Shown here: in pieces, positions 1 to 64,000 of the stretch
Position numbering within the stretch: the first letter of the stretch is position 1
Layout of the letters: each line of letters begins with the position of its first letter
Source: Nannocystis bainbridge
GTDB taxonomy: Bacteria > Myxococcota_A > Polyangia > Nannocystales > Nannocystaceae
DNA: 64,000 nucleotides
Assembly (NCBI RefSeq): GCF_028368995.1
Contig: NZ_JAQNDL010000003.1
Span: 864,001-928,000 of the forward strand
Reading direction: 5' to 3'
Position numbers and translations under genes: made by a program
The notes under the pieces: generated by a model
Told to the model about the DNA's origin: nothing
Databases searched by the model: none
The model's input: the letters and a program-made list of their open reading frames with translations, nothing else

Positions 1-482
1 AGCGCCTCCTCGAGCGCCACGTTCGTCGTGTAGCCGTCGTAGCCGTGGCACATCACGTGGACCGCCGTCGCTGTCGGGTGCACGCGCGCCATCAGGTCGG
101 CGAAGCGCACGCCGACCCATTGCATGTCCATCTTCGACCACGACGTCACGCAATGGAAATCGCTGGTGTCGGTCGTCTGCGGCAGCGCCATGAAGGCCGC
201 CCAGTCGAGCGTCAGCGGCTGCTCGACCGCTCCGTCGACCACCAGCTGCCACCTGTCCTTCGGCACGACCGGCTTGCGGCCGAGGTCGAGCACTGGCCAC
301 TTTCGCGTCTCCGTCTGGCCGACCGGCAGCTTCGGCATCCCGTGGCGATTCGGCGGCCCCGAGCCTTGCGGGCGCGCGTCGGACAGCGCCGGCGAGTCGC
401 GCATCCGCTGCTCCCAGCGCTCCATCAGCTTGTGCCGCGCCTCGACGATCCGCCGCTCCTTCTCGTCCGCGTCCTCGCTCAT
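1..482 (-). CDS. Molybdopterin-dependent oxidoreductase (sulfite oxidase-like/MsrP family), 5' part; runs off the window
   Basis: Not in the ORF track. Manual translation from ATG at 482 gives MSEDADEKERRIVEARHKL...WPVLDLG...DFHCVTSWSKMDMQWVGVRFADL...HGYDGYTTNVALEEA, which contains the family's DFHCVTxWS motif. Confidence 0.85.
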   Translation of the reverse strand, partial: MSEDADEKERRIVEARHKLMERWEQRMRDSPALSDARPQGSGPPNRHGMPKLPVGQTETRKWPVLDLGRKPVVPKDRWQLVVDGAVEQPLTLDWAAFMALPQTTDTSDFHCVTSWSKMDMQWVGVRFADLMARVHPTATAVHVMCHGYDGYTTNVALEEA

Positions 483-728
483 CGCCGCCGATTGTACTCG
501 AGCCCGCCCGCGCCGCCGAGCGACCTCCCAGGCGCCGGCGCGACGCTCGTCCTGCGGCCCATGACCGCCCACGGACGCGGCGCGGCGGTGACCACGTCCT
601 CGCCCTGGGCCCGCCGCGTCCGCGACCTCGGCGAGGCTTCGTTGACGCGTGGTCCGCCGCGGCCGCGACCGTGCTCCACGGCTGCCGCCGGTCTTCGCCC
701 GCTCCGGCCCGGACAGCGCGCCCTCCTT

Positions 729-794
729 CCACATGCCCTCCCGGACATGCCCTTATAGACCTGTCGCAAGGGACATGCATCTTCAGACATGTCC
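729..794. repeat. 14-bp-period GGACATGTCC-like palindrome array (5 units)
   Basis: Cores CATG 732, CATG 746, CCTG 760, CATG 774, CATG 788; just downstream of the ligA stop. Confidence 0.85.
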
Positions 795-809
795 ATCACA
801 CCACCCCGC

Positions 810-2861
810 TCACTCGAGCGAGCCGACCATCGCCAGGAATTCCTCCTCGCTGAGGATCTTCAGCGGCGCCCCGGCGGCGATCAGCTCTTCGGCCTTCTTC
901 TGCTTGCTCGACTTGGCCCCGCGGCCGGCGCCGACCACCAGGAACGACAGCGCCTTCGTCACCCCGGACGGGTTCTCGCCGCCGAGGGCTTGCACGCGGG
1001 CTTGCGCGACCTCGCGGGTGAACGCCTCGAGCGTACCGGTGAACACGAAGCTCTTGCCGGACAGCGCCGCGCCCTCGACCGGGGCTGGCGCCGCCTCGCC
1101 GGGCAGCACCGTCACGAACTCGAGCAGCCCGTCGATCAGCTCCTTGCGGGCCGCGAGGCCGTGCACGATCGCATCGGCGATCGCGTCCTTGATCCCGCGG
1201 ACCGCCGTGAGGTCCGCCTGCGTCAGCTCGCGGATCCGCTCGAGCGTGCGGAACTCGCCCGCCAGCAGCAGCGCGTTCTGCCGGCCCAGGTGCTCGATCC
1301 CCAGCGCTTGCAGGAACACCGCCAGCGGCAGCTCCTTGTGCCCCTCGATCTGCTCGATCAGGTTCTGCGCGCTCTTCTCGCCCAGCCGCTCGAGCCCCTG
1401 CAGATCGACCGCGCGCAGGCGGTAGTAGTCCGCCGGCGTGCTCAGGAGCTCGGCGTCGACCGCTGCGCCGATCACCTTCGGCCCGAAGCCTTGCAGGTCG
1501 ACCACCTTCGCGAAGTGCTCGAGCTCGCCGAGGCGGGCCTGCACGCATTTCTTCGGCTCGGCGCACCACAGGTTCTCGCCGTCGCGCTTCTTGCGGCGCT
1601 CGATCGGCCCGCCGCAGGCCGGGCACTGCGTCGGCAGCTCGAACGGGCGCGACGCCGGGCCCGACTCGACCACGCGCTCGACGTTGGGGATCACCCCGCC
1701 GCGGCGGGTCACCTCGACGCGGCAGTTGTGAGTCAGCCCGAGCGCCTCGAAGATGTTGAGGTTGTGCAGGCTGGCGCGGCCGATCCGCGCCCCGCTGAGC
1801 TCCACCGGCTCGAGCATGGCCACCGGCGTGATCACCCCGGTGCGGCTGACCGACCAGAGCACGTCGAGCAGGTCGGTCACGCCCGAGTCGCCCTGGAACT
1901 TGTAGGCGATCGCGTAGCGCGGGTGATGCCCGGTGAGGCCGAGGCGGCGCTGCTCCTTGACCGACGCCGTGCGGTACACGACCCCGTCGATCTCGTAGTC
2001 GAGCTCGGGCCGGTTGCGGGCCCAGCGATCGTAGCTGGCCTGCAGCCCCTCGCGGTCGACGAACTCGTGGTCGATGCCGCCGAGCCCGAGCTTCTTCAGC
2101 AGCTCGAACTTGTCGCGCTCGCTGTCGAATTCGGGGCCGATGATGTCGTAGGCGAAGAAGCTCAGGTGCGCGTTGCGGGTGTTCTTGCGCTCCTTCTGCT
2201 TGATCGACCCGGCGGTCAGGTTGCGCGGGTTGGCGAAGTCGCCCTTGAACTTGGCGAAGTCGCTGAGCTTCATGTAGAGCTCGCCGCGGACCTCGAGCTC
2301 GACCCCGCCGGAGTCGACCGTGCGCGGGATGTCCTTCACCTCGAGCGCGTTCATCGTGATGTCCTCGCCCTCGGTGCCCGAGCCGCGGGTGGCCGCCATC
2401 ACCAGCTTGCCCTTCTTGTCGTAGCGCAGGCTGCAGGCCACGCCGTCCATCTTCGGCATCACCAGGATCTCGCTGCTGAACTTGCCGGCCCAGCTCTGCA
2501 GGTCGGTCTCGCTGTAGCACTTCTCGAGCGACAGCATCGGCCGCAGGTGGCGGACCGCCGCGCCGAACCGCTGCTCCGGCGCCAGCTGCAGCGCCTCGTC
2601 GGCGTCCATCGCCGGCGCCTCGGCCGCCTGCGGACCCATCTCGTCGAGCACCGCCGCGTCGGGCCGGACCCGCTTGAGCCGCTCGACCAGTTGGTCGTAC
2701 AGCGTGTCCGGCAGCGTCGCCGCGTGGTCGTCCCAGTACTCCTTGTTGGCCCGCCGCACCAGCGCCTCGAGCTCGTCGGCCGTGAACGAGGGCAGCCTGG
2801 CGTTCACCGCGGCGGCGTCGAGGGTCAGCAGGTCGGAGGCGGGGGTCGTCGAGGCGCTCAT
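810..2861 (-). CDS. ligA: NAD-dependent DNA ligase
   Basis: PMLSL, KMDG adenylation motif, TRGSGTEGEDIT, EVRGE, FANPRN, YEIDGVV, AIAYKF, CPACG zinc finger, HhH repeats, C-terminal BRCT (FVFTGTL); ATG at 2861 chosen as start. Confidence 0.97.
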   Translation of the reverse strand: MSASTTPASDLLTLDAAAVNARLPSFTADELEALVRRANKEYWDDHAATLPDTLYDQLVERLKRVRPDAAVLDEMGPQAAEAPAMDADEALQLAPEQRFGAAVRHLRPMLSLEKCYSETDLQSWAGKFSSEILVMPKMDGVACSLRYDKKGKLVMAATRGSGTEGEDITMNALEVKDIPRTVDSGGVELEVRGELYMKLSDFAKFKGDFANPRNLTAGSIKQKERKNTRNAHLSFFAYDIIGPEFDSERDKFELLKKLGLGGIDHEFVDREGLQASYDRWARNRPELDYEIDGVVYRTASVKEQRRLGLTGHHPRYAIAYKFQGDSGVTDLLDVLWSVSRTGVITPVAMLEPVELSGARIGRASLHNLNIFEALGLTHNCRVEVTRRGGVIPNVERVVESGPASRPFELPTQCPACGGPIERRKKRDGENLWCAEPKKCVQARLGELEHFAKVVDLQGFGPKVIGAAVDAELLSTPADYYRLRAVDLQGLERLGEKSAQNLIEQIEGHKELPLAVFLQALGIEHLGRQNALLLAGEFRTLERIRELTQADLTAVRGIKDAIADAIVHGLAARKELIDGLLEFVTVLPGEAAPAPVEGAALSGKSFVFTGTLEAFTREVAQARVQALGGENPSGVTKALSFLVVGAGRGAKSSKQKKAEELIAAGAPLKILSEEEFLAMVGSLE

Positions 2862-3424
2862 GAGGGGCCGCGATGTTAACAAAACCGCGCCCGCACGTCC
2901 CCGGCTCGCTTTCGCGCGCACATGCGCGCGACGGGCCCTGCGAGGCCGCAGCGACCTGCGGGCGCGACGTGCGAACCCACGCCGCGAGGTCGATCCCTCG
3001 TGACCTCCGCGCCCGCGACCTGCCGCGGCGGCACGGCGACCGCTCGCGCCCCGGCCGACCCCGCCTCACCTCTCCCGTAGCGATGCGACCGGTACCGCGG
3101 CGATCCGTGAATCCTGGAACAGCCTTCCTTGTGATGCCGCGTACGATCCTCGTCGATGGCGTGCGCGTCACTCGGCGCCGCGACCTCGCACCTCCGTCAC
3201 ACGGGGTCGCGTTCATTGTCGCCAGCTCGAATGCCAATGTCTTGACTCCGCGTGACGGCGACGACAGCCAACGTGCGACCGCGGGTGCTCGCTCGGTCCA
3301 CGCGGTCGGCGGATCATGACAGCCGTGTCGTGCGGCCGCGCGCCGTCGCCCGCCGCGGCGCCGTGAAACCGCCCCGCAGCCCGTTTGGAGCCGTGGCACG
3401 CCTCTTGAAGAGCTCGGGGAACCT

Positions 3425-4759
3425 ATGACTTTCGCCGCCTGTCGTCCCCTTCGTCTCGCGCTTCTCACCCTTCCGCTCATGACCCTGGCTGTCGGCTGCG
3501 GCGATGATGCTCCGAGCGACGAAGGCAGCAGTGCCACGAATGCGTCCTCGCCCGTCGGCACTGAAGGCGGGAGCGGCGGCGAAGAGCCCGGGGACGGTTG
3601 GGGCACCGACGCGCCGGGCGACTCGGGCGGCGCCAGCACTTCCGGCGGCGATCCGGGCGGCGGCGGCACCGACAGCGGGCCCGACTCGGGCGGCGGTAGT
3701 GACACCGACACCGGCGGCGAGGAGCCGATCGATCCGGGCCAGTTGACGGCCGGCGAATGGCGGGACCTCGATCACTGGGACTTCTGGATCGGTCTGCTCG
3801 GCAATGACATGTGGTCGCCGATGCAAAACCTGTGGAAGCTCTACACCAGCCAGCGCTTCGCCGTGGTCGCGCTCTCCGAGCAGGCCCCGGTGGTCGACGC
3901 CGAGGTCGTCCTGCTCGGCGGCGATCAGAAGCCGCTGTGGAGCGCGCGCACCGACGTCCGCGGCCGCGCCGAGCTGTTCAACGGCCTCGTCGGCGCCGCG
4001 GGCGAGGGCCCGTTCACGATCGAGGTCAGCTCCGGCGAATCGTCCGTCACCCTCGCCGACGTCCAGCCGTTCGCCGGCGACCCCGCGATCGCCAACCTCG
4101 ACGCCGCCGAGGCGCCGGCCAAGGTGCTCGATCTGCTGTTCATGATCGACACCACCGGCTCGATGGGCGACGAGCTCGAGTACCTGCAGGTCGAGCTCGC
4201 CGACGTGATCTCGGAGATCCGCGACAACATCGGCCAGTCGTTCAAGCTCCGCCTCAGCGTCAACTTCTACCGCGACCACGACGACGAGTACGTGGTGCGC
4301 GAGTTCCCGTTCACCGAGGACATCGACGCCGCCCTGGCCGACCTCGCCGCGCAGAACTACGACGGCGGCGGCGACTTCCCCGAGGCCGTCAGCGAGGCGC
4401 TCGACGCGACGATCCACAACGCGCAGTGGAGCGCCTCGGCGGTGTCGCGCCTGGCCTTCCTGGTCCTCGACGCCCCGCCCCACGAGGGCGCGCAGGACCT
4501 GGCGCGGATCCAGGAGAGCGTCGTCGACGCGGCCGCCGCGGGCGTGCGCATCATCCCGGTCGCCAGCTCGGGCATCGACAAGAACACCGAGTTCTTCCTC
4601 CGCTTCATCGACATCGCCACCGGCGGCACCTACGTGTTCCTCACCGGCCACAGCGGCATCGGCGGCGAGCACATCGAGCCGACCATCGGTGAGTACCAGG
4701 TCGAGCTGCTCAACAGGCTGCTGGTCCGCCTCATCACCCAGTCGGTCCAGGTCGACTGA
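3425..4759 (+). CDS. VWA-domain lipoprotein
   Basis: Lipobox AVGC, Gly/Ser linker, MIDAS motif DLLFMIDTTGSMGDE, GGGDFPEAV, LVLDAPPH. Confidence 0.88.
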   Translation: MTFAACRPLRLALLTLPLMTLAVGCGDDAPSDEGSSATNASSPVGTEGGSGGEEPGDGWGTDAPGDSGGASTSGGDPGGGGTDSGPDSGGGSDTDTGGEEPIDPGQLTAGEWRDLDHWDFWIGLLGNDMWSPMQNLWKLYTSQRFAVVALSEQAPVVDAEVVLLGGDQKPLWSARTDVRGRAELFNGLVGAAGEGPFTIEVSSGESSVTLADVQPFAGDPAIANLDAAEAPAKVLDLLFMIDTTGSMGDELEYLQVELADVISEIRDNIGQSFKLRLSVNFYRDHDDEYVVREFPFTEDIDAALADLAAQNYDGGGDFPEAVSEALDATIHNAQWSASAVSRLAFLVLDAPPHEGAQDLARIQESVVDAAAAGVRIIPVASSGIDKNTEFFLRFIDIATGGTYVFLTGHSGIGGEHIEPTIGEYQVELLNRLLVRLITQSVQVD

Positions 4760-4916
4760 TCTGCCGCCTTTGCCCACGAGCACGCGCCATTTCGGCGCGT
4801 GCTCGCGTGCTCTTGCGATCCGCCGATCCTCGCCGAACGACGTACGCTCGCATCTTCGCCGCTTCGCCACGACGCGACCTCGTGCGGAAGTGCGGCCTGT
4901 GCCATCCTGGCGCTCG

Positions 4917-7900
4917 ATGCCGTCCTCGCCCCGCCTCGCCGCGCTCGCGGTCCTCTCGGCCGCCCTCGTCGGCTCGGCCTGCGACCGCGCCGGTGATTCT
5001 GCGCCCCGCGACGGCGCGCCCGCCGAGGCCCCGGCGACGGACCCGTGGACGCTGACGGCCCTCGAGTCGCTCGGCGAGCGCGCCGCCCTCGTCGCCGTGA
5101 TCCGGCAAGACACATGGCCGGCGACCGCCGCTCGCCTGGCCCCGCTCCTGCCGCGCAGCGACGCCCAGAGGCCCGCGCGCGCCGCCCTGCTGCTGGCCGG
5201 CCAGCCATCTGTCTTTTTGCACATGCTCTTCGGGACAGCCTCGTCCGCCGCGCCGCCGCTGCCCGGCCTCGACCCGGCGCGCCCGCTGGTGCTCGCGCTC
5301 GACGAGCCGGCCCTCGCCGCGCCGGCCGGCCTGCTCGCCGCCGAGCTGGCGCGGCGACCCGGCGCGCTGCCCGGGTTGCGGCACGAGCTCGTGCTCCCGG
5401 CCCTCGATCCCGCCGGCCTCGCCGACGCGCTCGCGCAGTGGTTCGACGGCCGCGGGCGGCAAGATCCGGCCCTGGCCGCCGGGACCGCGGGCGCGCGAGC
5501 GTGGGTGCTCGGCTCCGGCGATCTCGCGGCCGTCGTGCCCACCGCCGACGCCGTGCGCATCGTCGCGCTGCAGCACGCGCTCGCGCCGGCGGGCACGCCG
5601 ATCGAGGCCGTCCCGTCCGCGCTGCGCGGCGAGCTGCTGCGGGCGAGTCCATCCCCCGCGGCGCGCACCGCTGGCCTCGCGCAGGCAGCCGCCAGCGGCG
5701 AGCCGCTGGCCGTGCTGCTGCGCCCGCGCGTGCTGCCAGCGCTGCTGCAGTGGCAGCGCGCCCGCGCCGACGTCGACGCGCTCGCGCAGGTCAGCCACGT
5801 CGAGGCTGGCCAGCGGCGCCGCGCCGCCCTGGCCGGCCTGCTGAGCTGCGAGCGAGCGCTCGGCGACGGCGCCGTCGACCTCGAGGACTGGCTGTTCACC
5901 GCGACCGCCGATCCGCACGGCCTGCGCCTGCGCGCCTCGGCCGATCTCACCGCCACCGGCGCGCAGGCCCTCGCCGAGCCGCCGGTGGCCCGCGAACCAC
6001 TGGCAATGCGCGGCCCCGCGGTCGCCAGCGTCGCGGTGCGGCTGACCCTCGCCGATCCGCCCGACCCGATCGCCGGGCGACCGATCGACGCCGCGACCGC
6101 GCTGCTCGATTGCCAGGATGTCCTTCCGTACATGGTCTTCGGGACACCTCTCTCGGCGCTGCAGGGCCCGCGCATCCACATCCCCGCGGCGTTCACCGCC
6201 CAGCTCGCGCTCGCCGGCGCCGCCGACGACCTGCGCGGCGCGATCGCCCTCGACCTCGCCGCCGCCGCCGACACCTCGCTGCTGCAGGAATTCGGCCGCC
6301 CCGCCATCACCAACCTCGGCCACGAATTCACGCTGCAGGCCGAGCTCGCCGGCGATCGTCAGCGCGTGTTCGTCGGCGTCGGCGCCGACCCGCGCGTCGT
6401 GTTCGCCGACACCACCGAACCGTCGGGCCTCGTCGCCGCGCGCCTCGATCTGTCCGTGCTCGCGCCCCTGCTCCGCCCCTTCGTCCCCGAGGCGTTGCTG
6501 GGCCATCGCCGCGCCGCCTTCGACCTCGCGCGCGACGGCTCGCGGTTGCGCGGCGAGCTCGTGTTCGACGACGGCGAGGCGATCGCCGCGACCCGACCCG
6601 AGCCCGCGACTCGCGGCGAACCGACCCCTGCTCCCGCGCCGCCCTCGCCCGGCCTCGTCTGCGCCCGTGCCTTCACGTCTCAGGCGATCGACGCCCTCGA
6701 CAAGGCTCGACTGCCCGCCGCCGTGCCCACCGGCCAATCGCTCGACCTCCTGCTCGCCGCCGGCGAATCATCGCTGACCTGCGTCGCGGCCGATCCCACC
6801 ACCGCCGCGCACGCCCCCGCCCTGCGGCGCATGCTGCCGCTCGCCCTCGCCGACCTGCTCGCCGACGCCCTGCGCCCGTCCGAGGCCGCGCGCGTGCTCG
6901 CGGGCCCGTGCGAGGCCGGCGATCCGCTCGCGTGCAGCCGCCGCGCCGAGCTCGCCCAGCTGCCCGACGTCACCTTGCCCGGGCTGCACTCCAACTGCCC
7001 CGATCACCACGCACGCCACGCCTACCGCCTCGTGCTCGCCGGCGATCGCATGGCCCTCGACGACCGCATCGTCGATCTCGCCGCCTTGCAACAACAGCTC
7101 GCCGCCCTGGCCGACGAGCGCGACCCCAGCCTCGAACTGGCGATCGACGCCACCACCCCGTTCGCGGCCGTGCGCCCGCTGCTGGCCGCGCTGGCGCAGC
7201 GCCCCGAGATCCGCCTCGGCATCGTCGCCAGCCACGACCGCGAGACCGCTCCGCTCTACCGCATCCCGACCGTCACCCCGCAGATCGCCGCCAGCTCGCC
7301 GACCGCCTCGCAGCTGTCGCGCATGCCCGCCCACCAGCGCGTCGGCGCCCTCGTGCTCGCTGCCGACGGCGCCACGCTGCGCATGCGCACCGGCACGACC
7401 GCGCTCGGCAGCTACCCCTATTTGCACGCGACCACCATCGAGGCCGACGCGCGCGAGCGGCCCGACAACGGCTTGCCGCCCATGGTCGTCGCCACCGACA
7501 CCACCCCGTGGTCGACCGTCGCCGTGGCCCTCGCCGGCACCTGCAGGCCGCACGTGCTCGTCGACGCCGCCGACATGCAAGCCCAGCTCGGCCCGCCCGA
7601 TCGCACCGTCTCGATCCTTTGGGACCCGCACGGGCCCAAGCCGCTGTCGGTCGTGCCCAAATCGCGCGGCCCCAACAACATCAATTCCGGCCTATTCAGC
7701 GCCAAGCCCCGCGTCGAATACTGCTACGCCCGCGCCCTCGCCGACCGGCCCGAGCTCGCCGGCGCGGTCGTCGTCGACCTCGCGGTCTCGGCCGCGGGCG
7801 CGCTCGATTCGGTCAAGATCGTCTCCTCACGGCTGGCCCACCCGGAGGTCGAGCGCTGCATCATCGACGCGCTGGTCCGCCACACCTCATGGTCCGGGGC

Positions 7901-7946
7901 CGACGCGGACGTGGTGATCCGCTGGCAGTTCGCGTTCGGCCGGTGA
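4917..7946 (+). CDS. Large lipoprotein with ExbD/TolR-like segment(s) and a C-terminal AgmX/PglI (TonB-C-like) domain
   Basis: MPSSPRLAALAVLSAALVGSAC lipobox; C-terminus YCYARALADRPELAGAVVVDLAVSAAG...VERCII typical of AgmX/PglI; internal LELAIDATTPFAAVRPLLAAL resembles ExbD. Confidence 0.7.
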   Translation: MPSSPRLAALAVLSAALVGSACDRAGDSAPRDGAPAEAPATDPWTLTALESLGERAALVAVIRQDTWPATAARLAPLLPRSDAQRPARAALLLAGQPSVFLHMLFGTASSAAPPLPGLDPARPLVLALDEPALAAPAGLLAAELARRPGALPGLRHELVLPALDPAGLADALAQWFDGRGRQDPALAAGTAGARAWVLGSGDLAAVVPTADAVRIVALQHALAPAGTPIEAVPSALRGELLRASPSPAARTAGLAQAAASGEPLAVLLRPRVLPALLQWQRARADVDALAQVSHVEAGQRRRAALAGLLSCERALGDGAVDLEDWLFTATADPHGLRLRASADLTATGAQALAEPPVAREPLAMRGPAVASVAVRLTLADPPDPIAGRPIDAATALLDCQDVLPYMVFGTPLSALQGPRIHIPAAFTAQLALAGAADDLRGAIALDLAAAADTSLLQEFGRPAITNLGHEFTLQAELAGDRQRVFVGVGADPRVVFADTTEPSGLVAARLDLSVLAPLLRPFVPEALLGHRRAAFDLARDGSRLRGELVFDDGEAIAATRPEPATRGEPTPAPAPPSPGLVCARAFTSQAIDALDKARLPAAVPTGQSLDLLLAAGESSLTCVAADPTTAAHAPALRRMLPLALADLLADALRPSEAARVLAGPCEAGDPLACSRRAELAQLPDVTLPGLHSNCPDHHARHAYRLVLAGDRMALDDRIVDLAALQQQLAALADERDPSLELAIDATTPFAAVRPLLAALAQRPEIRLGIVASHDRETAPLYRIPTVTPQIAASSPTASQLSRMPAHQRVGALVLAADGATLRMRTGTTALGSYPYLHATTIEADARERPDNGLPPMVVATDTTPWSTVAVALAGTCRPHVLVDAADMQAQLGPPDRTVSILWDPHGPKPLSVVPKSRGPNNINSGLFSAKPRVEYCYARALADRPELAGAVVVDLAVSAAGALDSVKIVSSRLAHPEVERCIIDALVRHTSWSGADADVVIRWQFAFGR

Positions 7947-7967
7947 CATGACCCGAAGGACATGTCT
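7944..7967. repeat. 14-bp-period CATG array (2 units)
   Basis: CATG at 7947 and 7961, between convergent genes. Confidence 0.6.
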
Positions 7968-7997
7968 GGCGACTCTCGCCCTGGCCCGGCGCCGGCG

Positions 7998-9002
7998 CTA
8001 CCCCGAAGCAGGCAGGCGCTCCGGGTCGCACGCAGCGATCGCCGCCGACCAGGCGCGCAGCAGCGCGGCCTCGGAGAAGCGCCAGCCCCTGGGCTCGCTC
8101 TCGCGGCCCATCACGACGCCGATCGCACGAGCCTCGGCGAGCGGCATGCGCGAGAGCTCGTAGACGTCGAAGCCCGTCGGATAGGTGGTCGAGGCCGGGC
8201 TCTCGACGAGCTCGACGTCCTTGCCCCGCCGCAACAGCCCCCAGGACGAAATCACCCGGTTCTCGCGCTGCGACAACAGCAGGTCGTAGCGGAGGGCGAG
8301 CCCCTCGTTGCCCACGGGGAGCCGCTCGAGGGCGATGGCTCGCAGCAGATCGATGGCAGCGAGGGGCAGCGCGATCGCGTGCCCGTCGACCACCGCATGC
8401 AGCGCCACGCCCTCGTCCCCGGCGGTCAGGTGGAGCTCGAGGTGCTCGACCTCGCGGCGCGTCGGGACCTCGCTCGCCGTCCACTCCCAGGAGGTGTCCA
8501 TCGAGACCGGTGGGCCCGCGAAGCGGACGCCGGACCAGCGATCGAGGCTGCGGCGCACGCGATCGTCGGCGAGCTCGCCGACGCCGACCTCGTCGTCACC
8601 GCCGACCCGCCACAGCGCGCCGAGGCGCACCTCCACGTCGAAGACGCACTCGTCGACCACCACGCCCACCGGGGCACCGCAACGGCAGTGGAGGTTGGCG
8701 CTCCCGTCCTCGGAGTAGACGCCGCAGCACCCGCCGCCGCTGGTCTCCACCTGGGGGGCGACGAGATCGTGGGGATGGATCGAGACGGGGAACGGGTCCG
8801 TCGGTACGCCCTGCGACAGCTCCCCCGGCTCCGCCCGGCGCCAGAAGCCCTGGGTCGCCTGGATCCCCTGACGACGGATCGCAGGCGGCGGGGCGAACAG
8901 CCGCGGATCGGGGACTGCGCGCAGCGGCGTCGTCAACGACGCCTCACACGCGGGGCAGACCAGGACAGCGCGCCCCGATGGTTCATCTCTGGTCGTGCCC
9001 AT
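7998..9002 (-). CDS. Hypothetical protein with Cys motifs (probably Zn-binding)
   Basis: CPAC...GGCCG...NLHCRCG...DEC; normal codon usage for this genome. Confidence 0.7.
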   Translation of the reverse strand: MGTTRDEPSGRAVLVCPACEASLTTPLRAVPDPRLFAPPPAIRRQGIQATQGFWRRAEPGELSQGVPTDPFPVSIHPHDLVAPQVETSGGGCCGVYSEDGSANLHCRCGAPVGVVVDECVFDVEVRLGALWRVGGDDEVGVGELADDRVRRSLDRWSGVRFAGPPVSMDTSWEWTASEVPTRREVEHLELHLTAGDEGVALHAVVDGHAIALPLAAIDLLRAIALERLPVGNEGLALRYDLLLSQRENRVISSWGLLRRGKDVELVESPASTTYPTGFDVYELSRMPLAEARAIGVVMGRESEPRGWRFSEAALLRAWSAAIAACDPERLPASG

Positions 9003-9071
9003 TCGTGGGCGCCGAGTGTAGAGCAGCCCGGTCGGCGAAGCGACCGCGCGCGCGACGATTCACGGCCTGCT

Positions 9072-9788
9072 TCAATCCGCGCACAGGCCCGCGACCGTGC
9101 GCGCGTGCGGCGAATCCGGGAATGTTCGCACCAGCTCGGCCGCCGTCGCCCGGGCCGCGTCGCGCTGACCGAGCTCGCACTGGGCCTGCGCGCGCAGCAG
9201 CATGCGCTCCTCGACCAGGTGGCCCGAGGGGAACCCGCGCGCGTGCTGCTCCAACGCCGTGAGCGCCGCGGCCGGGTCCTTGCGCCCGAGCGCCGCGCGA
9301 GCGGTCCGCAGCAGCGCCAGCTCGGCGTCCAGCGCCGGCATGTCCTTCGGGACATCCGCCGCGCGCGGGCTCGCCGGCCGCGGTCGAGACTCCGGCGCCG
9401 GCTCGAGCGCCGCCGGCTCCGTCACGGTCGCCGGCGCTTCGTCGCCCCTCGGCCGCGGCTCGCCCTGCACGTTCGTCGCCTCCGCGCCGGTGCCCGTGGC
9501 CGCCGCGTCGTGAGCCGCCTGGCTGTGCGGATCGCCGGCGGCCCGCTGCGCCAGGCGCTCGCGCGCCCCGACGATCAAGATCAGCACCGCGGCCGCGACC
9601 AGCACGGCGCCCCACACCAGGTCGCGCCGCCGCCCCGACGGCGCCGCCTGCGGGGCCACTTCCTCGTCGGCGATCGCCGCCTGCAAACGGACCCACGCGT
9701 CGGCGCGGGCGCCCGTGGGCATGCGCTCGCGCCGGTAAGCAGCGACGAGGTCGCGGCACTTCTCCTCATCAAGATTCTGCGGATCCAT
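9072..9788 (-). CDS. Putative membrane-anchored anti-sigma factor with C-terminal TPR-like domain
   Basis: Overlaps the 3' end of the ECF sigma; one TM helix, Pro-rich linker, ELALLRTARAAL...HARGFPSGHLVEER motif. Confidence 0.75.
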   Translation of the reverse strand: MDPQNLDEEKCRDLVAAYRRERMPTGARADAWVRLQAAIADEEVAPQAAPSGRRRDLVWGAVLVAAAVLILIVGARERLAQRAAGDPHSQAAHDAAATGTGAEATNVQGEPRPRGDEAPATVTEPAALEPAPESRPRPASPRAADVPKDMPALDAELALLRTARAALGRKDPAAALTALEQHARGFPSGHLVEERMLLRAQAQCELGQRDAARATAAELVRTFPDSPHARTVAGLCAD

Positions 9789-10320
9789 CGCGACCTCCGG
9801 CGACGAAGCTGGCGAATCGCCGGCGCGCGCTGTTGAGACGGGAATAGAGGGTGTTGAGGTTGACGCCGAGCTGTTCGGCGATCTCGGGCACTCGCAGGCC
9901 CTCGAGCTCGGCGAGCATGAACACCAGGCGGTGCTCCTCGGGCAAGGTGGCGAGGAAGCGATCGATGAGCGCCCGCGCCTCCTGGACCGCGATCACGTCG
10001 TCGGGCGTCGGCCCGCCGCTGGGCTCGGGCGCGACGGTCAGCCGGCGCAGGTGGCGGGCGTGGCTGCGCCGGTGGTGCAGCACCACGTTGCGGGTGATCC
10101 CGAACAGCCACGACGGCAGGCTCGCGCGCCCGTCGTAGTCGCCGAGCCGGCGGTGCACGACCAGGAAGACCTCATGGAACGCGTCGTCGCGGCCGGCCCC
10201 CTCGACCCCGAAGTTACGGAGCAGCCGCCACACGAAGTCCGCGTGGTCGCGATAGACCTGCTCGAGCGTCGGCGTCGCGCTCGGTCGGGGGCTCGTGTCG
10301 TGGGCGCCGGTCTGCTTCAC
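9769..10320 (-). CDS. ECF RNA polymerase sigma-70 factor
   Basis: Region 2 (VYRDHADFVWR...DAFHEVFLVV...SWLFGI) and region 4 (LPEEHRLVFML...EIAEQLGVNLNTLYSRL). Confidence 0.93.
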   Translation of the reverse strand: MKQTGAHDTSPRPSATPTLEQVYRDHADFVWRLLRNFGVEGAGRDDAFHEVFLVVHRRLGDYDGRASLPSWLFGITRNVVLHHRRSHARHLRRLTVAPEPSGGPTPDDVIAVQEARALIDRFLATLPEEHRLVFMLAELEGLRVPEIAEQLGVNLNTLYSRLNSARRRFASFVAGGRDGSAES

Positions 10321-10365
10321 GTCGGACCTGCTGATGATTTCCCGGCTCGCCGCAGATCCGTGAGC

Positions 10366-11514
10366 TCAGCGCCCGAACCGGAATTCGAGCCCCAGGGCCG
10401 CCCGCAGCGACACCGGCGCGATCGTGAACATGGGCCCGAGCCCGACCGCGCCGAAGGTCCCGCCGAGCAGCGGCACGCCGAGGTCGACGCCGAACCACAG
10501 CGCCAGCCACGGCCGCGGCGCCCACGCGACCGCGGGCCCGAACACCACCGCGAGCCACGCGATCCGGTCGGTCCGCCCGCCCGGGAACCCGACCCCGGCG
10601 CCGATCGCCTGCCCGGCCTCGAGCCCGCCGCACAGCGGAAACTCGACCCGCCCGGCCCGCGGCACCCCGCAGCCGCGCGCGCCGACGGTCCACAGCCGCA
10701 CCTTCGCCCCGGCCTGCGGATCGACCTGCGTGTACTCGGTCGTCGGCGCGCGGTAGAGGCCGGTGATCTCGACCCGCCAGCGCCGCCCCAAAAGCCCGCC
10801 CGCGAGCCCGAACGTCGGCCCCAAGCGCGGCATGCCCAGCGCCTCGAGCCCGCCCGCGACCCGCACGAACCCGCGCGGACGGGCGCTCGGATGAGCTGGC
10901 CTCCCGGACCTGTCCGCACGGACATCCTCCGCGGCCGGCTCCTCCGCGGCTGTCCCCGGGGACAGCTCACTCGCGCCCGGCGTCGTCGATGTCGCCGCGG
11001 ACACCTCACCCGCCGCGGCGTCGCCCGCATAGGTCCCCGAGGACATGTCACTCGCGCCCGGCGCAGCCTCGCCCGCGTCTGCCCCGGAGGACATGTCCAT
11101 CGGCGCAGGTCCGGAAGAACCTGTCCCCGAGGGCATGTCCACATCGCCAGCCTCCGTCACCGGCGCGGCCGGCACGATCGCCCCGTCGGCCGGGCGCGAC
11201 AGCACGCCCGGGTCGACCACCACCGCGGTCACGAACGCCGCCGCGTCGCCGATCTCCGCGCACGAGCGCCCGCGCAGGGTCCGCTTGCTGCGGCCCTCCG
11301 CCGCCTCGAGCTCGAGCGTGGCCGACCAGCGGCCCTCGCCCTCGCGGCGCACGTCGACGGTCACGCGGACCGGCCGCGACTCGGCGGCGCCGGCCAGGTA
11401 GCGCGCCAGGCTGTCCTGAAAGCCAGCTTGCGGACAGCGCGGATCGCCGCGCCAGGTCAGCTCGGCCGCTTGCGCAGGCAGCGCGGCGACGAGCGCGAGG
11501 ACGAGGGCTGTCAC
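10366..11514 (-). CDS. Secreted/outer-membrane protein accompanying the ECF-anti-sigma pair
   Basis: Signal peptide, small Cys-pair N-domain, acidic linker, amphipathic beta-strand C-domain ending LGLEFRFGR; start uncertain (GTG 11514). Confidence 0.72.
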   Translation of the reverse strand: MTALVLALVAALPAQAAELTWRGDPRCPQAGFQDSLARYLAGAAESRPVRVTVDVRREGEGRWSATLELEAAEGRSKRTLRGRSCAEIGDAAAFVTAVVVDPGVLSRPADGAIVPAAPVTEAGDVDMPSGTGSSGPAPMDMSSGADAGEAAPGASDMSSGTYAGDAAAGEVSAATSTTPGASELSPGTAAEEPAAEDVRADRSGRPAHPSARPRGFVRVAGGLEALGMPRLGPTFGLAGGLLGRRWRVEITGLYRAPTTEYTQVDPQAGAKVRLWTVGARGCGVPRAGRVEFPLCGGLEAGQAIGAGVGFPGGRTDRIAWLAVVFGPAVAWAPRPWLALWFGVDLGVPLLGGTFGAVGLGPMFTIAPVSLRAALGLEFRFGR

Positions 11515-11850
11515 GCCCGGGAGACTAGCGCGGCCCTGGCCCCGGCCCGCCGACAAATTTCGCGGAGCCCCTCACGGAAGTGGTCGGGTGCCGGGAAATC
11601 ACCCGCGCATGTCCCTCCTGGCCGCTCCCTCGCGCGATCATCCCGGCCTCCTGGCCGCGGCCGTCCCGCGGACCGCGACTCCGCGCCCCGGCGTGGGCCC
11701 TCCGTCGCGCACGCTCACCATGAGGACGCCGCTCCCGTCGCGCTGAATTCGAAACGACCCGCGGCGATCGAGCGACGCCATGCGCCGCGCCGAATTTCAT
11801 CCTTACATCGATTGATACCAACCCTAAGACCCCCACGGAATAACACTACC

Positions 11851-12771
11851 ATGCAGACCCTCCATCGCATCCTCGTCACCCTGCCCGCCCTGCTCGCATT
11901 CGGCTGCCTCCCGCCCAAGGGAGATCTCGGGCAATACACCGCCACCGACGGCGAAGAGACCGGTGACGCGACCACCGGCGACGACACCACCACCGCCGAC
12001 GCCGGCACCACCGTCGAGACCGGCAACCCTGACGACACCGGGCCGGTCGCCACCGCGACCTCGAGCGACGACACCGGGCCGATCGGCACCGCGACCTCGA
12101 GCGGCGACAGCGACACCGGCCCCGACGAGCCGCCGGCCTGCGACGGCCCGGGCGAGCCGACCTGGGAGTCGGCGACCTTCAGCTTCGAGCCCGCGCTGGT
12201 CGGCGAGGGCTTCGCCGCCGACTGCGAGGTCAGCGACATCGAGACCCACCCGCACGGGGCCGACGTGGCGCTCGCGTGCGGCGAGCAGCTCGTGCAGCTC
12301 CGCCTCGAGCTCGACGGCCCGCTGACCGAGTTCGCGGTCGGCGACGCGCTCGCCTTCGACTACCGCATGGTGCAGTCGTTCGGCCAGAGCGAATGGTTCA
12401 CCGTGCGCCGGCCGGCCCCCGACGGCACCCTCCTGCTCGGCGGCGTGCTCGGCGAGACGCTCACGCCGCCCAACGCCGAGCAGTTCTTCGCCCCGCTGAG
12501 CATGACCCGCCAGGAGGGCGTGTGCCCGACGGTGATCGACTGCGACAACATGAGCGAGACGATCGGCGTCGAGTTCACCCACGGCGACGAAACGGCCCTG
12601 GTGCTGGCCCTCCACAGCCTGGTGATCGGCGAGTCCGCGCCGTACCGCGTCGGCGCCAGCATCGCCCGCAAGCACTACGACGAGGCCCAGGACGGCCAGG
12701 GCGGGTTCTGCCAGTCGTTCGACATCCCCGAATATTACTACGGCCTGATGATCCACCACCTCGGCGAGTGA
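11851..12771 (+). CDS. Hypothetical lipoprotein
   Basis: MQTLHRILVTLPALLAFGC lipobox, Thr/Asp/Gly linker, Cys-containing globular domain; divergent from the ECF cluster. Confidence 0.82.
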   Translation: MQTLHRILVTLPALLAFGCLPPKGDLGQYTATDGEETGDATTGDDTTTADAGTTVETGNPDDTGPVATATSSDDTGPIGTATSSGDSDTGPDEPPACDGPGEPTWESATFSFEPALVGEGFAADCEVSDIETHPHGADVALACGEQLVQLRLELDGPLTEFAVGDALAFDYRMVQSFGQSEWFTVRRPAPDGTLLLGGVLGETLTPPNAEQFFAPLSMTRQEGVCPTVIDCDNMSETIGVEFTHGDETALVLALHSLVIGESAPYRVGASIARKHYDEAQDGQGGFCQSFDIPEYYYGLMIHHLGE

Positions 12772-12932
12772 GCCGCGGGAGCGTCCGCCGCTCCGCATCG
12801 CGGGGCGACGAGCGCTGCGAGCTCGTCACTCACGCGCCGTCACGGCGTGCGAGACGAGCTCCGCGCATGCTGTTGCGCCCGGCGAGTGAGCCGCACCATC
12901 GGCCCTGTGCGCTTTGCATCAAGCAGCGGCTG

Positions 12933-15900
12933 TCAGCGGCCGTCGCGGCCGGCGAGCTCGCAGATCGCCGTCACCAGGTCGAGCGGCTCGCACGGCTTGC
13001 CGAGGTGCTTCTGATAGCCCGCCAGCAGCGCCCGCGTGCGGTCCTCGAGCCGCGCGTAGGCGGTCAGCGCCAGCGCCGGCGTGCGCCCGCCGTCGTCGCT
13101 CGGTCGCTGACGCAGGCGGCGCATCCAGTCGTAGCCGTCCTCACCGGGCATGGCGATGTCGGACACGATCACGTCGGGTCGCTCGCGGCCGACCAGCGTC
13201 AGCGCTTGCTCGCCGTTCTCGGCCGTCAGCACCACCGCGCCGGTCGGCTGCAGGAACGCCGCGACCAGCTCGCGCGCGTCGCGTTCGTCGTCGACGATGA
13301 GGATCTTCAGCCCGCGCAGATCGGCGTCGCGCGGCCCGGCGGGGCCCAGCGGCGGGCCCTGGACGGCGCCCGGGGCCACCGCGCTGACGCTGCCCGGCGC
13401 GCTCGCGCGGGTCGGCAGGCGGACCACGAACTCCGCCCCCTGGCCGACCCCCTCGCTGTGGGCCTGGATCGTGCCCCCGTGGCCCTCGACCAGGTGACGC
13501 ACGATCGCCAGCCCGAGCCCGAGCCCGCCGTGCTGGCGCGTCGTGCCCGAGTCCTCCTGGCGGAACTTGTCGAAGATGTGCGGCAGGAACTCGGCACCGA
13601 TCCCGCGGCCGGTGTCGCGGACGGTGATCACCACCTGATTGCGCCCGCTCTGGATCACCGTCAGGTCGACCTTGCCGCCGCGCTCGGTGAACTTGACCGC
13701 GTTGCTCAGCAGGTTCCACAGGATCTGCTGCACGCGCTCCGCGTCGCACAGCACCGGCAGCACCGGCGGCTCGGGCCAGAACGCCAGGCGCACGCCCTTC
13801 GCCTCGGCGGCCGGGCGGACGATGTCGAGCGCGGCCTCGGCGATCTGAACCAGCTCGGCCGGGCCGACCCGCAGCTGCAGCTTGCCGGTGATGATGCGGG
13901 TGGTGTCGAGCAGGTCCTTGATGAGGCCCGCCTGCGCCGACGCGTTGCGATCGATGGCGTCGATCGCCTTTTGTCGCTGCTCCTCGCTCAGCCCCGTGCG
14001 CCGCAGCACCCGCGACCAGCCGAGGATCGCCTGCAGCGGGGTGCGCAGCTCGTGCGACACGACCGCGAGGAATTCGTCCTTGGCCCGGTTGGCCGCGTCG
14101 ACGCGGGCGCGCTCGCGGCGGGACAGCTCGAGCAGCCGCGCGTTGTCGAGGGCCAGGGCGATGCGGCGCCCGAGCTCCTCGGCCAGCGCCAGGTCGTGGC
14201 TGTCGTAGAGCCGCCCCGAGCCCTTCCACGTGCCGACCGACAGCGTGCCGAGGATCGCCCCCTGGACCGGCAACGGCACCACCGCCGCCGAGCGCACCGC
14301 CAGCGCCGTCAGGGCCGCCATGTGCTCGGCGTCGCGGGCGATCTCCGGCACCAGCGCGTCGGCGTCGGGCAAGAACAGCGAGCGCCCGCTCGCCATCACC
14401 CGCGCGTAGGTGTGCTCGCCGTTGCGGTCGTACGGCAACCGGCCCTGCGCGGCCACGTAGGCGCGCAGGCGGGCCTGCATCGCCGGGTCGATGTGGGCCG
14501 CCGCCGGGACCGCCAGCGAGCCGTCGTCGCGGCGCAGGTGGATCACACACCAGTCGCCGAAGCTCGGCACCACCAGGTCGACCACCCGCGCCAGCGTCGC
14601 GTCGCCGTCGAGCGACTCGGCCAGCACGCGCCCCGCCTCGGCCAGCAGCGCCATCGCCTCCTCGGCCCGCTTGCGCTCGGTGATGTCGAGCACCGTCTCG
14701 ACGATGCCCTCGATGTTGCCCTCGAGCACCCACGGGTAAAAGCTGACGAGGAAGTGGCCCGGCAGCCCGTGGCGCTGCGGCAGCATCACCGACACCTCGA
14801 TGTCGGTGATCGTCTCGCCGCGGTCGCGGACCCGCTCGAGCATCGGCTCGATCACCGGCGCCACCCACGGGACCACGTCGGCCAGCTTGTGCCCGTGGTG
14901 GATCTCGACCGGCAGGTCGTTGATCGCCGCCAGCGCCCGGTTGATGCGGCGGTAGCGGAGCCCGCGGTCGAACACCGCGAAGCCGATCTGGGCCCCGTCG
15001 AGGATCGCCGTCAGCTCGGTCTCGGCGCGCCGGTGCTCGCTGACGTCGAACATCGAGGCGACCATGCGCGTCGGCCGGCCGTTCGGGTCGCGGGCGATCC
15101 AGCCGCGGTCGAGCACGCGGACGAAGCTGCCGTCGCTGCGGGCGAACCGGTACTCCTCGGCCCAGCGCTCGGCGCCGTCCTTGATCGCGCGCTCGACCCC
15201 GGCGGCGACCCGCTCGCGGTCGTCGCCGTGGATCCGCGCCAGCCACCAATTCATGTCGTCCTCGACCTCGTCGGCGCGGTAGCCGAAGCGGGTCTTGATC
15301 GCCGCGTTCCAGCGGGTCTCGCCGGTCTTCACGTCCCAGTCGCGCAGCGCCTCGTTGGTGGCGCGGTTGACCAGCTCGTAGCCCTCCTCGGCCCGCACGC
15401 GCTCGGTCAGCTCGAACACCGTCGCGGCCACCCCGGTCACCACGCCGCGGGTGCGCACCGGCTGGAAGCACACGTACCACATGCGCTCGCCGTACAGCGT
15501 GAAGCGGTCGATCGTGTACGGCGCCCCGGTCCGCAGCACCTCTTCCATCATCGGCATCGCCCCCGCCAGGTTCGGCGAGATCTCGGCCGGCGTGCGGCCC
15601 AGGTGCGACTCCGGCGACAGCCCGTTCAGCTCCGCCAGCGCCCGGTTGACCCGCACGTACTTCAGCTCGCGGTCCAGCAGCGCCAGCCCGACCGACGCCC
15701 CCTCGAACAGGGCGTCGAGCTGGGCCCGCACCTGGTCGCCGCCCTGGAACGCCATCAGCGCCGACGCCAGCTCGCGGCTCTGGCCCACGCGCTCGCGGGT
15801 CGCGTGGATGTCGGTGGCGGTGCCGACCCACCGCTCGACGGGCCCGGATGGCGGGCTGACCGGCTCGACGCGGGCGCGGTGCCACCGGAGGTCGCCGTCG

Positions 15901-16220
15901 CGGCGCCGGGCCCGGATCTCGCACTCGTAGGGCTCCCCCTTGCCGAGCGCCTCGGCGTGGCGAGCGGCCAGCGCCTGCAGGTCGTCAGGGTGGATCACCC
16001 GGGCCATCACCTCCACGGGGGCGAGCCGGTCCGGCACCCCGGCGTAGCGAAACCAGGCCGCATTGACGAATTCCAGGTCCCCTAGGCCGCCGAAGGTCCA
16101 CAGCAGGTGCGGCACGGCGTCGGCGAAGCCTCGCAGCATACCTGTATTTTGAGCCAGATTCGTCGCCGATGGGGGTCCAGCGGCCCCCGCTCGCGGCGGA
16201 TCTGCCTCATCGCGCTGCAT
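12933..16220 (-). CDS. Hybrid sensor histidine kinase (multi-PAS, GAF, HisKA, HATPase, REC)
   Basis: SHELRTPL H-box, NLLSNAVKFT N-box, DTGRGI, GGLGLGLAIV, receiver ILIVDDE...DIAMPGEDG. Confidence 0.95.
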   Translation of the reverse strand: MQRDEADPPRAGAAGPPSATNLAQNTGMLRGFADAVPHLLWTFGGLGDLEFVNAAWFRYAGVPDRLAPVEVMARVIHPDDLQALAARHAEALGKGEPYECEIRARRRDGDLRWHRARVEPVSPPSGPVERWVGTATDIHATRERVGQSRELASALMAFQGGDQVRAQLDALFEGASVGLALLDRELKYVRVNRALAELNGLSPESHLGRTPAEISPNLAGAMPMMEEVLRTGAPYTIDRFTLYGERMWYVCFQPVRTRGVVTGVAATVFELTERVRAEEGYELVNRATNEALRDWDVKTGETRWNAAIKTRFGYRADEVEDDMNWWLARIHGDDRERVAAGVERAIKDGAERWAEEYRFARSDGSFVRVLDRGWIARDPNGRPTRMVASMFDVSEHRRAETELTAILDGAQIGFAVFDRGLRYRRINRALAAINDLPVEIHHGHKLADVVPWVAPVIEPMLERVRDRGETITDIEVSVMLPQRHGLPGHFLVSFYPWVLEGNIEGIVETVLDITERKRAEEAMALLAEAGRVLAESLDGDATLARVVDLVVPSFGDWCVIHLRRDDGSLAVPAAAHIDPAMQARLRAYVAAQGRLPYDRNGEHTYARVMASGRSLFLPDADALVPEIARDAEHMAALTALAVRSAAVVPLPVQGAILGTLSVGTWKGSGRLYDSHDLALAEELGRRIALALDNARLLELSRRERARVDAANRAKDEFLAVVSHELRTPLQAILGWSRVLRRTGLSEEQRQKAIDAIDRNASAQAGLIKDLLDTTRIITGKLQLRVGPAELVQIAEAALDIVRPAAEAKGVRLAFWPEPPVLPVLCDAERVQQILWNLLSNAVKFTERGGKVDLTVIQSGRNQVVITVRDTGRGIGAEFLPHIFDKFRQEDSGTTRQHGGLGLGLAIVRHLVEGHGGTIQAHSEGVGQGAEFVVRLPTRASAPGSVSAVAPGAVQGPPLGPAGPRDADLRGLKILIVDDERDARELVAAFLQPTGAVVLTAENGEQALTLVGRERPDVIVSDIAMPGEDGYDWMRRLRQRPSDDGGRTPALALTAYARLEDRTRALLAGYQKHLGKPCEPLDLVTAICELAGRDGR

Positions 16221-16360
16221 TCGCCAAAGTTAGCACGAACGCCCCGCCGCCCGGCCCCGGCGGCGCCGGCCCCGGCGGTCGCAATCATATGGGGTCTGGG
16301 GCCGCCAGGGGACTCGCGGCGCCGCGAGCGTCCGTGTAACGTTGGCGCGGGAGCCGAAGC

Positions 16361-17254
16361 ATGCCCTCGCAGTTGACCGACGCCGAATGGAGCCAGCTTC
16401 TGTCGCGGATCGAGCGAGGCGAATGCACGCCCTTCCTCGGACCGGGCGTCGCGCTCGGTCGGCTGCCGCTGCCGGGCGACCTGGCGATGCGGTGGGCCGA
16501 TGCCTATCAGTACCCGCTCGAGGACCGCTGGAACCTGCCGCGCGTGGCCCAGTACCTCGAGCTCGAGAAGGGCCCCCGCTGGCTGCGCGAGGAGCTGGCC
16601 AAGGCGCTGGCCGACGCCGACGCCGTCGAGCCCGACGACGTGCTGCAGCTGCTCGCCGACCTGCCGTTCTCGACGTACATCACCACCGGCTACGACGATC
16701 TGCTCGCGCAAGCCCTGCGCGGCGCGCAGCTCCGCCGCGACGAGCGGCGCACCGCGCGGAAGCCCCGCCTCGATTTCTGCCGCTGGCAAGAGACCCTGCG
16801 CTCGGCCGCCCTGCCGACCCCGTTCGAGGCTGACCCCTATTACCAGCCCTCGGCCGACGAGCCGTTCGTGTTCCACCTGCTGGGTCAGGCCGCCTTCCCG
16901 CAGTCGCTGGTGCTGACCGAGACCGACCACTACGACCTGTTCGTCGCCACCGCGCGCCACCCCGGCCTGCTGCCGCCGCCGGTCCAGCGGGCGCTCCGCG
17001 GCGGGCCGCTGCTGTTCATCGGTCAGCCGCTGACCGACGCCAACTTCCGCGCCCTCGCCCGCAGCCTCGGCGGCGCCGACTACCGCGGCCTGCAGGACGG
17101 CACGCTGTCGGTCCACGTCCGTCCCGAGGGCAACGACGCCGCGATCCACTACCTCGAGCGTCACTTCGGCGCGCAGCACATCAAGCTGTACTGGGGGACA
17201 CCTCGCGACTTCCTGCAGGAGCTGCGCGAGCGCTGGCTCCGCGACCACGACTGA
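16361..17254 (+). CDS. SIR2-like domain protein with degenerate catalytic motifs
   Basis: PFLGPG, YITTGYDDL, FHLLG, LVLTETD, LLFIGQPLTDANF follow the SIR2_2 motif order (GAG, TTNYD, HG, LFxGYSxxD). Confidence 0.8.
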   Translation: MPSQLTDAEWSQLLSRIERGECTPFLGPGVALGRLPLPGDLAMRWADAYQYPLEDRWNLPRVAQYLELEKGPRWLREELAKALADADAVEPDDVLQLLADLPFSTYITTGYDDLLAQALRGAQLRRDERRTARKPRLDFCRWQETLRSAALPTPFEADPYYQPSADEPFVFHLLGQAAFPQSLVLTETDHYDLFVATARHPGLLPPPVQRALRGGPLLFIGQPLTDANFRALARSLGGADYRGLQDGTLSVHVRPEGNDAAIHYLERHFGAQHIKLYWGTPRDFLQELRERWLRDHD

Positions 17255-17267
17255 GCCCCGGAGGTCC

Positions 17268-19544
17268 ATGTCCGCACCCAAATCAGGCCCGCAGAGCCCC
17301 TTCCCCGGACCCCGCCCCTACGAGGCCGGCGAGCGCGACCGCTTTTACGGCCGCGCCGGCGAGCGCCGCGACCTCGCGGCCCTGGTGATCGCCAACCGCC
17401 TCACGGTGCTCTACGGCCCGACCGGCGCCGGCAAGACCTCGCTGCTGGCGGCCGGCCTGGTGCCCGAGCTCGAGCGCGCCGGCTTCATGGTCATGCCGAT
17501 CGCGCGCCCCGGCGGGCTGCTGCCGCCCGGCACCAACCCGGTCCACCTGCGCAACATCTACAGCGCCAACGTGCTGATGCACTGGCACCACGGCGACCTC
17601 GACGGCGTCGCCAAGCACACCATCACCTCGTACCTCGAGGCGATGGAGGACCCGCGGCCCGAGCGGCCGCTGGCCCTCGTCATCGACCAGTTCGAAGATC
17701 TCTTCAACACCCACACCACCCAGTGGGAGCAGCGCGAGGCGTTCCTGCGCGAGCTGGTCGACTGCCTCGCCAAGCCCGAGCGCGGGATCGAGGAGCGGCC
17801 GGTGCGGGTCTGTCTGGCGATCCGCGACGAGGAGCTGGCCGAGCTCGAGCGCTACGCCGCGCTGCTGCCCGACCTCCTGCGGATCCGCTTCCGCCTCGAC
17901 CCGCTGCGCCGCCCGGCCGCGATCGAGGTCATGACCCACGCCGCCGGCGGCATGTTCGCCCGGCCCGACGCCGAGAAGCTGGCGACCGACCTGGCCCACC
18001 GGCGCGTGCGCACCTTCGGCAAGATCGCCCTGGTCCCGAGCGAGTTCGTCGAGCCGATCCAGCTGCAGCTCGCGTGCGACGAGAAGTGGCGCCGCGGCGG
18101 CAAGAGCGGCGCGATGGCCAAGCCGCGCGACCCCGACGAGGCGCTGGTCCGCTACGTCGACGCCGGCATCGCCCGCGCCCGCGCCGGCTGGCGCTCCGAG
18201 GCCAAGATCCGCCGCTTCATCGGCGACAAGCTGCTGACCCCCGAGGGCGGCCGCAGCGCCGTCGTCCGCGGCAAGCGCCACACCGCCGGCCTCCTCAACA
18301 AGCTGGTCGACCGCCTCGAGCAGGAGCGGATCGTGCGCGCCGAGGAGCGGCTCGGGACCCGCTGGTACGAGCTCGCGCACGACCGCATGGTCGAGCCGAT
18401 GCGGATCTCCAACGCCGCATGGTTCGAGGCCCAGCGCCGCCGCCGTCGCGCCCGCCGCGTCGCCCTGCTGCTGCTCCTGCTGGCCGGCCTCGGCGTCGCC
18501 GCCTGGTTCGGCGTGCAGTGGGCGCTGGCCACCTACCAGGGCCTCGAGGGCCAGAAGACCGGCGTCGAGGCCGAGCTCGCGGCCGCCAGCCAGACCCGCG
18601 AGGACCTCGAGCAGTCGCTCGCCCGGGCCGAGGGCAACTATGCGGTCGAGCGCCTGCGGGCTCAGGCGCGCGGCCTCGACGTCGAGCTCGTCGGCCTCGC
18701 CGACGACATCCAGGCCGCCCGCGGCGTGATCGCCGACATGGCGCGCTTCAGCCCGCGCGGCCGCGACAACGAGCCCGCCGACCTCACCAACTTCGTCGCC
18801 GTCGCCGCCGAGCTGCCCGGCCTCGGCGCCCGCCTCACCGGCGTGGGCCAGCGCCACGCCGAGCTGACCGCCGAGCTGACCGCCGCCGCCCAGGCCCGCC
18901 CGCTCGTCGAGGCTGACCTCAAGGCCCTGGCCAAAGAGACAGCCTCGCGCGGCCCCGAGCTCGAGCGCCTGCGCGCCGACCTCGACGCCGCCACCGCCGA
19001 GCAGACCCGCCAGCGCGCCCGCGTGCTGGCCGAGGTGGCCGGCTTCGAGGCCCCGCAGCGCGGCACCAGCGGCGACGCCCGGGCGCGCGAGATGGCCCGT
19101 CAGCTGTGGCGCGACGCCTTCGTCATGCTGCAGCGCGGCAGCACCGAGGACGCGCGCGGCCGGTTCGAGCGGGCCCACCTGCGCGACACCACCCACGCCC
19201 CCGCCTGGGACATGATCGGCCGGATCGCCCAGACCGGCGGCGACCTCAAGCTGGCCGAGCAGTCGTACCGCAAGGCGCTGACCTACGCGCCCGACTACGG
19301 CCCGAGCCTCGCCAGCATGGCCTCGCTCTACCTCACCAAGGAGTGGTTCCTCGACGCCGAGCGCTGCGCCCGCGAGGCCCTGGCCGCCCAGCCCAGCCTG
19401 CTGAGCGCCCGCGTCGTCCTGCGCGCGGTCCAGCAGCGGCGCCAGAGCGAGACCGAGAGCGACGAGGAGGGCCTGAGCCCGAAGAACCCCTGCAGCCGCC
19501 CCGCCGCCGCCGCTGCGCCGCCCGCAGCCGTACCGGCGGAGTAG
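17268..19544 (+). CDS. STAND-class (nSTAND1-like) NTPase with TM helix, coiled coil and TPRs
   Basis: PFPGPRPY...FYGR, Walker A GPTGAGKTS, Walker B LVIDQFEDLF, YELAHD, Arg-rich then hydrophobic TM, C-terminal TPRs. Confidence 0.85.
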   Translation: MSAPKSGPQSPFPGPRPYEAGERDRFYGRAGERRDLAALVIANRLTVLYGPTGAGKTSLLAAGLVPELERAGFMVMPIARPGGLLPPGTNPVHLRNIYSANVLMHWHHGDLDGVAKHTITSYLEAMEDPRPERPLALVIDQFEDLFNTHTTQWEQREAFLRELVDCLAKPERGIEERPVRVCLAIRDEELAELERYAALLPDLLRIRFRLDPLRRPAAIEVMTHAAGGMFARPDAEKLATDLAHRRVRTFGKIALVPSEFVEPIQLQLACDEKWRRGGKSGAMAKPRDPDEALVRYVDAGIARARAGWRSEAKIRRFIGDKLLTPEGGRSAVVRGKRHTAGLLNKLVDRLEQERIVRAEERLGTRWYELAHDRMVEPMRISNAAWFEAQRRRRRARRVALLLLLLAGLGVAAWFGVQWALATYQGLEGQKTGVEAELAAASQTREDLEQSLARAEGNYAVERLRAQARGLDVELVGLADDIQAARGVIADMARFSPRGRDNEPADLTNFVAVAAELPGLGARLTGVGQRHAELTAELTAAAQARPLVEADLKALAKETASRGPELERLRADLDAATAEQTRQRARVLAEVAGFEAPQRGTSGDARAREMARQLWRDAFVMLQRGSTEDARGRFERAHLRDTTHAPAWDMIGRIAQTGGDLKLAEQSYRKALTYAPDYGPSLASMASLYLTKEWFLDAERCAREALAAQPSLLSARVVLRAVQQRRQSETESDEEGLSPKNPCSRPAAAAAPPAAVPAE

Positions 19545-19601
19545 CGCGCCCGCGACCGCGCGCCGCCGACGAGAGCCACGTCGCCGGCGCGCGGACCCAT
19601 T

Positions 19602-19783
19602 GCCGAGGCCCGCACGCTCGGGCCCGCCTTCGCCGACGGGCGGACCTATGGCCGAGGCCCGCACGCTCGCGCTGGCCGTCGCCAACGGGCGGACCTCAAG
19701 GCCGAGGCCCGCACGCACGCGCCGGCCGTCGCCAACGGGCGGACCTCAAGGCCGAGGCCCGCACGCCCGCGCCGGCCGTCGCC
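19602..19783. repeat. About 50-bp tandem repeat, 4 copies
   Basis: GCCGAGGCCCGCACGC starts at 19602, 19651, 19701, 19751. Confidence 0.85.
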
Positions 19784-19794
19784 GTCACCGGCAC

Positions 19795-20106
19795 GCATTC
19801 GCGCCACCTGGCCGCGCTTGTCGGTCCTCGCGCTGCAACCTCTCCGCGCCTGCCGGTCCCGCGCGCTCAGCCGCGTGCACTCGTGCCACCTGGCCGCGCT
19901 TGCCGGTCCTCGGGCTCGCGCCTGACTTCGCAGCAAACCGCCACGCGCATTCGTGCCACTTCGCCGGGCGTGCCGATCTCCACGCGCTCGCACCGGCCGT
20001 CGACACCGGCACCCGCATTCGTGCCACCTCGCCGCGCGTGCCGGTCCCCACACACTCGCACCCCGTCGACACCGGCATTCGCATTCGTGCCACCTCGCCG
20101 CACGTG
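19795..20106. repeat. Degenerate about 70-bp tandem repeat, 5 copies
   Basis: GCAYTCGYGCCACYTSGCC core at 19795, 19877, 19947, 20015, 20081. Confidence 0.8.
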
Positions 20107-20744
20107 CGGAGCTCGAGCAAGCAATAGAACTCGTTCCACAGCGCCGAGCTCATCCGACCAGAGCGCCGCGATGCACGCATTCCACCGGACTCAACCGAGC
20201 CGAGCGCCACCTGCACGCATTCCATCGCACCGACCTCGACCGCTCGCTCGCTCCGAGCCCCCACGAAACAATCGAGGCACCGCGTGCTATGCAGAAGGTC
20301 CGCGCGAACGTCTACAACGCATGTTATGCGCGCGACACTTCGCGCGGCCCACGCTGCGAATCACAACACTGCCGCAGCGCCAACCTTGCGGGAGGTTGTC
20401 GCGGAGCTCGCTTCACCATGCCGAGGACCCACTCCCTTCTTTGCACGATAAGCGACGAAACAGGGCAATACGCGGTCATCCCTTTGTCCTCACGCACCAT
20501 TCGATCGCAGCATCCGCGGGCACGCTGCTTGCTCGCATGCAAGCTCTGCCTCGCGCCAGCAACATGCACGAGAAAACACGACGATACGCGGTTACCCCGA
20601 GACCCGACTTGCCGGCCCGCTGACATCGAACGGCCTCACCCGTGAGAATGCCGGGTCCGCTGGCACAATGTGCTCCGGGCGAGCCATCGCGCCGGCTCCC
20701 TCGTCCCCACGCCGCAGTGTCCACCCGGCACACCTCGCGCAACA

Positions 20745-21092
20745 GAACATCGTTCAGGTCGGCAAAGGCCGCTCGCGCCGCCGCATGGCCCGCGCGCCTC
20801 TTCGCCGCCGCGACGCCCCCCGCCGATCTGCGCCACGAAACATTGTTCATTGCGCCCATCAGCGCCGAGTAAGGCCCTCCGCCGATCGTCTGCCACGACC
20901 CGCCGGACCTCGATTTACCCAATCGAACAACGTTCCGCTGCCCGATCACCGCCAGCTCCATCACCGACCGACGAAGCCACGCGCCCCGCTCACAGAACAT
21001 TGTTCATCTACATCCCTCGCCACGAATCAGGCACCTCGAGGCCGGCCCGATGTCAATGATCGGCAGCCGCCATCTCTCGACAAACAACGTTC
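20745..21092. promoter_or_regulatory. Five spaced copies of an 11-bp palindromic motif RAACAWYGTTC
   Basis: GAACATCGTTC 20745, AAACATTGTTC 20838, GAACAACGTTC 20925, GAACATTGTTC 20995, AAACAACGTTC 21082. Confidence 0.55.
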
Positions 21093-21326
21093 CGCCTTGT
21101 CTCGGCAGACAATGCGACCGCGGGCCGGCGCCGCAGGACCCTCTGCCTGCTGCACCGACCCGGATCGCCTCCCGAGAGATCGTGACACCGCGCGACGGGC
21201 TCATCGGCACGCCGGCCGCGACCCAATCACACCACCGCCGACAGCCACGCCCTGCGCGAGCGTCTGCCGGGCGCGCCCGCGAATCGCAAGACCGCGGAGC
21301 TCGCTCACTTTGCGGGCCGAGCCTGC

Positions 21327-22322
21327 TCACGCACCCGGTACGTACGTCACCCACTCGCCTTCCGCGAGCGAGTAATCATCGCACGCCGGCAGGTTACAGG
21401 CGACATTGGCGCCGGCGATTCGCGGGGCCTCGAGACACAGCGCACCGGAGGCCGACCACACCGCCTCGACCGCGCCCATCTCGCCGGACGACACCACCGT
21501 GCCGGCCGCGTTCTCCCAGTGCAGCGGGGTGCCGTTCTGCGTGTAGCTGTGGCCCGTACCGCAATAATCGGCCGTGATCATGCGCAGGGTCGCCTGGCGC
21601 TGGGCCAGCGAGGCCGGGTGGCCGGCGCCATCGAAGTCGGACTGCGGCCCGTAGTTCATCAGCTGTAGCTTCGCCGCCGCCGAGCCCGCACACGCCAGGG
21701 TCAGCCAGCGCGACTTGCCGGGCTGGATCGACTTCGTCTCGAGGTCGTACGTCTCGCCGCCGATGACCGTGACCGCGCTGGTCAGGACGTCGAGCAGGTC
21801 GCCGGTGCATACATTGCGCATGCCGAGGAGCGCGTTCAGGTCGGGGTAGACCAGGGTATACGTGGAGACCTGCGGCGCGCCCGCGGCCCACGAATCGATC
21901 TTCTGGTGTCCTAGCACCGTGATCGGCAGCGGCAGCAGCGAGCCCTGCTGATGGACCAGGATGATCGAGCCGATCAGCTGATTGCCGCGCAGGGTGGTCG
22001 TGCCCGAGCGCGCCACCAGGGCGCCCTTCTCGACCGCGATATCGAACTTCTGCAGGCTGAGCAGCCCGAGCGGCGGCGGCACGAAGCCGACGATCCGCAC
22101 GCCCTCGCCGTTGGCCACGCCGTCGAGGTTGAGCTCGCGGATAGCGCGCCCGTTGACCTCGGCCGAATTGAAGCCGCAGCGCCAGACCGGACAGGTCGTG
22201 GAGCCGCCGTCGCGCAGCGCGACCGCGTCATCCCCCAGATCCTCGTCCGTCAGCGGTTCGTCGCATCCGCCCGCAAATAGACACACACCTGTGATTGTAA
22301 GACAAAGCGCCCGACCCAGCAT
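21327..22322 (-). CDS. ADYC-domain lipoprotein
   Basis: Lipobox FAGGC; LACAGSAAAKL, RMITADYCGTGHSYTQNGT, EAVWSASGALCL. Confidence 0.88.
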   Translation of the reverse strand: MLGRALCLTITGVCLFAGGCDEPLTDEDLGDDAVALRDGGSTTCPVWRCGFNSAEVNGRAIRELNLDGVANGEGVRIVGFVPPPLGLLSLQKFDIAVEKGALVARSGTTTLRGNQLIGSIILVHQQGSLLPLPITVLGHQKIDSWAAGAPQVSTYTLVYPDLNALLGMRNVCTGDLLDVLTSAVTVIGGETYDLETKSIQPGKSRWLTLACAGSAAAKLQLMNYGPQSDFDGAGHPASLAQRQATLRMITADYCGTGHSYTQNGTPLHWENAAGTVVSSGEMGAVEAVWSASGALCLEAPRIAGANVACNLPACDDYSLAEGEWVTYVPGA

Positions 22323-22470
22323 GATAGCCTCGCTACCCCCGACGTCGCGGACACTATCCACGGCGCCCTGCCGCGTCAAGCATAATATGAAGAGCAGGAG
22401 CTGTGATGAATCCACCTTCAGCTCGCGCAGCCGTGTCGCTGCCCTCGCAGCTCCGGCGACGATTCACCGC

Positions 22471-25400
22471 TCAGCGCCCGCCGGCGCGCGTGCGCAGGCG
22501 ATCGATCGCCGCCAGCCGCCACGCGAACGCGTCGCCGGCCCCGCTGAACCACTGCTCGGCCGCCGCGAGCTCGACCGTCGCGCGCGCTCTGTCGGCCGGG
22601 TCCTGGCTGAGCAGCAGCGAGGTCGCCAGCTCGACGCGGGCTCGCGCGAGCAGCCGCGGCAGCGACACGTCGCGCGCCTGCGCGGCGGCGGTGACGGTCG
22701 CCAGACCGGCCACGGCCTCCGTCAGGTGCTCGCGCGCCTCGACCTGTTCGCCCTGGGCCGCGAGGTTGAGGCCGAGGCACAGCCGCAGCTCTGCCTGCTG
22801 GACCGCGAGCCACCATTCGCCGCTCGCGGCCGTGGCCGCAAAAACTGCTCGCAACTCGGCGACCTCGTCGCCGACCGGGCCGAGGCGCAGCGCCGCGTAG
22901 CCGCGGATCAGCGCGATCTCGGGTCGCGTCAGCGCCGTGTCGTCGGCCGTCAGTTGTCGCGCCAGCACGGCGGCCTCGCGCCACGCCGCGCGGGCCGGCG
23001 CCACCGCGCCTGCCTCTTCGTGGCGCTGACCGAGGTGGGCCAGGCACATCGCCCGCTGGGCCACGCGCTCGGCGGCGAACCGCTCGAGCACCGAGCAGCC
23101 GCGCTCGAGCACCTCCGCGGCCATGCGCGGGTCGGTCAGCGACACGCTGGCGACGATGCGGATGACCGCGCTGTGCGGGTGGGCCGGGCCCAGCTCCATC
23201 TCGAAGATCTCGAGCGCCCGCAGCACCAGCGTCTCGCGCTCGGCCGTGCCGGCGACCACCAGCGCCAGGTTGCTCAGCGTGAAGCCGACATCGACGTGGC
23301 GCGGGCCGAGAGCCGCCATTCGCACCGCCAGCGCCTCGCGCAGCGTCACCTCGGCCTGATGAAGATCCCCGATCGCCAGCAGGGCCGAGCCCATGCTGTT
23401 CAGCACCAGGCCTTGCAGCCGCTCCGGCGCCTGCACGCGGGCCGTGTACTCGCGGGCCAGGGCGATGTCCTCGCGGGTCTGCTCGGCCTGCCCGATCTCC
23501 CGGCTGCGCCGGTGGATCCGCAGCGCCAGCGCCTCCAGGGCCGTCTCGTCCACCTCGGCGCCGAAGGCCGTCAAGTAGGCGCGGCTCAGCAGCGACGCGT
23601 CGGCGGCCCACGGGCTGTTCATGTGAATCGTCAGGCGGGCGCGGGCCAGCAGCGCCTCGGCCAGGCCCGGTCGTGAGCCGCGGGCCTCGGCGTCCTTCAC
23701 CACCTGTTCGGCCAGCTCGATCGCCGCGACCTCGCGACCGGCGCGGTCGAGCGCGCCGACCCGCTCGAGCTGCGCCCGCTGCTCGGCCAGCGCCGCGCGC
23801 AGCTCCGGGTCCTCGGGCAGCGGCGCCTCGCTGGCGAGCATGCGCAGGTCGGCGCAATCGTCGACCGGCTGCAGACCGCGGATGATCTCGAGCCCGCGCG
23901 CCGCGACCTCGCCGTCGGCCGCGCGCAGCACCGCGATCGTCTCGCGCAGACCGGCCTTGCGCTGGGCCAGACACAGCATTCGCTGGTCCAGCAGCGTCTC
24001 CGAATTCTCCCCCCGGCGGTGAGCCTGACATGCCTCTTTGTGGGCATCCCGCCACCCGCCCGCATAGCCGTCGAGCGCCGCGGCGATCGGCGGCCACAGC
24101 TCCGTCGAGTGGTGGGGACCGAGGCCGGCGAATCGCAGATCGATCTCCGCGCGCTGGCTCGCGCCCCAGATCGCCGCGATCTCCTGGCCCGAACCATTGC
24201 AGGTCTCGTCGACCGGCGCCGGCCTGGCCGCCAGGTAGCCGCCGGCGCCGGCCAGCAGCGCCGCCACGCTCGCGGCGATCACGATCGGGCGCGCGCGCGT
24301 CCGGCTGCGATCGAGCGCCCGCAGCAGCTCTTCCATCGAGGGCCAGCGGGCCGAGGGCTCGACCCGCAAGCCGCGGGCGACCACCGCGAGCAGCCAGGCC
24401 GGCACGTTGGCGCCGGCGGGCGGCGCCCGCAATTCACCGTACCCGACCGACAGCGCGATGCTCTGCGTCGTCTCGCCGGCGAACGGGCGCTGGCCGTAGA
24501 GCGCCTCGTAGAGCGCCACGCAAAAGCTGAATTGATCGGAGGCCGCGTCGACGCCCTCGGCGCGGAACTGTTCCGGCGACATGTACGCCGGAGTGCCGAC
24601 GAACGGGCCGACGACCAGCGGCAGCTCGGAGCCCGAGGCCGAGCGCGCCGGTGTGTCGATGCGAGCCGCCGTGCTGGCACACAGGCCGAAGTCGAGCACG
24701 CGCACGCGGCCGTCTTCGCCGAGGATCGCGTTGGCCGGCTTGAAGTCGCGGTGCACCAGCCCGACCGTGTGCGCGGCGGCCAGCCCGGTGCCGGCCTGCC
24801 GGTACACTGCCACCACCTCTTGCCAGCTGCGCCCGCGCTCCTCGGACCAGCTCTGCAGCGTCTTGCCGCGGATGAACTCCATGGCGACGAACACGTCCTG
24901 GCGGTGCATCCCGACGTCGTGGACCACGACCACGTTCGGGTGTGACAGTCGGGCCATCGCCTGGGCCTCGCGCAGCAGACGGGCGTTGCCGCGGGCCGAG
25001 CTGTCCTGATTACGGGTGTGCAATACTTTGAGCGCGATCTTGCGGTCGAGCTCGGGATCGTAGGCCGAATAGACCACCCCCATCGCGCCACTGCCGAGCC
25101 GATCGAGCACGGTGAAGCGGCCGATCGTCTCACCGGGCTGGAAGGCGACGATTCGCGTCGACACCCGCACGGTCTGGCCCGACTGGGTGCTGATCGTACT
25201 GTGGACCGGGCCGTCGCGCGGCACCTGGACCAGCCCCGCGCCCTCGATCAGCAGCGCCCGCGTCGCCTCGGCCCGCCGCTTCAGCGCCGCCGCGTCCTGG
25301 TCGACCTCGGCGGCGTCGAGCCATACCTCTTTATCTCGCTCGACCGCCAGCGTCCGCGCCAGCGCGTCGAGCAGGTCGCTCCAGCCGTCGATGTCGGACA

Positions 25401-25848
25401 CCGACCCACGAGCCGGCCCCGCCTGCAGCCCGCGGCGCAGCGCGCGACGAATGCGGCGCAGCGTGGTGATCCCGACCCGCTGCCACGGCACGTGGCGCAG
25501 CCACCCGCGCACCAGCGCGACGTCGTCGGGATCGTCGAGCGCCTCGAGCAGGCGCGCCGCGAGGTCGCGCAGCACCGCGTCGCGCGACGCCTGCAGCGAG
25601 CCCGACGTGGTCGCGCTGATACGGACGAGCACGGCGATCGCCGCGAGCACGCTGGCGTCGTCGGTCCCGCGCGCCATCTCCGAGCCGGCCTGGACCAATA
25701 GGTCGGTCGGGTCGCACGGCGCGGTCTTGCGCGCGAGGATCCGCGCCGCCAAGTCGAGGCGGTGCAGGTCCAGCTCGGAAAAGTGCTCCCAGGCGCCGGG
25801 GATCGGTCGGTGAGGTGATTCCACGGCGACTTCGTCCGGCCGGTTCAT
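22471..25848 (-). CDS. Ser/Thr protein kinase with TM and TPR repeats
   Basis: GSGAMGVV, IALK, HPNVV, HRDFKPAN, DFG, GTPAYMSPEQ, DQFSF; TM; TPRs. Confidence 0.93.
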   Translation of the reverse strand: MNRPDEVAVESPHRPIPGAWEHFSELDLHRLDLAARILARKTAPCDPTDLLVQAGSEMARGTDDASVLAAIAVLVRISATTSGSLQASRDAVLRDLAARLLEALDDPDDVALVRGWLRHVPWQRVGITTLRRIRRALRRGLQAGPARGSVSDIDGWSDLLDALARTLAVERDKEVWLDAAEVDQDAAALKRRAEATRALLIEGAGLVQVPRDGPVHSTISTQSGQTVRVSTRIVAFQPGETIGRFTVLDRLGSGAMGVVYSAYDPELDRKIALKVLHTRNQDSSARGNARLLREAQAMARLSHPNVVVVHDVGMHRQDVFVAMEFIRGKTLQSWSEERGRSWQEVVAVYRQAGTGLAAAHTVGLVHRDFKPANAILGEDGRVRVLDFGLCASTAARIDTPARSASGSELPLVVGPFVGTPAYMSPEQFRAEGVDAASDQFSFCVALYEALYGQRPFAGETTQSIALSVGYGELRAPPAGANVPAWLLAVVARGLRVEPSARWPSMEELLRALDRSRTRARPIVIAASVAALLAGAGGYLAARPAPVDETCNGSGQEIAAIWGASQRAEIDLRFAGLGPHHSTELWPPIAAALDGYAGGWRDAHKEACQAHRRGENSETLLDQRMLCLAQRKAGLRETIAVLRAADGEVAARGLEIIRGLQPVDDCADLRMLASEAPLPEDPELRAALAEQRAQLERVGALDRAGREVAAIELAEQVVKDAEARGSRPGLAEALLARARLTIHMNSPWAADASLLSRAYLTAFGAEVDETALEALALRIHRRSREIGQAEQTREDIALAREYTARVQAPERLQGLVLNSMGSALLAIGDLHQAEVTLREALAVRMAALGPRHVDVGFTLSNLALVVAGTAERETLVLRALEIFEMELGPAHPHSAVIRIVASVSLTDPRMAAEVLERGCSVLERFAAERVAQRAMCLAHLGQRHEEAGAVAPARAAWREAAVLARQLTADDTALTRPEIALIRGYAALRLGPVGDEVAELRAVFAATAASGEWWLAVQQAELRLCLGLNLAAQGEQVEAREHLTEAVAGLATVTAAAQARDVSLPRLLARARVELATSLLLSQDPADRARATVELAAAEQWFSGAGDAFAWRLAAIDRLRTRAGGR

Positions 25849-26326
25849 GGAGTCTTACAAGAGGCGCTCCGACGGATCAAGCAAGTCGCGGCGGGCCCCC
25901 GGGAATCTCCACATTAACTCGCGTGCACGTGGGCCCGGCCGCCGCCGCCACCGGACCGCGCCGGCGCGGTCGGCCTCTCGCACCATTCAGAACATTGTTA
26001 TTTCAATGCGCGATCGCCTTCGCCGAACTCCGATTCGCCCTCGCCGCGACGTCCATGGGTGTCGGCGCATCTGTGCGTGTCCGACAATTCAACACCGCAG
26101 CCGAGTCGGCTCGGCTGCCAGCATTGCCAGCAACGCCCTCGCCGCCGCGCACTCGCGCGCGATCGCCCGTCTCCCCGCGGCCGGCGGGCGAGCCGCGCTA
26201 TCATCATTGCGAGCGCGCTTATCGGGACCGTCACCGGCCGGGTCGGTCGATTGAAGACTCCGCGAATTACGGTTGAGCCCGCCGCTTACATGGCAGTAGG
26301 TTGCACCTGGCTCCTGAGCGCATATT

Positions 26327-26341
26327 GATAACAGTGTTATC
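26327..26341. promoter_or_regulatory. Inverted repeat GATAAC-AGT-GTTATC in a divergent promoter region
   Basis: AT-rich palindrome with perfect 6-bp arms; shares an AACAnTGTT core with the 25990 and 20745-21092 motifs. Confidence 0.45.
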
Positions 26342-26675
26342 GAGAAACAATGCCAGTGGGCGTTCGGAGCCGAGATACGCCGGACTCTACTGTTAGACCC
26401 ACATGCTGAGCGATAGCCCCGGGTCTCCGCGTCTTGCGCCCTCGTGGCGACCCTGGGCATCTCCGCCCGAACAGCGCTCGCCGGCCGATCGCCTCGATCT
26501 GGCGCGAGTCGGCCCTGCTCGGGTGTTTTTGGGGCGCCACACAGTCTGCGGACAGGTGACCTCGAACTCCCGAGATTGGCGCTTGACCGAGGATCAGTGC
26601 CATGAGAGGGTCGCCATCCAGAAATGGTAGGTCGCGCCTCTCGAAGCTGCGCGCGACTCATGGGAGGAAACGGAT

Positions 26676-27575
26676 ATGTACACGCGAATGAATGGATTAC
26701 ACGTCTGCGCTTTGGCGGCTTCGCTCGTGTTCGGCGGGTATGCCTGCAACAGCGACCAATTGCTCGACACCGATACGGCCGGCACGGACGGAGCGTCCGC
26801 CTCGGCCTCGGAGTCGGCCACCGATCCTGCTAGCGCCAGCGAGACTGCTTCCAACAGCAACTCCAACTCCAACTCCAACTCCAACTCCAACAGCCAGAGC
26901 GGCTCCGAGTCGGACTCCGACTCGCAAGGCACCGCGCCCACCGAGGGGCAGGTTTCCGCGACCGAAGCCACCGCGACCGACGGCACCGACTCCATCGGCA
27001 CCGTCTCCGTCGGCACCGACTCTGTCGGCACTGACTCCGTCGGCACTGACTCCGTCGGCACTGACTCCGTCGGCACCGACTCCGTCGGCACTGACTCCGT
27101 CGGCACTGACTCCGTCGGCACCGACTCCGTCGGCACTGACTCCGTCGGCACCGACTCCAACGGCACCGTCGGCACCGACTCCATGGGCACCGACTCCAAC
27201 GGCACCGTCGGCACCGACTCCATGGGCACCGACTCCAACGGCACCGACTCCATGGGCACCGTCAGCGACAGCAACGGCACCATGGGCTCCGGTGACACCA
27301 ACGAGCAGCTGTGTCAGCTCGAGCCGGGCGACGGCGCCTGCGACGAGTGCCTCAAGGAGAACTGCTGCGACGCGTGGGTCGAGTGCAACGAGGACGTCGC
27401 TTGCCTGTGCCTGCTCGGCTGCGCCGAGTCGGGCAACAACGCGCTCTTCTGCGGGCTCCAGTGCCAGGTGTCGCTGCCGACCCTGGTCAACACGCTCAAC
27501 AACGTGCTCGGCGAGTGCGGCCTGATCGGCGAGTGCGGCCTCGCCATCTGCCCGGTCTTCGGGTTCGTGCTGTAG
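26676..27575 (+). CDS. Lipoprotein with GTDSV pentapeptide repeats and Cys-rich C-terminal domain
   Basis: Lipobox GYAC; (NS)n tract; 9 x GTDSV; CDECLKENCC...CLCLLGC...C domain. Confidence 0.85.
   Translation: MYTRMNGLHVCALAASLVFGGYACNSDQLLDTDTAGTDGASASASESATDPASASETASNSNSNSNSNSNSNSQSGSESDSDSQGTAPTEGQVSATEATATDGTDSIGTVSVGTDSVGTDSVGTDSVGTDSVGTDSVGTDSVGTDSVGTDSVGTDSVGTDSNGTVGTDSMGTDSNGTVGTDSMGTDSNGTDSMGTVSDSNGTMGSGDTNEQLCQLEPGDGACDECLKENCCDAWVECNEDVACLCLLGCAESGNNALFCGLQCQVSLPTLVNTLNNVLGECGLIGECGLAICPVFGFVL
27012..27146 (+). repeat. 15-bp coding tandem repeat (9 copies)
   Basis: GGCACYGACTCYGTC x9, flanked by degenerate copies. Confidence 0.9.
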
Positions 27576-27602
27576 TCGTCCGCGACCGCGGATGAAATCG
27601 AG

Positions 27603-27641
27603 CGGACTCGGCCGCCGCGACCCTCGCGGCGGCCGAGTCCG
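27603..27641. terminator. Strong GC hairpin (terminator or processing stem)
   Basis: CGGACTCGGCCGCCGCGA-ccc-TCGCGGCGGCCGAGTCCG; T-run about 10 nt downstream. Confidence 0.6.
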
Positions 27642-27682
27642 GCGGTCCCCCTTTTTGTCCGAACATTCGAAGGAGAACGGCA

Positions 27683-29053
27683 TTGAAGACATCACGCTGC
27701 TTTACGCTCATCGCGGCTCTCGGGCTGGCGGGATCGCTGGCGACCGAGGCCAGCGCGGCCGAGCCCCGCAAGGCCAAGGAAGAGTCGCGCATGCGGCGGT
27801 TTCGCCCCGAGCGCAACACCGGTGAGATCGGCATCTTCCTCGGTACGGCGGTATTCGCCAAGTACCACGATTTCTACGACCCCGCGACCGCGCCGCAGGA
27901 GCGGATCCGTCGGCCGTCCTTCGAGGGCGGCGTGCGGGCGGCTTACTTCCCGCTGAGCTTCCTCGGGCTCGAGCTCGAGTTCGGAGCACTGCCGGTCCGC
28001 TATGACCCGGGGGGAGACGCGTTCATGTACGCCTTCCGCGGCCACGGCATCCTCCAGCTGCCGTTCTTCCGCATCGTGCCGTTCATCCTCGGCGGTTACG
28101 GGCTCATGGGCATCCGCTCGCCGCAGTCGGTCGCCGGCAAGGACATCGACCCCGTCGGCCACTACGGCGTCGGCGTCAAGTTCCACGTCACGCGAATGTT
28201 CACCCTCCGCCTCGACGCGCGCCATTTGGTCGCCGCCCAGGCCGCGCAGCAGACCGACGGCACCAGCCACCTCGAGGTCCTCGCCGGCGCCTCGCTGACT
28301 CTCGGGCGCAAGAAGCAGCAGCCGGCCAAGGTCGACACCGACCGCGACCGCGACGGCGTCGTCAACGACAAGGACCGCTGCCCCGACGAGGCCGGCGACA
28401 TGCCTGACGGCTGTCCCGACCGCGACTCCGACGGCGACAGCTTCTTCGACTCCAAGGACCGCTGCCCCGACGTCCCCGGCGTCGCGCCCGATGGCTGTCC
28501 GCCCGCCGACCGCGACCGCGACAGCTTCCTCGACGACGACGACAAGTGTCCCGAGGAGCCCGGCGTCGCCCCCGATGGTTGCCCGATCCGCGACAGCGAC
28601 GGCGACCGCATCCTCGACCCCGACGACAAGTGCCCCAACGAGCCGGAGAACCGCAACGGCTACGAGGACACCGACGGCTGCCCCGACGAGATGCCGGCCG
28701 CGATCACCAAGTTCACCGGCGTCATCAAGGGCATCTTCTTCGACCTCGGCAAGGCCACCATCAAGCCGACCTCGAAGAAGACGATGGACGGGACCGTGCA
28801 GGTGCTCAAGGACTTCCCCAGCATCCGCGTCGAGATCGTCGGTCACACCGACAACACCGGCTCGCGCGACGTGAACCTCGACCTGTCGCGCCAGCGCGCC
28901 GAGTCCGTGCGCGAGTACCTGGTCGCCCAGGGCATCGCCGCCGACCGCATTCAGACCCGCGGCGCCGGCCCCGACGAGCCGATCGCCGACAACAAGACGG
29001 CCAAGGGCCGCGCCGTCAACCGCCGCATCGAGTACAAGGTCATCACCGAGTAA
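27683..29053 (+). CDS. OmpA-family protein with beta-barrel and thrombospondin type-3 repeats
   Basis: Signal peptide; DxDxDG...DRCP...DGCP repeats; IFFDLGKATIK, GHTDNTG, NLDLSRQRAESV, NRRIE. Confidence 0.95.
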   Translation: MKTSRCFTLIAALGLAGSLATEASAAEPRKAKEESRMRRFRPERNTGEIGIFLGTAVFAKYHDFYDPATAPQERIRRPSFEGGVRAAYFPLSFLGLELEFGALPVRYDPGGDAFMYAFRGHGILQLPFFRIVPFILGGYGLMGIRSPQSVAGKDIDPVGHYGVGVKFHVTRMFTLRLDARHLVAAQAAQQTDGTSHLEVLAGASLTLGRKKQQPAKVDTDRDRDGVVNDKDRCPDEAGDMPDGCPDRDSDGDSFFDSKDRCPDVPGVAPDGCPPADRDRDSFLDDDDKCPEEPGVAPDGCPIRDSDGDRILDPDDKCPNEPENRNGYEDTDGCPDEMPAAITKFTGVIKGIFFDLGKATIKPTSKKTMDGTVQVLKDFPSIRVEIVGHTDNTGSRDVNLDLSRQRAESVREYLVAQGIAADRIQTRGAGPDEPIADNKTAKGRAVNRRIEYKVITE

Positions 29054-29071
29054 TCACTCGCGGCACCACGA

Positions 29072-29117
29072 CGCCGCGCGGACGACCTTCGGGTCCGCCG
29101 CGCGGCGATCTTGTTTT
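29072..29117 (+). terminator. Rho-independent terminator
   Basis: CGCCGCGCGG...CCGCGCGGCG stem followed by ATCTTGTTTT after the OmpA-family stop. Confidence 0.65.
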
Positions 29118-29225
29118 GCGTTCACAAGTTGGCCTCGGACGCCCGAATCGCCCCGCCCGGCAGCGCCCCCGGTCGATGCGAGCGCGAGCCGCCCGCACAG
29201 CCCCGAGCTCATCCGGCCAGGGCGA

Positions 29226-29305
29226 TCCCATGTCCCTCAGGGCATGTCCATGAAAACATGCCCCGGTCGCCATGCCCGTACGGACATGCCCGATCGGACA
29301 TGTCC
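29226..29305. repeat. 14-bp-period GGACATGTCC-like array (6 units)
   Basis: CATG at 29229, 29243, 29257, 29271, 29285, 29299; between convergent genes. Confidence 0.92.
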
Positions 29306-29315
29306 GTGGCAAGGA

Positions 29316-30563
29316 TCACTTCGCCTGGTCTTCGAGCCAGGTCTTCGCCACCGTCAGGGCCGAGTCGGCCTCGCTCGGCACCGCGTCCAGCGGGTCGAGC
29401 GGCGCGTCGGCGGCGACCGCCACCGGCAGGTGCGGCTTGACCCCGCGGCCGGCCAGCGGCTCCCCGCCGGCGCCGACGAAGCGGCCCGTGCTGAGCTTGA
29501 TCGCCCAGCCGTTGCCGAGCTCGTGGATGCTCTCGACCGTGCCCTTGCCGAACGTCGGCGCCCCGATCAGCGTCGCCCGCTTGTGGGTCGCCAGCGCGTC
29601 GGCCAGGATCTCCGCCCCCGAGGCCGTCTCGGGCCCGATCAGCACTGCCAGCGGCAGCGCGTGCCAGCGGCCGTCGCCCTTCGCCACGGCCGCCTTGACC
29701 GGCTCGTCGCGCATCGTCGTCGTCACGATCGCCTGGCCGTCGCGCAGCAGCGAGCCCGAGATGGCGATCGCCGCGTCGAGCAGCCCGCCCGGGCACGCCC
29801 GCAGGTCGAGCACCAGCGCCTCGGCGCCCTCCTTCTGCAGCGCCTCCAGGGCCGCGTCGAACTCGGCCGGCGTCGTCTCGGCGAACCCGCGCAGCCGCAG
29901 ATAGCCGAGCTTGTCGCCGAGCGGCTTCGCCTCGACGTTCTGGATCGCCACCGTCTGCCGCACCAGCTTCTCGTGCCACTCCTCGGTGTCGCGCTGGACG
30001 AACAGGTCGATGCTGGTGCCGGCCGCGCCGCGGATCTTGTCGACGATCTCGACCATCGGCTTGCCCTGCACGCGGACCCCGTCGATCTCGAGGATCCGGT
30101 CGCCGCGCTGCAGCCCCGCCGCGCCCGCCGGCCCGCCGGCGATCACCTCGCGGATCACCAGGATCCCCGCCACTTGCTCGATCATCACCCCGACGCCGAC
30201 GATCGTGCCACCGGTGTCGTGCAGCAGCTCGGCCAGCTCGCGCGGCGCCAGCAGCTCGTTGATCGGGTGCGCCGCCGGCTGCCCGAGCCGCGCCAGCATG
30301 CCCTCGACCGCGCCGGTGTAGAGCGCCCCCGGGTCGACCGCCGCGTCGACGTAGTGCTCGGCGATCAGCTTGCGCGCGGCGGCGAACGCCTTCTCCGCGT
30401 CGGGCATCGCCTCGGCGTGCGATCGGGTCGGCGCCTTGGCGGGCGCCGGCGCCTCGGCCAGCACCGGCGCCGCGACGTCGGTCGCCTCGGGCGCGGCGGC
30501 GTCCTCGGGCGCCGGGTCACAGGCGAACAGGGCCAGGGTCAACAGCGAGAGCGGTCTGCGCAT
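29316..30563 (-). CDS. S41 family carboxyl-terminal protease (CtpA-like) lipoprotein
   Basis: Lipobox LFAC, PDZ (GVGV...GPAGAAGLQRGDRI), LVLDLRACPGG, TASGAEI, TFGKG. Confidence 0.92.
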   Translation of the reverse strand: MRRPLSLLTLALFACDPAPEDAAAPEATDVAAPVLAEAPAPAKAPTRSHAEAMPDAEKAFAAARKLIAEHYVDAAVDPGALYTGAVEGMLARLGQPAAHPINELLAPRELAELLHDTGGTIVGVGVMIEQVAGILVIREVIAGGPAGAAGLQRGDRILEIDGVRVQGKPMVEIVDKIRGAAGTSIDLFVQRDTEEWHEKLVRQTVAIQNVEAKPLGDKLGYLRLRGFAETTPAEFDAALEALQKEGAEALVLDLRACPGGLLDAAIAISGSLLRDGQAIVTTTMRDEPVKAAVAKGDGRWHALPLAVLIGPETASGAEILADALATHKRATLIGAPTFGKGTVESIHELGNGWAIKLSTGRFVGAGGEPLAGRGVKPHLPVAVAADAPLDPLDAVPSEADSALTVAKTWLEDQAK

Positions 30564-30617
30564 TTTACATGTCTCCAGAGTCAGGTGTGAACATCGAGCT
30601 CGAGAACGAGAGAATCA

Positions 30618-31043
30618 TCAGAGCACCGGCCGCTGGATGCGCGGCGGGGCGGCCGCGTCGTAGCCGCGGACCCGGGGCGACGTCACCGCGCCCGCGGCCT
30701 CCTCACCGGCCGAAGTCCGCGCCAGCCACAGCGCCGCCGGGATCGCCAGCGCCGCCACCACCGCGTAGGCCGGCACCGGGCGGCGCACCAGCGCCAGCCC
30801 GCGCCGCCACCAGCTCGGACGGAACGCGCGCTCGACCTCGGCCCGCAAGCGCTGGCGCACCGCCGGCGGCGGCGCCTCGTGGGCGGCCTGCAGCGCCCCG
30901 TCGAGGTCGGCGCGCAGCCGGCAATAGGCCACCGCACAACCTGCACATTCGGCCAGGTGACGCGTCACCGCGCGGCGCGGCTCGGCGGCCAACTCGTCGT
31001 AGGCGTGATCGATCAGCGAAGCCTCGCACTCTTCACAATTCAT
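30618..31043 (-). CDS. Zinc-finger (ZAS/zf-HC2) anti-sigma factor
   Basis: MNCEECE...HLAECAGC, followed by a TM helix. Confidence 0.85.
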   Translation of the reverse strand: MNCEECEASLIDHAYDELAAEPRRAVTRHLAECAGCAVAYCRLRADLDGALQAAHEAPPPAVRQRLRAEVERAFRPSWWRRGLALVRRPVPAYAVVAALAIPAALWLARTSAGEEAAGAVTSPRVRGYDAAAPPRIQRPVL

Positions 31044-31139
31044 CGCCGGAGCCTCCCTCCGTCCGCAGGCCGGACCTCGCGGTCTTCACGTCGCATCGCC
31101 CTCGCGTCGCGGGTCGCAGGCCGCGGGGCCTCGCAAGCT

Positions 31140-31694
31140 TCACAGTGCATCGCCGGAGCCTCCCTCGGTCAGCAGGCGGCGGAACGCCTGGGTGGCCGCG
31201 TGCAGTCGCGATTTGATGGTGCCCTCGGCGACGCCCATGAGGCCGGCGATCTCGCGATAGCTCAGCTCGCCGAGCTGCTTGAGCAGGATGAGCTGGCGCT
31301 GCGCCTCGGGCAGCGCGGCCATGGCCGCCTGCACCCGCGCGGCCTCGCCGAGGCGGGCGTCGGGCAGCGCTTGCGCCCCCGGCCGCAGCTGCGCCTCGGC
31401 CCGCTCGCGCAGCGACGCCTGGCTGCGTTCGCTGCGCTGGGCCATCAGGCACGCGTTGCGGGCCACCGCGAACAGCCACGGCGCGAACCGCCCGCGCGCC
31501 GGGTCATAGCTGCGATCGCGGAGCACCTTCAAAAAGACGTCCTGGAACAGGTCGTCGGCGACCGCGGACTCGCCGACGATCCGGCGGATGTAGCCGTAGA
31601 GGCGCCGCTCGTAGCGCGCGTAGAGCCGGTCGAAGGCCGCCAGCTCCCCGCCGCGCAGCGCGACCACGAGCTCCTCGTCGGCGACCTCGGGCAT
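31140..31694 (-). CDS. ECF RNA polymerase sigma-70 factor
   Basis: AFDRLYARY, DDLFQDVFLKV, WLFAVARN, LSYREIAGLMGVAEGTIKSRL. Confidence 0.94.
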   Translation of the reverse strand: MPEVADEELVVALRGGELAAFDRLYARYERRLYGYIRRIVGESAVADDLFQDVFLKVLRDRSYDPARGRFAPWLFAVARNACLMAQRSERSQASLRERAEAQLRPGAQALPDARLGEAARVQAAMAALPEAQRQLILLKQLGELSYREIAGLMGVAEGTIKSRLHAATQAFRRLLTEGGSGDAL

Positions 31695-31828
31695 CCTCGT
31701 CGCCTGGTATGCCCGAGCCGGTGGTTTCGTTCGCCGGTTCGCGCCGGCACCCGCCGCGGGCAGGTGCGCGATCGCACGGGTCGCGCGCCCGCGCCCCCGC
31801 CGCGGCGGTCCTGTTACTGTCTCCCGCG

Positions 31829-32833
31829 ATGCCCGTGCCCGCGCTCGCCCGCCTGCTCGTCCGCCCCTCGCCCGTCCTGGCGCTCCTGCTGGCCTGCGGC
31901 AGCGACGGCGGCGCCACGACCACCGAGTCCGCGAGCACCACCGATTCCGGTTCGAGCACCACGCACGACGCGACCACGACCTCGCCGACGACCTCGACGA
32001 CCTCGACCTCGACGACCGCGAGCGACACCACGACCTCGACCGGCGAGCTCACCGACACCGGCGTCGGCCCGAGCACTGGCACGACCACCGAAGACCTCAC
32101 CACCGGCGACCTCACCACCTCGTCGTCGACTTCGTCGACCGGCGATACCACCACCACGACCGGCTCGACCACCGACGACACCACCACGACCTCGACGACC
32201 TCGACCGGTGATGCCACCACCGACGAGCCGGGCCAGCTCGGCGAGCTCTCTGGCGATTGTGGGCTCATCGACGCCATGGAGCTCGAATCACCGGACCCGT
32301 TCGTGTTCAGCGGCGCCATCGATTTCGCCATGGTCGGCTACGATTACGACCTGCTGACCCCCGGCGGCCAGCAGATCTACGACGCGGGCAACCTCAACCC
32401 CGGCTCGCTGTACTCGGAGATCGTCGCCTACGAGGTGCTCGCGCGCTGCGAGCAGGCCGCGCTGCTCAAGACCGAGGGCACGATCACGTACACCAACCCG
32501 ATGGGCAAGAAGACCGACTTCCTGGCCGAGATCGACGGCCTCAAGATCGGGGTCAGCGTCGTGCGAGCCGTCGGCTTCCCCAAGGACGCGCCGTGGACCG
32601 TCGCCCAGGCCGAGACGATCCTGAAGGGCAAGCTCTCGGACATCCTCGTCAGCAGCGCCAACGTCGCCCCCGCCGACGCGTGGACCAAACAGATCCTGAG
32701 CGTCGTCGCCTACGGACCCATGCACCTCGAGAGCCTGCTCGCCGCCTACGAGGGCCTCGACCCGGCCATCAAGGCCGACACGATCCTCGTCATCACCGTC
32801 ACCGACGGTGATGACGCGTTCATCTACAACTGA
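31829..32833 (+). CDS. Lipoprotein with Thr-rich stalk and C-terminal AAC4-like (putative PD-(D/E)XK-fold) domain
   Basis: Lipobox LLAC; SEIVAYEVL...LLKTE...KTDFL...KIGVSVVRA...WTKQIL. Confidence 0.75.
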   Translation: MPVPALARLLVRPSPVLALLLACGSDGGATTTESASTTDSGSSTTHDATTTSPTTSTTSTSTTASDTTTSTGELTDTGVGPSTGTTTEDLTTGDLTTSSSTSSTGDTTTTTGSTTDDTTTTSTTSTGDATTDEPGQLGELSGDCGLIDAMELESPDPFVFSGAIDFAMVGYDYDLLTPGGQQIYDAGNLNPGSLYSEIVAYEVLARCEQAALLKTEGTITYTNPMGKKTDFLAEIDGLKIGVSVVRAVGFPKDAPWTVAQAETILKGKLSDILVSSANVAPADAWTKQILSVVAYGPMHLESLLAAYEGLDPAIKADTILVITVTDGDDAFIYN

Positions 32834-33029
32834 CAGCATTGCGGGCGGTCCCCGCGTGGCAATTTCGCGCCGCGCATGTCGGCCGTCGCGGACGGGCACC
32901 GGCCCCTCGCGCTCGCATGCGCCCGCGCGGATGAAGCGACCGCGCGCGGGCCTCGGGCCAGGCCCCGATCCTCCCTGCATCGCACTTCTGTTACGGTGTC
33001 GCGGGGCTCGTCCGGCGAGCGTGCCAGCG

Positions 33030-33437
33030 ATGTTCAAGATCCGCGCGGAACAGGCCGATACGCTCGCTGACGACGACCTCGTCCGCCGCATCATCGCCTA
33101 CTTGCAGGTCCGCATGCCGGAGCAGATCGCCAAGCACGACCCGTTCGACCTGCGGGCGGCGGTGCTCCACTGCTTCGAGGTCGCCCGCTCCTACGCCGTG
33201 ACCAGCGAGCGCGGGCTCTTCACCTTCGTCATGGACATGCTGGCCGTCGGCCCGTGCTTCCATTTGCAGCCGAAGATCCAGGCGATCCTCGACCAGCGCG
33301 AGCTCGACGAGCAGGTCCGGCTCGACCGGATCGTCGACGACGTCGACGACGTCGCGTGGGAGGAGGCCGCCGTGGTCACCGATCCGGCGGTCTACTGGGA
33401 CGACGTGCTCAACGAGGCCGACAAAAAGAGGGAGTAG
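33030..33437 (+). CDS. Small helical protein of the type seen beside T6SS effectors (adaptor or immunity candidate)
   Basis: MFKIRAEQ...ARSYAVTSERGLFTFVMDMLAVGPCFHLQPKIQAIL; 3 bp upstream of the DUF2235 gene. Confidence 0.65.
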   Translation: MFKIRAEQADTLADDDLVRRIIAYLQVRMPEQIAKHDPFDLRAAVLHCFEVARSYAVTSERGLFTFVMDMLAVGPCFHLQPKIQAILDQRELDEQVRLDRIVDDVDDVAWEEAAVVTDPAVYWDDVLNEADKKRE

Positions 33438-33440
33438 GCG

Positions 33441-34664
33441 ATGGCGGCGGCACGGGCTACGGCGAGAGGGGTCCAGGGCGAGGCGCAGTCGTTCCCGGCG
33501 ACGCGGCCGGGCGCGACCCGCCCGTGCGATGCCACGGGCCGCAAGCTGCGGGCGGGCGTCTTCTTCGACGGCACCGACAACAACAAGGCCCGCGACGAGC
33601 CGCGCCAGGGCCACACCAACGTGGTCCGGCTCTACAACGTCTACAAGGACACCGCCACTCCGCAGGAGAAGTGGGTCAAGCAGTACATCGTCGGCCTCGG
33701 CTCGATGGACACCGACGCGCGTCAGCGCCAGGCCGAGCGCGAGCGGGCCGAAGTGAAGGACAAGTGGTTCGGCGCCCGCTGGGGCCGGGAGGTGACCAGT
33801 CGTGGCCGGCACCTGGCCGACACCGGGGCCAACGTCGCCGGCCTCGCCGGCGGCCTCGGCGGCCAGGAGCGGCTCAACCGCGCCTACTTCTGGCTGCGCG
33901 ACCGCTGCGGCGAGCTGCCGCTGCAGGCGTGCAAGACCGTCGACGTGTTCGGCTTCTCGCGCGGGGCAGCGCTCGCGCGCACCTTCATCAACCTCGTCAA
34001 CATGGCGCTGCGCCGCAGCCAGCCGCACGTCACGGTCCGCTTCGTCGGCATCTACGACTCCGTCGGCTCGTTCGGCAAGGCCGGCGACGACTCGAACCCC
34101 GGCCAGAACATGTACGTCGACGCCACGGACATGATGGACCTGCGCCACTTCGTCGCCCGCCACGAGTACCGCGAGAACTTCCCGCTGTCGTACATCACCG
34201 GCGTGGACCGCGAGTACCCCGGGGCCCACTCCGACGTCGGCGGCAGCTACCCCCCGCTCGAGAACGGCAAGGTCAACCACCTCGCGTTCATCCCGTTCCG
34301 CGACATGTACCAGGCCGGCATTCGCTGGACCCTGTGGAAGCTGGCCTGGACGACCCAGCTGCACGGCCTGGCCGTCAACGCGGTCCAGCCGCTGAAGGTC
34401 CGCTCGGACCAACTCGCCGGCCCCGCGACCAAGCCGATGACCTCGCACCAGCGCCTCACCGAGCCGCAGCGCGAGTTCTTCAACCGCTACATCCACGAGT
34501 CGGGCGTCCGCCCGCGCGGCCTCGTCGCCGGCGTGTGGAACGACGGCGTCGCCGGTCACGTCACCAACGTCGGCAACCAGATCGATCCCGCCGGCAGGCG
34601 GCGGCGGATCCCCCATCGCCGCCTGCGCCTCACCGCCATGCCCCCGTCGTTCAAGTGGAAGTGA
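33441..34664 (+). CDS. DUF2235 / Tle1-family phospholipase effector
   Basis: FFDGTDNN, TNVVRLY, FGFSRGA (GxSxG), GIYDSV, HEYRENF, PGAHSDVGG. Confidence 0.88.
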   Translation: MAAARATARGVQGEAQSFPATRPGATRPCDATGRKLRAGVFFDGTDNNKARDEPRQGHTNVVRLYNVYKDTATPQEKWVKQYIVGLGSMDTDARQRQAERERAEVKDKWFGARWGREVTSRGRHLADTGANVAGLAGGLGGQERLNRAYFWLRDRCGELPLQACKTVDVFGFSRGAALARTFINLVNMALRRSQPHVTVRFVGIYDSVGSFGKAGDDSNPGQNMYVDATDMMDLRHFVARHEYRENFPLSYITGVDREYPGAHSDVGGSYPPLENGKVNHLAFIPFRDMYQAGIRWTLWKLAWTTQLHGLAVNAVQPLKVRSDQLAGPATKPMTSHQRLTEPQREFFNRYIHESGVRPRGLVAGVWNDGVAGHVTNVGNQIDPAGRRRRIPHRRLRLTAMPPSFKWK

Positions 34665-35685
34665 CGGGCGCATCGACGGCCTCCGCTCGCGCCGCGCGCT
34701 GGGCCGCCAGCCGGCGACGATAAAGGCTGTACCACAGCACGATCGCCCGGTCCGACGGCACGAACCGGCACGCGTGCAGCGGCAGGCCCGAGCGCACCAC
34801 GGCCCGCTGCTGCGCCAGGTCGTCGGGCTGGACGAAGCGCTGCTCGCTCCACACCGCCAGGCGCGCCAGCAGGCCGCCGATCACCGGGGTCGAGAGCGCG
34901 TAGCGGAACACCAGCGCCGTGCGGTTCGCGTCGATCGGCGTCATCGCCACGATGAGTCGCCCGCCGCGGAACTCGCCGAACACCAGCGCCGGGAAATTGC
35001 AGTTCAGCGTGATCGCTAGGCCGCCGCGGCCGTCCCACGCGTGCCCGTCGTCGCGCCGCAGCGTCCCGCTGCTGTACACGAAATCGCCGTCGAGGCGGGC
35101 CTCGTACGGATCGAGCCGATGACCGAGCCCCGGCGTGACGCGGCGGTGGGCGAATGGGGTGTGATGAATGTCGAGGTTGCTCTCGATCGCCAATTGCAGC
35201 GGCACGTCCCATTCGAGCGCGCCGGTGGCGGTGCCGCGGCCCTCGCCCTCGGGCATGCCGGCGGGCCAGAACGGCTCCGGGTAGCGCTCGCGCGGCGCGC
35301 CCCACCACAGCCACACCAGGCCGTGGGCTTCGCGGACCGGATAGGTGCGCACCGCAAGCTCGGCGCCGATCCGGAACTCGCGGCCCTCGCACGGCGCCGC
35401 CACGCAGCGGCCGTCGGCGGCGAAGCGAAAGCCGTGGTACGGGCACTGCAGCGCCCCGTCGACGACGCGACCTTCGCCGAGGTCGGCGCCGCGGTGCGGG
35501 CAGGCCGCGTCGACCGCGGCGATCCTGCCATCGTCGCCGCGGAACAGCGCCAGCGCGCGGCCGAAGCGGCGCAGCGCCAGCGGCCGTCGCCGCGGCAGCG
35601 AGCGCGCGCGTGCGACCGCGTACCACGCGTCCTCGATGAATTCGGCGGCGTCGCGGCGGATGGAGATCAGGGGTTCGTGTCGCAT
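34651..35685 (-). CDS. Rieske [2Fe-2S] non-heme iron oxygenase alpha subunit
   Basis: CPHRGA...CPYHG Rieske motif; SNLDIHHTPFAH mononuclear iron site. Confidence 0.92.
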   Translation of the reverse strand: MRHEPLISIRRDAAEFIEDAWYAVARARSLPRRRPLALRRFGRALALFRGDDGRIAAVDAACPHRGADLGEGRVVDGALQCPYHGFRFAADGRCVAAPCEGREFRIGAELAVRTYPVREAHGLVWLWWGAPRERYPEPFWPAGMPEGEGRGTATGALEWDVPLQLAIESNLDIHHTPFAHRRVTPGLGHRLDPYEARLDGDFVYSSGTLRRDDGHAWDGRGGLAITLNCNFPALVFGEFRGGRLIVAMTPIDANRTALVFRYALSTPVIGGLLARLAVWSEQRFVQPDDLAQQRAVVRSGLPLHACRFVPSDRAIVLWYSLYRRRLAAQRAARAEAVDAPVTST

Positions 35686-35815
35686 CGTCGGCTCCTCGCG
35701 GCCGGGTTATGCTCGGCCCGTCCGCGCCTCAGCGTGGCGCGGCGGGCCCGAGGCCGCACGCATGCACCGCGCCAGATCGACTGACCGAGCGCGCCACCCG
35801 GCGAGCGATGCGACC

Positions 35816-36808
35816 ATGGGCTCGCACCTGCCCGCGCGCCTGTTCGCGTTCGCCGTCGGCCTCGGCCTCGAAGAGACAGGGCTGCGCGCGCGCACCGGCC
35901 TCGGCGCCGCCGCGCTCGCCGATCCCGACGCGCGCGTGCCCCTGTCCGGCGTCTACGAACTGATCGAGGCCGTGTGCGAGCGCCTCGGCGACGTCGCCAG
36001 CCTGCGCTTCATCGCCGGCATCGAGGCCGGCGACCTCGACGCGCTCGGCTTCCTCCTCAACACCTGCCCCGACCTCGGCGTCGCGCTCGCCCGCTTCGTC
36101 GCCTTTCAGGCCCTCTACAACGACGGCGAGCGGTTCGAGGCGATCGACGTCGGCGACGACGCCGTGGCCCTGCGCTACACCCCGTTCGGCCCGCCCCGGC
36201 GCGCGCACGCGTGGATGGCCGAGGTCACCTTCCTCGATTTCCTCGTCAACGGCCCGCGCTGGCTCGGCCGCGATCTCGAGGTGCGCGCAGTCAGGTTGCG
36301 GCGCGTGCCGACCGAGGATCTCGAGCTGCGGCGCGCGCTCGGCCCGGTCGAGTTCGGGGCGCTTTGCGACGAGCTGGTGCTGCCGCGCGCGGCATTGCAG
36401 GTGCGCATGCCGGGCGCAGACCCGGCGATGCAGGCGTTCTTCGAGCGATTCGCCCGCGACCAGCTCGCGCGTCTGCCGAAGGATGGCAGCCTGCGGGCGC
36501 GCGTGCGGGCGCAGGTGGCCGCGCGGCTGCACCAGGGCGCGCCGACCCTGCTCGAGCTCGCGGAAGCCCTCGGGCTGGCCCCGCGGACCCTCCAGCGCAA
36601 GCTGCAGGCCGAGGGCGAGACGCTCGCGGCCCTGGTCGACGCCGTTCGCCGCGAGCGGGCCGCCGCGCTGCTCGCCGGCCCGCAGCCGCTCTCGGAGGTC
36701 TCGTACCGGCTCGGCTTCTCGGCCCCGAGCGCCTTCTTCCGCGCGTTCCGCCGCTGGACCGGCGAGACCCCCGAGGCCTACCGCGTCCGGGTCCGCACAG
36801 GTCCCTGA
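35816..36808 (+). CDS. AraC-family transcriptional regulator
   Basis: LAPRTLQRKL...EVSYRLGFSAPSAFFRAFRRWTGETP; divergent from the Rieske gene. Confidence 0.92.
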   Translation: MGSHLPARLFAFAVGLGLEETGLRARTGLGAAALADPDARVPLSGVYELIEAVCERLGDVASLRFIAGIEAGDLDALGFLLNTCPDLGVALARFVAFQALYNDGERFEAIDVGDDAVALRYTPFGPPRRAHAWMAEVTFLDFLVNGPRWLGRDLEVRAVRLRRVPTEDLELRRALGPVEFGALCDELVLPRAALQVRMPGADPAMQAFFERFARDQLARLPKDGSLRARVRAQVAARLHQGAPTLLELAEALGLAPRTLQRKLQAEGETLAALVDAVRRERAAALLAGPQPLSEVSYRLGFSAPSAFFRAFRRWTGETPEAYRVRVRTGP

Positions 36809-36832
36809 GGACATGTCCCTCGGGACCTATCA
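36795..36832. repeat. Degenerate 14-bp-period array (3 units)
   Basis: CAGG 36798, GGACATGTCC with CATG at 36812, CCTA 36826; spans the AraC stop. Confidence 0.6.
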
Positions 36833-36851
36833 TCATAGTCTCCGAGCGACC

Positions 36852-36895
36852 AAAAAACGATGACGCGGGCCGGGGTCCGGCGCCCGCGTCATCGT
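36852..36895 (-). terminator. Rho-independent terminator
   Basis: ACGATGACGCGGGC / GCCCGCGTCATCGT stem with A6 on the + strand (U6 on the - strand). Confidence 0.8.
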
Positions 36896-36933
36896 CGATT
36901 CTTCAGTGAATCAGCGCCCTGGTCCCGTGGGGA

Positions 36934-37200
36934 TCAGGCCCGGGCGGCGAAGCGGCGGATCTCCTCGCGGAACCACGAGTCGGCCTCGTCGGTGAACTTG
37001 TAGTTCTCGCGGATGTACGCCATCGTGTCCTTCTCGACATCGGTGTACTTGCCGCCGTCGGTGACGGCGCCGATCAGCTCCTTGGCGTCGGTGAGGGAGA
37101 TGCGACCGTCGCCCTTGCCGGCGGTGGTCCGCTCGGCGATCTCGAGCATCTGCTTGTCGAACTTCTTGCCTTCGATGATCTTGTAGTACGTCTCGGACAT
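36934..37200 (-). CDS. Small hypothetical protein
   Basis: MSETYYKIIEGKKFD...GKGDGRISLTDA...YTDVEKDTMAYIRENYKFT; strong codon bias. Confidence 0.85.
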   Translation of the reverse strand: MSETYYKIIEGKKFDKQMLEIAERTTAGKGDGRISLTDAKELIGAVTDGGKYTDVEKDTMAYIRENYKFTDEADSWFREEIRRFAARA

Positions 37201-37245
37201 GGTGCCGGGGACGATACCGAACATGGCGGGCTCATGCATGACCGC

Positions 37246-39294
37246 TCATCGCCGGCGTCGACGGGCGAATGCGAGCAGCACCAGCAGCAGGGCCGCCGGC
37301 GGGCGCGTTGTCGCGCGGCAGCCACAACCCTCGCCTGACCCCTCCGAACCGGCGGTCGCGCCCGAATCGCTCGCACCGCCGGTTTCGCTCGCATCGCCGC
37401 CCGTGAGGCCGCCGGCGGTCGGGTCGTCTCCGGTATTCGCCGTCGTGGTCGGGGCCGAGTCGCCGCCCGAGGGCTCGGGCCCGTCGGTGGGATCGCTACC
37501 GGTGGTCGGCCCGTCGCTCGTCGACCCGTCGCTGGTGCCCGGGCCGTCCGAGGTCTCGCCGTCGCTGGTCTCGCCGCCCGGGTCACCGCATTGCGGCGGC
37601 GGGGTGGTCTCGTCGACGCCCTCCGCCCGCGGGCCGTAATTCGGCGCGTCGCAGCCGGCCTCGAGCGCGCCGAGGTCGGGCGCCGCGCCGAGGAACCCGC
37701 CGTATCCGTGGAGCAGAGCGCCGGCGTCGACCGCGAGCGAGCTCGGGGACAGGCTCACGTCGACCGCCTCGACGACCGGCATGTAGCTGGTGGGCGCGAC
37801 GTAGCCGCTGGCGAAGATGTCGGCGGTGAGCAGGGTGCCGTGGGCCTCGAACACCCCGGCGGCCTGCATCGCCGCGAAGTCGGGGTAATCGCCGACGCCC
37901 TCGAACTCGAACGCGCCGTCGGGCCAGTAGCCGTTGTAGTCGATCACCGCGTTGTCGATCGGCGCGCTCAGCAGCACCGTCTGCCCGCCCTCCGGCTCGG
38001 CGCGGGTGACGTAGAGGTTGTTGACGAGGTGGAAATCGTGGGCGGTGTCGGTGGTCTGGACCTGATTGGCGCGGCTGGGGCTGACGAAGGTGTTGTGAAG
38101 GATCACCGCGCCGACGGTCTCGCCGGTGTCGCTGTTGGCGTGCAGCTTGGTCTGCTCGTCCTTGACGTTGACGACCACGTTGCGCAGCGCGTAGGCCGGG
38201 CCGCCGAAGATCGGCTGGAAGCTGAGCGGCGAATAGGAGTTGAGCAGCAGGTTGCGCATCGCCCGGGTGTTGCCGGCCGAGGCGTCGAGCTCGATCGCGT
38301 TGTCGTAGGCCGAGCGCGAGACGTTGCCGTAGATGTCGATCGCCCGCGCGCCGTCCTGCTCGGTCTTGATCGCGTCGCCCCAGCCGACCAGCTCGTTGTG
38401 ACAGACGACGTGGCCGAAGCCCTGGATGACGATGCCGTCGACGTTGGCGTTGACGCCGCCGTCGTCGGAGTAGACGTTCGGCCACGCCAGCGGGCCGGTG
38501 AGGGTGTTGTCGCAGAGGTAAAAATCGAGCTGGTCCTGACGCGCGCCGATGCCGAGGTTCACGTCCTCGATATGGAGGCGGCGGACGACGTTGCCCTCGG
38601 CGCCGGCGGTCTGGAAGCGAATGGCGCGGTTGGCGTTGCGGATCGTCAGGCGCTCGATGTGCACGTGACTGCCGTAGACCTCGAGCACGTTGCCGCCCGC
38701 GCCCTCGCCGTCGAGGATCGTGCCGGCCGTGCTGGCGCCGCGAACGACGATCGGGTCGTCGGCGGTGCCGCTGGCCTCGATCGACCAGGTGCCGCCATAG
38801 GTCCCCGCGGCCAGCTCGATGACGTCGCCCGGCTGGGCCGCGCCGAGGGCGTCACCGAGGCCGCCGGCGTCGCTGACCTGGATCACCTTGGGCGCGGCCG
38901 GATCGCCCGGCACCGGCCGGGTGCTGGCGGTCACCGTCCACGTCTCGTCGAGGCCGTCAGGGTCGCGGGCGTGCAGCTCGAGCTCGTAGGTGGTGTCGGG
39001 CCGCAGGTCGAACACGCTGCCGGCGAACTGCTGCGGCACCTGCAGGTTCACGACCTCGGGCCGCACGCGGAACAGCGGCGCGCCGACCTGCCACGCGGCC
39101 TCGCCCATGACGCGGTAGCGCAGCTCGATCGCGGCGTCACGATCGTCGTCGCCGGCGATCAGCACCTGCACGCCGAGAGTGACCACCGTGGGCCGGTCGA
39201 GCACGGTCTCGAGGATCTGCAGGTCGTCGGCGGCGCGCGCAGGCGCGGCAGTCGTGACGATGGCAGCAGCAGCGAGGAGCGGGATCGTACGCAT
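37246..39294 (-). CDS. MYXO-CTERM surface protein with FN3-like and right-handed beta-helix (pectin lyase-like) domains
   Basis: Signal MRTIPLLAAAAIV; AQPGDVIELAAGTY; Asn-ladder repeats; GAAPDLGALE; tail GCGC...LLLVLLAFARRRRR. Confidence 0.88.
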   Translation of the reverse strand: MRTIPLLAAAAIVTTAAPARAADDLQILETVLDRPTVVTLGVQVLIAGDDDRDAAIELRYRVMGEAAWQVGAPLFRVRPEVVNLQVPQQFAGSVFDLRPDTTYELELHARDPDGLDETWTVTASTRPVPGDPAAPKVIQVSDAGGLGDALGAAQPGDVIELAAGTYGGTWSIEASGTADDPIVVRGASTAGTILDGEGAGGNVLEVYGSHVHIERLTIRNANRAIRFQTAGAEGNVVRRLHIEDVNLGIGARQDQLDFYLCDNTLTGPLAWPNVYSDDGGVNANVDGIVIQGFGHVVCHNELVGWGDAIKTEQDGARAIDIYGNVSRSAYDNAIELDASAGNTRAMRNLLLNSYSPLSFQPIFGGPAYALRNVVVNVKDEQTKLHANSDTGETVGAVILHNTFVSPSRANQVQTTDTAHDFHLVNNLYVTRAEPEGGQTVLLSAPIDNAVIDYNGYWPDGAFEFEGVGDYPDFAAMQAAGVFEAHGTLLTADIFASGYVAPTSYMPVVEAVDVSLSPSSLAVDAGALLHGYGGFLGAAPDLGALEAGCDAPNYGPRAEGVDETTPPPQCGDPGGETSDGETSDGPGTSDGSTSDGPTTGSDPTDGPEPSGGDSAPTTTANTGDDPTAGGLTGGDASETGGASDSGATAGSEGSGEGCGCRATTRPPAALLLVLLAFARRRRR

Positions 39295-39380
39295 GCGCCA
39301 GGCAGCGTAGACAAAAACCGCGGGCGGTTGCGCCCGGGGCCGGGCCGGCGGACGTGGGCCAGGCCGGGGCCGCGGGCACA

Positions 39381-41063
39381 CTATTCGACGTCGAGCTCGA
39401 TGGTGTACTGCTGGTCGGCTCCGAGCAGGTAGCGATCGAACAGGGGCGAATAGCTCCGCACGTGCATGGTCTTGCCGTCGGGGAGGAGCTCGAGGAGGCG
39501 CAGGTAGCCCTCGCCGCCGAGCTCGCGCATCTGGTAGTTGGCGAGCATCTGGTGGACCACGTTGCCGCGGTCGTTGATGCTCTCGAGGTGACCGGTGCCG
39601 TCGCCGAGCACGTGGCCGTTGAGGGTCAGCACGAAGCGGTGGCGACGGACGAGCTTCTGCCACAGCTCCTCGCCGTCGTTGACCCCGCCGGGCGTGTTGT
39701 ACTCGTGCGGGTTGAAGTCCTGCGGCGACGTGCTGTCCTTGTGGTCGTAGCGGCGGTCGTTGTTGTTGAGATAGGCGTGGGTGACGAAGATGCCGAGGCG
39801 TTCGGGGTGCTGCTCCATCACCGTGTTGGCCCAGTCGACCACCTCGTCGCGCGGGCCCCACTCGAGCATCATGGCGATCCACTCGTGCCCGCCGGCGGTG
39901 AACAAATGATAGGTGTTGTCGAGCTTGCCCTTCTCGAACGCGCCGCCGAAATTGGGGCTCATCGCGGCGTCGTCGAAATCGAACCATTCGTTCATCTTGG
40001 TGCCGCGCGTCGAAGCGTCGCCCGACGGGCCATAGTCGTGGTTCCCGGGCACGATCCCGTACGGCACGACCCCGTCGAGCAGGCTCATCGAGCCGCTGGC
40101 ACGCTCCCACTCGAGCTCGGTGTTGTTGTTGACGATGTCGCCGAGGTGGAACGCGTAGGCGATGCCGAGCGCCTCGGCGTTGCGGGCGATCCACGCCGTC
40201 TGGGCGTCGAACACCCCGGGGTAGCGCAGCGAATAGACCTGGGTGTCGGGCAGCACCGCGAACACCGTCGAGCCTTCGGTGAACGGCAGCGACTGCGGCG
40301 GCGGCGTCGGCCGGATCGGCAGCGTCTCGCGCACGCACACGCCCTCGACGTGGGCGGCGAGGTTGGCGAAGAAGTTGGTGATGAACGCCTCCTGCTGCAG
40401 GTCCGAGCCCATCGGCGCGTCGAGCGGCAGCGTCGACAGCAAGATCCGCCCCTGGCCGTACGCGCCCTCGAGCAGCGCCCCGTTCGAGCCGTCGCCCGCG
40501 CCCGCTAGCACGATCTCGAAGCCGCCCTGCTCGACGAACGCCTCGCGCCCGAGCTCGCCGCGCCAGGCCAGCCGCCCGCCGTCGATCTCGACCCCCGCGA
40601 GCAGCGGATGGTCGGGCTCCAGCACCTCGAGCTCGACCAGCTTGGCGCGCGCCCGCCGGGCCGTGTGCGTGGTCGGCAAGAACGGCGGCTCGGCCTCGGC
40701 CTCGGCCGACTGCGCCAGCTCGAGCAGGACGTTGGCCTCGTCGACGAAGAAATACAGGTCGTCGGCGTAGCTCTGCATGTACCCGGGGTACTCGGGCAGC
40801 TCGGTGGCGCCCGAGCCGAACACGATCAGCCCGTCGAGGCCCCACGGCGAGCGGTCGAGCGGCAGCGGCTCGACGATGAAGCCGGCGAACTCGAGGCGCT
40901 CGCGCACGCCGTCGTAGTCGGGGGCCATCACCCACGCGCGCGGCTCCCCGTTGCCGCAAGGCAACACCTCGACGACTTCGGGCGGGGGCGCCACCTGGCA
41001 AGCCGCCGACGACACGTATCCACCGAGGAAGAGGCCCGCGCGCACGCTCCGACGAAACGCCAT
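39381..41063 (-). CDS. Calcineurin-like metallophosphoesterase lipoprotein
   Basis: VLPDTQ, HLGDIV, GNHDY, THAY, LNGHV motifs. Confidence 0.9.
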   Translation of the reverse strand: MAFRRSVRAGLFLGGYVSSAACQVAPPPEVVEVLPCGNGEPRAWVMAPDYDGVRERLEFAGFIVEPLPLDRSPWGLDGLIVFGSGATELPEYPGYMQSYADDLYFFVDEANVLLELAQSAEAEAEPPFLPTTHTARRARAKLVELEVLEPDHPLLAGVEIDGGRLAWRGELGREAFVEQGGFEIVLAGAGDGSNGALLEGAYGQGRILLSTLPLDAPMGSDLQQEAFITNFFANLAAHVEGVCVRETLPIRPTPPPQSLPFTEGSTVFAVLPDTQVYSLRYPGVFDAQTAWIARNAEALGIAYAFHLGDIVNNNTELEWERASGSMSLLDGVVPYGIVPGNHDYGPSGDASTRGTKMNEWFDFDDAAMSPNFGGAFEKGKLDNTYHLFTAGGHEWIAMMLEWGPRDEVVDWANTVMEQHPERLGIFVTHAYLNNNDRRYDHKDSTSPQDFNPHEYNTPGGVNDGEELWQKLVRRHRFVLTLNGHVLGDGTGHLESINDRGNVVHQMLANYQMRELGGEGYLRLLELLPDGKTMHVRSYSPLFDRYLLGADQQYTIELDVE

Positions 41064-41178
41064 GGACCGAGCCTATCAACGTCGTGCATCGGCACGGCGG
41101 AGGCTCTGCAATTTTTCGCCCGCGATTGTCACGACCACGTGCCGGCGGTGCACGCCGGCTCGCGGGTCGACCTTGCGC

Positions 41179-41736
41179 TTATGGAAGGATCGGCTGGGTC
41201 GTGCCCGACGGCGCGCGAATGACCCCACATGCCAGCCGCGCGCCCGAGTTGCCGGCCGGATCGGTGATCAGGTCGTCCGCATCGGCGTGCACCACCATCG
41301 ATCGTCCGAGCACCCCGCGCGGCCCGGCGTCGAGCGTGATGATGTCGGTGGTCATGGCGATCGCGGCCCGCCCGGCGCCGTCGGCCTCGATGTTGCCGAG
41401 GTCGCCGAGGTGGTGATCGGGGCCCTCTGGCCCGCCGTGGTGCTTGTGCTCGGGGTTGAAGTGCGGCCCGGCGCTGCTGCCGTCGGCGGCCGAGCAGTCG
41501 CCGAACTCATGGATGTGAAATCCGTGGGGCCCGGGCGTGAGGCCCTGGATCTGCGCGCGCACCCGCAGGCGATTGGCGGTGACGCGGGTGAACTGGACGG
41601 TCCCGCGCACGCCGCTGCCAGCCAGCGGCTCCAGCGTGGCGATGGCCGCTCCCTCCTCGCCGCTGGTCCAGCAGGCGAGCGACCCCAACAGCGATAGCAG
41701 CGACGAAGCGACGATGAGCGAGGCGAATGGGCGCAT
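41179..41736 (-). CDS. sodC: Cu/Zn superoxide dismutase (lipoprotein)
   Basis: HGFHIHEFGDC, AGPHFNP, HLGDLGNI, VVHADADD, GNSGARLACG. Confidence 0.95.
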   Translation of the reverse strand: MRPFASLIVASSLLSLLGSLACWTSGEEGAAIATLEPLAGSGVRGTVQFTRVTANRLRVRAQIQGLTPGPHGFHIHEFGDCSAADGSSAGPHFNPEHKHHGGPEGPDHHLGDLGNIEADGAGRAAIAMTTDIITLDAGPRGVLGRSMVVHADADDLITDPAGNSGARLACGVIRAPSGTTQPILP

Positions 41737-42034
41737 GGTGAAATCCTCGATCCGCAAGCGTGGGCCGACCTCCGACACCGGCAACCACGCGCCCCAGCCG
41801 ACCCCCGCGTATCCCCGGTCGTCCGCTCGCCCCACTCCATCGATTCCTGTAGAGACCGTCACGTCCCGCCGGCGGCGGCTCCGCGAGTCCGACGCCGGAG
41901 GGAGGATCTCCGCGAGCCTGCTCGGGCGCAGGCGCGGCCCCCGACACCGCCAAGGCCGCCCGGCCGGCCGCGGAATCTGGCCCTTACCGCGGCGAGCGCC
42001 GCGCCGCGGCATGGCCGCAGGTTTGGGTACAAAA

Positions 42035-42100
42035 GGACATGCTCGTTTGGACATGTCCTCGTGTACATGTTCCTTCAAACATGCCCGATCGGGCATATCT
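42035..42100. repeat. 14-bp-period GGACATGTCC-like array (5 units)
   Basis: CATG 42038, 42052, 42066, 42080 and CATA 42094; another in-phase CATG at 42010 (2 x 14 upstream). Confidence 0.88.
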
Positions 42101-42177
42101 CCGGCATGGCGCCTCGCGGACGGCGCTCCTGGCGAAGCGGCCCCGGTTCGTCGTCGAGGCGCGGCCGCCTCCGCAGG

Positions 42178-42903
42178 TCAGCCGATGAGTTCGCCCCAGA
42201 ACGGGATCGCGGCGACGGCGTCGAAGTCGGTGGCGGACCGCTCGTATTCGACCCCGACGAAGCCATGCAGCTCGGCGAGCAGATAGTCGCGGAGGTCGTG
42301 GCCGTAGACGATGATGTCGCTCTGCCACACCGACAGCACCAGCGTCGGCCCCTCGGCGAGCACGTGGCGGTGACCGTAGATCGGCAGCAGCCGCGGTGCA
42401 CCGGCCACCAGCGCCGCCACGCGGGCGCGCCGCTGGTCCGCTTCGCCGGGCCGCGGGCCCCAGCTGTCGCGCCACAGCGCATTCGCCTCGACGTCGAATA
42501 CCAGCCCGTCGAGCACCTCGGCGAGCGCTGCCTGAATCGCCGCCTCGTCGCGCTGCCAGTGGTAGAAGCCGGGCTCTTCGCGCGGCACCAGGCGATCGTC
42601 GGCGGCGAACCCCGCGCCTCCCATCCACGGCTCGGTCGCGTGCAGCAGCTGCAAGAACGGGCGATGATCGGCCGGGAAGCGGACCGCGAATCGTCGCTCG
42701 ATCTGCGCCAGCTCGGCGTCGGACAGCCCGCCCGTCCACCGGGTCCCGCGGCGCCAGTGCGAGCCGCCCACGCCCCACGCCTCGTAGTCCGCGAGCGTCG
42801 GCTCCTCTTCCCGGCTCCACGCCTCCTCGGTCGCGGCGCCCAGCCACCGCAGGAACGGCTCGCCGAACTCGCCCGGGACCTCACTGCTGCGACGCTTCGC
42901 CAT
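42178..42903 (-). CDS. SMI1/KNR4-like protein
   Basis: GLSDAELAQIERRFAVRFPADHRPFL...APRLLPIYGHR...SDIIVYGHDL...IPFW. Confidence 0.78.
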   Translation of the reverse strand: MAKRRSSEVPGEFGEPFLRWLGAATEEAWSREEEPTLADYEAWGVGGSHWRRGTRWTGGLSDAELAQIERRFAVRFPADHRPFLQLLHATEPWMGGAGFAADDRLVPREEPGFYHWQRDEAAIQAALAEVLDGLVFDVEANALWRDSWGPRPGEADQRRARVAALVAGAPRLLPIYGHRHVLAEGPTLVLSVWQSDIIVYGHDLRDYLLAELHGFVGVEYERSATDFDAVAAIPFWGELIG

Positions 42904-43162
42904 CGATCGCTCGGGGGCAGCGTATCACACGGTCATCCGGCCATGATCTGCGGTGCCCCTGCGGGCAGCCGCGCGAGCATCCGCCGCGATGGCGGCGCCG
43001 TCTTTTTTCCAGAAGAGAGTCGATCCGCGGCTGCTCGCGCGGCCGCGCCGGGCACTTCGAGGCCGGCGGCCGCGAGCCACGACACGAGCACGAGGGAGCT
43101 GGCGCGCCTGATGAGCGACGTCTCGCGCCGGCGCGCGGCCCGTCGCAATCGGCCGATCCCGC

Positions 43163-44167
43163 TCAGGCTTTCTCGGCCGCGGCGACCAGCTCGGGCGCGA
43201 ACAGCTGCTGCAGGTCGGAGCCCTCGAGCTTGACGAAGCCGAGCTTCTGCGCGTCCTCGGCGCTGCGCACCAGGGCCTCCGGCACCGGGTCCGACGTGAA
43301 CTCGAGGTTCTGCCACGCGCGGTCGATCGTCGCCGGCGCCAGGGCCTTGCCCGTGACCTTCTTGATCGCCGCGTTGGCGACCTCCCGGGCCTCGCCGGCG
43401 TTCGCCGCGATCCACTTGTTGGCGGCCACGTGGCCGCGCACCAGCGCCTGCAGGGTGGCCCGGCGGGCCTCGATCTGGCCCTTGCGCGCCAGCAGCACCG
43501 TGGTCGTGTAGCGGCGCTCGGGCCACAGGTCGCGCTCGTCGATCAGCACCTTGCCGCCGCCCTCGAGGATCAGGCGGGTCGCCCACGGCTCGGGCACCCA
43601 CGCGCCGGCGATCTCGCCCGACTGGAAGCTCTCGAGCGTCTGTGCGTTCTCCTGCGGGGTGACGCTGACATCGCCGCCGCCGAACTCGTCGACCTTGAAG
43701 CCCTGGCCGATGAGCCATGTCCGGAGGGCCACGTCCTGGGTCCCGCCGAGCTGCGGGGTGCTGACCTTCTTGCCGCGCAGGTCGGCCGCGCCGGCGATCT
43801 CGGGGCGGACGACGAAGAACGCCCCGCCGGTGGCCGCGCCGGCGATCACCTTGACCTCGCCCTTCGACTTGACGAACGCGTTGACGGCCGGGTTGGGGCC
43901 GACGTACGTGGCATCGAGCGCCCCCGACAGCAGCGCCTCGATCGCCGCCGGGCCGGCGTTGAACGTGAACGTCTCCAGCGCCGTGCCCTCGGCCTGCAGC
44001 GCCTCGCGGAACAGCCCGCGCTCGACCCCGACCAGCGCGGTCGCGTGGGTGATGTTGGGGAAGTAGCCGAGCCGCAGCGCCCCGGTGTTCTCGCTCGACG
44101 GGCGACACGCGCCGGCGAGGGCGAGGGCGGGCAGGCTGGCGACGAAGCTGCGGCGGGTCAGGGGCAT
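43163..44167 (-). CDS. NitT/TauT (SsuA-like) ABC transporter substrate-binding lipoprotein
   Basis: LRLGYFPNITHATALVG, NAGPAAIEAL, TPQLGGTQDVALR, WVPEPW; TRRSF...LAGAC leader. Confidence 0.9.
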   Translation of the reverse strand: MPLTRRSFVASLPALALAGACRPSSENTGALRLGYFPNITHATALVGVERGLFREALQAEGTALETFTFNAGPAAIEALLSGALDATYVGPNPAVNAFVKSKGEVKVIAGAATGGAFFVVRPEIAGAADLRGKKVSTPQLGGTQDVALRTWLIGQGFKVDEFGGGDVSVTPQENAQTLESFQSGEIAGAWVPEPWATRLILEGGGKVLIDERDLWPERRYTTTVLLARKGQIEARRATLQALVRGHVAANKWIAANAGEAREVANAAIKKVTGKALAPATIDRAWQNLEFTSDPVPEALVRSAEDAQKLGFVKLEGSDLQQLFAPELVAAAEKA

Positions 44168-44270
44168 GGCGGAAGGAGGTTTACCATAATGGATATTCTC
44201 CAGCATACTGAACAACGTCGCCCTGGCCTTGCGACGCCCTCCTGCGCTACCTCTCGGCCCCCCGCGCGTC

Positions 44271-45506
44271 ATGCTCCAATTGCTCCTGCTCGCCGCGCTC
44301 GCCCCGCCGCCGCCCGCGCCTGCCCCCGATCCGGACCGCTTCTATCCGCCGGCGCGCGAGCACCTGCTGCTCGCCCCGGGCACCGTCGGCGACGGCCCGC
44401 TCAAGTTCACCGCGGGCAAGGGCCTCGAGGTCAAGAGCAAGGACGGCCGCTACGCCCTGTCGCTGAGCCTGCGCACCGGCTTCATGTACAGCGGGCGGCG
44501 CCAGGGCGGGGCGGCCTACGAGCACGCGTTCGAGATCCGGCGCCTGCGCCTGGTCTTCTCCGGCAACGTGTTCAGCAAGAGCATCAAGTACTTCGTGCAG
44601 CTGGCCGTGGCCCCGCGCGAGCTCAACTTCGTCGACGGGGTCGCGCGCGCCGGCCCGCTGCTCGACAACTACGTGGTGTTCGACCGCCTGCGCGACGCCA
44701 ACCTGCGGATCGGCATCTACCGGGTCATGTACACCCGCGAGCGCAACATCGCCGACATCAACCCGCTGCTGGTCGACCGCTCGCTGGCCAACGGCGAGTT
44801 CAACGTCGACCGCGACATCGGCCTCGACGTGCGCTCGGAGGACCTCGGCGGCCTCGGCAAATTGCGCTACTACGCCGGCGTCTTCATGGGCGACGGGCGC
44901 GATCAGAACCGGTTCAGCGACCCGGGCCTGATGTACACCGCGCGCCTCGATTTCCTGCCGTTCGGACTGTTCGACGACTACGAGGCCAGCGACCAGACCC
45001 GCCTGCGAAGGCCGAGGCTCAGCCTCGGGTTCGCCTACGCCTTCAACGACCGCGCCCGCAACAACCGCGGGGTGCTCGGCAGCCCGCCGGCCGACGGCGG
45101 TAGCACCAACTATCACAACCTCACCACCGACATGATGTTCAAGTGGGCCGGCTTCAGCCTCGAGGCCGCGTTCCTGTGGCGCGACGGCCGGCGCAACCCC
45201 GGCGGGGCGGTCGACGACATGGGCGCTCCGCTGCCCGTCGAGGCCGCGCGCAACGGTCGCGGCTGGATGATGCAGGCGGCCTTCCTCATCCCGCGGACCG
45301 GCCTCGAGCCCGCCATCCGCACCAGCGGGATCCGCGGACTCGGCGTGACCTCGATGCCCGACCGCAACGAGCTCGGCGGCGGCCTCAATTATTACTTCGC
45401 GGGTCACAACCTGAAGCTCCAGCTCGACTGGTTCCGCACCTGGGACCGCGGCGCCGCCGATCTGGCCGCCGACCTGGTCCGCCTGCAGCTTCAGGTCGCG
45501 CTGTGA
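44271..45506 (+). CDS. OprO/OprP-like anion-selective porin
   Basis: FEIRRLRL, DRDIG, GLNYYFAGHNLKLQLD, C-terminal strand RLQLQVAL. Confidence 0.85.
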   Translation: MLQLLLLAALAPPPPAPAPDPDRFYPPAREHLLLAPGTVGDGPLKFTAGKGLEVKSKDGRYALSLSLRTGFMYSGRRQGGAAYEHAFEIRRLRLVFSGNVFSKSIKYFVQLAVAPRELNFVDGVARAGPLLDNYVVFDRLRDANLRIGIYRVMYTRERNIADINPLLVDRSLANGEFNVDRDIGLDVRSEDLGGLGKLRYYAGVFMGDGRDQNRFSDPGLMYTARLDFLPFGLFDDYEASDQTRLRRPRLSLGFAYAFNDRARNNRGVLGSPPADGGSTNYHNLTTDMMFKWAGFSLEAAFLWRDGRRNPGGAVDDMGAPLPVEAARNGRGWMMQAAFLIPRTGLEPAIRTSGIRGLGVTSMPDRNELGGGLNYYFAGHNLKLQLDWFRTWDRGAADLAADLVRLQLQVAL

Positions 45507-45609
45507 CCGGCGGCCCATCATCGTTTCGCGGTTCGAGAACGCCGTCAGCCTCGCCGCCCGGGCGCTGACGCGCCTTGACCCGCGCGCAGGTCCTGCCCAT
45601 ACGGCTGAC

Positions 45610-48519
45610 GTGCAGGTGGTGCCGGTGGAGCTGGGCGACCGGTCATTCGCAGGACATGTCCCCGAGGACATGTCACGAATGGCGGTCGGCGACTTCCGGG
45701 CCGGGCTCGAGGTCGTCGGCGTGCGCGACCCGACCCTCGTCGCCACCCTCGACAACTGCCCCGAGGGCCGCTCGACCTGGCCGCCGCGCGACCTCCCCCC
45801 GCGCGGCGAGGCCCGCTACGAGTTCGGCGAGGTGTTCGCGTCCGGCGGCCTCGGCGTGGTCCGGCGCGCCGAGGATCGCCGCCTCGGCCGCGTCGTCGCC
45901 ATCAAGGAGCTGCTGCGCGACAGCCCCGACGCCCAGCGTCGGTTCGCCCGCGAGGCCGCGATCACGGCCCGCCTGCAGCACCCGAGCATCGTCCCGCTGT
46001 ACGACCTCGGCCACCGCGCCACCGGCGAGCCGTTCTACTGCATGAAGCTCGTCGACGGCGCCAGCCTCGACGCCAAGATCCAGGAGACCCGCGATCTCGG
46101 CGAGCGCCTGCGTCTGGTCGAGCACGTGATCGCCGTCGCCGACGCGATCGCCTACGCCCACGACCAGCAGGTCCTGCACCGCGACCTCAAGCCGGCCAAC
46201 GTGCTGATCGGTCGGTTCGGCGAGACGGTGGTGATCGACTGGGGCCTGGCCAAGGACCTGGCCGGTCGCAGCGACAGCGAGGCCGAGCAGACCACGCGCT
46301 CGGGCCAGCGCAGCCGCACCGGCGAGGACCTCACCGAGGTCGGGACGATCGTCGGCACGCTGCGCTACATGCCGCCCGAGCAGGCCCGCGGCGAGCCGGT
46401 CGACGCCCGCAGCGACATCTACGCCCTCGGCGCCCTGCTCTACCACGTGCTGTCCGGGCGCCCGCCGTTCGCCGAAGTCACCGGCGACGCCCTCGTCGCG
46501 CGGGTGAAGGCCGCCGATCTCGAGGACCTGCGCGAGCGGGTGCCCGGGGTCCCGCGCGAGCTGGCGGCGATCGCCCACCGGGCCACCGCGGCCCGCCCCG
46601 AGCAGCGCTACCCGACCGCCGCCGGGTTCGCCGAGGACCTGCGGCGGTTCCAGGCCGGGCGCGTGGTCTCGGCCCACAGCTACACCGTCGCCGAGCGGCT
46701 GCAGCGGTGGATGAAGCGCCAGCGGATCTTGCTGGCCTTCGCCGGCCTCGGCGTGGCCGCCAGCTTCTTCGCCTTCAAGGCCCACGAGGCCAGCCTCGAC
46801 CTTTGCAGCGGCGGGGCCGCGGAGATCGCCGCCGCCTGGGACGGGCCGCAGCGGCGGGTCGCGGCCGGCAACTTCGTCGCCGCCGGGGCAGCCTTCGCCA
46901 CCGAGGTGTGGCCACGCGTGGCCAGCTCGCTCGACGCCTACGCCGCCGCCTGGACCGCCCAGCACCACGAGGCGTGCGTCACCCATCGCCGCGGCGAACA
47001 GTCGGATCCGCTGTTCGATCGCCGCATGGCCTGCCTGGGCGAGCGCAAGGCCGCCCTCGCCGAGGCCACGGCCCTGCTCGGCGAGCGCGACCCCGCCGTC
47101 CCGCTGCACGCGCTCGAGCTGGTCGGCGGTCTGCCGGCGCTGAGCCGCTGCAGCGACGTCGCCGCCCTCGACGCCGCCGTCGCCCCGCCCGCCGACCCCG
47201 AGGCCGCGGCTCGCGTCGCCGCCGTGCGTGACGGCCTGGTCAAGCTCGCCGCCATGGGCCGCGTCGCCCGCACCCCGGCCGCGCTCGCGCTGGCCGACCG
47301 GCTCGTGCGCGCCGCCGAGGCCACCGGCCACGCGCCGACCCTCGCCGAGGTCCTGCTGCGCCGCGGCGAGCTGCGCCTCCACGACGACGCCGACGACGCC
47401 GCCGCGCGCCTGCAGCAGGCCCTGCTCACCGCCGTGCGCGCCGGCGCCGACGAGATCGCCGCCGAGGCCGCCGCCCTGCTGGTGTTCGTGCGCGGGCGCC
47501 AGGCCGACGGCACCGCCCGCGGCCTGGCCGAGCTGCCGATGGCCGAGGCCCTGGTCGCTCGCCTGCCGCCCCACGATCGCCTGCGCGGCCTCCTCCTCAA
47601 CAACGCCGCCGTGCTGGCCCGCTCGACCGGCGAGTTCACGAGAGCCCGCGGGTTGCTCGACGAGGCCCTCAAGGTCCAGCGCGCCGCGCCTGGCCCCGCG
47701 CGGGTCGAGGCCGCGTACACGCTGACCAACCTCGCCCTGGCGACCGACGACGCCGCGCCCCGCGAGGCCGCGCTGCGCGAGGCGCTGGCGATCCTCGAGC
47801 GCGAGCTCGGCCCGGCCCACGCGCGGACCATCGAGCTGCGCGTGCTCGCCAGCCTCCACACCCGCGATCCCCGGGTCGCGCACGCCCTGCTGCGCCCTGG
47901 CTGCGACGCCCTGGCCCGCTTCGCCCCCGGCGCCTCGCCGGACCGCGCCCGCTGCCTGGCCCACCTGGCCCACCACGCCGACGAAGCCGGCGACGACGAC
48001 GCCGCCACCGCCCTGCGCAGCGAAGCGCTCGGCCTCGTCGACCCGCATTCCACTCTGGTCGAGGACATCGTCCTGCGCGCCCACCTCGACCTCGCCGGCC
48101 TCGCCCGCAGCGGCCACGGCGACGCCGTCGAGCGCCTGCGCGGCGTGCTCGTCACCGACCTCGCCGGCGACGCCTGGTGGGTGCGCGAGCGCCGGGCCGA
48201 AGTGCTGCTGCTGCTCGGCCTCCACCTGCGCGCCAGCGGCGATCTGGCCGCCGCCCGCACCGCCCTGCAGGGCGCGATCGACGATTTCGTGGCGGTCGCC
48301 GCGATCGCCAGCAGCGTCGTCGCCGATCAACAGCTCGCGCGCGCCCGGGTGGCCCACGCAGAGCTCGCCGCCGCCGCCCCGACCGACCCTGCGTGGCGCG
48401 CCCTGGCCCTGCTCGACCTCGACGCGGCCGACCATTGGTACGCGGGCGCCGGCGAGGCCTACGCGTGGCGCAGGCACCCGCTGCGGGCCCTCCGGCGGCA
48501 ATTGACCGAGCCCGGCTGA
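45610..48519 (+). CDS. Ser/Thr protein kinase with TM and TPR repeats
   Basis: SGGLGVV, VAIK, HRDLKPAN, DWG, GTLRYMPPEQ; start uncertain (45610, 45670 or 45679). Confidence 0.92.
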   Translation: MQVVPVELGDRSFAGHVPEDMSRMAVGDFRAGLEVVGVRDPTLVATLDNCPEGRSTWPPRDLPPRGEARYEFGEVFASGGLGVVRRAEDRRLGRVVAIKELLRDSPDAQRRFAREAAITARLQHPSIVPLYDLGHRATGEPFYCMKLVDGASLDAKIQETRDLGERLRLVEHVIAVADAIAYAHDQQVLHRDLKPANVLIGRFGETVVIDWGLAKDLAGRSDSEAEQTTRSGQRSRTGEDLTEVGTIVGTLRYMPPEQARGEPVDARSDIYALGALLYHVLSGRPPFAEVTGDALVARVKAADLEDLRERVPGVPRELAAIAHRATAARPEQRYPTAAGFAEDLRRFQAGRVVSAHSYTVAERLQRWMKRQRILLAFAGLGVAASFFAFKAHEASLDLCSGGAAEIAAAWDGPQRRVAAGNFVAAGAAFATEVWPRVASSLDAYAAAWTAQHHEACVTHRRGEQSDPLFDRRMACLGERKAALAEATALLGERDPAVPLHALELVGGLPALSRCSDVAALDAAVAPPADPEAAARVAAVRDGLVKLAAMGRVARTPAALALADRLVRAAEATGHAPTLAEVLLRRGELRLHDDADDAAARLQQALLTAVRAGADEIAAEAAALLVFVRGRQADGTARGLAELPMAEALVARLPPHDRLRGLLLNNAAVLARSTGEFTRARGLLDEALKVQRAAPGPARVEAAYTLTNLALATDDAAPREAALREALAILERELGPAHARTIELRVLASLHTRDPRVAHALLRPGCDALARFAPGASPDRARCLAHLAHHADEAGDDDAATALRSEALGLVDPHSTLVEDIVLRAHLDLAGLARSGHGDAVERLRGVLVTDLAGDAWWVRERRAEVLLLLGLHLRASGDLAAARTALQGAIDDFVAVAAIASSVVADQQLARARVAHAELAAAAPTDPAWRALALLDLDAADHWYAGAGEAYAWRRHPLRALRRQLTEPG
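45652..45675. repeat. 14-bp-period CATG array (2 units)
   Basis: GGACATGTCC-CCGA-GGACATGTCA; CATG at 45655 and 45669. Confidence 0.7.
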
Positions 48520-48678
48520 CCGGCCCGATCGTCCGCCGCTCCCGCCTGCCGTTGCCAACTTGCGACTCGGTCCGCGGCCTGGACCGACGGGCCGCATGGG
48601 ACTCGAGCGTGCGCGCGACCATGGGTGGCGCGATCTCCTGGGGCCCGCATGCGCTCCGTACCGCGCGGCTCGTCCTCC

Positions 48679-49330
48679 GACTCGCAATCGCGCCGGATTC
48701 GTCGACTCGCATTCGTCGCGCATCCACCCACGCCCTCGACTCGCATCGGCGCGTGCATCCTCGGGACTCGCACCCGGCTCGCGTCTGCGAACCCCTGACG
48801 CGACTGTGACCCGCACGCCCCGCGTTCTCCTCGACTCGCATTCGCCCCGCGCCTACGAGCGCGTCCCCGACTCGCTCGCGGCTCGCACGCCCGCGCGCTC
48901 TCGACTCGCATTCGCCATGCATCGGCGTGCGTGTCCTCGGGACTCGCATGCGACCCACAGCCACGACTCGTCCCCTCGACACGGCCACGCCTCGGACGGC
49001 GCGGCTATGCCGCCACGGACTCGCATTCGACTCGCATCCACGACGCGGCCCGCCTCGGACGTCTCGGCTACGTGGCCGCGGACTCGCATCCGACCCGCAT
49101 CGACGACCTCGCCCGCGGACTTCCATTCGACCCGCATCGACGACCTCGCCCGCGGACTCGCGTCCGACCCGCCTCGACGACCTCGCCCGCGGACTCGCAT
49201 TCGCTACGCACCCACGACCTCGCCCACGAACTCGCATCCGCTCCGCATCCAGAACGCAACATCGGACGCGCATCGGACCCGAGCGCCGCCGGGCCCGCCG
49301 CGGCCGCACGCGTCGCCGACTCGCATATCG
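48679..49330. repeat. Intergenic GACTCGCAT-rich region containing a 37-bp tandem repeat
   Basis: Many GACTCGCA copies; unit GGACTCGCATCCGACCCGCATCGACGACCTCGCCCGC at 49080, 49117, 49154, 49191 and partial 49228. Confidence 0.85.
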
Positions 49331-49537
49331 CCGCTCCGCCCTCCTCGATCCTCCAGGCTCGTCCGCCGACCCGCGCGCTGCGGGCTCACCGCGACCTGAC
49401 CTTCCGGCCGACGACGCGGGCCCATTCGCCTGAGACCGCTCTGCGCGAACGGGGCCCGCAGACCGCAAATTCCGGGCTTCTGCCGCACAGATCCGCGCTC
49501 GCCGCCGATCTCGGCCACAGGGCCGCCGCCCGGAATA

Positions 49538-50128
49538 ATGATTCGGCGCTATAGTTTGGGCTCGATGACCGCCGCTCGCGTGACGTCCTTCTCCGCCGGT
49601 AGCACTCGCTGGGCGCTGTCCGCCGTCGCCGCGGCCGCGCTCGTGGCCGCGACCTCCGCCGACGCCGCCGCCGACGCGCCGAAAATCTCCACCAAGATCA
49701 CCGCCAAGGGCGAAGTGGTCGCCAGCGTGACCCTCGCCGTCGCGCCGACCGCCGTGCGCGAGGTCCTCGGCAAGGCCGAGCGCTCGCACGGTCTGTCGCC
49801 CTTCACGGTGTCGGCCAAGGCCACCCCGGACGGCAACTGCGAGCGCGTCAAGCTCAAGACCCGCGGGCTGCTGTCCCCCTTCGAGCTCGAGACGCGCCGC
49901 TGCCCGACCGCCCACGGCTGGAAAGAGACGCTGATCGCCTCGGAGCACTTCGTCGAGTACTGGAACGAATGGGTGGTCGAGGACGCCAGCACCGGCGGCA
50001 CGACGGTCACCTTCCGGACCCGCACCATGCCCAACGTGGCGGTCCCCGAGGCGATCATCCAGTCGGAGACCAGGCGCGTGCTGGCCAAGCTGATGCACAA
50101 CCTCTCGGCCGCCGTCGGCGGCGGCTGA
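49538..50128 (+). CDS. Secreted SRPBCC/START-like protein
   Basis: Signal peptide; VAPTAVREVL...NEWVVE...GGTTVTF...terminal helix; start may be 49565. Confidence 0.65.
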   Translation: MIRRYSLGSMTAARVTSFSAGSTRWALSAVAAAALVAATSADAAADAPKISTKITAKGEVVASVTLAVAPTAVREVLGKAERSHGLSPFTVSAKATPDGNCERVKLKTRGLLSPFELETRRCPTAHGWKETLIASEHFVEYWNEWVVEDASTGGTTVTFRTRTMPNVAVPEAIIQSETRRVLAKLMHNLSAAVGGG

Positions 50129-50168
50129 GCACCGGGGCGGCCGCGCCGCGGTCGCCCGATGACTGTTG

Positions 50169-50248
50169 GGACATGCCCTCCTGGGCATGTCCCAATCATC
50201 ATGTCCCTATCGACATGTCCTTTTGACCATGTCACATGGGGCATCTTC
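50169..50248. repeat. 14-bp-period GGACATGTCC-like array (6 units)
   Basis: CATG 50172, 50186, 50200, 50214, 50228 and CATC 50242; between convergent genes. Confidence 0.9.
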
Positions 50249-50269
50249 TGGCACCCCATCGACGCCGGC

Positions 50270-50746
50270 TCAGGTCGGCGGCACGAAGAAGCTGCTGAGC
50301 GACTCGCGGATCTTCCACCCGCCCGGCGTCTTCACGTACTTGTCGGCGTAGCCGCCGCAGGTCTCGCTCACCCCGGCCCCGGGCGGGCTCTGCGGCACCG
50401 ACTTGATGAGGAAGTACCACGACCCGGTCGCCGCATGATCGCCGACCTCGAGGATCGGGCTGACGATATAATGGGTGGTCCACCGGGTCGCCTGCGGCAG
50501 AATGTTCTCGCAGGCATTTAATAATTGGGCCCGCCCCTCGTAGCGCCCGAACGGCCCGAGGTCGAGGATCCCGTCGACCGTAAAAAGGTCGGCGAGCGCC
50601 GCGGCGCTGGCCGCCCCCGGATGATTGAACACGGCGTCGGCCTTGCGGGCGTACTCCGCCTTCAACGCCTCGATCTCCGTCCGGCTCACCAGTCGCTTCA
50701 GCCGCTTCTTCTGCTCGTCATCCGCAAGATCCGTCAATTTGTTCAC
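50270..50746 (-). CDS. SnoaL/NTF2-like protein
   Basis: EIEALKAEYARKAD...LFTVDG...ATGSWY...GGYADKYVKTPGGWKI; GTG start with AAGGAG RBS. Confidence 0.88.
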   Translation of the reverse strand: MNKLTDLADDEQKKRLKRLVSRTEIEALKAEYARKADAVFNHPGAASAAALADLFTVDGILDLGPFGRYEGRAQLLNACENILPQATRWTTHYIVSPILEVGDHAATGSWYFLIKSVPQSPPGAGVSETCGGYADKYVKTPGGWKIRESLSSFFVPPT

Positions 50747-50858
50747 ACTCCTTCGCCACGGTATCACGGGCCCACCGACCGGATCGCCGCACTCGTAAAC
50801 AGCCGTGAGCGCCCGCGTCCGTGGATCGGCGGCTCGCCGGCAGGTACGCTGCGAGCCC

Positions 50859-51368
50859 ATGGCCTCCGAGGACGAGCTGTTCGGCACCTGGATCGAGGAC
50901 CCGCCCGAGCCCGATCTGGATGATGACGACGACGATGTCGACGACTCGATGCAGCTCCACGCGCTCGTGCTCGGCCGCGACGCCGCGGGTCGAGGGCTCG
51001 CGCGCTACGGGCAGATCTACGCCTCCAATCACGGCACCGACGAGCAATACGGCGAGGGCACGTTCCGCTGCGTCCAGGGCGGGCTCGTCGTCGACCTGCC
51101 CGCCCTCGGCGACTGGAGCGACGCCGCGGGCCTCGGCTACGAATCGCGGCGCTCGCAGGTCCGCGCGCGCCGCTTCGAGTTCATGCGCAGCGTCGTCGAC
51201 GGCGAAGCGATCGTGCTGACGAGCCACCTCGACCCCGGCTTCCCAAGAGTCCCGCCGGCGCGCTTCGTGCGAGTGACCGACCCGAGCGCCGAGCTCGCGC
51301 AGCTCGACGCCCTGGCCGAGCGCGCCCGCGTGCGCCAGGGCGGCCTCGCCGACCGCGGCGCCCCATGA
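50859..51368 (+). CDS. Hypothetical protein
   Basis: MASEDELFGTWIED...; codon usage typical of this genome. Confidence 0.65.
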   Translation: MASEDELFGTWIEDPPEPDLDDDDDDVDDSMQLHALVLGRDAAGRGLARYGQIYASNHGTDEQYGEGTFRCVQGGLVVDLPALGDWSDAAGLGYESRRSQVRARRFEFMRSVVDGEAIVLTSHLDPGFPRVPPARFVRVTDPSAELAQLDALAERARVRQGGLADRGAP

Positions 51369-51487
51369 TCACATGCCTCTTTAGCCATGTCCGAAGCGAC
51401 ATCTATGTAGAGCCCGGCACGTCCACTCCGCGCGGCCTCGACGCGGCGGCAACATGTCCACGAGGACATGTCTCTTCAGCCATGCAT
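51369..51487. repeat. Two 3-unit 14-bp-period CATG arrays
   Basis: CATG 51372, CATG 51386, CATC 51400; CATG 51453, 51467, 51481. Confidence 0.8.
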
Positions 51488-51664
51488 TGATTCGGCGGGA
51501 CCTACACGCAGCGCGGCATACCGCACGATGCAAGCCTGTGGATCGGGTCACGCGGCGGATTGCCCGGCGCGCGAGCTGATGAAGAATGGGATAAAGACCG
51601 CGGATATCGGCGCCCGGGGCAGAGCATGCGCCCGGGTGCTCCCTGCCGTCATCGGAGCTGTGCC

Positions 51665-52594
51665 ATGTCGTTATCCAACCACGTATTGCTCACCACCAGC
51701 CTCGTCCTCGCCGTCCCATTCGTCCACGAATGCGACCTCGACATACCCGTCGAACAAGAGACAGTCGACGAGCCCGGCGTGTGCGGGGATGGCCTGCTCG
51801 CCATCGGCGAGCGCTGTGACGACGGCAACCTCGCGGCCGGCGACGGCTGCGACGGGCTGTGCGGGCTCGAGGCCGTCGAGTTCCCGTACACCGGCGCCGT
51901 GCAGAGCTACATCGTCCCGCCCGGGGTCACCCGCCTGCGGCTCGAAGTCTGGGGCGCGGCCGGCGGCACGACGACGTCCGCCGTCTGCGACCCGCCGGAC
52001 ATCGGCGGCCTCGGCGGCCGCGCCGTCGGCGAGCTCGCGGTCGAGCCCGGCCAGACGCTCGCGGTGCGGGTCGGCGGCGCGGGCGGTGCCGGCGACGCCC
52101 CTGGCTACAACGGCGGCGGCGGCAGCTGCCCCACGCTCGCGGTCTGCTCGAGCGGCGGCGGCGCGACCGACATCCGCGCCGGCGACGACAGCCTCGAAGC
52201 TCGCATCATCGTCGGCGGCGGCGGCGGCGGGGCCGAGTTCTCCTGCGGCGGCCACGGCGGCGGCCACGGCGGCGGCCTCGAGGGCACCCCCGGCCTCGGC
52301 GGCGACGAGGTCCTGGCCGACGGCGGCGGCGGCACGCAGGCGAGCGGCGGCGCAGGCGGGGACTCCGACAGCAGCGTCGGCAGCCCCGGCGGCTTCGGCT
52401 TCGGCGGCAAGGGCCCCGAAGTGGTGGGCAACACCCACGGCGGCGGCGGCGGCGGCGGCTGGTACGGCGGCGGCGGCGGCGGCGACGACGGCCACGGCGG
52501 CGGCGGCTCGTCCTACCTCGGCACCCTCGCCGAAGCCGCCACCGAGCCCGGCGCGCGCGCCGGCGACGGCCTGGCCGTGATCACCCCGCTGTGA
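51665..52594 (+). CDS. Secreted protein with DUF4215 (myxobacterial Cys-rich repeat) and glycine-rich domain
   Basis: CGDG...ERCDDGNLAAGDGCDGLC; YTGAVQSYIVP...WGAAGG...GGGGGWYGGGGG...GGGGSSY. Confidence 0.85.
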   Translation: MSLSNHVLLTTSLVLAVPFVHECDLDIPVEQETVDEPGVCGDGLLAIGERCDDGNLAAGDGCDGLCGLEAVEFPYTGAVQSYIVPPGVTRLRLEVWGAAGGTTTSAVCDPPDIGGLGGRAVGELAVEPGQTLAVRVGGAGGAGDAPGYNGGGGSCPTLAVCSSGGGATDIRAGDDSLEARIIVGGGGGGAEFSCGGHGGGHGGGLEGTPGLGGDEVLADGGGGTQASGGAGGDSDSSVGSPGGFGFGGKGPEVVGNTHGGGGGGGWYGGGGGGDDGHGGGGSSYLGTLAEAATEPGARAGDGLAVITPL

Positions 52595-52605
52595 GCGGTG
52601 CCTTC

Positions 52606-52685
52606 GGGCATGTCCGTTCGGACATGCCCCTCAGAAAATGTTCCGAAGGACATGGCCGTTCGCGCATGTCCTTCAAGCCATCCAG
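52606..52685. repeat. 14-bp-period GGACATGTCC-like array (6 units)
   Basis: CATG 52609, CATG 52623, AATG 52637, CATG 52651, CATG 52665, CATC 52679; between convergent genes. Confidence 0.88.
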
Positions 52686-52741
52686 CGAACGGACACCAGG
52701 GGCAGCGCCGCGGGGTCCGGCCCCGCGGGCGCTCCGGCTCG

Positions 52742-55261
52742 CTAGCCGCCCTCGCTCGCCTTGCGGGCCGCGTCCTCGATCCGGCGCTGCTCCGCGGCGT
52801 CGATCACCCCGTCGCGCAGCGCCCGGTCGACCTCGCGGCGGACCGCCTCGCCGGCGCGCACGCGAGCGCGCTGGGCTCGCTTGGCCTCCTCGGTCGCGCG
52901 CCGGCTCTCGGCCTGCGCCCGCCGGCCATCGGCCTGCACCCGCCGGGCCTCGGCCTCGACCTGCACCCGCTCGCGGTCGGCGCGACGCTGCTCGCTCAGC
53001 ACCTCGCGCTGGGCCGCCCGCTGCGCCTCGTCGAAGCCGCGCTGGCGCTCACGGTCGGCGCGCTGCAGCTCGCGGGCCGACGCTCGCAGCGAGCGCTCGA
53101 CCTCGCGTTCGACCTCCGCGGTGAGGTCGTCGACGTCGAGGTGCTCGAGCGCGTCGGCCAGGCCGGCGAGGTCGAGGTGCTCCACCTTGCGCTCGACCTC
53201 GGCCGCGATCTGCTCGGCGCGACCGGTCAGCTCGGCCAGCTGCTCCGGGCTCAGCTCGGGCGCGCGGCGGGCCAGCTCGGCCGCGCGGGCCTTGAGCGCC
53301 TCGACCTTGGCCGCGTCGAGCTTGCTCGCCTGCTTGGCGATCGCCGCCGCCGCTCGCTCGAGATCGCGGAGCTGCTTGACGTCGATCACCTTGGCCTGGA
53401 CCGCCAGCTTGCCGCCCTGGCGCAGCAGCTTCTCGGTCGTGCGCGGGACCACCCGCACGTGCGAGCGCGACGGCCCGTGATCGTCGGAGCAGCTGTCGTC
53501 GTGCTCGACCGTCACCGCCAGGCGAACCCCGGGCGGCGTCGGCGGCGTCGGCGGCGTCGGCGGGCGCGGGCTCACCACGATCTTCGGCGGCGTCGGCGGC
53601 GTCGGCGGGCGCGAGCCCACCGCGAACTTCGGCGGCGTCGGCGGCATCGCCATCACCAGCGGTGGCGTCGGCATCCCGCGCATCGCCGGCTCCGGCACGA
53701 ACACGTGCATTGGCGCGCTCGGCCCGCTCTCGTACTGAAGTCGCACCGCCTTGCGCTCATGTCGCTCGGCGCGACGCAGCGCGCGGCGTTGCTTGACCGT
53801 CGGCGACGGCTCGCCCATCGCGCCCGGGGGCGGCGGCGCGGCCACGCCGAGCAGCGACCCCGGCGGCACCGGCGGCGCCGGGGCCACGCCGAGCACCGTC
53901 GTCGGCGCTGCCCCGCTCGTCGCCGCGAACACCGGCTCCGGCATCAGCTCGGGCGGCTCGTCGGGCGCGGGCGGCTCGGGCACCTCGGCGCGCGCGATCG
54001 ACAGCGAAAGACCCGGCGCGCCGAGCCCGACCATCGCCAGCAGCGCCGCGCCCAGCAGCCCGCGCCAGCGCCTGGCCCAGCGGCCGCGGTCGCGCGTGCG
54101 GGCGTCGAGCAGGCGCTCGACCCGACGGACCAGCAGCGAGCTGCGCGCCGCCATCGGGCTGACGAACTTTTCGAACCTGTCCGATCGGCCAGGCCACTGC
54201 GCGACCTCGGTCAGACAGCGAGCCAGGTGCAGCCCCGACCCGGTGTGGCGCACCGCCCAGTCGTCACACAGCTCCTCGGCCGCCTCCTGCATGCCGCGGC
54301 GGGCCACCCGGTTCAGCGGCTGGAAGAACAGCGCCGCCTCGAGCACCGACGCCAGCACCTGCCAGGCCGGATCGCGGCGCAGCACGTGGGCCAGCTCGTG
54401 GGCCAGCATCGCCTCCTGCTGGCGCGGCGCCAGCCCGTGCGCCCGCGCCGGCACCACGATCTCGCGGCTGGCCAGGGCCATCGGCGAACCTACCCGTTCG
54501 GACATGGTCAATCGGACACTGTCCTGAGGGACACGTACGTGCGCCATCAGCCGCGCCAGCCGCTCGCGCAGCGGGCCCTGACGCAGCGGCGTGCGCCCGC
54601 GGAGCCCGCGACGCAGCCGCACCGCGGTCGCCCCGAGCCGGCCGAGCGACAGCGTCGCCCCGAGCCCGAACAGACCGGCGAAGATCCACGCGGCCAGCCC
54701 GGCCTGCGACTCGCCCCCCGCCGCGACCACGGGCCCCGGCGCGAGCGGCGGGGCCGGCGGCACGAACGACGGCGCCGCGAACACCACCGGCTCGAACTCG
54801 CCGATCGTCGCCGACTCGACGAACACGACGTGCTCGACCTGCACGTGCCCCGGCGCGGCCAACATCGCCGTCACCTCCGCGTCGGCGAGCAGCATCCCCG
54901 GCGGCTCGCAGCCGACGCACCCGTGCACCTGCGGCATCGCCACTGCGACCTCCAACGGCGGCGGCGCCATCGCGGTGGCCGACATCGGCGGCGGCCCGGG
55001 CGGCCCCAGCGAGCCCGCCTCGACGTTGACGCTGCCCAGCAGCGGCTCGACCCCGAGCCCGGTCTGCAGCGTCGCCGTGAACAGCCCGCCGACCAGCGAC
55101 ATCTTCCAAAGCAAGCTGCGGGTCAGCGCGTCGAGCGGGAGGAAGCGGGTGAATGCCCACACCCCGCCGACCAGCACCGAGCTGTGCACGAAGTACGTGC
55201 CCAGCCAGCTCACCACCGTGTGCACCGCCGGGTCGGCGAGAGAGGCTGCAGGATCAAGCAT
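52742..55261 (-). CDS. BlaR1/MecR1-like M56 metallopeptidase with Pro-rich linker and coiled-coil C-terminus
   Basis: TM helices, LAHELAHVLRRD, FFQPL, EELCDDWAV; overlaps the BlaI-family gene. Confidence 0.9.
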   Translation of the reverse strand: MLDPAASLADPAVHTVVSWLGTYFVHSSVLVGGVWAFTRFLPLDALTRSLLWKMSLVGGLFTATLQTGLGVEPLLGSVNVEAGSLGPPGPPPMSATAMAPPPLEVAVAMPQVHGCVGCEPPGMLLADAEVTAMLAAPGHVQVEHVVFVESATIGEFEPVVFAAPSFVPPAPPLAPGPVVAAGGESQAGLAAWIFAGLFGLGATLSLGRLGATAVRLRRGLRGRTPLRQGPLRERLARLMAHVRVPQDSVRLTMSERVGSPMALASREIVVPARAHGLAPRQQEAMLAHELAHVLRRDPAWQVLASVLEAALFFQPLNRVARRGMQEAAEELCDDWAVRHTGSGLHLARCLTEVAQWPGRSDRFEKFVSPMAARSSLLVRRVERLLDARTRDRGRWARRWRGLLGAALLAMVGLGAPGLSLSIARAEVPEPPAPDEPPELMPEPVFAATSGAAPTTVLGVAPAPPVPPGSLLGVAAPPPPGAMGEPSPTVKQRRALRRAERHERKAVRLQYESGPSAPMHVFVPEPAMRGMPTPPLVMAMPPTPPKFAVGSRPPTPPTPPKIVVSPRPPTPPTPPTPPGVRLAVTVEHDDSCSDDHGPSRSHVRVVPRTTEKLLRQGGKLAVQAKVIDVKQLRDLERAAAAIAKQASKLDAAKVEALKARAAELARRAPELSPEQLAELTGRAEQIAAEVERKVEHLDLAGLADALEHLDVDDLTAEVEREVERSLRASARELQRADRERQRGFDEAQRAAQREVLSEQRRADRERVQVEAEARRVQADGRRAQAESRRATEEAKRAQRARVRAGEAVRREVDRALRDGVIDAAEQRRIEDAARKASEGG

Positions 55262-55655
55262 CGTCGTCGTCCTCCGCTTCGCCGGATCTCGCACCGAGCA
55301 GCTGCTTGAGGCGCGCGACGTCGTCCGGATCGACATCCTTGTCCTCGACCAGATGGCTGACGAGCGCCGACACGTCGCCGCCGAAGAAATAATCGGTGAC
55401 CCGCGACAGCATCGACCGCCGCACCTCGTCCTCGCTGACGAGCGCGCGATAGATGAACTGCCGCCCCTCGACGCGGTGCGTCACGGTGCCCTTCTTCTCG
55501 AGCCGCGACAGCATCGTCGACACCGTGGTCGGCGCGAGCTCGCGATCCTGCTCGAGCAAGGCCGTGTGGACATCGGTCGCGGTCGCCTCGCCGCGGTCCC
55601 ACAAGATCCGCAGCAGGCCGAGCTGCAGATCGCTGAGTTGGTGTGACTCGCTCAT
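55254..55655 (-). CDS. BlaI/MecI/CopY-family repressor
   Basis: LSDLQLGLLRILW...LAPTTVSTMLSRLEKKG...GRQFIYRA...FFGGD. Confidence 0.93.
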   Translation of the reverse strand: MSESHQLSDLQLGLLRILWDRGEATATDVHTALLEQDRELAPTTVSTMLSRLEKKGTVTHRVEGRQFIYRALVSEDEVRRSMLSRVTDYFFGGDVSALVSHLVEDKDVDPDDVARLKQLLGARSGEAEDDDDA

Positions 55656-55670
55656 GAACGACAGCCGTAG

Positions 55671-55695
55671 TACTACACGTGTAGTAAGGGGTCAA
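55671..55695 (-). promoter_or_regulatory. BlaI/CopY operator overlapping a sigma70-like promoter
   Basis: Perfect palindrome TACTACACGTGTAGTA (TACAnnTGTA core) at 55671-55686; TTGACC on the - strand at 55690-55695. Confidence 0.85.
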
Positions 55696-56006
55696 GCGAG
55701 GTGCAGCGGTCGCAACGCCCTACCCGGATGCCCGCCCAGGAGGCCCCCCGCGGCCCCTGGTGCCCACCTGCCGCCCGCGCGGAGTCGCGCAGAGCACCCC
55801 ACCTTCCTCGTTCGGACCGCATTGTCCGACCTCGAGTTTCACCCGGCTCGCCTTCCTCTTCATTGCGCGGTCGTCGAAGCACGCACCACACTTCGCGTTC
55901 GATCACCGCTCGCACACGGGCATCGACGAGCGCGCACGAGCCCATACCGCGTCCTGCCGCCCCGCCTCGCTTGTGGGCCTCGCGGCCCGCGGATACGCTG
56001 GCGATC

Positions 56007-57452
56007 GTGAACCCTCCCGGCGTTCCATACGACGATGTGGCTCTCGGGCTCAGGGCGTCCACCGGCCACCGCATCGCCGGCGCGCTGATGATCGTCAACG
56101 CGGCGCTGGTCCTGTGCGAGACCTACATGATGCCCGCGTCGACCCGCGGTGATCTGCTGACCGGCAGCTTCCCGATCGCCGCCCTCATCGACGTCGCGCT
56201 CGGCGTCAGCCTGCTGAGCGGCAGCACTGGCGCAGTCACCCTCAGCATCGTGCGCGTCGGCCTCGGCCTCGTCCTGTTCACCTTGCTCCGCGCGCTCACT
56301 GGCGAGTGGCTGGCCGCCGGCATGCAGGTCGGGGTCAGCCTCGCCTTTTTGCTGCTGCTCGTCGGTCACGCCAAGCGCGTGCGCATCGGCCTCGCCGCGC
56401 TGCTGTTCGGCCTCTACCTCGCGCTCGAGAGCTTCGGCCTCTACATCCTCGTCACCGGCCAGAACCCGCTCGCCCACGCCGTGATGAGCGCGCGCGGCGA
56501 GCTGACCGGCGAGCCGGCCGGCGACGTCGTCGGCGGGCTCGTCGACTACCGCCTGCGCGCCCCCTCGGACCGCTGGTATCTGCGCACCGACGAGGCCGCC
56601 CGGCGCGACAACCCGCTCGCCGATCGCTGGCTCGTCCGCCCCGACCTCGACGCCCACATCCTCATCATCGCCGAGCGCGTGCCCGACACCATGGTCCCGC
56701 TGGCGCCGTTCGTCGACACCGTCGTCGGCAACATGCGCAGCGCCGCCAGCAACTTCGAGCTGATCGACAGCGCGCCGCTGCCCGGTCACCTCGACACCGG
56801 CAAGCTGCTGCACATGCGCGCGAGCGTCGACGGCCAGGACGTCGAGTACCTCGCCGGCCTCGTCACCGCCTACGGCTCGGCCTTCCAGCTGATCGGCTTC
56901 ACCGGCGCGCGCAACTTCGCCGCCGTCGAGCCCGAGCTGCGCGCCGCGATCGAGTCGTTCGTCCTGCCCGCCAGCGCTGCCCTGCCGCAGGGGGCCGGGC
57001 GCGTGGTCGGCAGCGCCGCGCCGTACGCCGTCACCGCCCCCGACGCGCGCTGGATCACCGCCTCGCCCGAGATGCTGGCCCAGCAGAACCCCGACAGCGA
57101 CCGCTGGCTGGTGCGGCCCGACGTCGACGCCCACGTCACCGTCATGCTCGAGCCGCTCGGCGAGGAGACCGCCGTCGACGCGCTGATGCAGCAGCTGCCC
57201 GAGCGCCTGCGCAGCACCTGGCCGACGGCCACCCTGCAGCCCGCCGAGCCGCTCGCCGGCGACCACGCCCAGGGCCAGGTCCTGCACGCCAGCGTCGCCG
57301 GGGCCGCCGGCGCGTTCGAGATCGACTACGCGATCTACGTCGTCGGCCTGCGCGCTTTCCACCTCCTCGCCACCGCCCCCGCCCCCGCCTACCCCGGCGT
57401 GCAGGGCCAGCTGCGCCAGGTCCTGCGCTCCTTCGAGCCGCCCGGCGATTGA
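56007..57452 (+). CDS. Membrane protein with N-terminal TM bundle and two repeated extracytoplasmic domains
   Basis: About 5 hydrophobic helices, then the duplicated motif APxxRW...NPxxDRWLVRPDxDAH. Confidence 0.8.
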   Translation: MNPPGVPYDDVALGLRASTGHRIAGALMIVNAALVLCETYMMPASTRGDLLTGSFPIAALIDVALGVSLLSGSTGAVTLSIVRVGLGLVLFTLLRALTGEWLAAGMQVGVSLAFLLLLVGHAKRVRIGLAALLFGLYLALESFGLYILVTGQNPLAHAVMSARGELTGEPAGDVVGGLVDYRLRAPSDRWYLRTDEAARRDNPLADRWLVRPDLDAHILIIAERVPDTMVPLAPFVDTVVGNMRSAASNFELIDSAPLPGHLDTGKLLHMRASVDGQDVEYLAGLVTAYGSAFQLIGFTGARNFAAVEPELRAAIESFVLPASAALPQGAGRVVGSAAPYAVTAPDARWITASPEMLAQQNPDSDRWLVRPDVDAHVTVMLEPLGEETAVDALMQQLPERLRSTWPTATLQPAEPLAGDHAQGQVLHASVAGAAGAFEIDYAIYVVGLRAFHLLATAPAPAYPGVQGQLRQVLRSFEPPGD

Positions 57453-57455
57453 CCC

Positions 57456-57535
57456 GCGCATGTCCGCTCGAACATGCCCTCGAGGACATGCTCGATCGAG
57501 CATGTCCTCCAAGACATGCCCTTTAAACCATGCGC
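57456..57535. repeat. 14-bp-period GGACATGTCC-like array (6 units)
   Basis: CATG at 57459, 57473, 57487, 57501, 57515, 57529; begins a few bp after the stop codon. Confidence 0.92.
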
Positions 57536-57610
57536 GATCGGGACCCGCGGACGTCTGCGGCCGCGGGCGTGAGGCTTGAATTCGTGTGCGCTTTCGAGTA
57601 CCCCGGAGGC

Positions 57611-58669
57611 ATGCAGGTCCGCCCGCGTCCGTGGCTCGCGCTCGTCGTCTTCAGCACCGCTTGCGCCTCGGGGGGCGAGCCCCAGTCGACCGACTCCGCC
57701 AGCTCCCCGTTCCTCACCGACGGGTTCGAGGACAGCGACAGCACCAGCGGCGGCTTCGACTCCGACACGACGACCACCACCGGCCTGCCCGACCCGACTT
57801 CGACCACCACCAGCACCACCGACCCGGGCGAGTTCACCACCACCACCGGCCCCGAGCCGACCGGCCCCGGGCTGACGACCAGCGGCCCCGACACCACCGA
57901 CGGCACCACCGGCGAGCCGCTCGACCCGTGCCCGCAGATCCGCATCGAAACGCCGGGCGACGTGCTCAACGTCCGCCCGACCCCTTCGACAGCGATGGCC
58001 GCGATCGCCACCGTGGCCGACGGCTCGGTCCACGACGTGGTGGCGATCGTGGCCGGCGAGAGCATCGACGGCGTCGACACCTGGTACCAGATCGCCGGCG
58101 ATTGGCCGGCCGGCTACGTGTTCGCCAACTTCGTCCAGTGCATCCCCGAGCAGGAGCCGCCCGACGAAAACGGGTTCTTCCTGCCGCTGCAGTGCGGCAC
58201 CACCACCACCGTCACGCAGGGAAACAACGGCGACTTCAGCCACAGCGGCAATTCGGCCTACGCGTTCGACTTCTCGCTGTCGACCGGAACCCCGCTGGTG
58301 GCGATCGCCAAGGGCACGGTGTCCAAGCTGTTCGGCGACACCAAGCCCGGCGACCCCTGTTACAACGGCGGCGGCGAGGAGTGCAAGTCGGCCGCCAATT
58401 ACGTGATCCTCCAGCACGAAGACGGCACCGGCTCGGTGTACGCACATTTGAGCGCCGTGCAGGTCAGCGTCGGTCAGGTCGTCGAGCGCGGCGGCGTGGT
58501 CGGACTGACCGGCTCGACCGGCTGGTCGACCGGCCCGCACGCGCACGTCGCCCGCCAGGAGGCCTGCGACTTCGGCTTCTGCCAGTCGATCCCGGTCTCG
58601 TTCGAGGACGTGCCCGACGACGGCGTGCCGGTGACCGGCGAGATGGTCACCTCGCAGAACTGCCCGTGA
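57611..58669 (+). CDS. M23 peptidase lipoprotein with SH3b-like domain
   Basis: STAC lipobox, LNVRPTPS...WYQI, SHSG...AFDF, YAHL, GSTGWSTGPHAH. Confidence 0.9.
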   Translation: MQVRPRPWLALVVFSTACASGGEPQSTDSASSPFLTDGFEDSDSTSGGFDSDTTTTTGLPDPTSTTTSTTDPGEFTTTTGPEPTGPGLTTSGPDTTDGTTGEPLDPCPQIRIETPGDVLNVRPTPSTAMAAIATVADGSVHDVVAIVAGESIDGVDTWYQIAGDWPAGYVFANFVQCIPEQEPPDENGFFLPLQCGTTTTVTQGNNGDFSHSGNSAYAFDFSLSTGTPLVAIAKGTVSKLFGDTKPGDPCYNGGGEECKSAANYVILQHEDGTGSVYAHLSAVQVSVGQVVERGGVVGLTGSTGWSTGPHAHVARQEACDFGFCQSIPVSFEDVPDDGVPVTGEMVTSQNCP

Positions 58670-59130
58670 CCGCCTCCTGGACCCGCTCGCGCCGTTTCAA
58701 TCGCCGGACCGCGCCAAGCTGCGCGCGGTGACGCGGGCCTGGCCGCTGGCCACGCCGCGCGGCACGGTTCGGTGTCGCATGAATGTGATGCCTACACAGG
58801 GCGGGTCGCCACGGCTCGCGCTGTGGGACGCGGCACAGGCCGGCGGTGCACCGATATCAATACCTACACCGGGTATGTCGTTCGGGCCGGGCCGCGCATA
58901 TCGTGGGACGCGGCACAGGTCGGTGGCGCAGGGACGCCAGCGCCGGCGGCTCGATCGCCTGGCGCAGGTCGGCGCTGGGCCCACGCATTCGCGCCGATCC
59001 ATCGGCCTCGGCGCTCGCCCGTGACGCCTCCCGGCGTTCTACCGGGGCTCTCGCCGGCTCTCGGCGCGGATCGCCTGGCCCGCCGCTCGTGCGGTGTGGC
59101 GAGCCGCGGTGACCGGATTAACTTCGGGAC

Positions 59131-59937
59131 ATGACCGATCGCGGCTCGAGACCTCGGCGTCGGCTCGTCGCCGGGCGCGTCCTGCGATTCGTCGTGTTCG
59201 CCCTCGTCGGCGCGGGCGCCCGGTCGGCCGCCGCTTCCGATGGGTTCTGTGACGCCTGGCTCGCGCACGTGAGCGACCACGCCGCCGCGCGCGGCTACCT
59301 GCTCACCCCCACCGAGGGCGGCCTCACCGGCCTCGACGGCCAGCAGAACGCGCTCCAGGCCGGTTGTGCGGCCGAGCGTGCGGTCATGACATTCACCGGG
59401 CCCGACGCCACGGTCGACGTCACGTGGACCGCCACCGGCCTCGTCGTGCGCGGCGAATTCCTCGGCCTCGGTCGCGTCGAGCAGCGCTGGAGCGGCGTCG
59501 AGTCCGAGCAGCGCCTGCGTCACACCGCCGAGCACGACGCTGCCGCTGCCTGCGTCGAGTTCGATCCGTCCACCGGCGGCTGGAGCGTCGAAGGCGACCC
59601 CGACCTCCTCAACGCCGACTTCGCGCCGGTCCTGGCGGGCTCGGCTCCGTGGCGCGACGCCTACTTCGTGATCCACGCCGTCACTGGCGTGTGGGACAGC
59701 GGCCTGCAGCGCGACGAGGAGGCTCTGGAGGTCGCGTCGAGCCTGGCCCTGCCGCCGAACGTCTGCCACGACGTCGACAAGGGCGGCGTGAAGAAGGACT
59801 GCGGCGCGACTCTCGGCATCTGCGCGGTCGCCTATTTCTGGAAACCGCTCACCGGCGCCTGCGTCGCCGCCGGGGCCAAGTGCCTGGCGGCCTTCAAGTG
59901 CTGGAAGAGCGACTGCTCGGGAGACGGGAAGTCATGA
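59131..59937 (+). CDS. Secreted protein with Cys-rich C-terminal peptide (bacteriocin-like candidate)
   Basis: N-terminal signal; tail CHDVDKGGVKKDCGATLGICAVAYFWKPLTGACVAAGAKCLAAFKCWKSDC. Confidence 0.7.
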   Translation: MTDRGSRPRRRLVAGRVLRFVVFALVGAGARSAAASDGFCDAWLAHVSDHAAARGYLLTPTEGGLTGLDGQQNALQAGCAAERAVMTFTGPDATVDVTWTATGLVVRGEFLGLGRVEQRWSGVESEQRLRHTAEHDAAAACVEFDPSTGGWSVEGDPDLLNADFAPVLAGSAPWRDAYFVIHAVTGVWDSGLQRDEEALEVASSLALPPNVCHDVDKGGVKKDCGATLGICAVAYFWKPLTGACVAAGAKCLAAFKCWKSDCSGDGKS

Positions 59938-60512
59938 CCGACCTGCCTGCTCCGCGATCCTTGCTCGACCGCCCGCAGCGGCTCGGCGTCGTGCCCACCT
60001 GGTGGTTCTGGAACGACGCCGGCCGGCAATGGCTGCTGCTCCCGCTCGTGCTCACCACGGCCGTGCCGCTGGCGCTCACCGTGCAACTGGTGGGACTGCG
60101 GCACCCGGCGCTGGCGTGGCCGCTGCTGCTGCTGGTCGCGCTCTATCCGCTGCTGTTGATGGGCCTCGTCGAGCGCCACGTCCGCCGGCGAATGCTCGCA
60201 CCCGGGCCCTCGCCCGCGGTGACCCGGGCCCCACCGCCGGCGCTGGCGCGCACCGTCCCGCTGGGGGTCGCTGCGCTGTGCGCCCTGCTGCTCGCGCTGG
60301 CCAGCTCGGAGAGCCACACCGCGCTGCTGGTCGCCGCCGTGGTCGCCGGCTCGCTCGCGGTCGCCCTGGTCCCGCACACCTGGCGGGCGCTCGCCAGCAC
60401 CGGCCACGGACGCCCGTCGCTGCCGGCGAATCGCCAGCCCTGTTCGCCGACGATCGCAGCGCATCAATGCCGCGATCCGCTCGCAAGCAAACCATCACGA
60501 CCTCACGCATGA
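59934..60512 (+). CDS. Small membrane protein with about 4 TM segments
   Basis: ATGA overlap with the upstream gene; four hydrophobic segments. Confidence 0.7.
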   Translation: MTDLPAPRSLLDRPQRLGVVPTWWFWNDAGRQWLLLPLVLTTAVPLALTVQLVGLRHPALAWPLLLLVALYPLLLMGLVERHVRRRMLAPGPSPAVTRAPPPALARTVPLGVAALCALLLALASSESHTALLVAAVVAGSLAVALVPHTWRALASTGHGRPSLPANRQPCSPTIAAHQCRDPLASKPSRPHA

Positions 60513-60567
60513 CGCCACGAACGAACACGAGCCCACGGACTCACCCACCGGCGCGTGAATCATCGCC

Positions 60568-61932
60568 TCAATGGGCGTGATCGGTGCTCGAGTAGCGCGG
60601 ATTGATCGCCAGCATCAATTCCGTCTGCTGCTCGGCCGCCGCGGCCTGGCCGAGCGCGGTGTGGGCCTTCGCCGCGACGTCGTGCAGCCGCGCCGTGCGG
60701 TACGGCGATCCGAGGGCCTGCTCGACGAGCGCCAGCGCCTCCGCGGCCTGCCCCGCGCCCAGATAGGCCTGTGCCAGCGCCACCTTCGCGTCGCCGCCCG
60801 GGCGGACCGCGTGGTTGGCGATGGCCAGCTCCAGCGCCCGCTCCTGCGGCCCGAACTGTTGATAGTGCTGCAGCGCGTGGCCCATCGCCGCCTCGGGGAA
60901 GCGCGCCAGCTGCTGCTCCCATCGCGCGGCCGAGCGCGCGATCCACTCGTCGGCCCGCTCGGCCGCGCCCGTGTGCCGGTAGAGGCCCGCGAGCGCGTCC
61001 ATGTGTTGCGGCAGATCGGCCGTGCGGACCAGGTCCTCGAAGATCGCGATCGCCTCGGCGTGCTGATCGCGGCGGTGGTGGATCTCCGCGATGTGTTCGC
61101 GCACCAGCCACCAGCCCGCGAGCTCCGCGTCGGCCGCGTGCAGGTGCTTCAGCGCCGACTGCAGCTCGCCGCGCTCCATCGCCACGATCCCGTGCTGCAG
61201 CTCGATCCACGCCCGCCGCCGCGCGTCTTTGGGGCCGGTCGCCTGCAGCGCCTGCTCGAGCAAGATCTCCGCCTCGCCCGGCTTGCCCGTCTTCGCGTGC
61301 AGGAGCGCGAGCTCGGCGGTCGCGACCATCGGCTCGGCCGCGGCGATCGCCGTCAGCTCGGCCATCGCGGTCTCGTACTGACCGCGCTGCGCGGCGATCT
61401 CCGCCCGCAACACGCGCGCGAGCGTCTGATCGTCGCGGCGCGGCACGGCGCGGCGATCGACGATGTCGAGGTACTTCTCGGCCTCGCCCAGGCGGTGGAT
61501 CGCAAAGTTGAAGCGGGCTGCCACCAGGACTGGGCCGCTGCCTGGCGGCGCGATCGCAAACGCCTCGTCGAGCACCGCCTGCACGCGCGCGAAGTCGTCG
61601 AGCTGATTCGTCAGACCCGCGCGCTCGAGCAGCGCCGAGCCGAGGTGCATGCGCGTCAGCCAGTCGCCCGGGCGCTTGTCGGCGCGCGCACGCAGCCCCT
61701 GGATGGTCTGGTCGAGCTCGGCGAGCAGCGACGCATAGTCGGCGCCTGCTGCCGCCGGCGCGACCGGTTTTGCCGCGACGACCGGAGGCGGCGTCGGCTG
61801 GCCGCGGAACACGACCTGCGAGACGAACGCCGACAGGCCGAACGCGACGACGGCCGCGACGAGAGTGGTCTTTCGGTCCATGACGGTCGGCGCGAGGGCC
61901 TTGAAAAGATACAGCTCCCCGGAGCTCGTCAC
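60568..61932 (-). CDS. TPR-repeat protein of the DUF4331 cluster
   Basis: N-terminal TM/signal and many TPRs; start may be MDRKTT at about 61881. Confidence 0.85.
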   Translation of the reverse strand: MTSSGELYLFKALAPTVMDRKTTLVAAVVAFGLSAFVSQVVFRGQPTPPPVVAAKPVAPAAAGADYASLLAELDQTIQGLRARADKRPGDWLTRMHLGSALLERAGLTNQLDDFARVQAVLDEAFAIAPPGSGPVLVAARFNFAIHRLGEAEKYLDIVDRRAVPRRDDQTLARVLRAEIAAQRGQYETAMAELTAIAAAEPMVATAELALLHAKTGKPGEAEILLEQALQATGPKDARRRAWIELQHGIVAMERGELQSALKHLHAADAELAGWWLVREHIAEIHHRRDQHAEAIAIFEDLVRTADLPQHMDALAGLYRHTGAAERADEWIARSAARWEQQLARFPEAAMGHALQHYQQFGPQERALELAIANHAVRPGGDAKVALAQAYLGAGQAAEALALVEQALGSPYRTARLHDVAAKAHTALGQAAAAEQQTELMLAINPRYSSTDHAH

Positions 61933-61960
61933 TCCGGGGAGCTGCGCGCGAATTCGTCGA

Positions 61961-62767
61961 TCAGGGCGCGTGCGGCGGCGCCAGGAACGGGAACTCGGTC
62001 AGGAACGGCACGTCGTTCGCGGGCGGGTTCAGCGGAAGGTCCGCGAAGAACGTCAGCGGCTGACCCGGGCCGAGCTTGAGCAGCACGGCGGCGAGGGTGA
62101 TGTCGACCACCGGGTCGGTCAGCTTGCGGCCGTTCGGGTACGAGGTCGGCATGCTCGGATCGTACTTGATCGTGTCGGGCACGATGACGGGCCCGGCCTG
62201 ATCCACGGTCTCGTCGAGGGTCGCGGGGACGAGCCCCAGGCCGATGATGTCGTCGTCGAACGCGTCGTGGAAGAACGTGATGCTCTCGACGATCTCCGGC
62301 AGCCACATGCCCGCGGCGTCGTCGGCCGGGTTGCTGGCGTTGTAGTCGTCGCGGATCGAGATGTCCGAGCCCATGTTGAAGCCCAGGCCCTGCGCCGCGG
62401 CGATGCCCGCCGTCCCGGCCTCGACTGCGCCGTGGCGATCGATCTGCACGTACGCGTCGAACGGGTCGGTCGGGAACACGAAGCCGTCGTCACCGCCGGT
62501 GTCGGTGGTGCTGCTGGTCGTGGGCGTGACCGTCGTCGCGTCCGTCGTGGTCGGCGTGACCGTCGTCGCCGTCGTCCCGTCGGTCGTCGTCGTCCCGTCG
62601 GTCGTCGCCGTCCCGTCGGTCGTCGCCGTCCCGTCGGTCGTCCCGGGCTCCGTGGTCGCCGCGGTCGAGTCCGTGTCGGTGGTGCGGCCGCCGTTGTCGC
62701 CGCACGCGACGAACGAGGCGAGCAGCGCCGCGCCGAGGATGCTGTGAATGGATGCGTACTTCGTCAT
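61961..62767 (-). CDS. DUF4331-family lipoprotein (C-terminal-type half)
   Basis: FVAC lipobox; YVQIDRHG, YPNGRKLTDPVVD, NDVPFLTEFPFLAPPH. Confidence 0.85.
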   Translation of the reverse strand: MTKYASIHSILGAALLASFVACGDNGGRTTDTDSTAATTEPGTTDGTATTDGTATTDGTTTTDGTTATTVTPTTTDATTVTPTTSSTTDTGGDDGFVFPTDPFDAYVQIDRHGAVEAGTAGIAAAQGLGFNMGSDISIRDDYNASNPADDAAGMWLPEIVESITFFHDAFDDDIIGLGLVPATLDETVDQAGPVIVPDTIKYDPSMPTSYPNGRKLTDPVVDITLAAVLLKLGPGQPLTFFADLPLNPPANDVPFLTEFPFLAPPHAP

Positions 62768-62776
62768 GGCGACCTC

Positions 62777-63421
62777 CTACCCCTTCCTCGCGGAGGTGGC
62801 CCACACCTGGATGGGGTTGCCGCCGGTCAGCACGTCCGTGTCGATCTCGATCGCCGCGGCGGTGACGTTGAGGCCGGCCAGGAAATCGCGGTTGCTCATG
62901 AACGACACCGTCTGGGTGTCGAGCCCTTCCAGGTAACCCTGGGCGTCGAAGAAGAACGGATCGTCGGCGTGGCCCGCCCACACGCGGGCGAACGTGCCGG
63001 CGTCGAAGACCGTCTCCACCGGGCCCGCCACCGCCGGATCGGCGCCGGGGATGCCCGACCACTGGATGCCGATCTCGTCCTTGGCGTTGGTCCCGAAGCG
63101 CCAGTAGAGCTTCAGGTCGGACTCGTTGTCGCCATCGTTGTCGACGTGGATGGTGTAGAGGGCGTTGCCGTCATACACCCCCGACTTCGTCGGCTTGTCC
63201 AGGCTGTCGTTGAAGCCCGCCCAACAGACGATGATCGTGGTCTTGTTCGGTCCGCTCTCGAACACGTAGACATCGGTGATGTCCTGCGCGCCGTCGGCCT
63301 TGACGAGCGGTGCCTCGTCATGGTCCGACGCGCGGACGTCCGAGGTCCACCAGCTCCCCCCGCAGATCGCAGCCACGGCGACCACCGCCAACCCAGTTTT
63401 CGCTCTCAAGTTCTTGTACAT
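62777..63421 (-). CDS. DUF4331-family secreted protein (N-terminal-type half)
   Basis: ASDHDEAP, DITDVYVF, DDPFFFD, DFLAGLNVTA. Confidence 0.85.
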   Translation of the reverse strand: MYKNLRAKTGLAVVAVAAICGGSWWTSDVRASDHDEAPLVKADGAQDITDVYVFESGPNKTTIIVCWAGFNDSLDKPTKSGVYDGNALYTIHVDNDGDNESDLKLYWRFGTNAKDEIGIQWSGIPGADPAVAGPVETVFDAGTFARVWAGHADDPFFFDAQGYLEGLDTQTVSFMSNRDFLAGLNVTAAAIEIDTDVLTGGNPIQVWATSARKG

Positions 63422-63842
63422 CGCGCCTCCTCGTCCGGCCGGGCAACGAGCGCCGCGACCAGTCGTCGTGTCAATCCCATCCTACTCCACCGTGAGGCCG
63501 ATGGATCTACGGCCGAGCGAGCACAGGCGGAATTCTTGGGGCGGCGATGAAGTCGCGCCTATTGTCGCCAATCGTCCCCACAATCGTCTGCGTTCGCGTG
63601 CCCGCGACTTCCGCACGGCCGATAAGGGGCGATTGGTCGGTACGAACCAGGCGAGCCGACGGATCGGGCAGACGCAGCGATTTTTTCTCGCGCCGCGCAC
63701 CGGCCGAATACGAGCACTCACTCGCACACCTGTGAATCCTCGGTCGCGCCACCGCGCGGCCCGGCGGCCGGCGTGAAGCCTGTAACATCGGCCGCGCAGT
63801 TACGATATCCTCCCCGACCGAACCCTGCGAAGGATGCTTCTG

Positions 63843-64000
63843 ATGCGTAAAGCAGCTTGGATTTTCACCGCTCCGCTGTTGATTCTCGGCCTCGCCGCCT
63901 GCGGCGACAGCGGGAACTCGACCACCGAGTCGACCACCGACAACGCGACGCAAGCCACCACCACCGGCACCGACACCGACGAGACGACGACGACGGGCAC
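63843..64000 (+). CDS. Lipoprotein, 5' part; runs off the window
   Basis: Manual translation MRKAAWIFTAPLLILGLAACGDSGNSTTESTT...; LAAC lipobox and Thr-rich linker. Confidence 0.8.
   Translation, partial: MRKAAWIFTAPLLILGLAACGDSGNSTTESTTDNATQATTTGTDTDETTTTG

What the first reader, a model, noticed from the sequence alone, without database searches (positions are those of the whole stretch)
729..57535. Dispersed family of phased 14-bp arrays of a GGACATGTCC-like palindrome at gene 3' ends
Seen: ten loci at gene boundaries (first cores at 732, 7947, 29229, 36798, 42038, 45655, 50172, 51372/51453, 52609, 57459) carry 2-6 units of a degenerate 10-bp palindrome (about RRRCATGYYY) plus a free 4-bp spacer. 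The cores are exactly 14 bp apart. Spacers and flanks differ between units and loci, so spacing and core are conserved rather than whole-unit sequence, unlike a slippage satellite. Almost all arrays lie just downstream of a stop codon, and five lie between convergent genes. Inference: 14 bp is about 4/3 helical turn, so three units (42 bp) make about 4 turns, and several arrays have 3 or 6 units. That fits cooperative helical loading of a dimeric DNA-binding protein (nucleoid organiser, transcription roadblock or insulator). Alternatives are a REP/BIME-like RNA element or a methylation-linked (CATG) mark. I do not recognise it as a described element. The match to the p53 half-site consensus is probably coincidental.
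Basis: partly seen in the sequence, partly recalled or inferred. Interest (0 to 1): 0.88.

Follow-up and report, generated by a model that had tools for sequence, protein, structure and literature searches.

The report
Phased palindrome arrays at gene ends
The soil myxobacterium genus Nannocystis carries thousands of 14-base hairpin-forming units strung head to tail just after the stop codons of its genes; this is an undescribed variety of the repetitive extragenic palindromes known from other bacteria, and what reads it and what it does are still unknown.

Summary
CATG pairs 14 bp apart number 26 in the window (0-1 at 13/15 bp) and 3,736 genome-wide (72 at 13 bp). That makes about 2,000 arrays and 5,800 units in an 11-Mb Nannocystis genome.

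The elementary module is not the 10-bp palindrome. It is the 14-bp inverted repeat TGYCC-N4-GGRCA (2,828 copies against 21 for the reversed control, and 23-93 at every other spacing). Abutting modules create the CATG palindrome and the 14-bp phase.

Arrays abut protein-gene stop codons, crowd convergent gaps, avoid divergent gaps and are rare after tRNA genes (3 of 102). Their positions are kept across six species while spacers and unit numbers change. Some sit in frame inside genes such as Lhr.

Arrays occur only in Nannocystis among the genomes searched. No Y1/RAYT transposase, Rfam family or publication matched.

Best reading, at moderate confidence: a REP/BIME-like 3'-end hairpin family with an unidentified sequence-reading partner. 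Earlier notes of this scan describe comparable phased foldback repeats, with other motifs, on other DNA.

The parts
729..794 (.). 5-unit array in the tandem gap just after the ligA stop codon (ligA = 810-2921, minus strand)
   Evidence: An array follows the ligA stop in 6 of 6 core Nannocystis genomes, but the sequences cannot be aligned outside the motif.
7944..7967 (.). 2-unit array. The TGA stop of ORF 4689-7946 forms positions 1-3 of the first unit. Convergent gap.
11027..11140 (.). They lie inside a called ORF, 10366-11556 (-), whose reality I did not verify.
29226..29305 (.). 6-unit array 11 nt after the stop of the S41 peptidase gene (29316-30563, minus). Convergent gap.
   Evidence: an array follows the orthologous stop in 4 of 6 genomes. 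RNA fold: -51.7 kcal/mol, z -5.1.
36795..36832 (.). 3-unit array overlapping the stop of the AraC-type gene 35345-36808. The first unit has a CAGG core.
42007..42100 (.). 5-6-unit array about 80 nt after the stop of ORF 42178-42903 (minus). Tandem gap.
   Evidence: 1-2 units at the same place in 3 of the 4 other genomes aligned there
45652..45675 (.). 2-unit array, i.e. one central module TGTCC-CCGA-GGACA, 146 nt after the stop of ORF 44229-45506
   Evidence: across species only the TGTCC-N4-GGACA module is kept; z -4.2
50169..50248 (.). 6-unit array filling the convergent gap between ORFs 49538-50128 and 50270-50887
   Evidence: present only in this genome, together with the SnoaL-like gene; z -5.7
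51369..51406 (.). 2 units plus a degenerate third, directly after the stop of ORF 50805-51368
51450..51487 (.). 2 units plus a degenerate third, in the same tandem gap, upstream of ORF 51560-52594
52606..52671 (.). 5-unit array 11 nt after the stop of ORF 51560-52594. Convergent gap with 52742-55336 (minus).
   Evidence: an array in 5 of 6 genomes after the orthologue of 52742-55336; z -6.0
57456..57535 (.). 5 units plus a sixth degenerate unit whose ATG is the first start codon of ORF 57530-58669. Tandem gap, 3 nt after the stop of ORF 55701-57452.
   Evidence: the orthologous array is present, in phase, in 6 of 6 genomes with different spacers; z -6.6

Best explanation
The ten loci belong to one genome-wide family of extragenic palindromic repeats, found as arrays only in Nannocystis.

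Anatomy. The elementary module is a 14-bp inverted repeat, TGYCC-N4-GGRCA: 5-bp arms and a free, A/T-enriched 4-nt spacer. Modules abut head to tail, so the arms of neighbours fuse into GGRCA|TGYCC.

How I think it works (like REP/BIME elements):
1. The array is transcribed as the 3' tail of the mRNA whose stop codon it abuts, from both sides where genes converge.
2. It folds into one or several hairpins with stems of about 10 bp and 4-nt loops.
3. These act as a 3'-end barrier against read-through and/or 3'-to-5' exonucleases.
4. At the DNA level, arrays grow, shrink and are homogenised by whole-unit slippage and by fold-back (inverted) copying.

The strict N4 spacing and the identity of CATG and GG..CC persist between species while the spacers randomise. 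This implies an extra partner that reads the sequence, either a binding protein or a mobilising protein. I could not identify it.

Shown: anatomy, statistics, distribution, positional conservation, growth modes, fold potential.
Inferred: transcription, barrier function, and the partner.
For: Family and module:
- 3,736 CATG pairs at 14 bp against 72 at 13 bp.
- TGYCC-N4-GGRCA occurs 2,828 times against 21 for the reversed control, and 23-93 times at spacings 0-3 and 5-15.
- It is the top inverted 5-mer pair in the genome (1,987 against a median of 5.5).
- Arrays end in half-units. The inner half of the pseudo-unit just outside an array matches at T .46, G .66, T .31, C .55, C .53, while the outer half is at background.

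Placement at 3' ends:
- Of 801 arrays with 3 or more units, 679 are intergenic. Their gaps are convergent 376, tandem 273, divergent 29, against a gap background of 1326/3469/1171.
- In tandem gaps the array starts mostly 0-20 nt after the upstream stop, and a median of 182 nt before the next called start.
- The stop codon sits in register with the lattice.

Hairpin potential:
- 837 of 1,130 predicted hairpin loops centre on the spacer.
- Mean MFE runs from -13 kcal/mol (2 units) to -48 kcal/mol (7 units).
- The six folds of five window arrays score z -3.6 to -6.6.

Complementarity beyond the motif:
- Unit-type successions AC->GT 226 (163 expected) and GT->AC 186 (137 expected), while AC->AC is 178 (178 expected).
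- Watson-Crick pairs between adjacent units: 2,863 against 2,668 +/- 25 with shuffled partners.
- Flanking free spacers pair at .35 against .28 expected (p 7e-21), and at .64 against .30 next to perfect unit pairs.

Weak bias towards the sense strand:
- G at position 3 and T at position 8 are enriched on the sense strand (p 6e-5).
- Sense MFE -21.85 against antisense -20.55 (p .0016).

Constraint:
- Orthologous arrays are in place after ligA (6 of 6 genomes), at 57456 (6 of 6), after the orthologue of 52742-55336 (5 of 6) and after the S41 peptidase gene (4 of 6).
- 37 of 52 arrays are matched in 340 kb of synteny.
- Identity between G000 and G007: CATG .85-.96, flanking triplets .63-.79, spacers .48-.64 (14 arrays).

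Growth:
- A 14-nt indel between species.
- 14-, 28- and 42-nt higher-order repeats.

REP parallels, from the abstract and passages of PMC3733652: REPs lie downstream of ORFs between unidirectional and convergent genes; some lie inside replication and repair genes; some are reiterated in tandem; the CGTC class has no dedicated transposase.
Against: - No expression data exist for this organism in what I could reach.
- There is no T-run after arrays. Only 1 of about 8 arrays in window 41000-60000 is flagged as terminator-like.
- Arrays follow only 3 of 102 tRNA genes, so this is not a general terminator.
- Pairing is mediocre. The modal adjacent pair has 3 of 6 variable positions complementary. 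Only 5-18% of arrays hold a perfect stem of 10 bp or more, against 2-7% in the null.
- C.A mismatches (631) outnumber G.T (470) in unoriented counts.
- The sense-strand GU>AC excess is also present with shuffled partners, so it reflects composition.
- Spacer 4-mers show no strand asymmetry.
- Hairpin stability alone does not explain why N3 and N5 are not tolerated, or why CATG in particular is kept.
- Arrays are kept in frame inside the lhr gene in 6 of 6 core genomes. A strong barrier there would be harmful.
Confidence: 0.4

Rival explanations
1. Protein lattice on double-stranded DNA. A dimeric sequence-specific protein binds each TGYCC-N4-GGRCA site, whose half-site centres are 9 bp apart. 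It oligomerises along abutting sites every 14 bp and marks gene ends as a roadblock, insulator, or manager of supercoiling or the nucleoid.
For: - Spacing is extremely sharp: N4 = 2,828 against 23-93 at all other spacings 0-15.
- There are no phase slips in or next to arrays: 14 bp = 3,604 against 13 bp = 18 and 15 bp = 26.
- Arm sequence is kept between species while spacers randomise.
- Intra-palindrome covariation is absent. Flank covariation is absent around 1,070 solitary modules beyond the first position.
- Spacer 4-mers are symmetric with respect to transcription.
- About 300 solitary modules sit deep inside ORFs, where no 3'-end role applies.
- The module is enriched 20-130-fold in all 11 Nannocystis genomes and 5-13-fold in two sister genera, as if a conserved reader existed.
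Against: - No candidate protein was found.
- There is excess complementarity between neighbouring arms and between the free flanking spacers. A symmetric dimer does not require this.
- The form in the divergent relative G009 has 10-bp arms, which looks like a hairpin.
- Three units are not preferred.
- Arrays inside lhr would block its own transcription.
- There are thousands of sites with no regulatory logic.
Confidence: 0.3
2. Selfish or purely mutational by-product. A self-complementary module spreads, amplifies and is homogenised by slippage and quasi-palindrome template switching (or by an unrecognised mobilising enzyme). It survives only where it does no harm: after stop codons, and in frame in tolerant loops. 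It has no function for the host.
For: - Whole-unit indels and 14/28/42-nt higher-order duplications.
- Inverted symmetry reaches into the free spacers, and is strongest next to perfect (young-looking) unit pairs.
- Arrays fill convergent gaps and butt against stop codons.
- Depletion from divergent (promoter) gaps.
- In-frame intragenic copies.
- Numbers rise stepwise from sister genera to divergent and then core Nannocystis.
- Presence and absence differ between species at some loci.
Against: - Orthologous copies keep CATG (.85-.96) and the phase, while spacers (.48-.64) diverge. Neutral decay should hit all positions and create N3 and N5 modules, which are at background.
- No Y1/RAYT transposase in 11 of 11 Nannocystis genomes searched.
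- No transposase in the one densest cluster examined.
- No clean recent insertion in 340 kb compared with a sister species.
- Depletion after tRNA genes (3 of 102) is not predicted by mere tolerance.
Confidence: 0.2
3. DNA-uptake-sequence-like or methylation-linked mark. The motif is over-represented because a competence receptor or a CATG-specific methyltransferase/restriction system drives or uses it.
For: - The motif is specific to one genus, very abundant and equal on both strands, with inverted pairs at gene ends and copies in genome-maintenance genes. These resemble what I recall of Neisseria DUS.
- CATG is the most conserved part.
Against: - Neither idea explains the strict N4 spacing, the arrays or the half-unit ends.
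- CATG overall is not avoided. The observed count is 39,940, against roughly 29,000 expected from base composition by my own arithmetic.
- Solitary modules lack CATG altogether.
- Nothing was tested directly.
Confidence: 0.06

Closest known systems
REP / BIME elements (repetitive extragenic palindromes), including the GTAG- and CGTC-tagged super-families (PMC3733652: abstract and passages read)
   Same: - Short G+C-rich palindromes in thousands of copies, specific to a species or genus.
- Located downstream of ORFs between unidirectional and convergent genes.
- Often clustered or reiterated in tandem.
- Occasional copies inside replication and repair genes.
- The paper mentions a family with only 5-bp stems, found through a tandem-repeat database.
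- CGTC REPs lack a dedicated transposase.
   Different: - There is no unpaired GTAG or CGTC tag (consensus).
- No Y1/RAYT gene in any of 11 Nannocystis genomes.
- Modules are only 14 bp, abut with no linker, and share arms with their neighbours. This gives a strict 14-bp lattice with free spacers.
- The register is coupled to the stop codon.
Rickettsia palindromic elements (RPE), which insert in frame into protein genes (recalled, not read here; 'RPE' appears only in the abbreviation list seen)
   Same: Palindromic repeats tolerated in frame inside conserved genes. Here a segment of about 16-24 aa encoded by 4 units sits in the Lhr helicase of 6 of 6 core genomes, and is absent from G009 and from 4 outgroup genomes.
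   Different: As I recall, RPEs are 100-150 bp single elements, not arrays of 14-bp units. Here intragenic copies are a minority (122 of 801 arrays with 3 or more units lie in called genes).
Tandem operator arrays bound cooperatively by small dimeric repressors (MetJ metboxes, omega-protein heptads, ParR/parC iterons). Recalled, not read here.
   Same: Short (pseudo)palindromic units repeated head to tail at a fixed phase, with 2 to about 10 units.
   Different: Those occur at one or a few promoters or centromeres per replicon. Here there are about 2,000 arrays, at gene 3' ends, depleted from divergent (promoter) gaps.
Intrinsic (Rho-independent) terminators, and conserved terminator-hairpin repeats of high-G+C bacteria (the latter recalled)
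   Same: G+C-rich hairpins just after stop codons that can act in both directions between convergent genes.
   Different: - No T/U run.
- Rare after tRNA genes.
- The stem sequence, not just the pairing, is conserved.
Phased short-unit foldback repeats at gene ends noted earlier in this scan (e1-752378: CACGGAC units 10 bp apart; e1-2211246 and e1-3809849: heptad repeats)
   Same: Short units at a fixed phase that build foldback-capable blocks after stop codons and between convergent genes. They turn over quickly, and no mechanism is known.
   Different: The motif, period (14 against 7 or 10), organisms and architecture all differ. Here the unit itself is a palindrome, so there is no 'palindrome of arrays'. 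These are AI notes that I did not re-test.

Membership tests
REP (repetitive extragenic palindromes) | Small palindromic (stem-loop) repeat, 20-40 bp, in high copy | tested here: met
   Two units plus a spacer make a 24-nt stem-loop. There are 2,828 exact modules and about 5,800 CATG units. The single module (14 bp) is shorter than the stated range.
REP (repetitive extragenic palindromes) | Extragenic, mostly downstream of ORFs between unidirectional and convergent genes | tested here: met
   679 of 801 arrays with 3 or more units are intergenic. Their gaps: convergent 376, tandem 273, divergent 29. The modal distance to the stop is 0-20 nt. Gene calls are my own crude ones.
REP, GTAG/CGTC super-families | An unpaired GTAG or CGTC motif at one end of the stem-loop | tested here: not met
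   The flank consensus is ..acCTGTCC N4 GGACAGgt.. or ..GGACATGTCC... No such tag is present.
REP/RAYT system | A Y1 (RAYT) transposase gene in the genome, flanked by the repeats | tested here: not met
   PF01797 gives 0 matches in G000 (90% complete) and in the 10 other Nannocystis genomes. The same search hits 6 of 14 other relatives and 6 of 14 control genomes. The one densest array cluster I examined holds ordinary genes.
Intrinsic terminator | G+C-rich hairpin followed by a U run | tested here: not met
   T frequency after arrays is .21 in the first 5 nt and then .13-.19. 1 of about 8 arrays in window 41000-60000 is flagged.
Slippage minisatellite / VNTR | Whole units, spacer included, are near-identical copies of each other | tested here: not met
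   Adjacent spacers are identical in 4.5% of 1,670 pairs (1.1% for random pairs). A minority of arrays are recent 14/28/42-nt duplications, and a 14-nt indel was seen between species.
MITE | Terminal inverted repeats around a family-specific interior, target-site duplication, fixed length | tested here: inconclusive
   Arrays have a variable unit number and no interior sequence. I found no clean filled and empty site pair in 340 kb of synteny from which to look for target duplications.
Rfam RNA families | A match at the gathering score | tested here: not met
   0 matches in the 64-kb window, both strands.
Operator or iteron array of a DNA-binding protein | Demonstrated or predicted cognate protein; fixed spacing; half-site conservation without pairing covariation | tested here: inconclusive
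   Spacing and half-sites are met. Covariation between arms and between flanking spacers is present but modest. No protein was identified.
DNA uptake sequence | A competence receptor that prefers the motif; uptake bias | not testable with these tools
   Only distribution features could be seen.

The most novel reading that the evidence does not exclude
An unknown sequence-specific protein reads TGYCC-N4-GGRCA lattices that punctuate the ends of roughly a third of all protein-coding genes in Nannocystis. This would be a genome-wide, protein-bound 'gene-end mark': an insulator, a roadblock, or a manager of supercoiling. The strict 14-bp phase would then reflect cooperative oligomerisation. The system would have grown stepwise from solitary sites in sister genera to arrays in the core clade.
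Probability: 0.25. Interest if true: 0.85.

Novelty: new variant of a known kind. Interest (0 to 1): 0.55.

Why it matters
In these 11-13-Mb genomes, more than a third of convergent gaps and about a sixth of tandem gaps hold at least one exact module. Whatever reads the module therefore touches the 3' end of a large share of all protein-coding genes.

The family separates three constraints cleanly: arm sequence, an exact 4-nt spacing, and free spacers. This makes a direct test possible of whether REP-like elements act as RNA hairpins, as DNA sites for a protein, or as self-propagating palindromes. That question is still open for REPs in general.

The family also shows a plausible path from a solitary 24-nt hairpin to phased arrays, through the arm becoming self-complementary (CCTG/CAGG changing to CATG).

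Practically, the arrays are landmarks for gene ends, likely sources of assembly and PCR artefacts, and candidate variable loci for typing Nannocystis strains.

Tried and rejected
- RNA evidence: no RNA holder listed for window 49500-58700.
- Viral contigs: 0 matches to a 3-unit pattern.
- Rfam: nothing in the window.
- RAYT/Y1 transposase: none in the genus.
- Densest array cluster: I fetched four clusters and examined one (L201). It holds an amine oxidase, an ECF sigma factor, a thioredoxin, an Rrf2 regulator and an OYE gene, with no mobilising enzyme. The other three were not examined.
- Three-unit (42-bp) quantisation: not seen.
- Hairpins centred on CATG: spacers on either side of a unit are not complementary (.28 against .28). 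Adjacent spacers are reverse complements in 2.2% of pairs against 1.1% for random pairs.
- Sense-strand G.U test: the GU>AC excess (760 against 508) is also present with shuffled partners (822 against 593), so it reflects composition. In flank pairs GU is 41 against AC 32, not significant.
- Stop-proximal against distal hairpin quality: no difference (3.39 against 3.25, p .27).
- CsrA sponge idea (a GGA in each unit): CsrA is present, but the idea was not tested further.
- Two-anchor orthologue mapping failed for several window loci, because gene content differs. One-anchor tails were used instead.
- Of the phased pairs listed at up to 3 mismatches, those at 6128, 9336, 10906 and 43713 look weak (at most one exact CATG each), and I do not count them as members.
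- My ORF caller is crude (coding fraction .76-.79, first start codon taken). All context counts are approximate, and the 'inside gene' class partly reflects over-extended ORFs.
- I searched the literature for a prior description and found none: 'GGACATGTCC' (47 papers; the 20 listed are eukaryotic studies, mainly p53, and none is about a bacterial repeat); Nannocystis with intergenic/repeat/palindrom; 'repetitive extragenic palindrom' with myxobacteri (2 papers; passages); module spellings (0 papers); Nannocystis with genome and repetitive (passages of PMC5658511).

Full report
**1. Observation**

The window is G000:C2:864001-928000 of an 11.05-Mb, 71.5% G+C assembly in 5 contigs. Two arrays at 11041 and 11089-11140 were missed.

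In the window, CATG pairs at 14, 28 and 42 bp number 26, 18 and 16, against 0-1 at 13 and 15 bp. Genome-wide the counts are 3,736, 2,073 and 1,586, against 72 at 13 bp and 79 at 16 bp. Four other palindromic tetranucleotides show no such peak, and CTAG is too rare to tell.

Chains of exact CATG at 14 bp give 2,066 arrays and 5,802 units. Sizes fall monotonically from 2 units (1,265 arrays) to 12 units (1 array). The logo is GGACATGTCC plus four spacer positions that are 53% A+T in a 71.5% G+C genome.

**2. What the unit really is**

Just outside the terminal exact unit, the next pseudo-unit keeps its inner half (T .46, G .66, T .31, C .55, C .53). Its outer half is at background. So arrays end in half-units.

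The module TGYCC-N4-GGRCA occurs 2,828 times. The reversed control occurs 21 times, and every other spacing from 0 to 15 gives 23-93. An unbiased scan of all inverted 5-mer pairs ranks TGTCC-N4-GGACA first in the genome (1,987 against a median of 5.5).

1,070 modules are solitary, with the consensus acCTGTCC-N4-GGACAGgt.

The 10-bp palindrome is therefore the junction of two abutting 14-bp modules, and the 14-bp phase is the module length. Phase slips are absent: near arrays, consecutive CATG distances are 3,604 at 14 bp, 18 at 13 bp and 26 at 15 bp. Units degenerated by substitution are common (403 pairs at 28 bp have no CATG in the middle).

**3. Where it sits**

These counts rest on a crude GC3-based ORF caller.

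- 679 of 801 arrays with 3 or more units are intergenic. Their gaps are convergent 376, tandem 273 and divergent 29, against a gap background of 1326/3469/1171.
- At least one exact module lies in 483 of 1,326 convergent gaps, 533 of 3,469 tandem gaps and 106 of 1,171 divergent gaps.
- In tandem gaps arrays begin mostly 0-20 nt after the upstream stop, and a median of 182 nt before the next called start.
- The stop codon is in register with the lattice. TGA tends to occupy unit positions 6-8 (cTGAcc, imitating TGTCC), positions 1-3, or the spacer.
- Only 3 of 102 tRNA genes have an array within 150 nt downstream.
- Long arrays fill whole convergent gaps.

**4. Who has it**

LigA relatives place the genome in Nannocystis, at 93-96% identity to five named species or strains.

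A 3-unit pattern gives these counts:
- 217 hits here.
- 95-146 hits in the five other large genomes of the genus.
- 0-7 hits in five smaller or more divergent genomes of the genus.
- 0 hits in 30 genomes of other genera of the family and class.
- 0 hits in 400 further genomes of the phylum.
- The reversed control gives 0 everywhere.

The module itself reaches further (counts given as module/control):
- Core genomes: 2,271-2,846 / 21-34.
- Divergent Nannocystis: 170-1,071 / 8-32.
- Two sister genera: 246/47 and 233/18.
- All others: at most about 5-fold, mostly 1-3-fold.

In the divergent G009 the modules are solitary. Their consensus is ggacCTGTCC-N4-GGACAGGtc, a stem-loop with 10-bp arms and a CCTG/CAGG centre. 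This suggests a path: a solitary hairpin, then an arm centre that became self-complementary (CATG), then concatenation into arrays.

**5. Evolution at orthologous sites**

An array follows the ligA stop in 6 of 6 core genomes, but the sequences align only at the motif, and the DNA beyond is unrelated.

- The 57456 array is present in phase in 6 of 6 genomes, with different spacers.
- The gene ending at 52742 has an array in 5 of 6 genomes.
- The S41 peptidase gene has one in 4 of 6.
- The 50169 array is unique to this genome.
- 3' regions without arrays align well.

In 340 kb that is colinear with G007, 37 of 52 arrays have an array at the matching place. 5 lie in aligned DNA without an exact array, of which 4 are visibly degenerate copies. 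10 lie in unalignable gaps.

Over 14 alignable arrays, identity is .85-.96 for CATG.63-.79 for the flanking triplets and .48-.64 for spacers. This sample is small, and the alignment may favour CATG.

Unit number changes by whole units. Some arrays are recent 14-, 28- or 42-nt duplications.

**6. Inside genes**

Some arrays lie in continuous ORFs with coding-type GC3 on both sides, including Lhr, DnaE, a Mur ligase and a YkuD protein.

For Lhr I checked relatives. A 4-unit array encodes an insert of about 16-24 residues after the SAT motif in 6 of 6 core genomes. It is absent from G009 and from 4 outgroup genomes. The four CATG cores are kept at the DNA level in the four core genomes whose DNA I read, while the spacers differ.

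About 300 solitary modules also lie deep in ORFs. 36 of them are explained by a CPxGQ protein motif.

**7. Structure tests**

*Fold prediction.* Predicted RNA folds put 837 of 1,130 hairpin loops on the spacer, with unit i pairing unit i+1 in register. Window arrays fold with z -3.6 to -6.6.

*Pairing within units.* Positions within a palindrome do not covary.

*Pairing between adjacent units.* Adjacent units are more complementary than shuffled partners (2,863 against 2,668 +/- 25 Watson-Crick pairs). Reverse-complement successions are enriched while same-type successions are not.

*Pairing in the free spacers.* This is the cleanest test. The free spacers that flank a unit pair are complementary at .35 against .28 expected (p 7e-21), and at .64 against .30 when the unit pair is perfect. 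A control with random partners sits at expectation.

So inverted symmetry extends beyond the motif in a subset of arrays. That fits either selection for pairing or growth by fold-back copying.

*Limits.* Only 5-18% of arrays hold a perfect stem of 10 bp or more. C.A mismatches are as common as G.T. Spacer words show no strand bias. The sense-strand effects are small. There is no T run.

**8. Known families**

- No Rfam match.
- No Y1/RAYT transposase in 11 of 11 Nannocystis genomes, while the controls respond.
- No transposase in the one dense cluster examined.
- No match in viral contigs.
- Literature searches found no description.

The REP survey PMC3733652 (abstract and passages read) describes the same genomic habits: downstream of ORFs, between unidirectional and convergent genes, reiterated in tandem, copies in replication and repair genes, and a class without a transposase. 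But it defines its super-families by an unpaired GTAG or CGTC tag, which is absent here.

**9. Reading**

The distribution, fold potential, intragenic copies and lineage restriction make this a REP/BIME-like family. Its architecture is new: 14-bp modules that share arms, a strict lattice, free spacers, and coupling to the stop-codon register.

I commit, at 0.4, to a transcribed 3'-end hairpin barrier, with propagation at the DNA level by slippage and fold-back copying.

Hairpin energetics cannot explain two things: why N3 and N5 are at background, and why CATG and GG..CC persist at orthologous sites while spacers randomise. If one assumes the usual ratio of roughly one indel per 10-20 substitutions (general knowledge, not measured here), neutral spacers this diverged should have produced many N3 and N5 modules. 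A partner that reads the sequence is therefore implied. This keeps the protein-lattice reading alive (0.3). A function-free palindrome drive remains possible (0.2).

**10. Verdict**

The finding is a new variant of a known kind, of moderate-to-high interest, because it offers a clean system for testing what REP-like elements do.

Noticed in passing
window 16361-19544 (+): Adjacent genes with a SIR2-like domain (PF13289) and a STAND NTPase (nSTAND1, PF20703) plus TPR. This looks like a defence-type gene pair.
   Followed up: no
window 33441-34664 (+): An ORF with a T6SS Tle1-like phospholipase catalytic domain (PF09994, E 2.6e-21).
   Followed up: no
window 57526-57535: The sixth, degenerate unit of the 57456 array supplies the first ATG of ORF 57530-58669. 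Elsewhere too, array CATGs offer in-frame ATGs just upstream of signal-peptide-like or lipobox-like N-termini. Arrays may sometimes donate start codons.
   Followed up: no
window 11027-11140: Two arrays lie inside a called 396-aa ORF (10366-11556, minus strand, no Pfam match). Either the ORF call is over-extended or this is another intragenic array.
   Followed up: no
L101 (G000:C3:1245066-1248314), L098 (G000:C1:873618-874859), L097 (G000:C1:2687646-2690384): DnaE (the array falls within the PHP-domain region), a Mur ligase and a YkuD transpeptidase carry 4-unit arrays inside apparently continuous ORFs. Unlike Lhr, these were not compared with outgroups.
   Followed up: partly
G013:C13:1500001-1900000 (L177-L196): This sister genus has its own sharply spaced inverted pair, AGCTC-N6-GAGCT (22 copies in 400 kb against a median of 0 at other spacings). 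It may be a different 'dialect' of the same kind of element.
   Followed up: no
G000 genome-wide: 36 solitary modules in reading frame 0 encode C-P-x-G-Q inside Cys-rich repeats. Part of the intragenic module excess is therefore a protein motif, not a DNA element.
   Followed up: partly
G000:C3:1379002-1379157 (L205): One CsrA gene is present (82.9 bits). Every unit starts with GGA, often preceded by A or G, so transcribed arrays would carry many CsrA-like GGA motifs. Not tested.
   Followed up: no
G000:C1 bins at 0.5, 1.1, 1.2 and 1.8 Mb; C2 bins at 1.1, 1.8 and 2.8 Mb; C5 bin at 0.4 Mb: These 100-kb bins hold 8 or fewer modules, against a median of 22-32. They may be recently acquired or otherwise atypical regions.
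   Followed up: no
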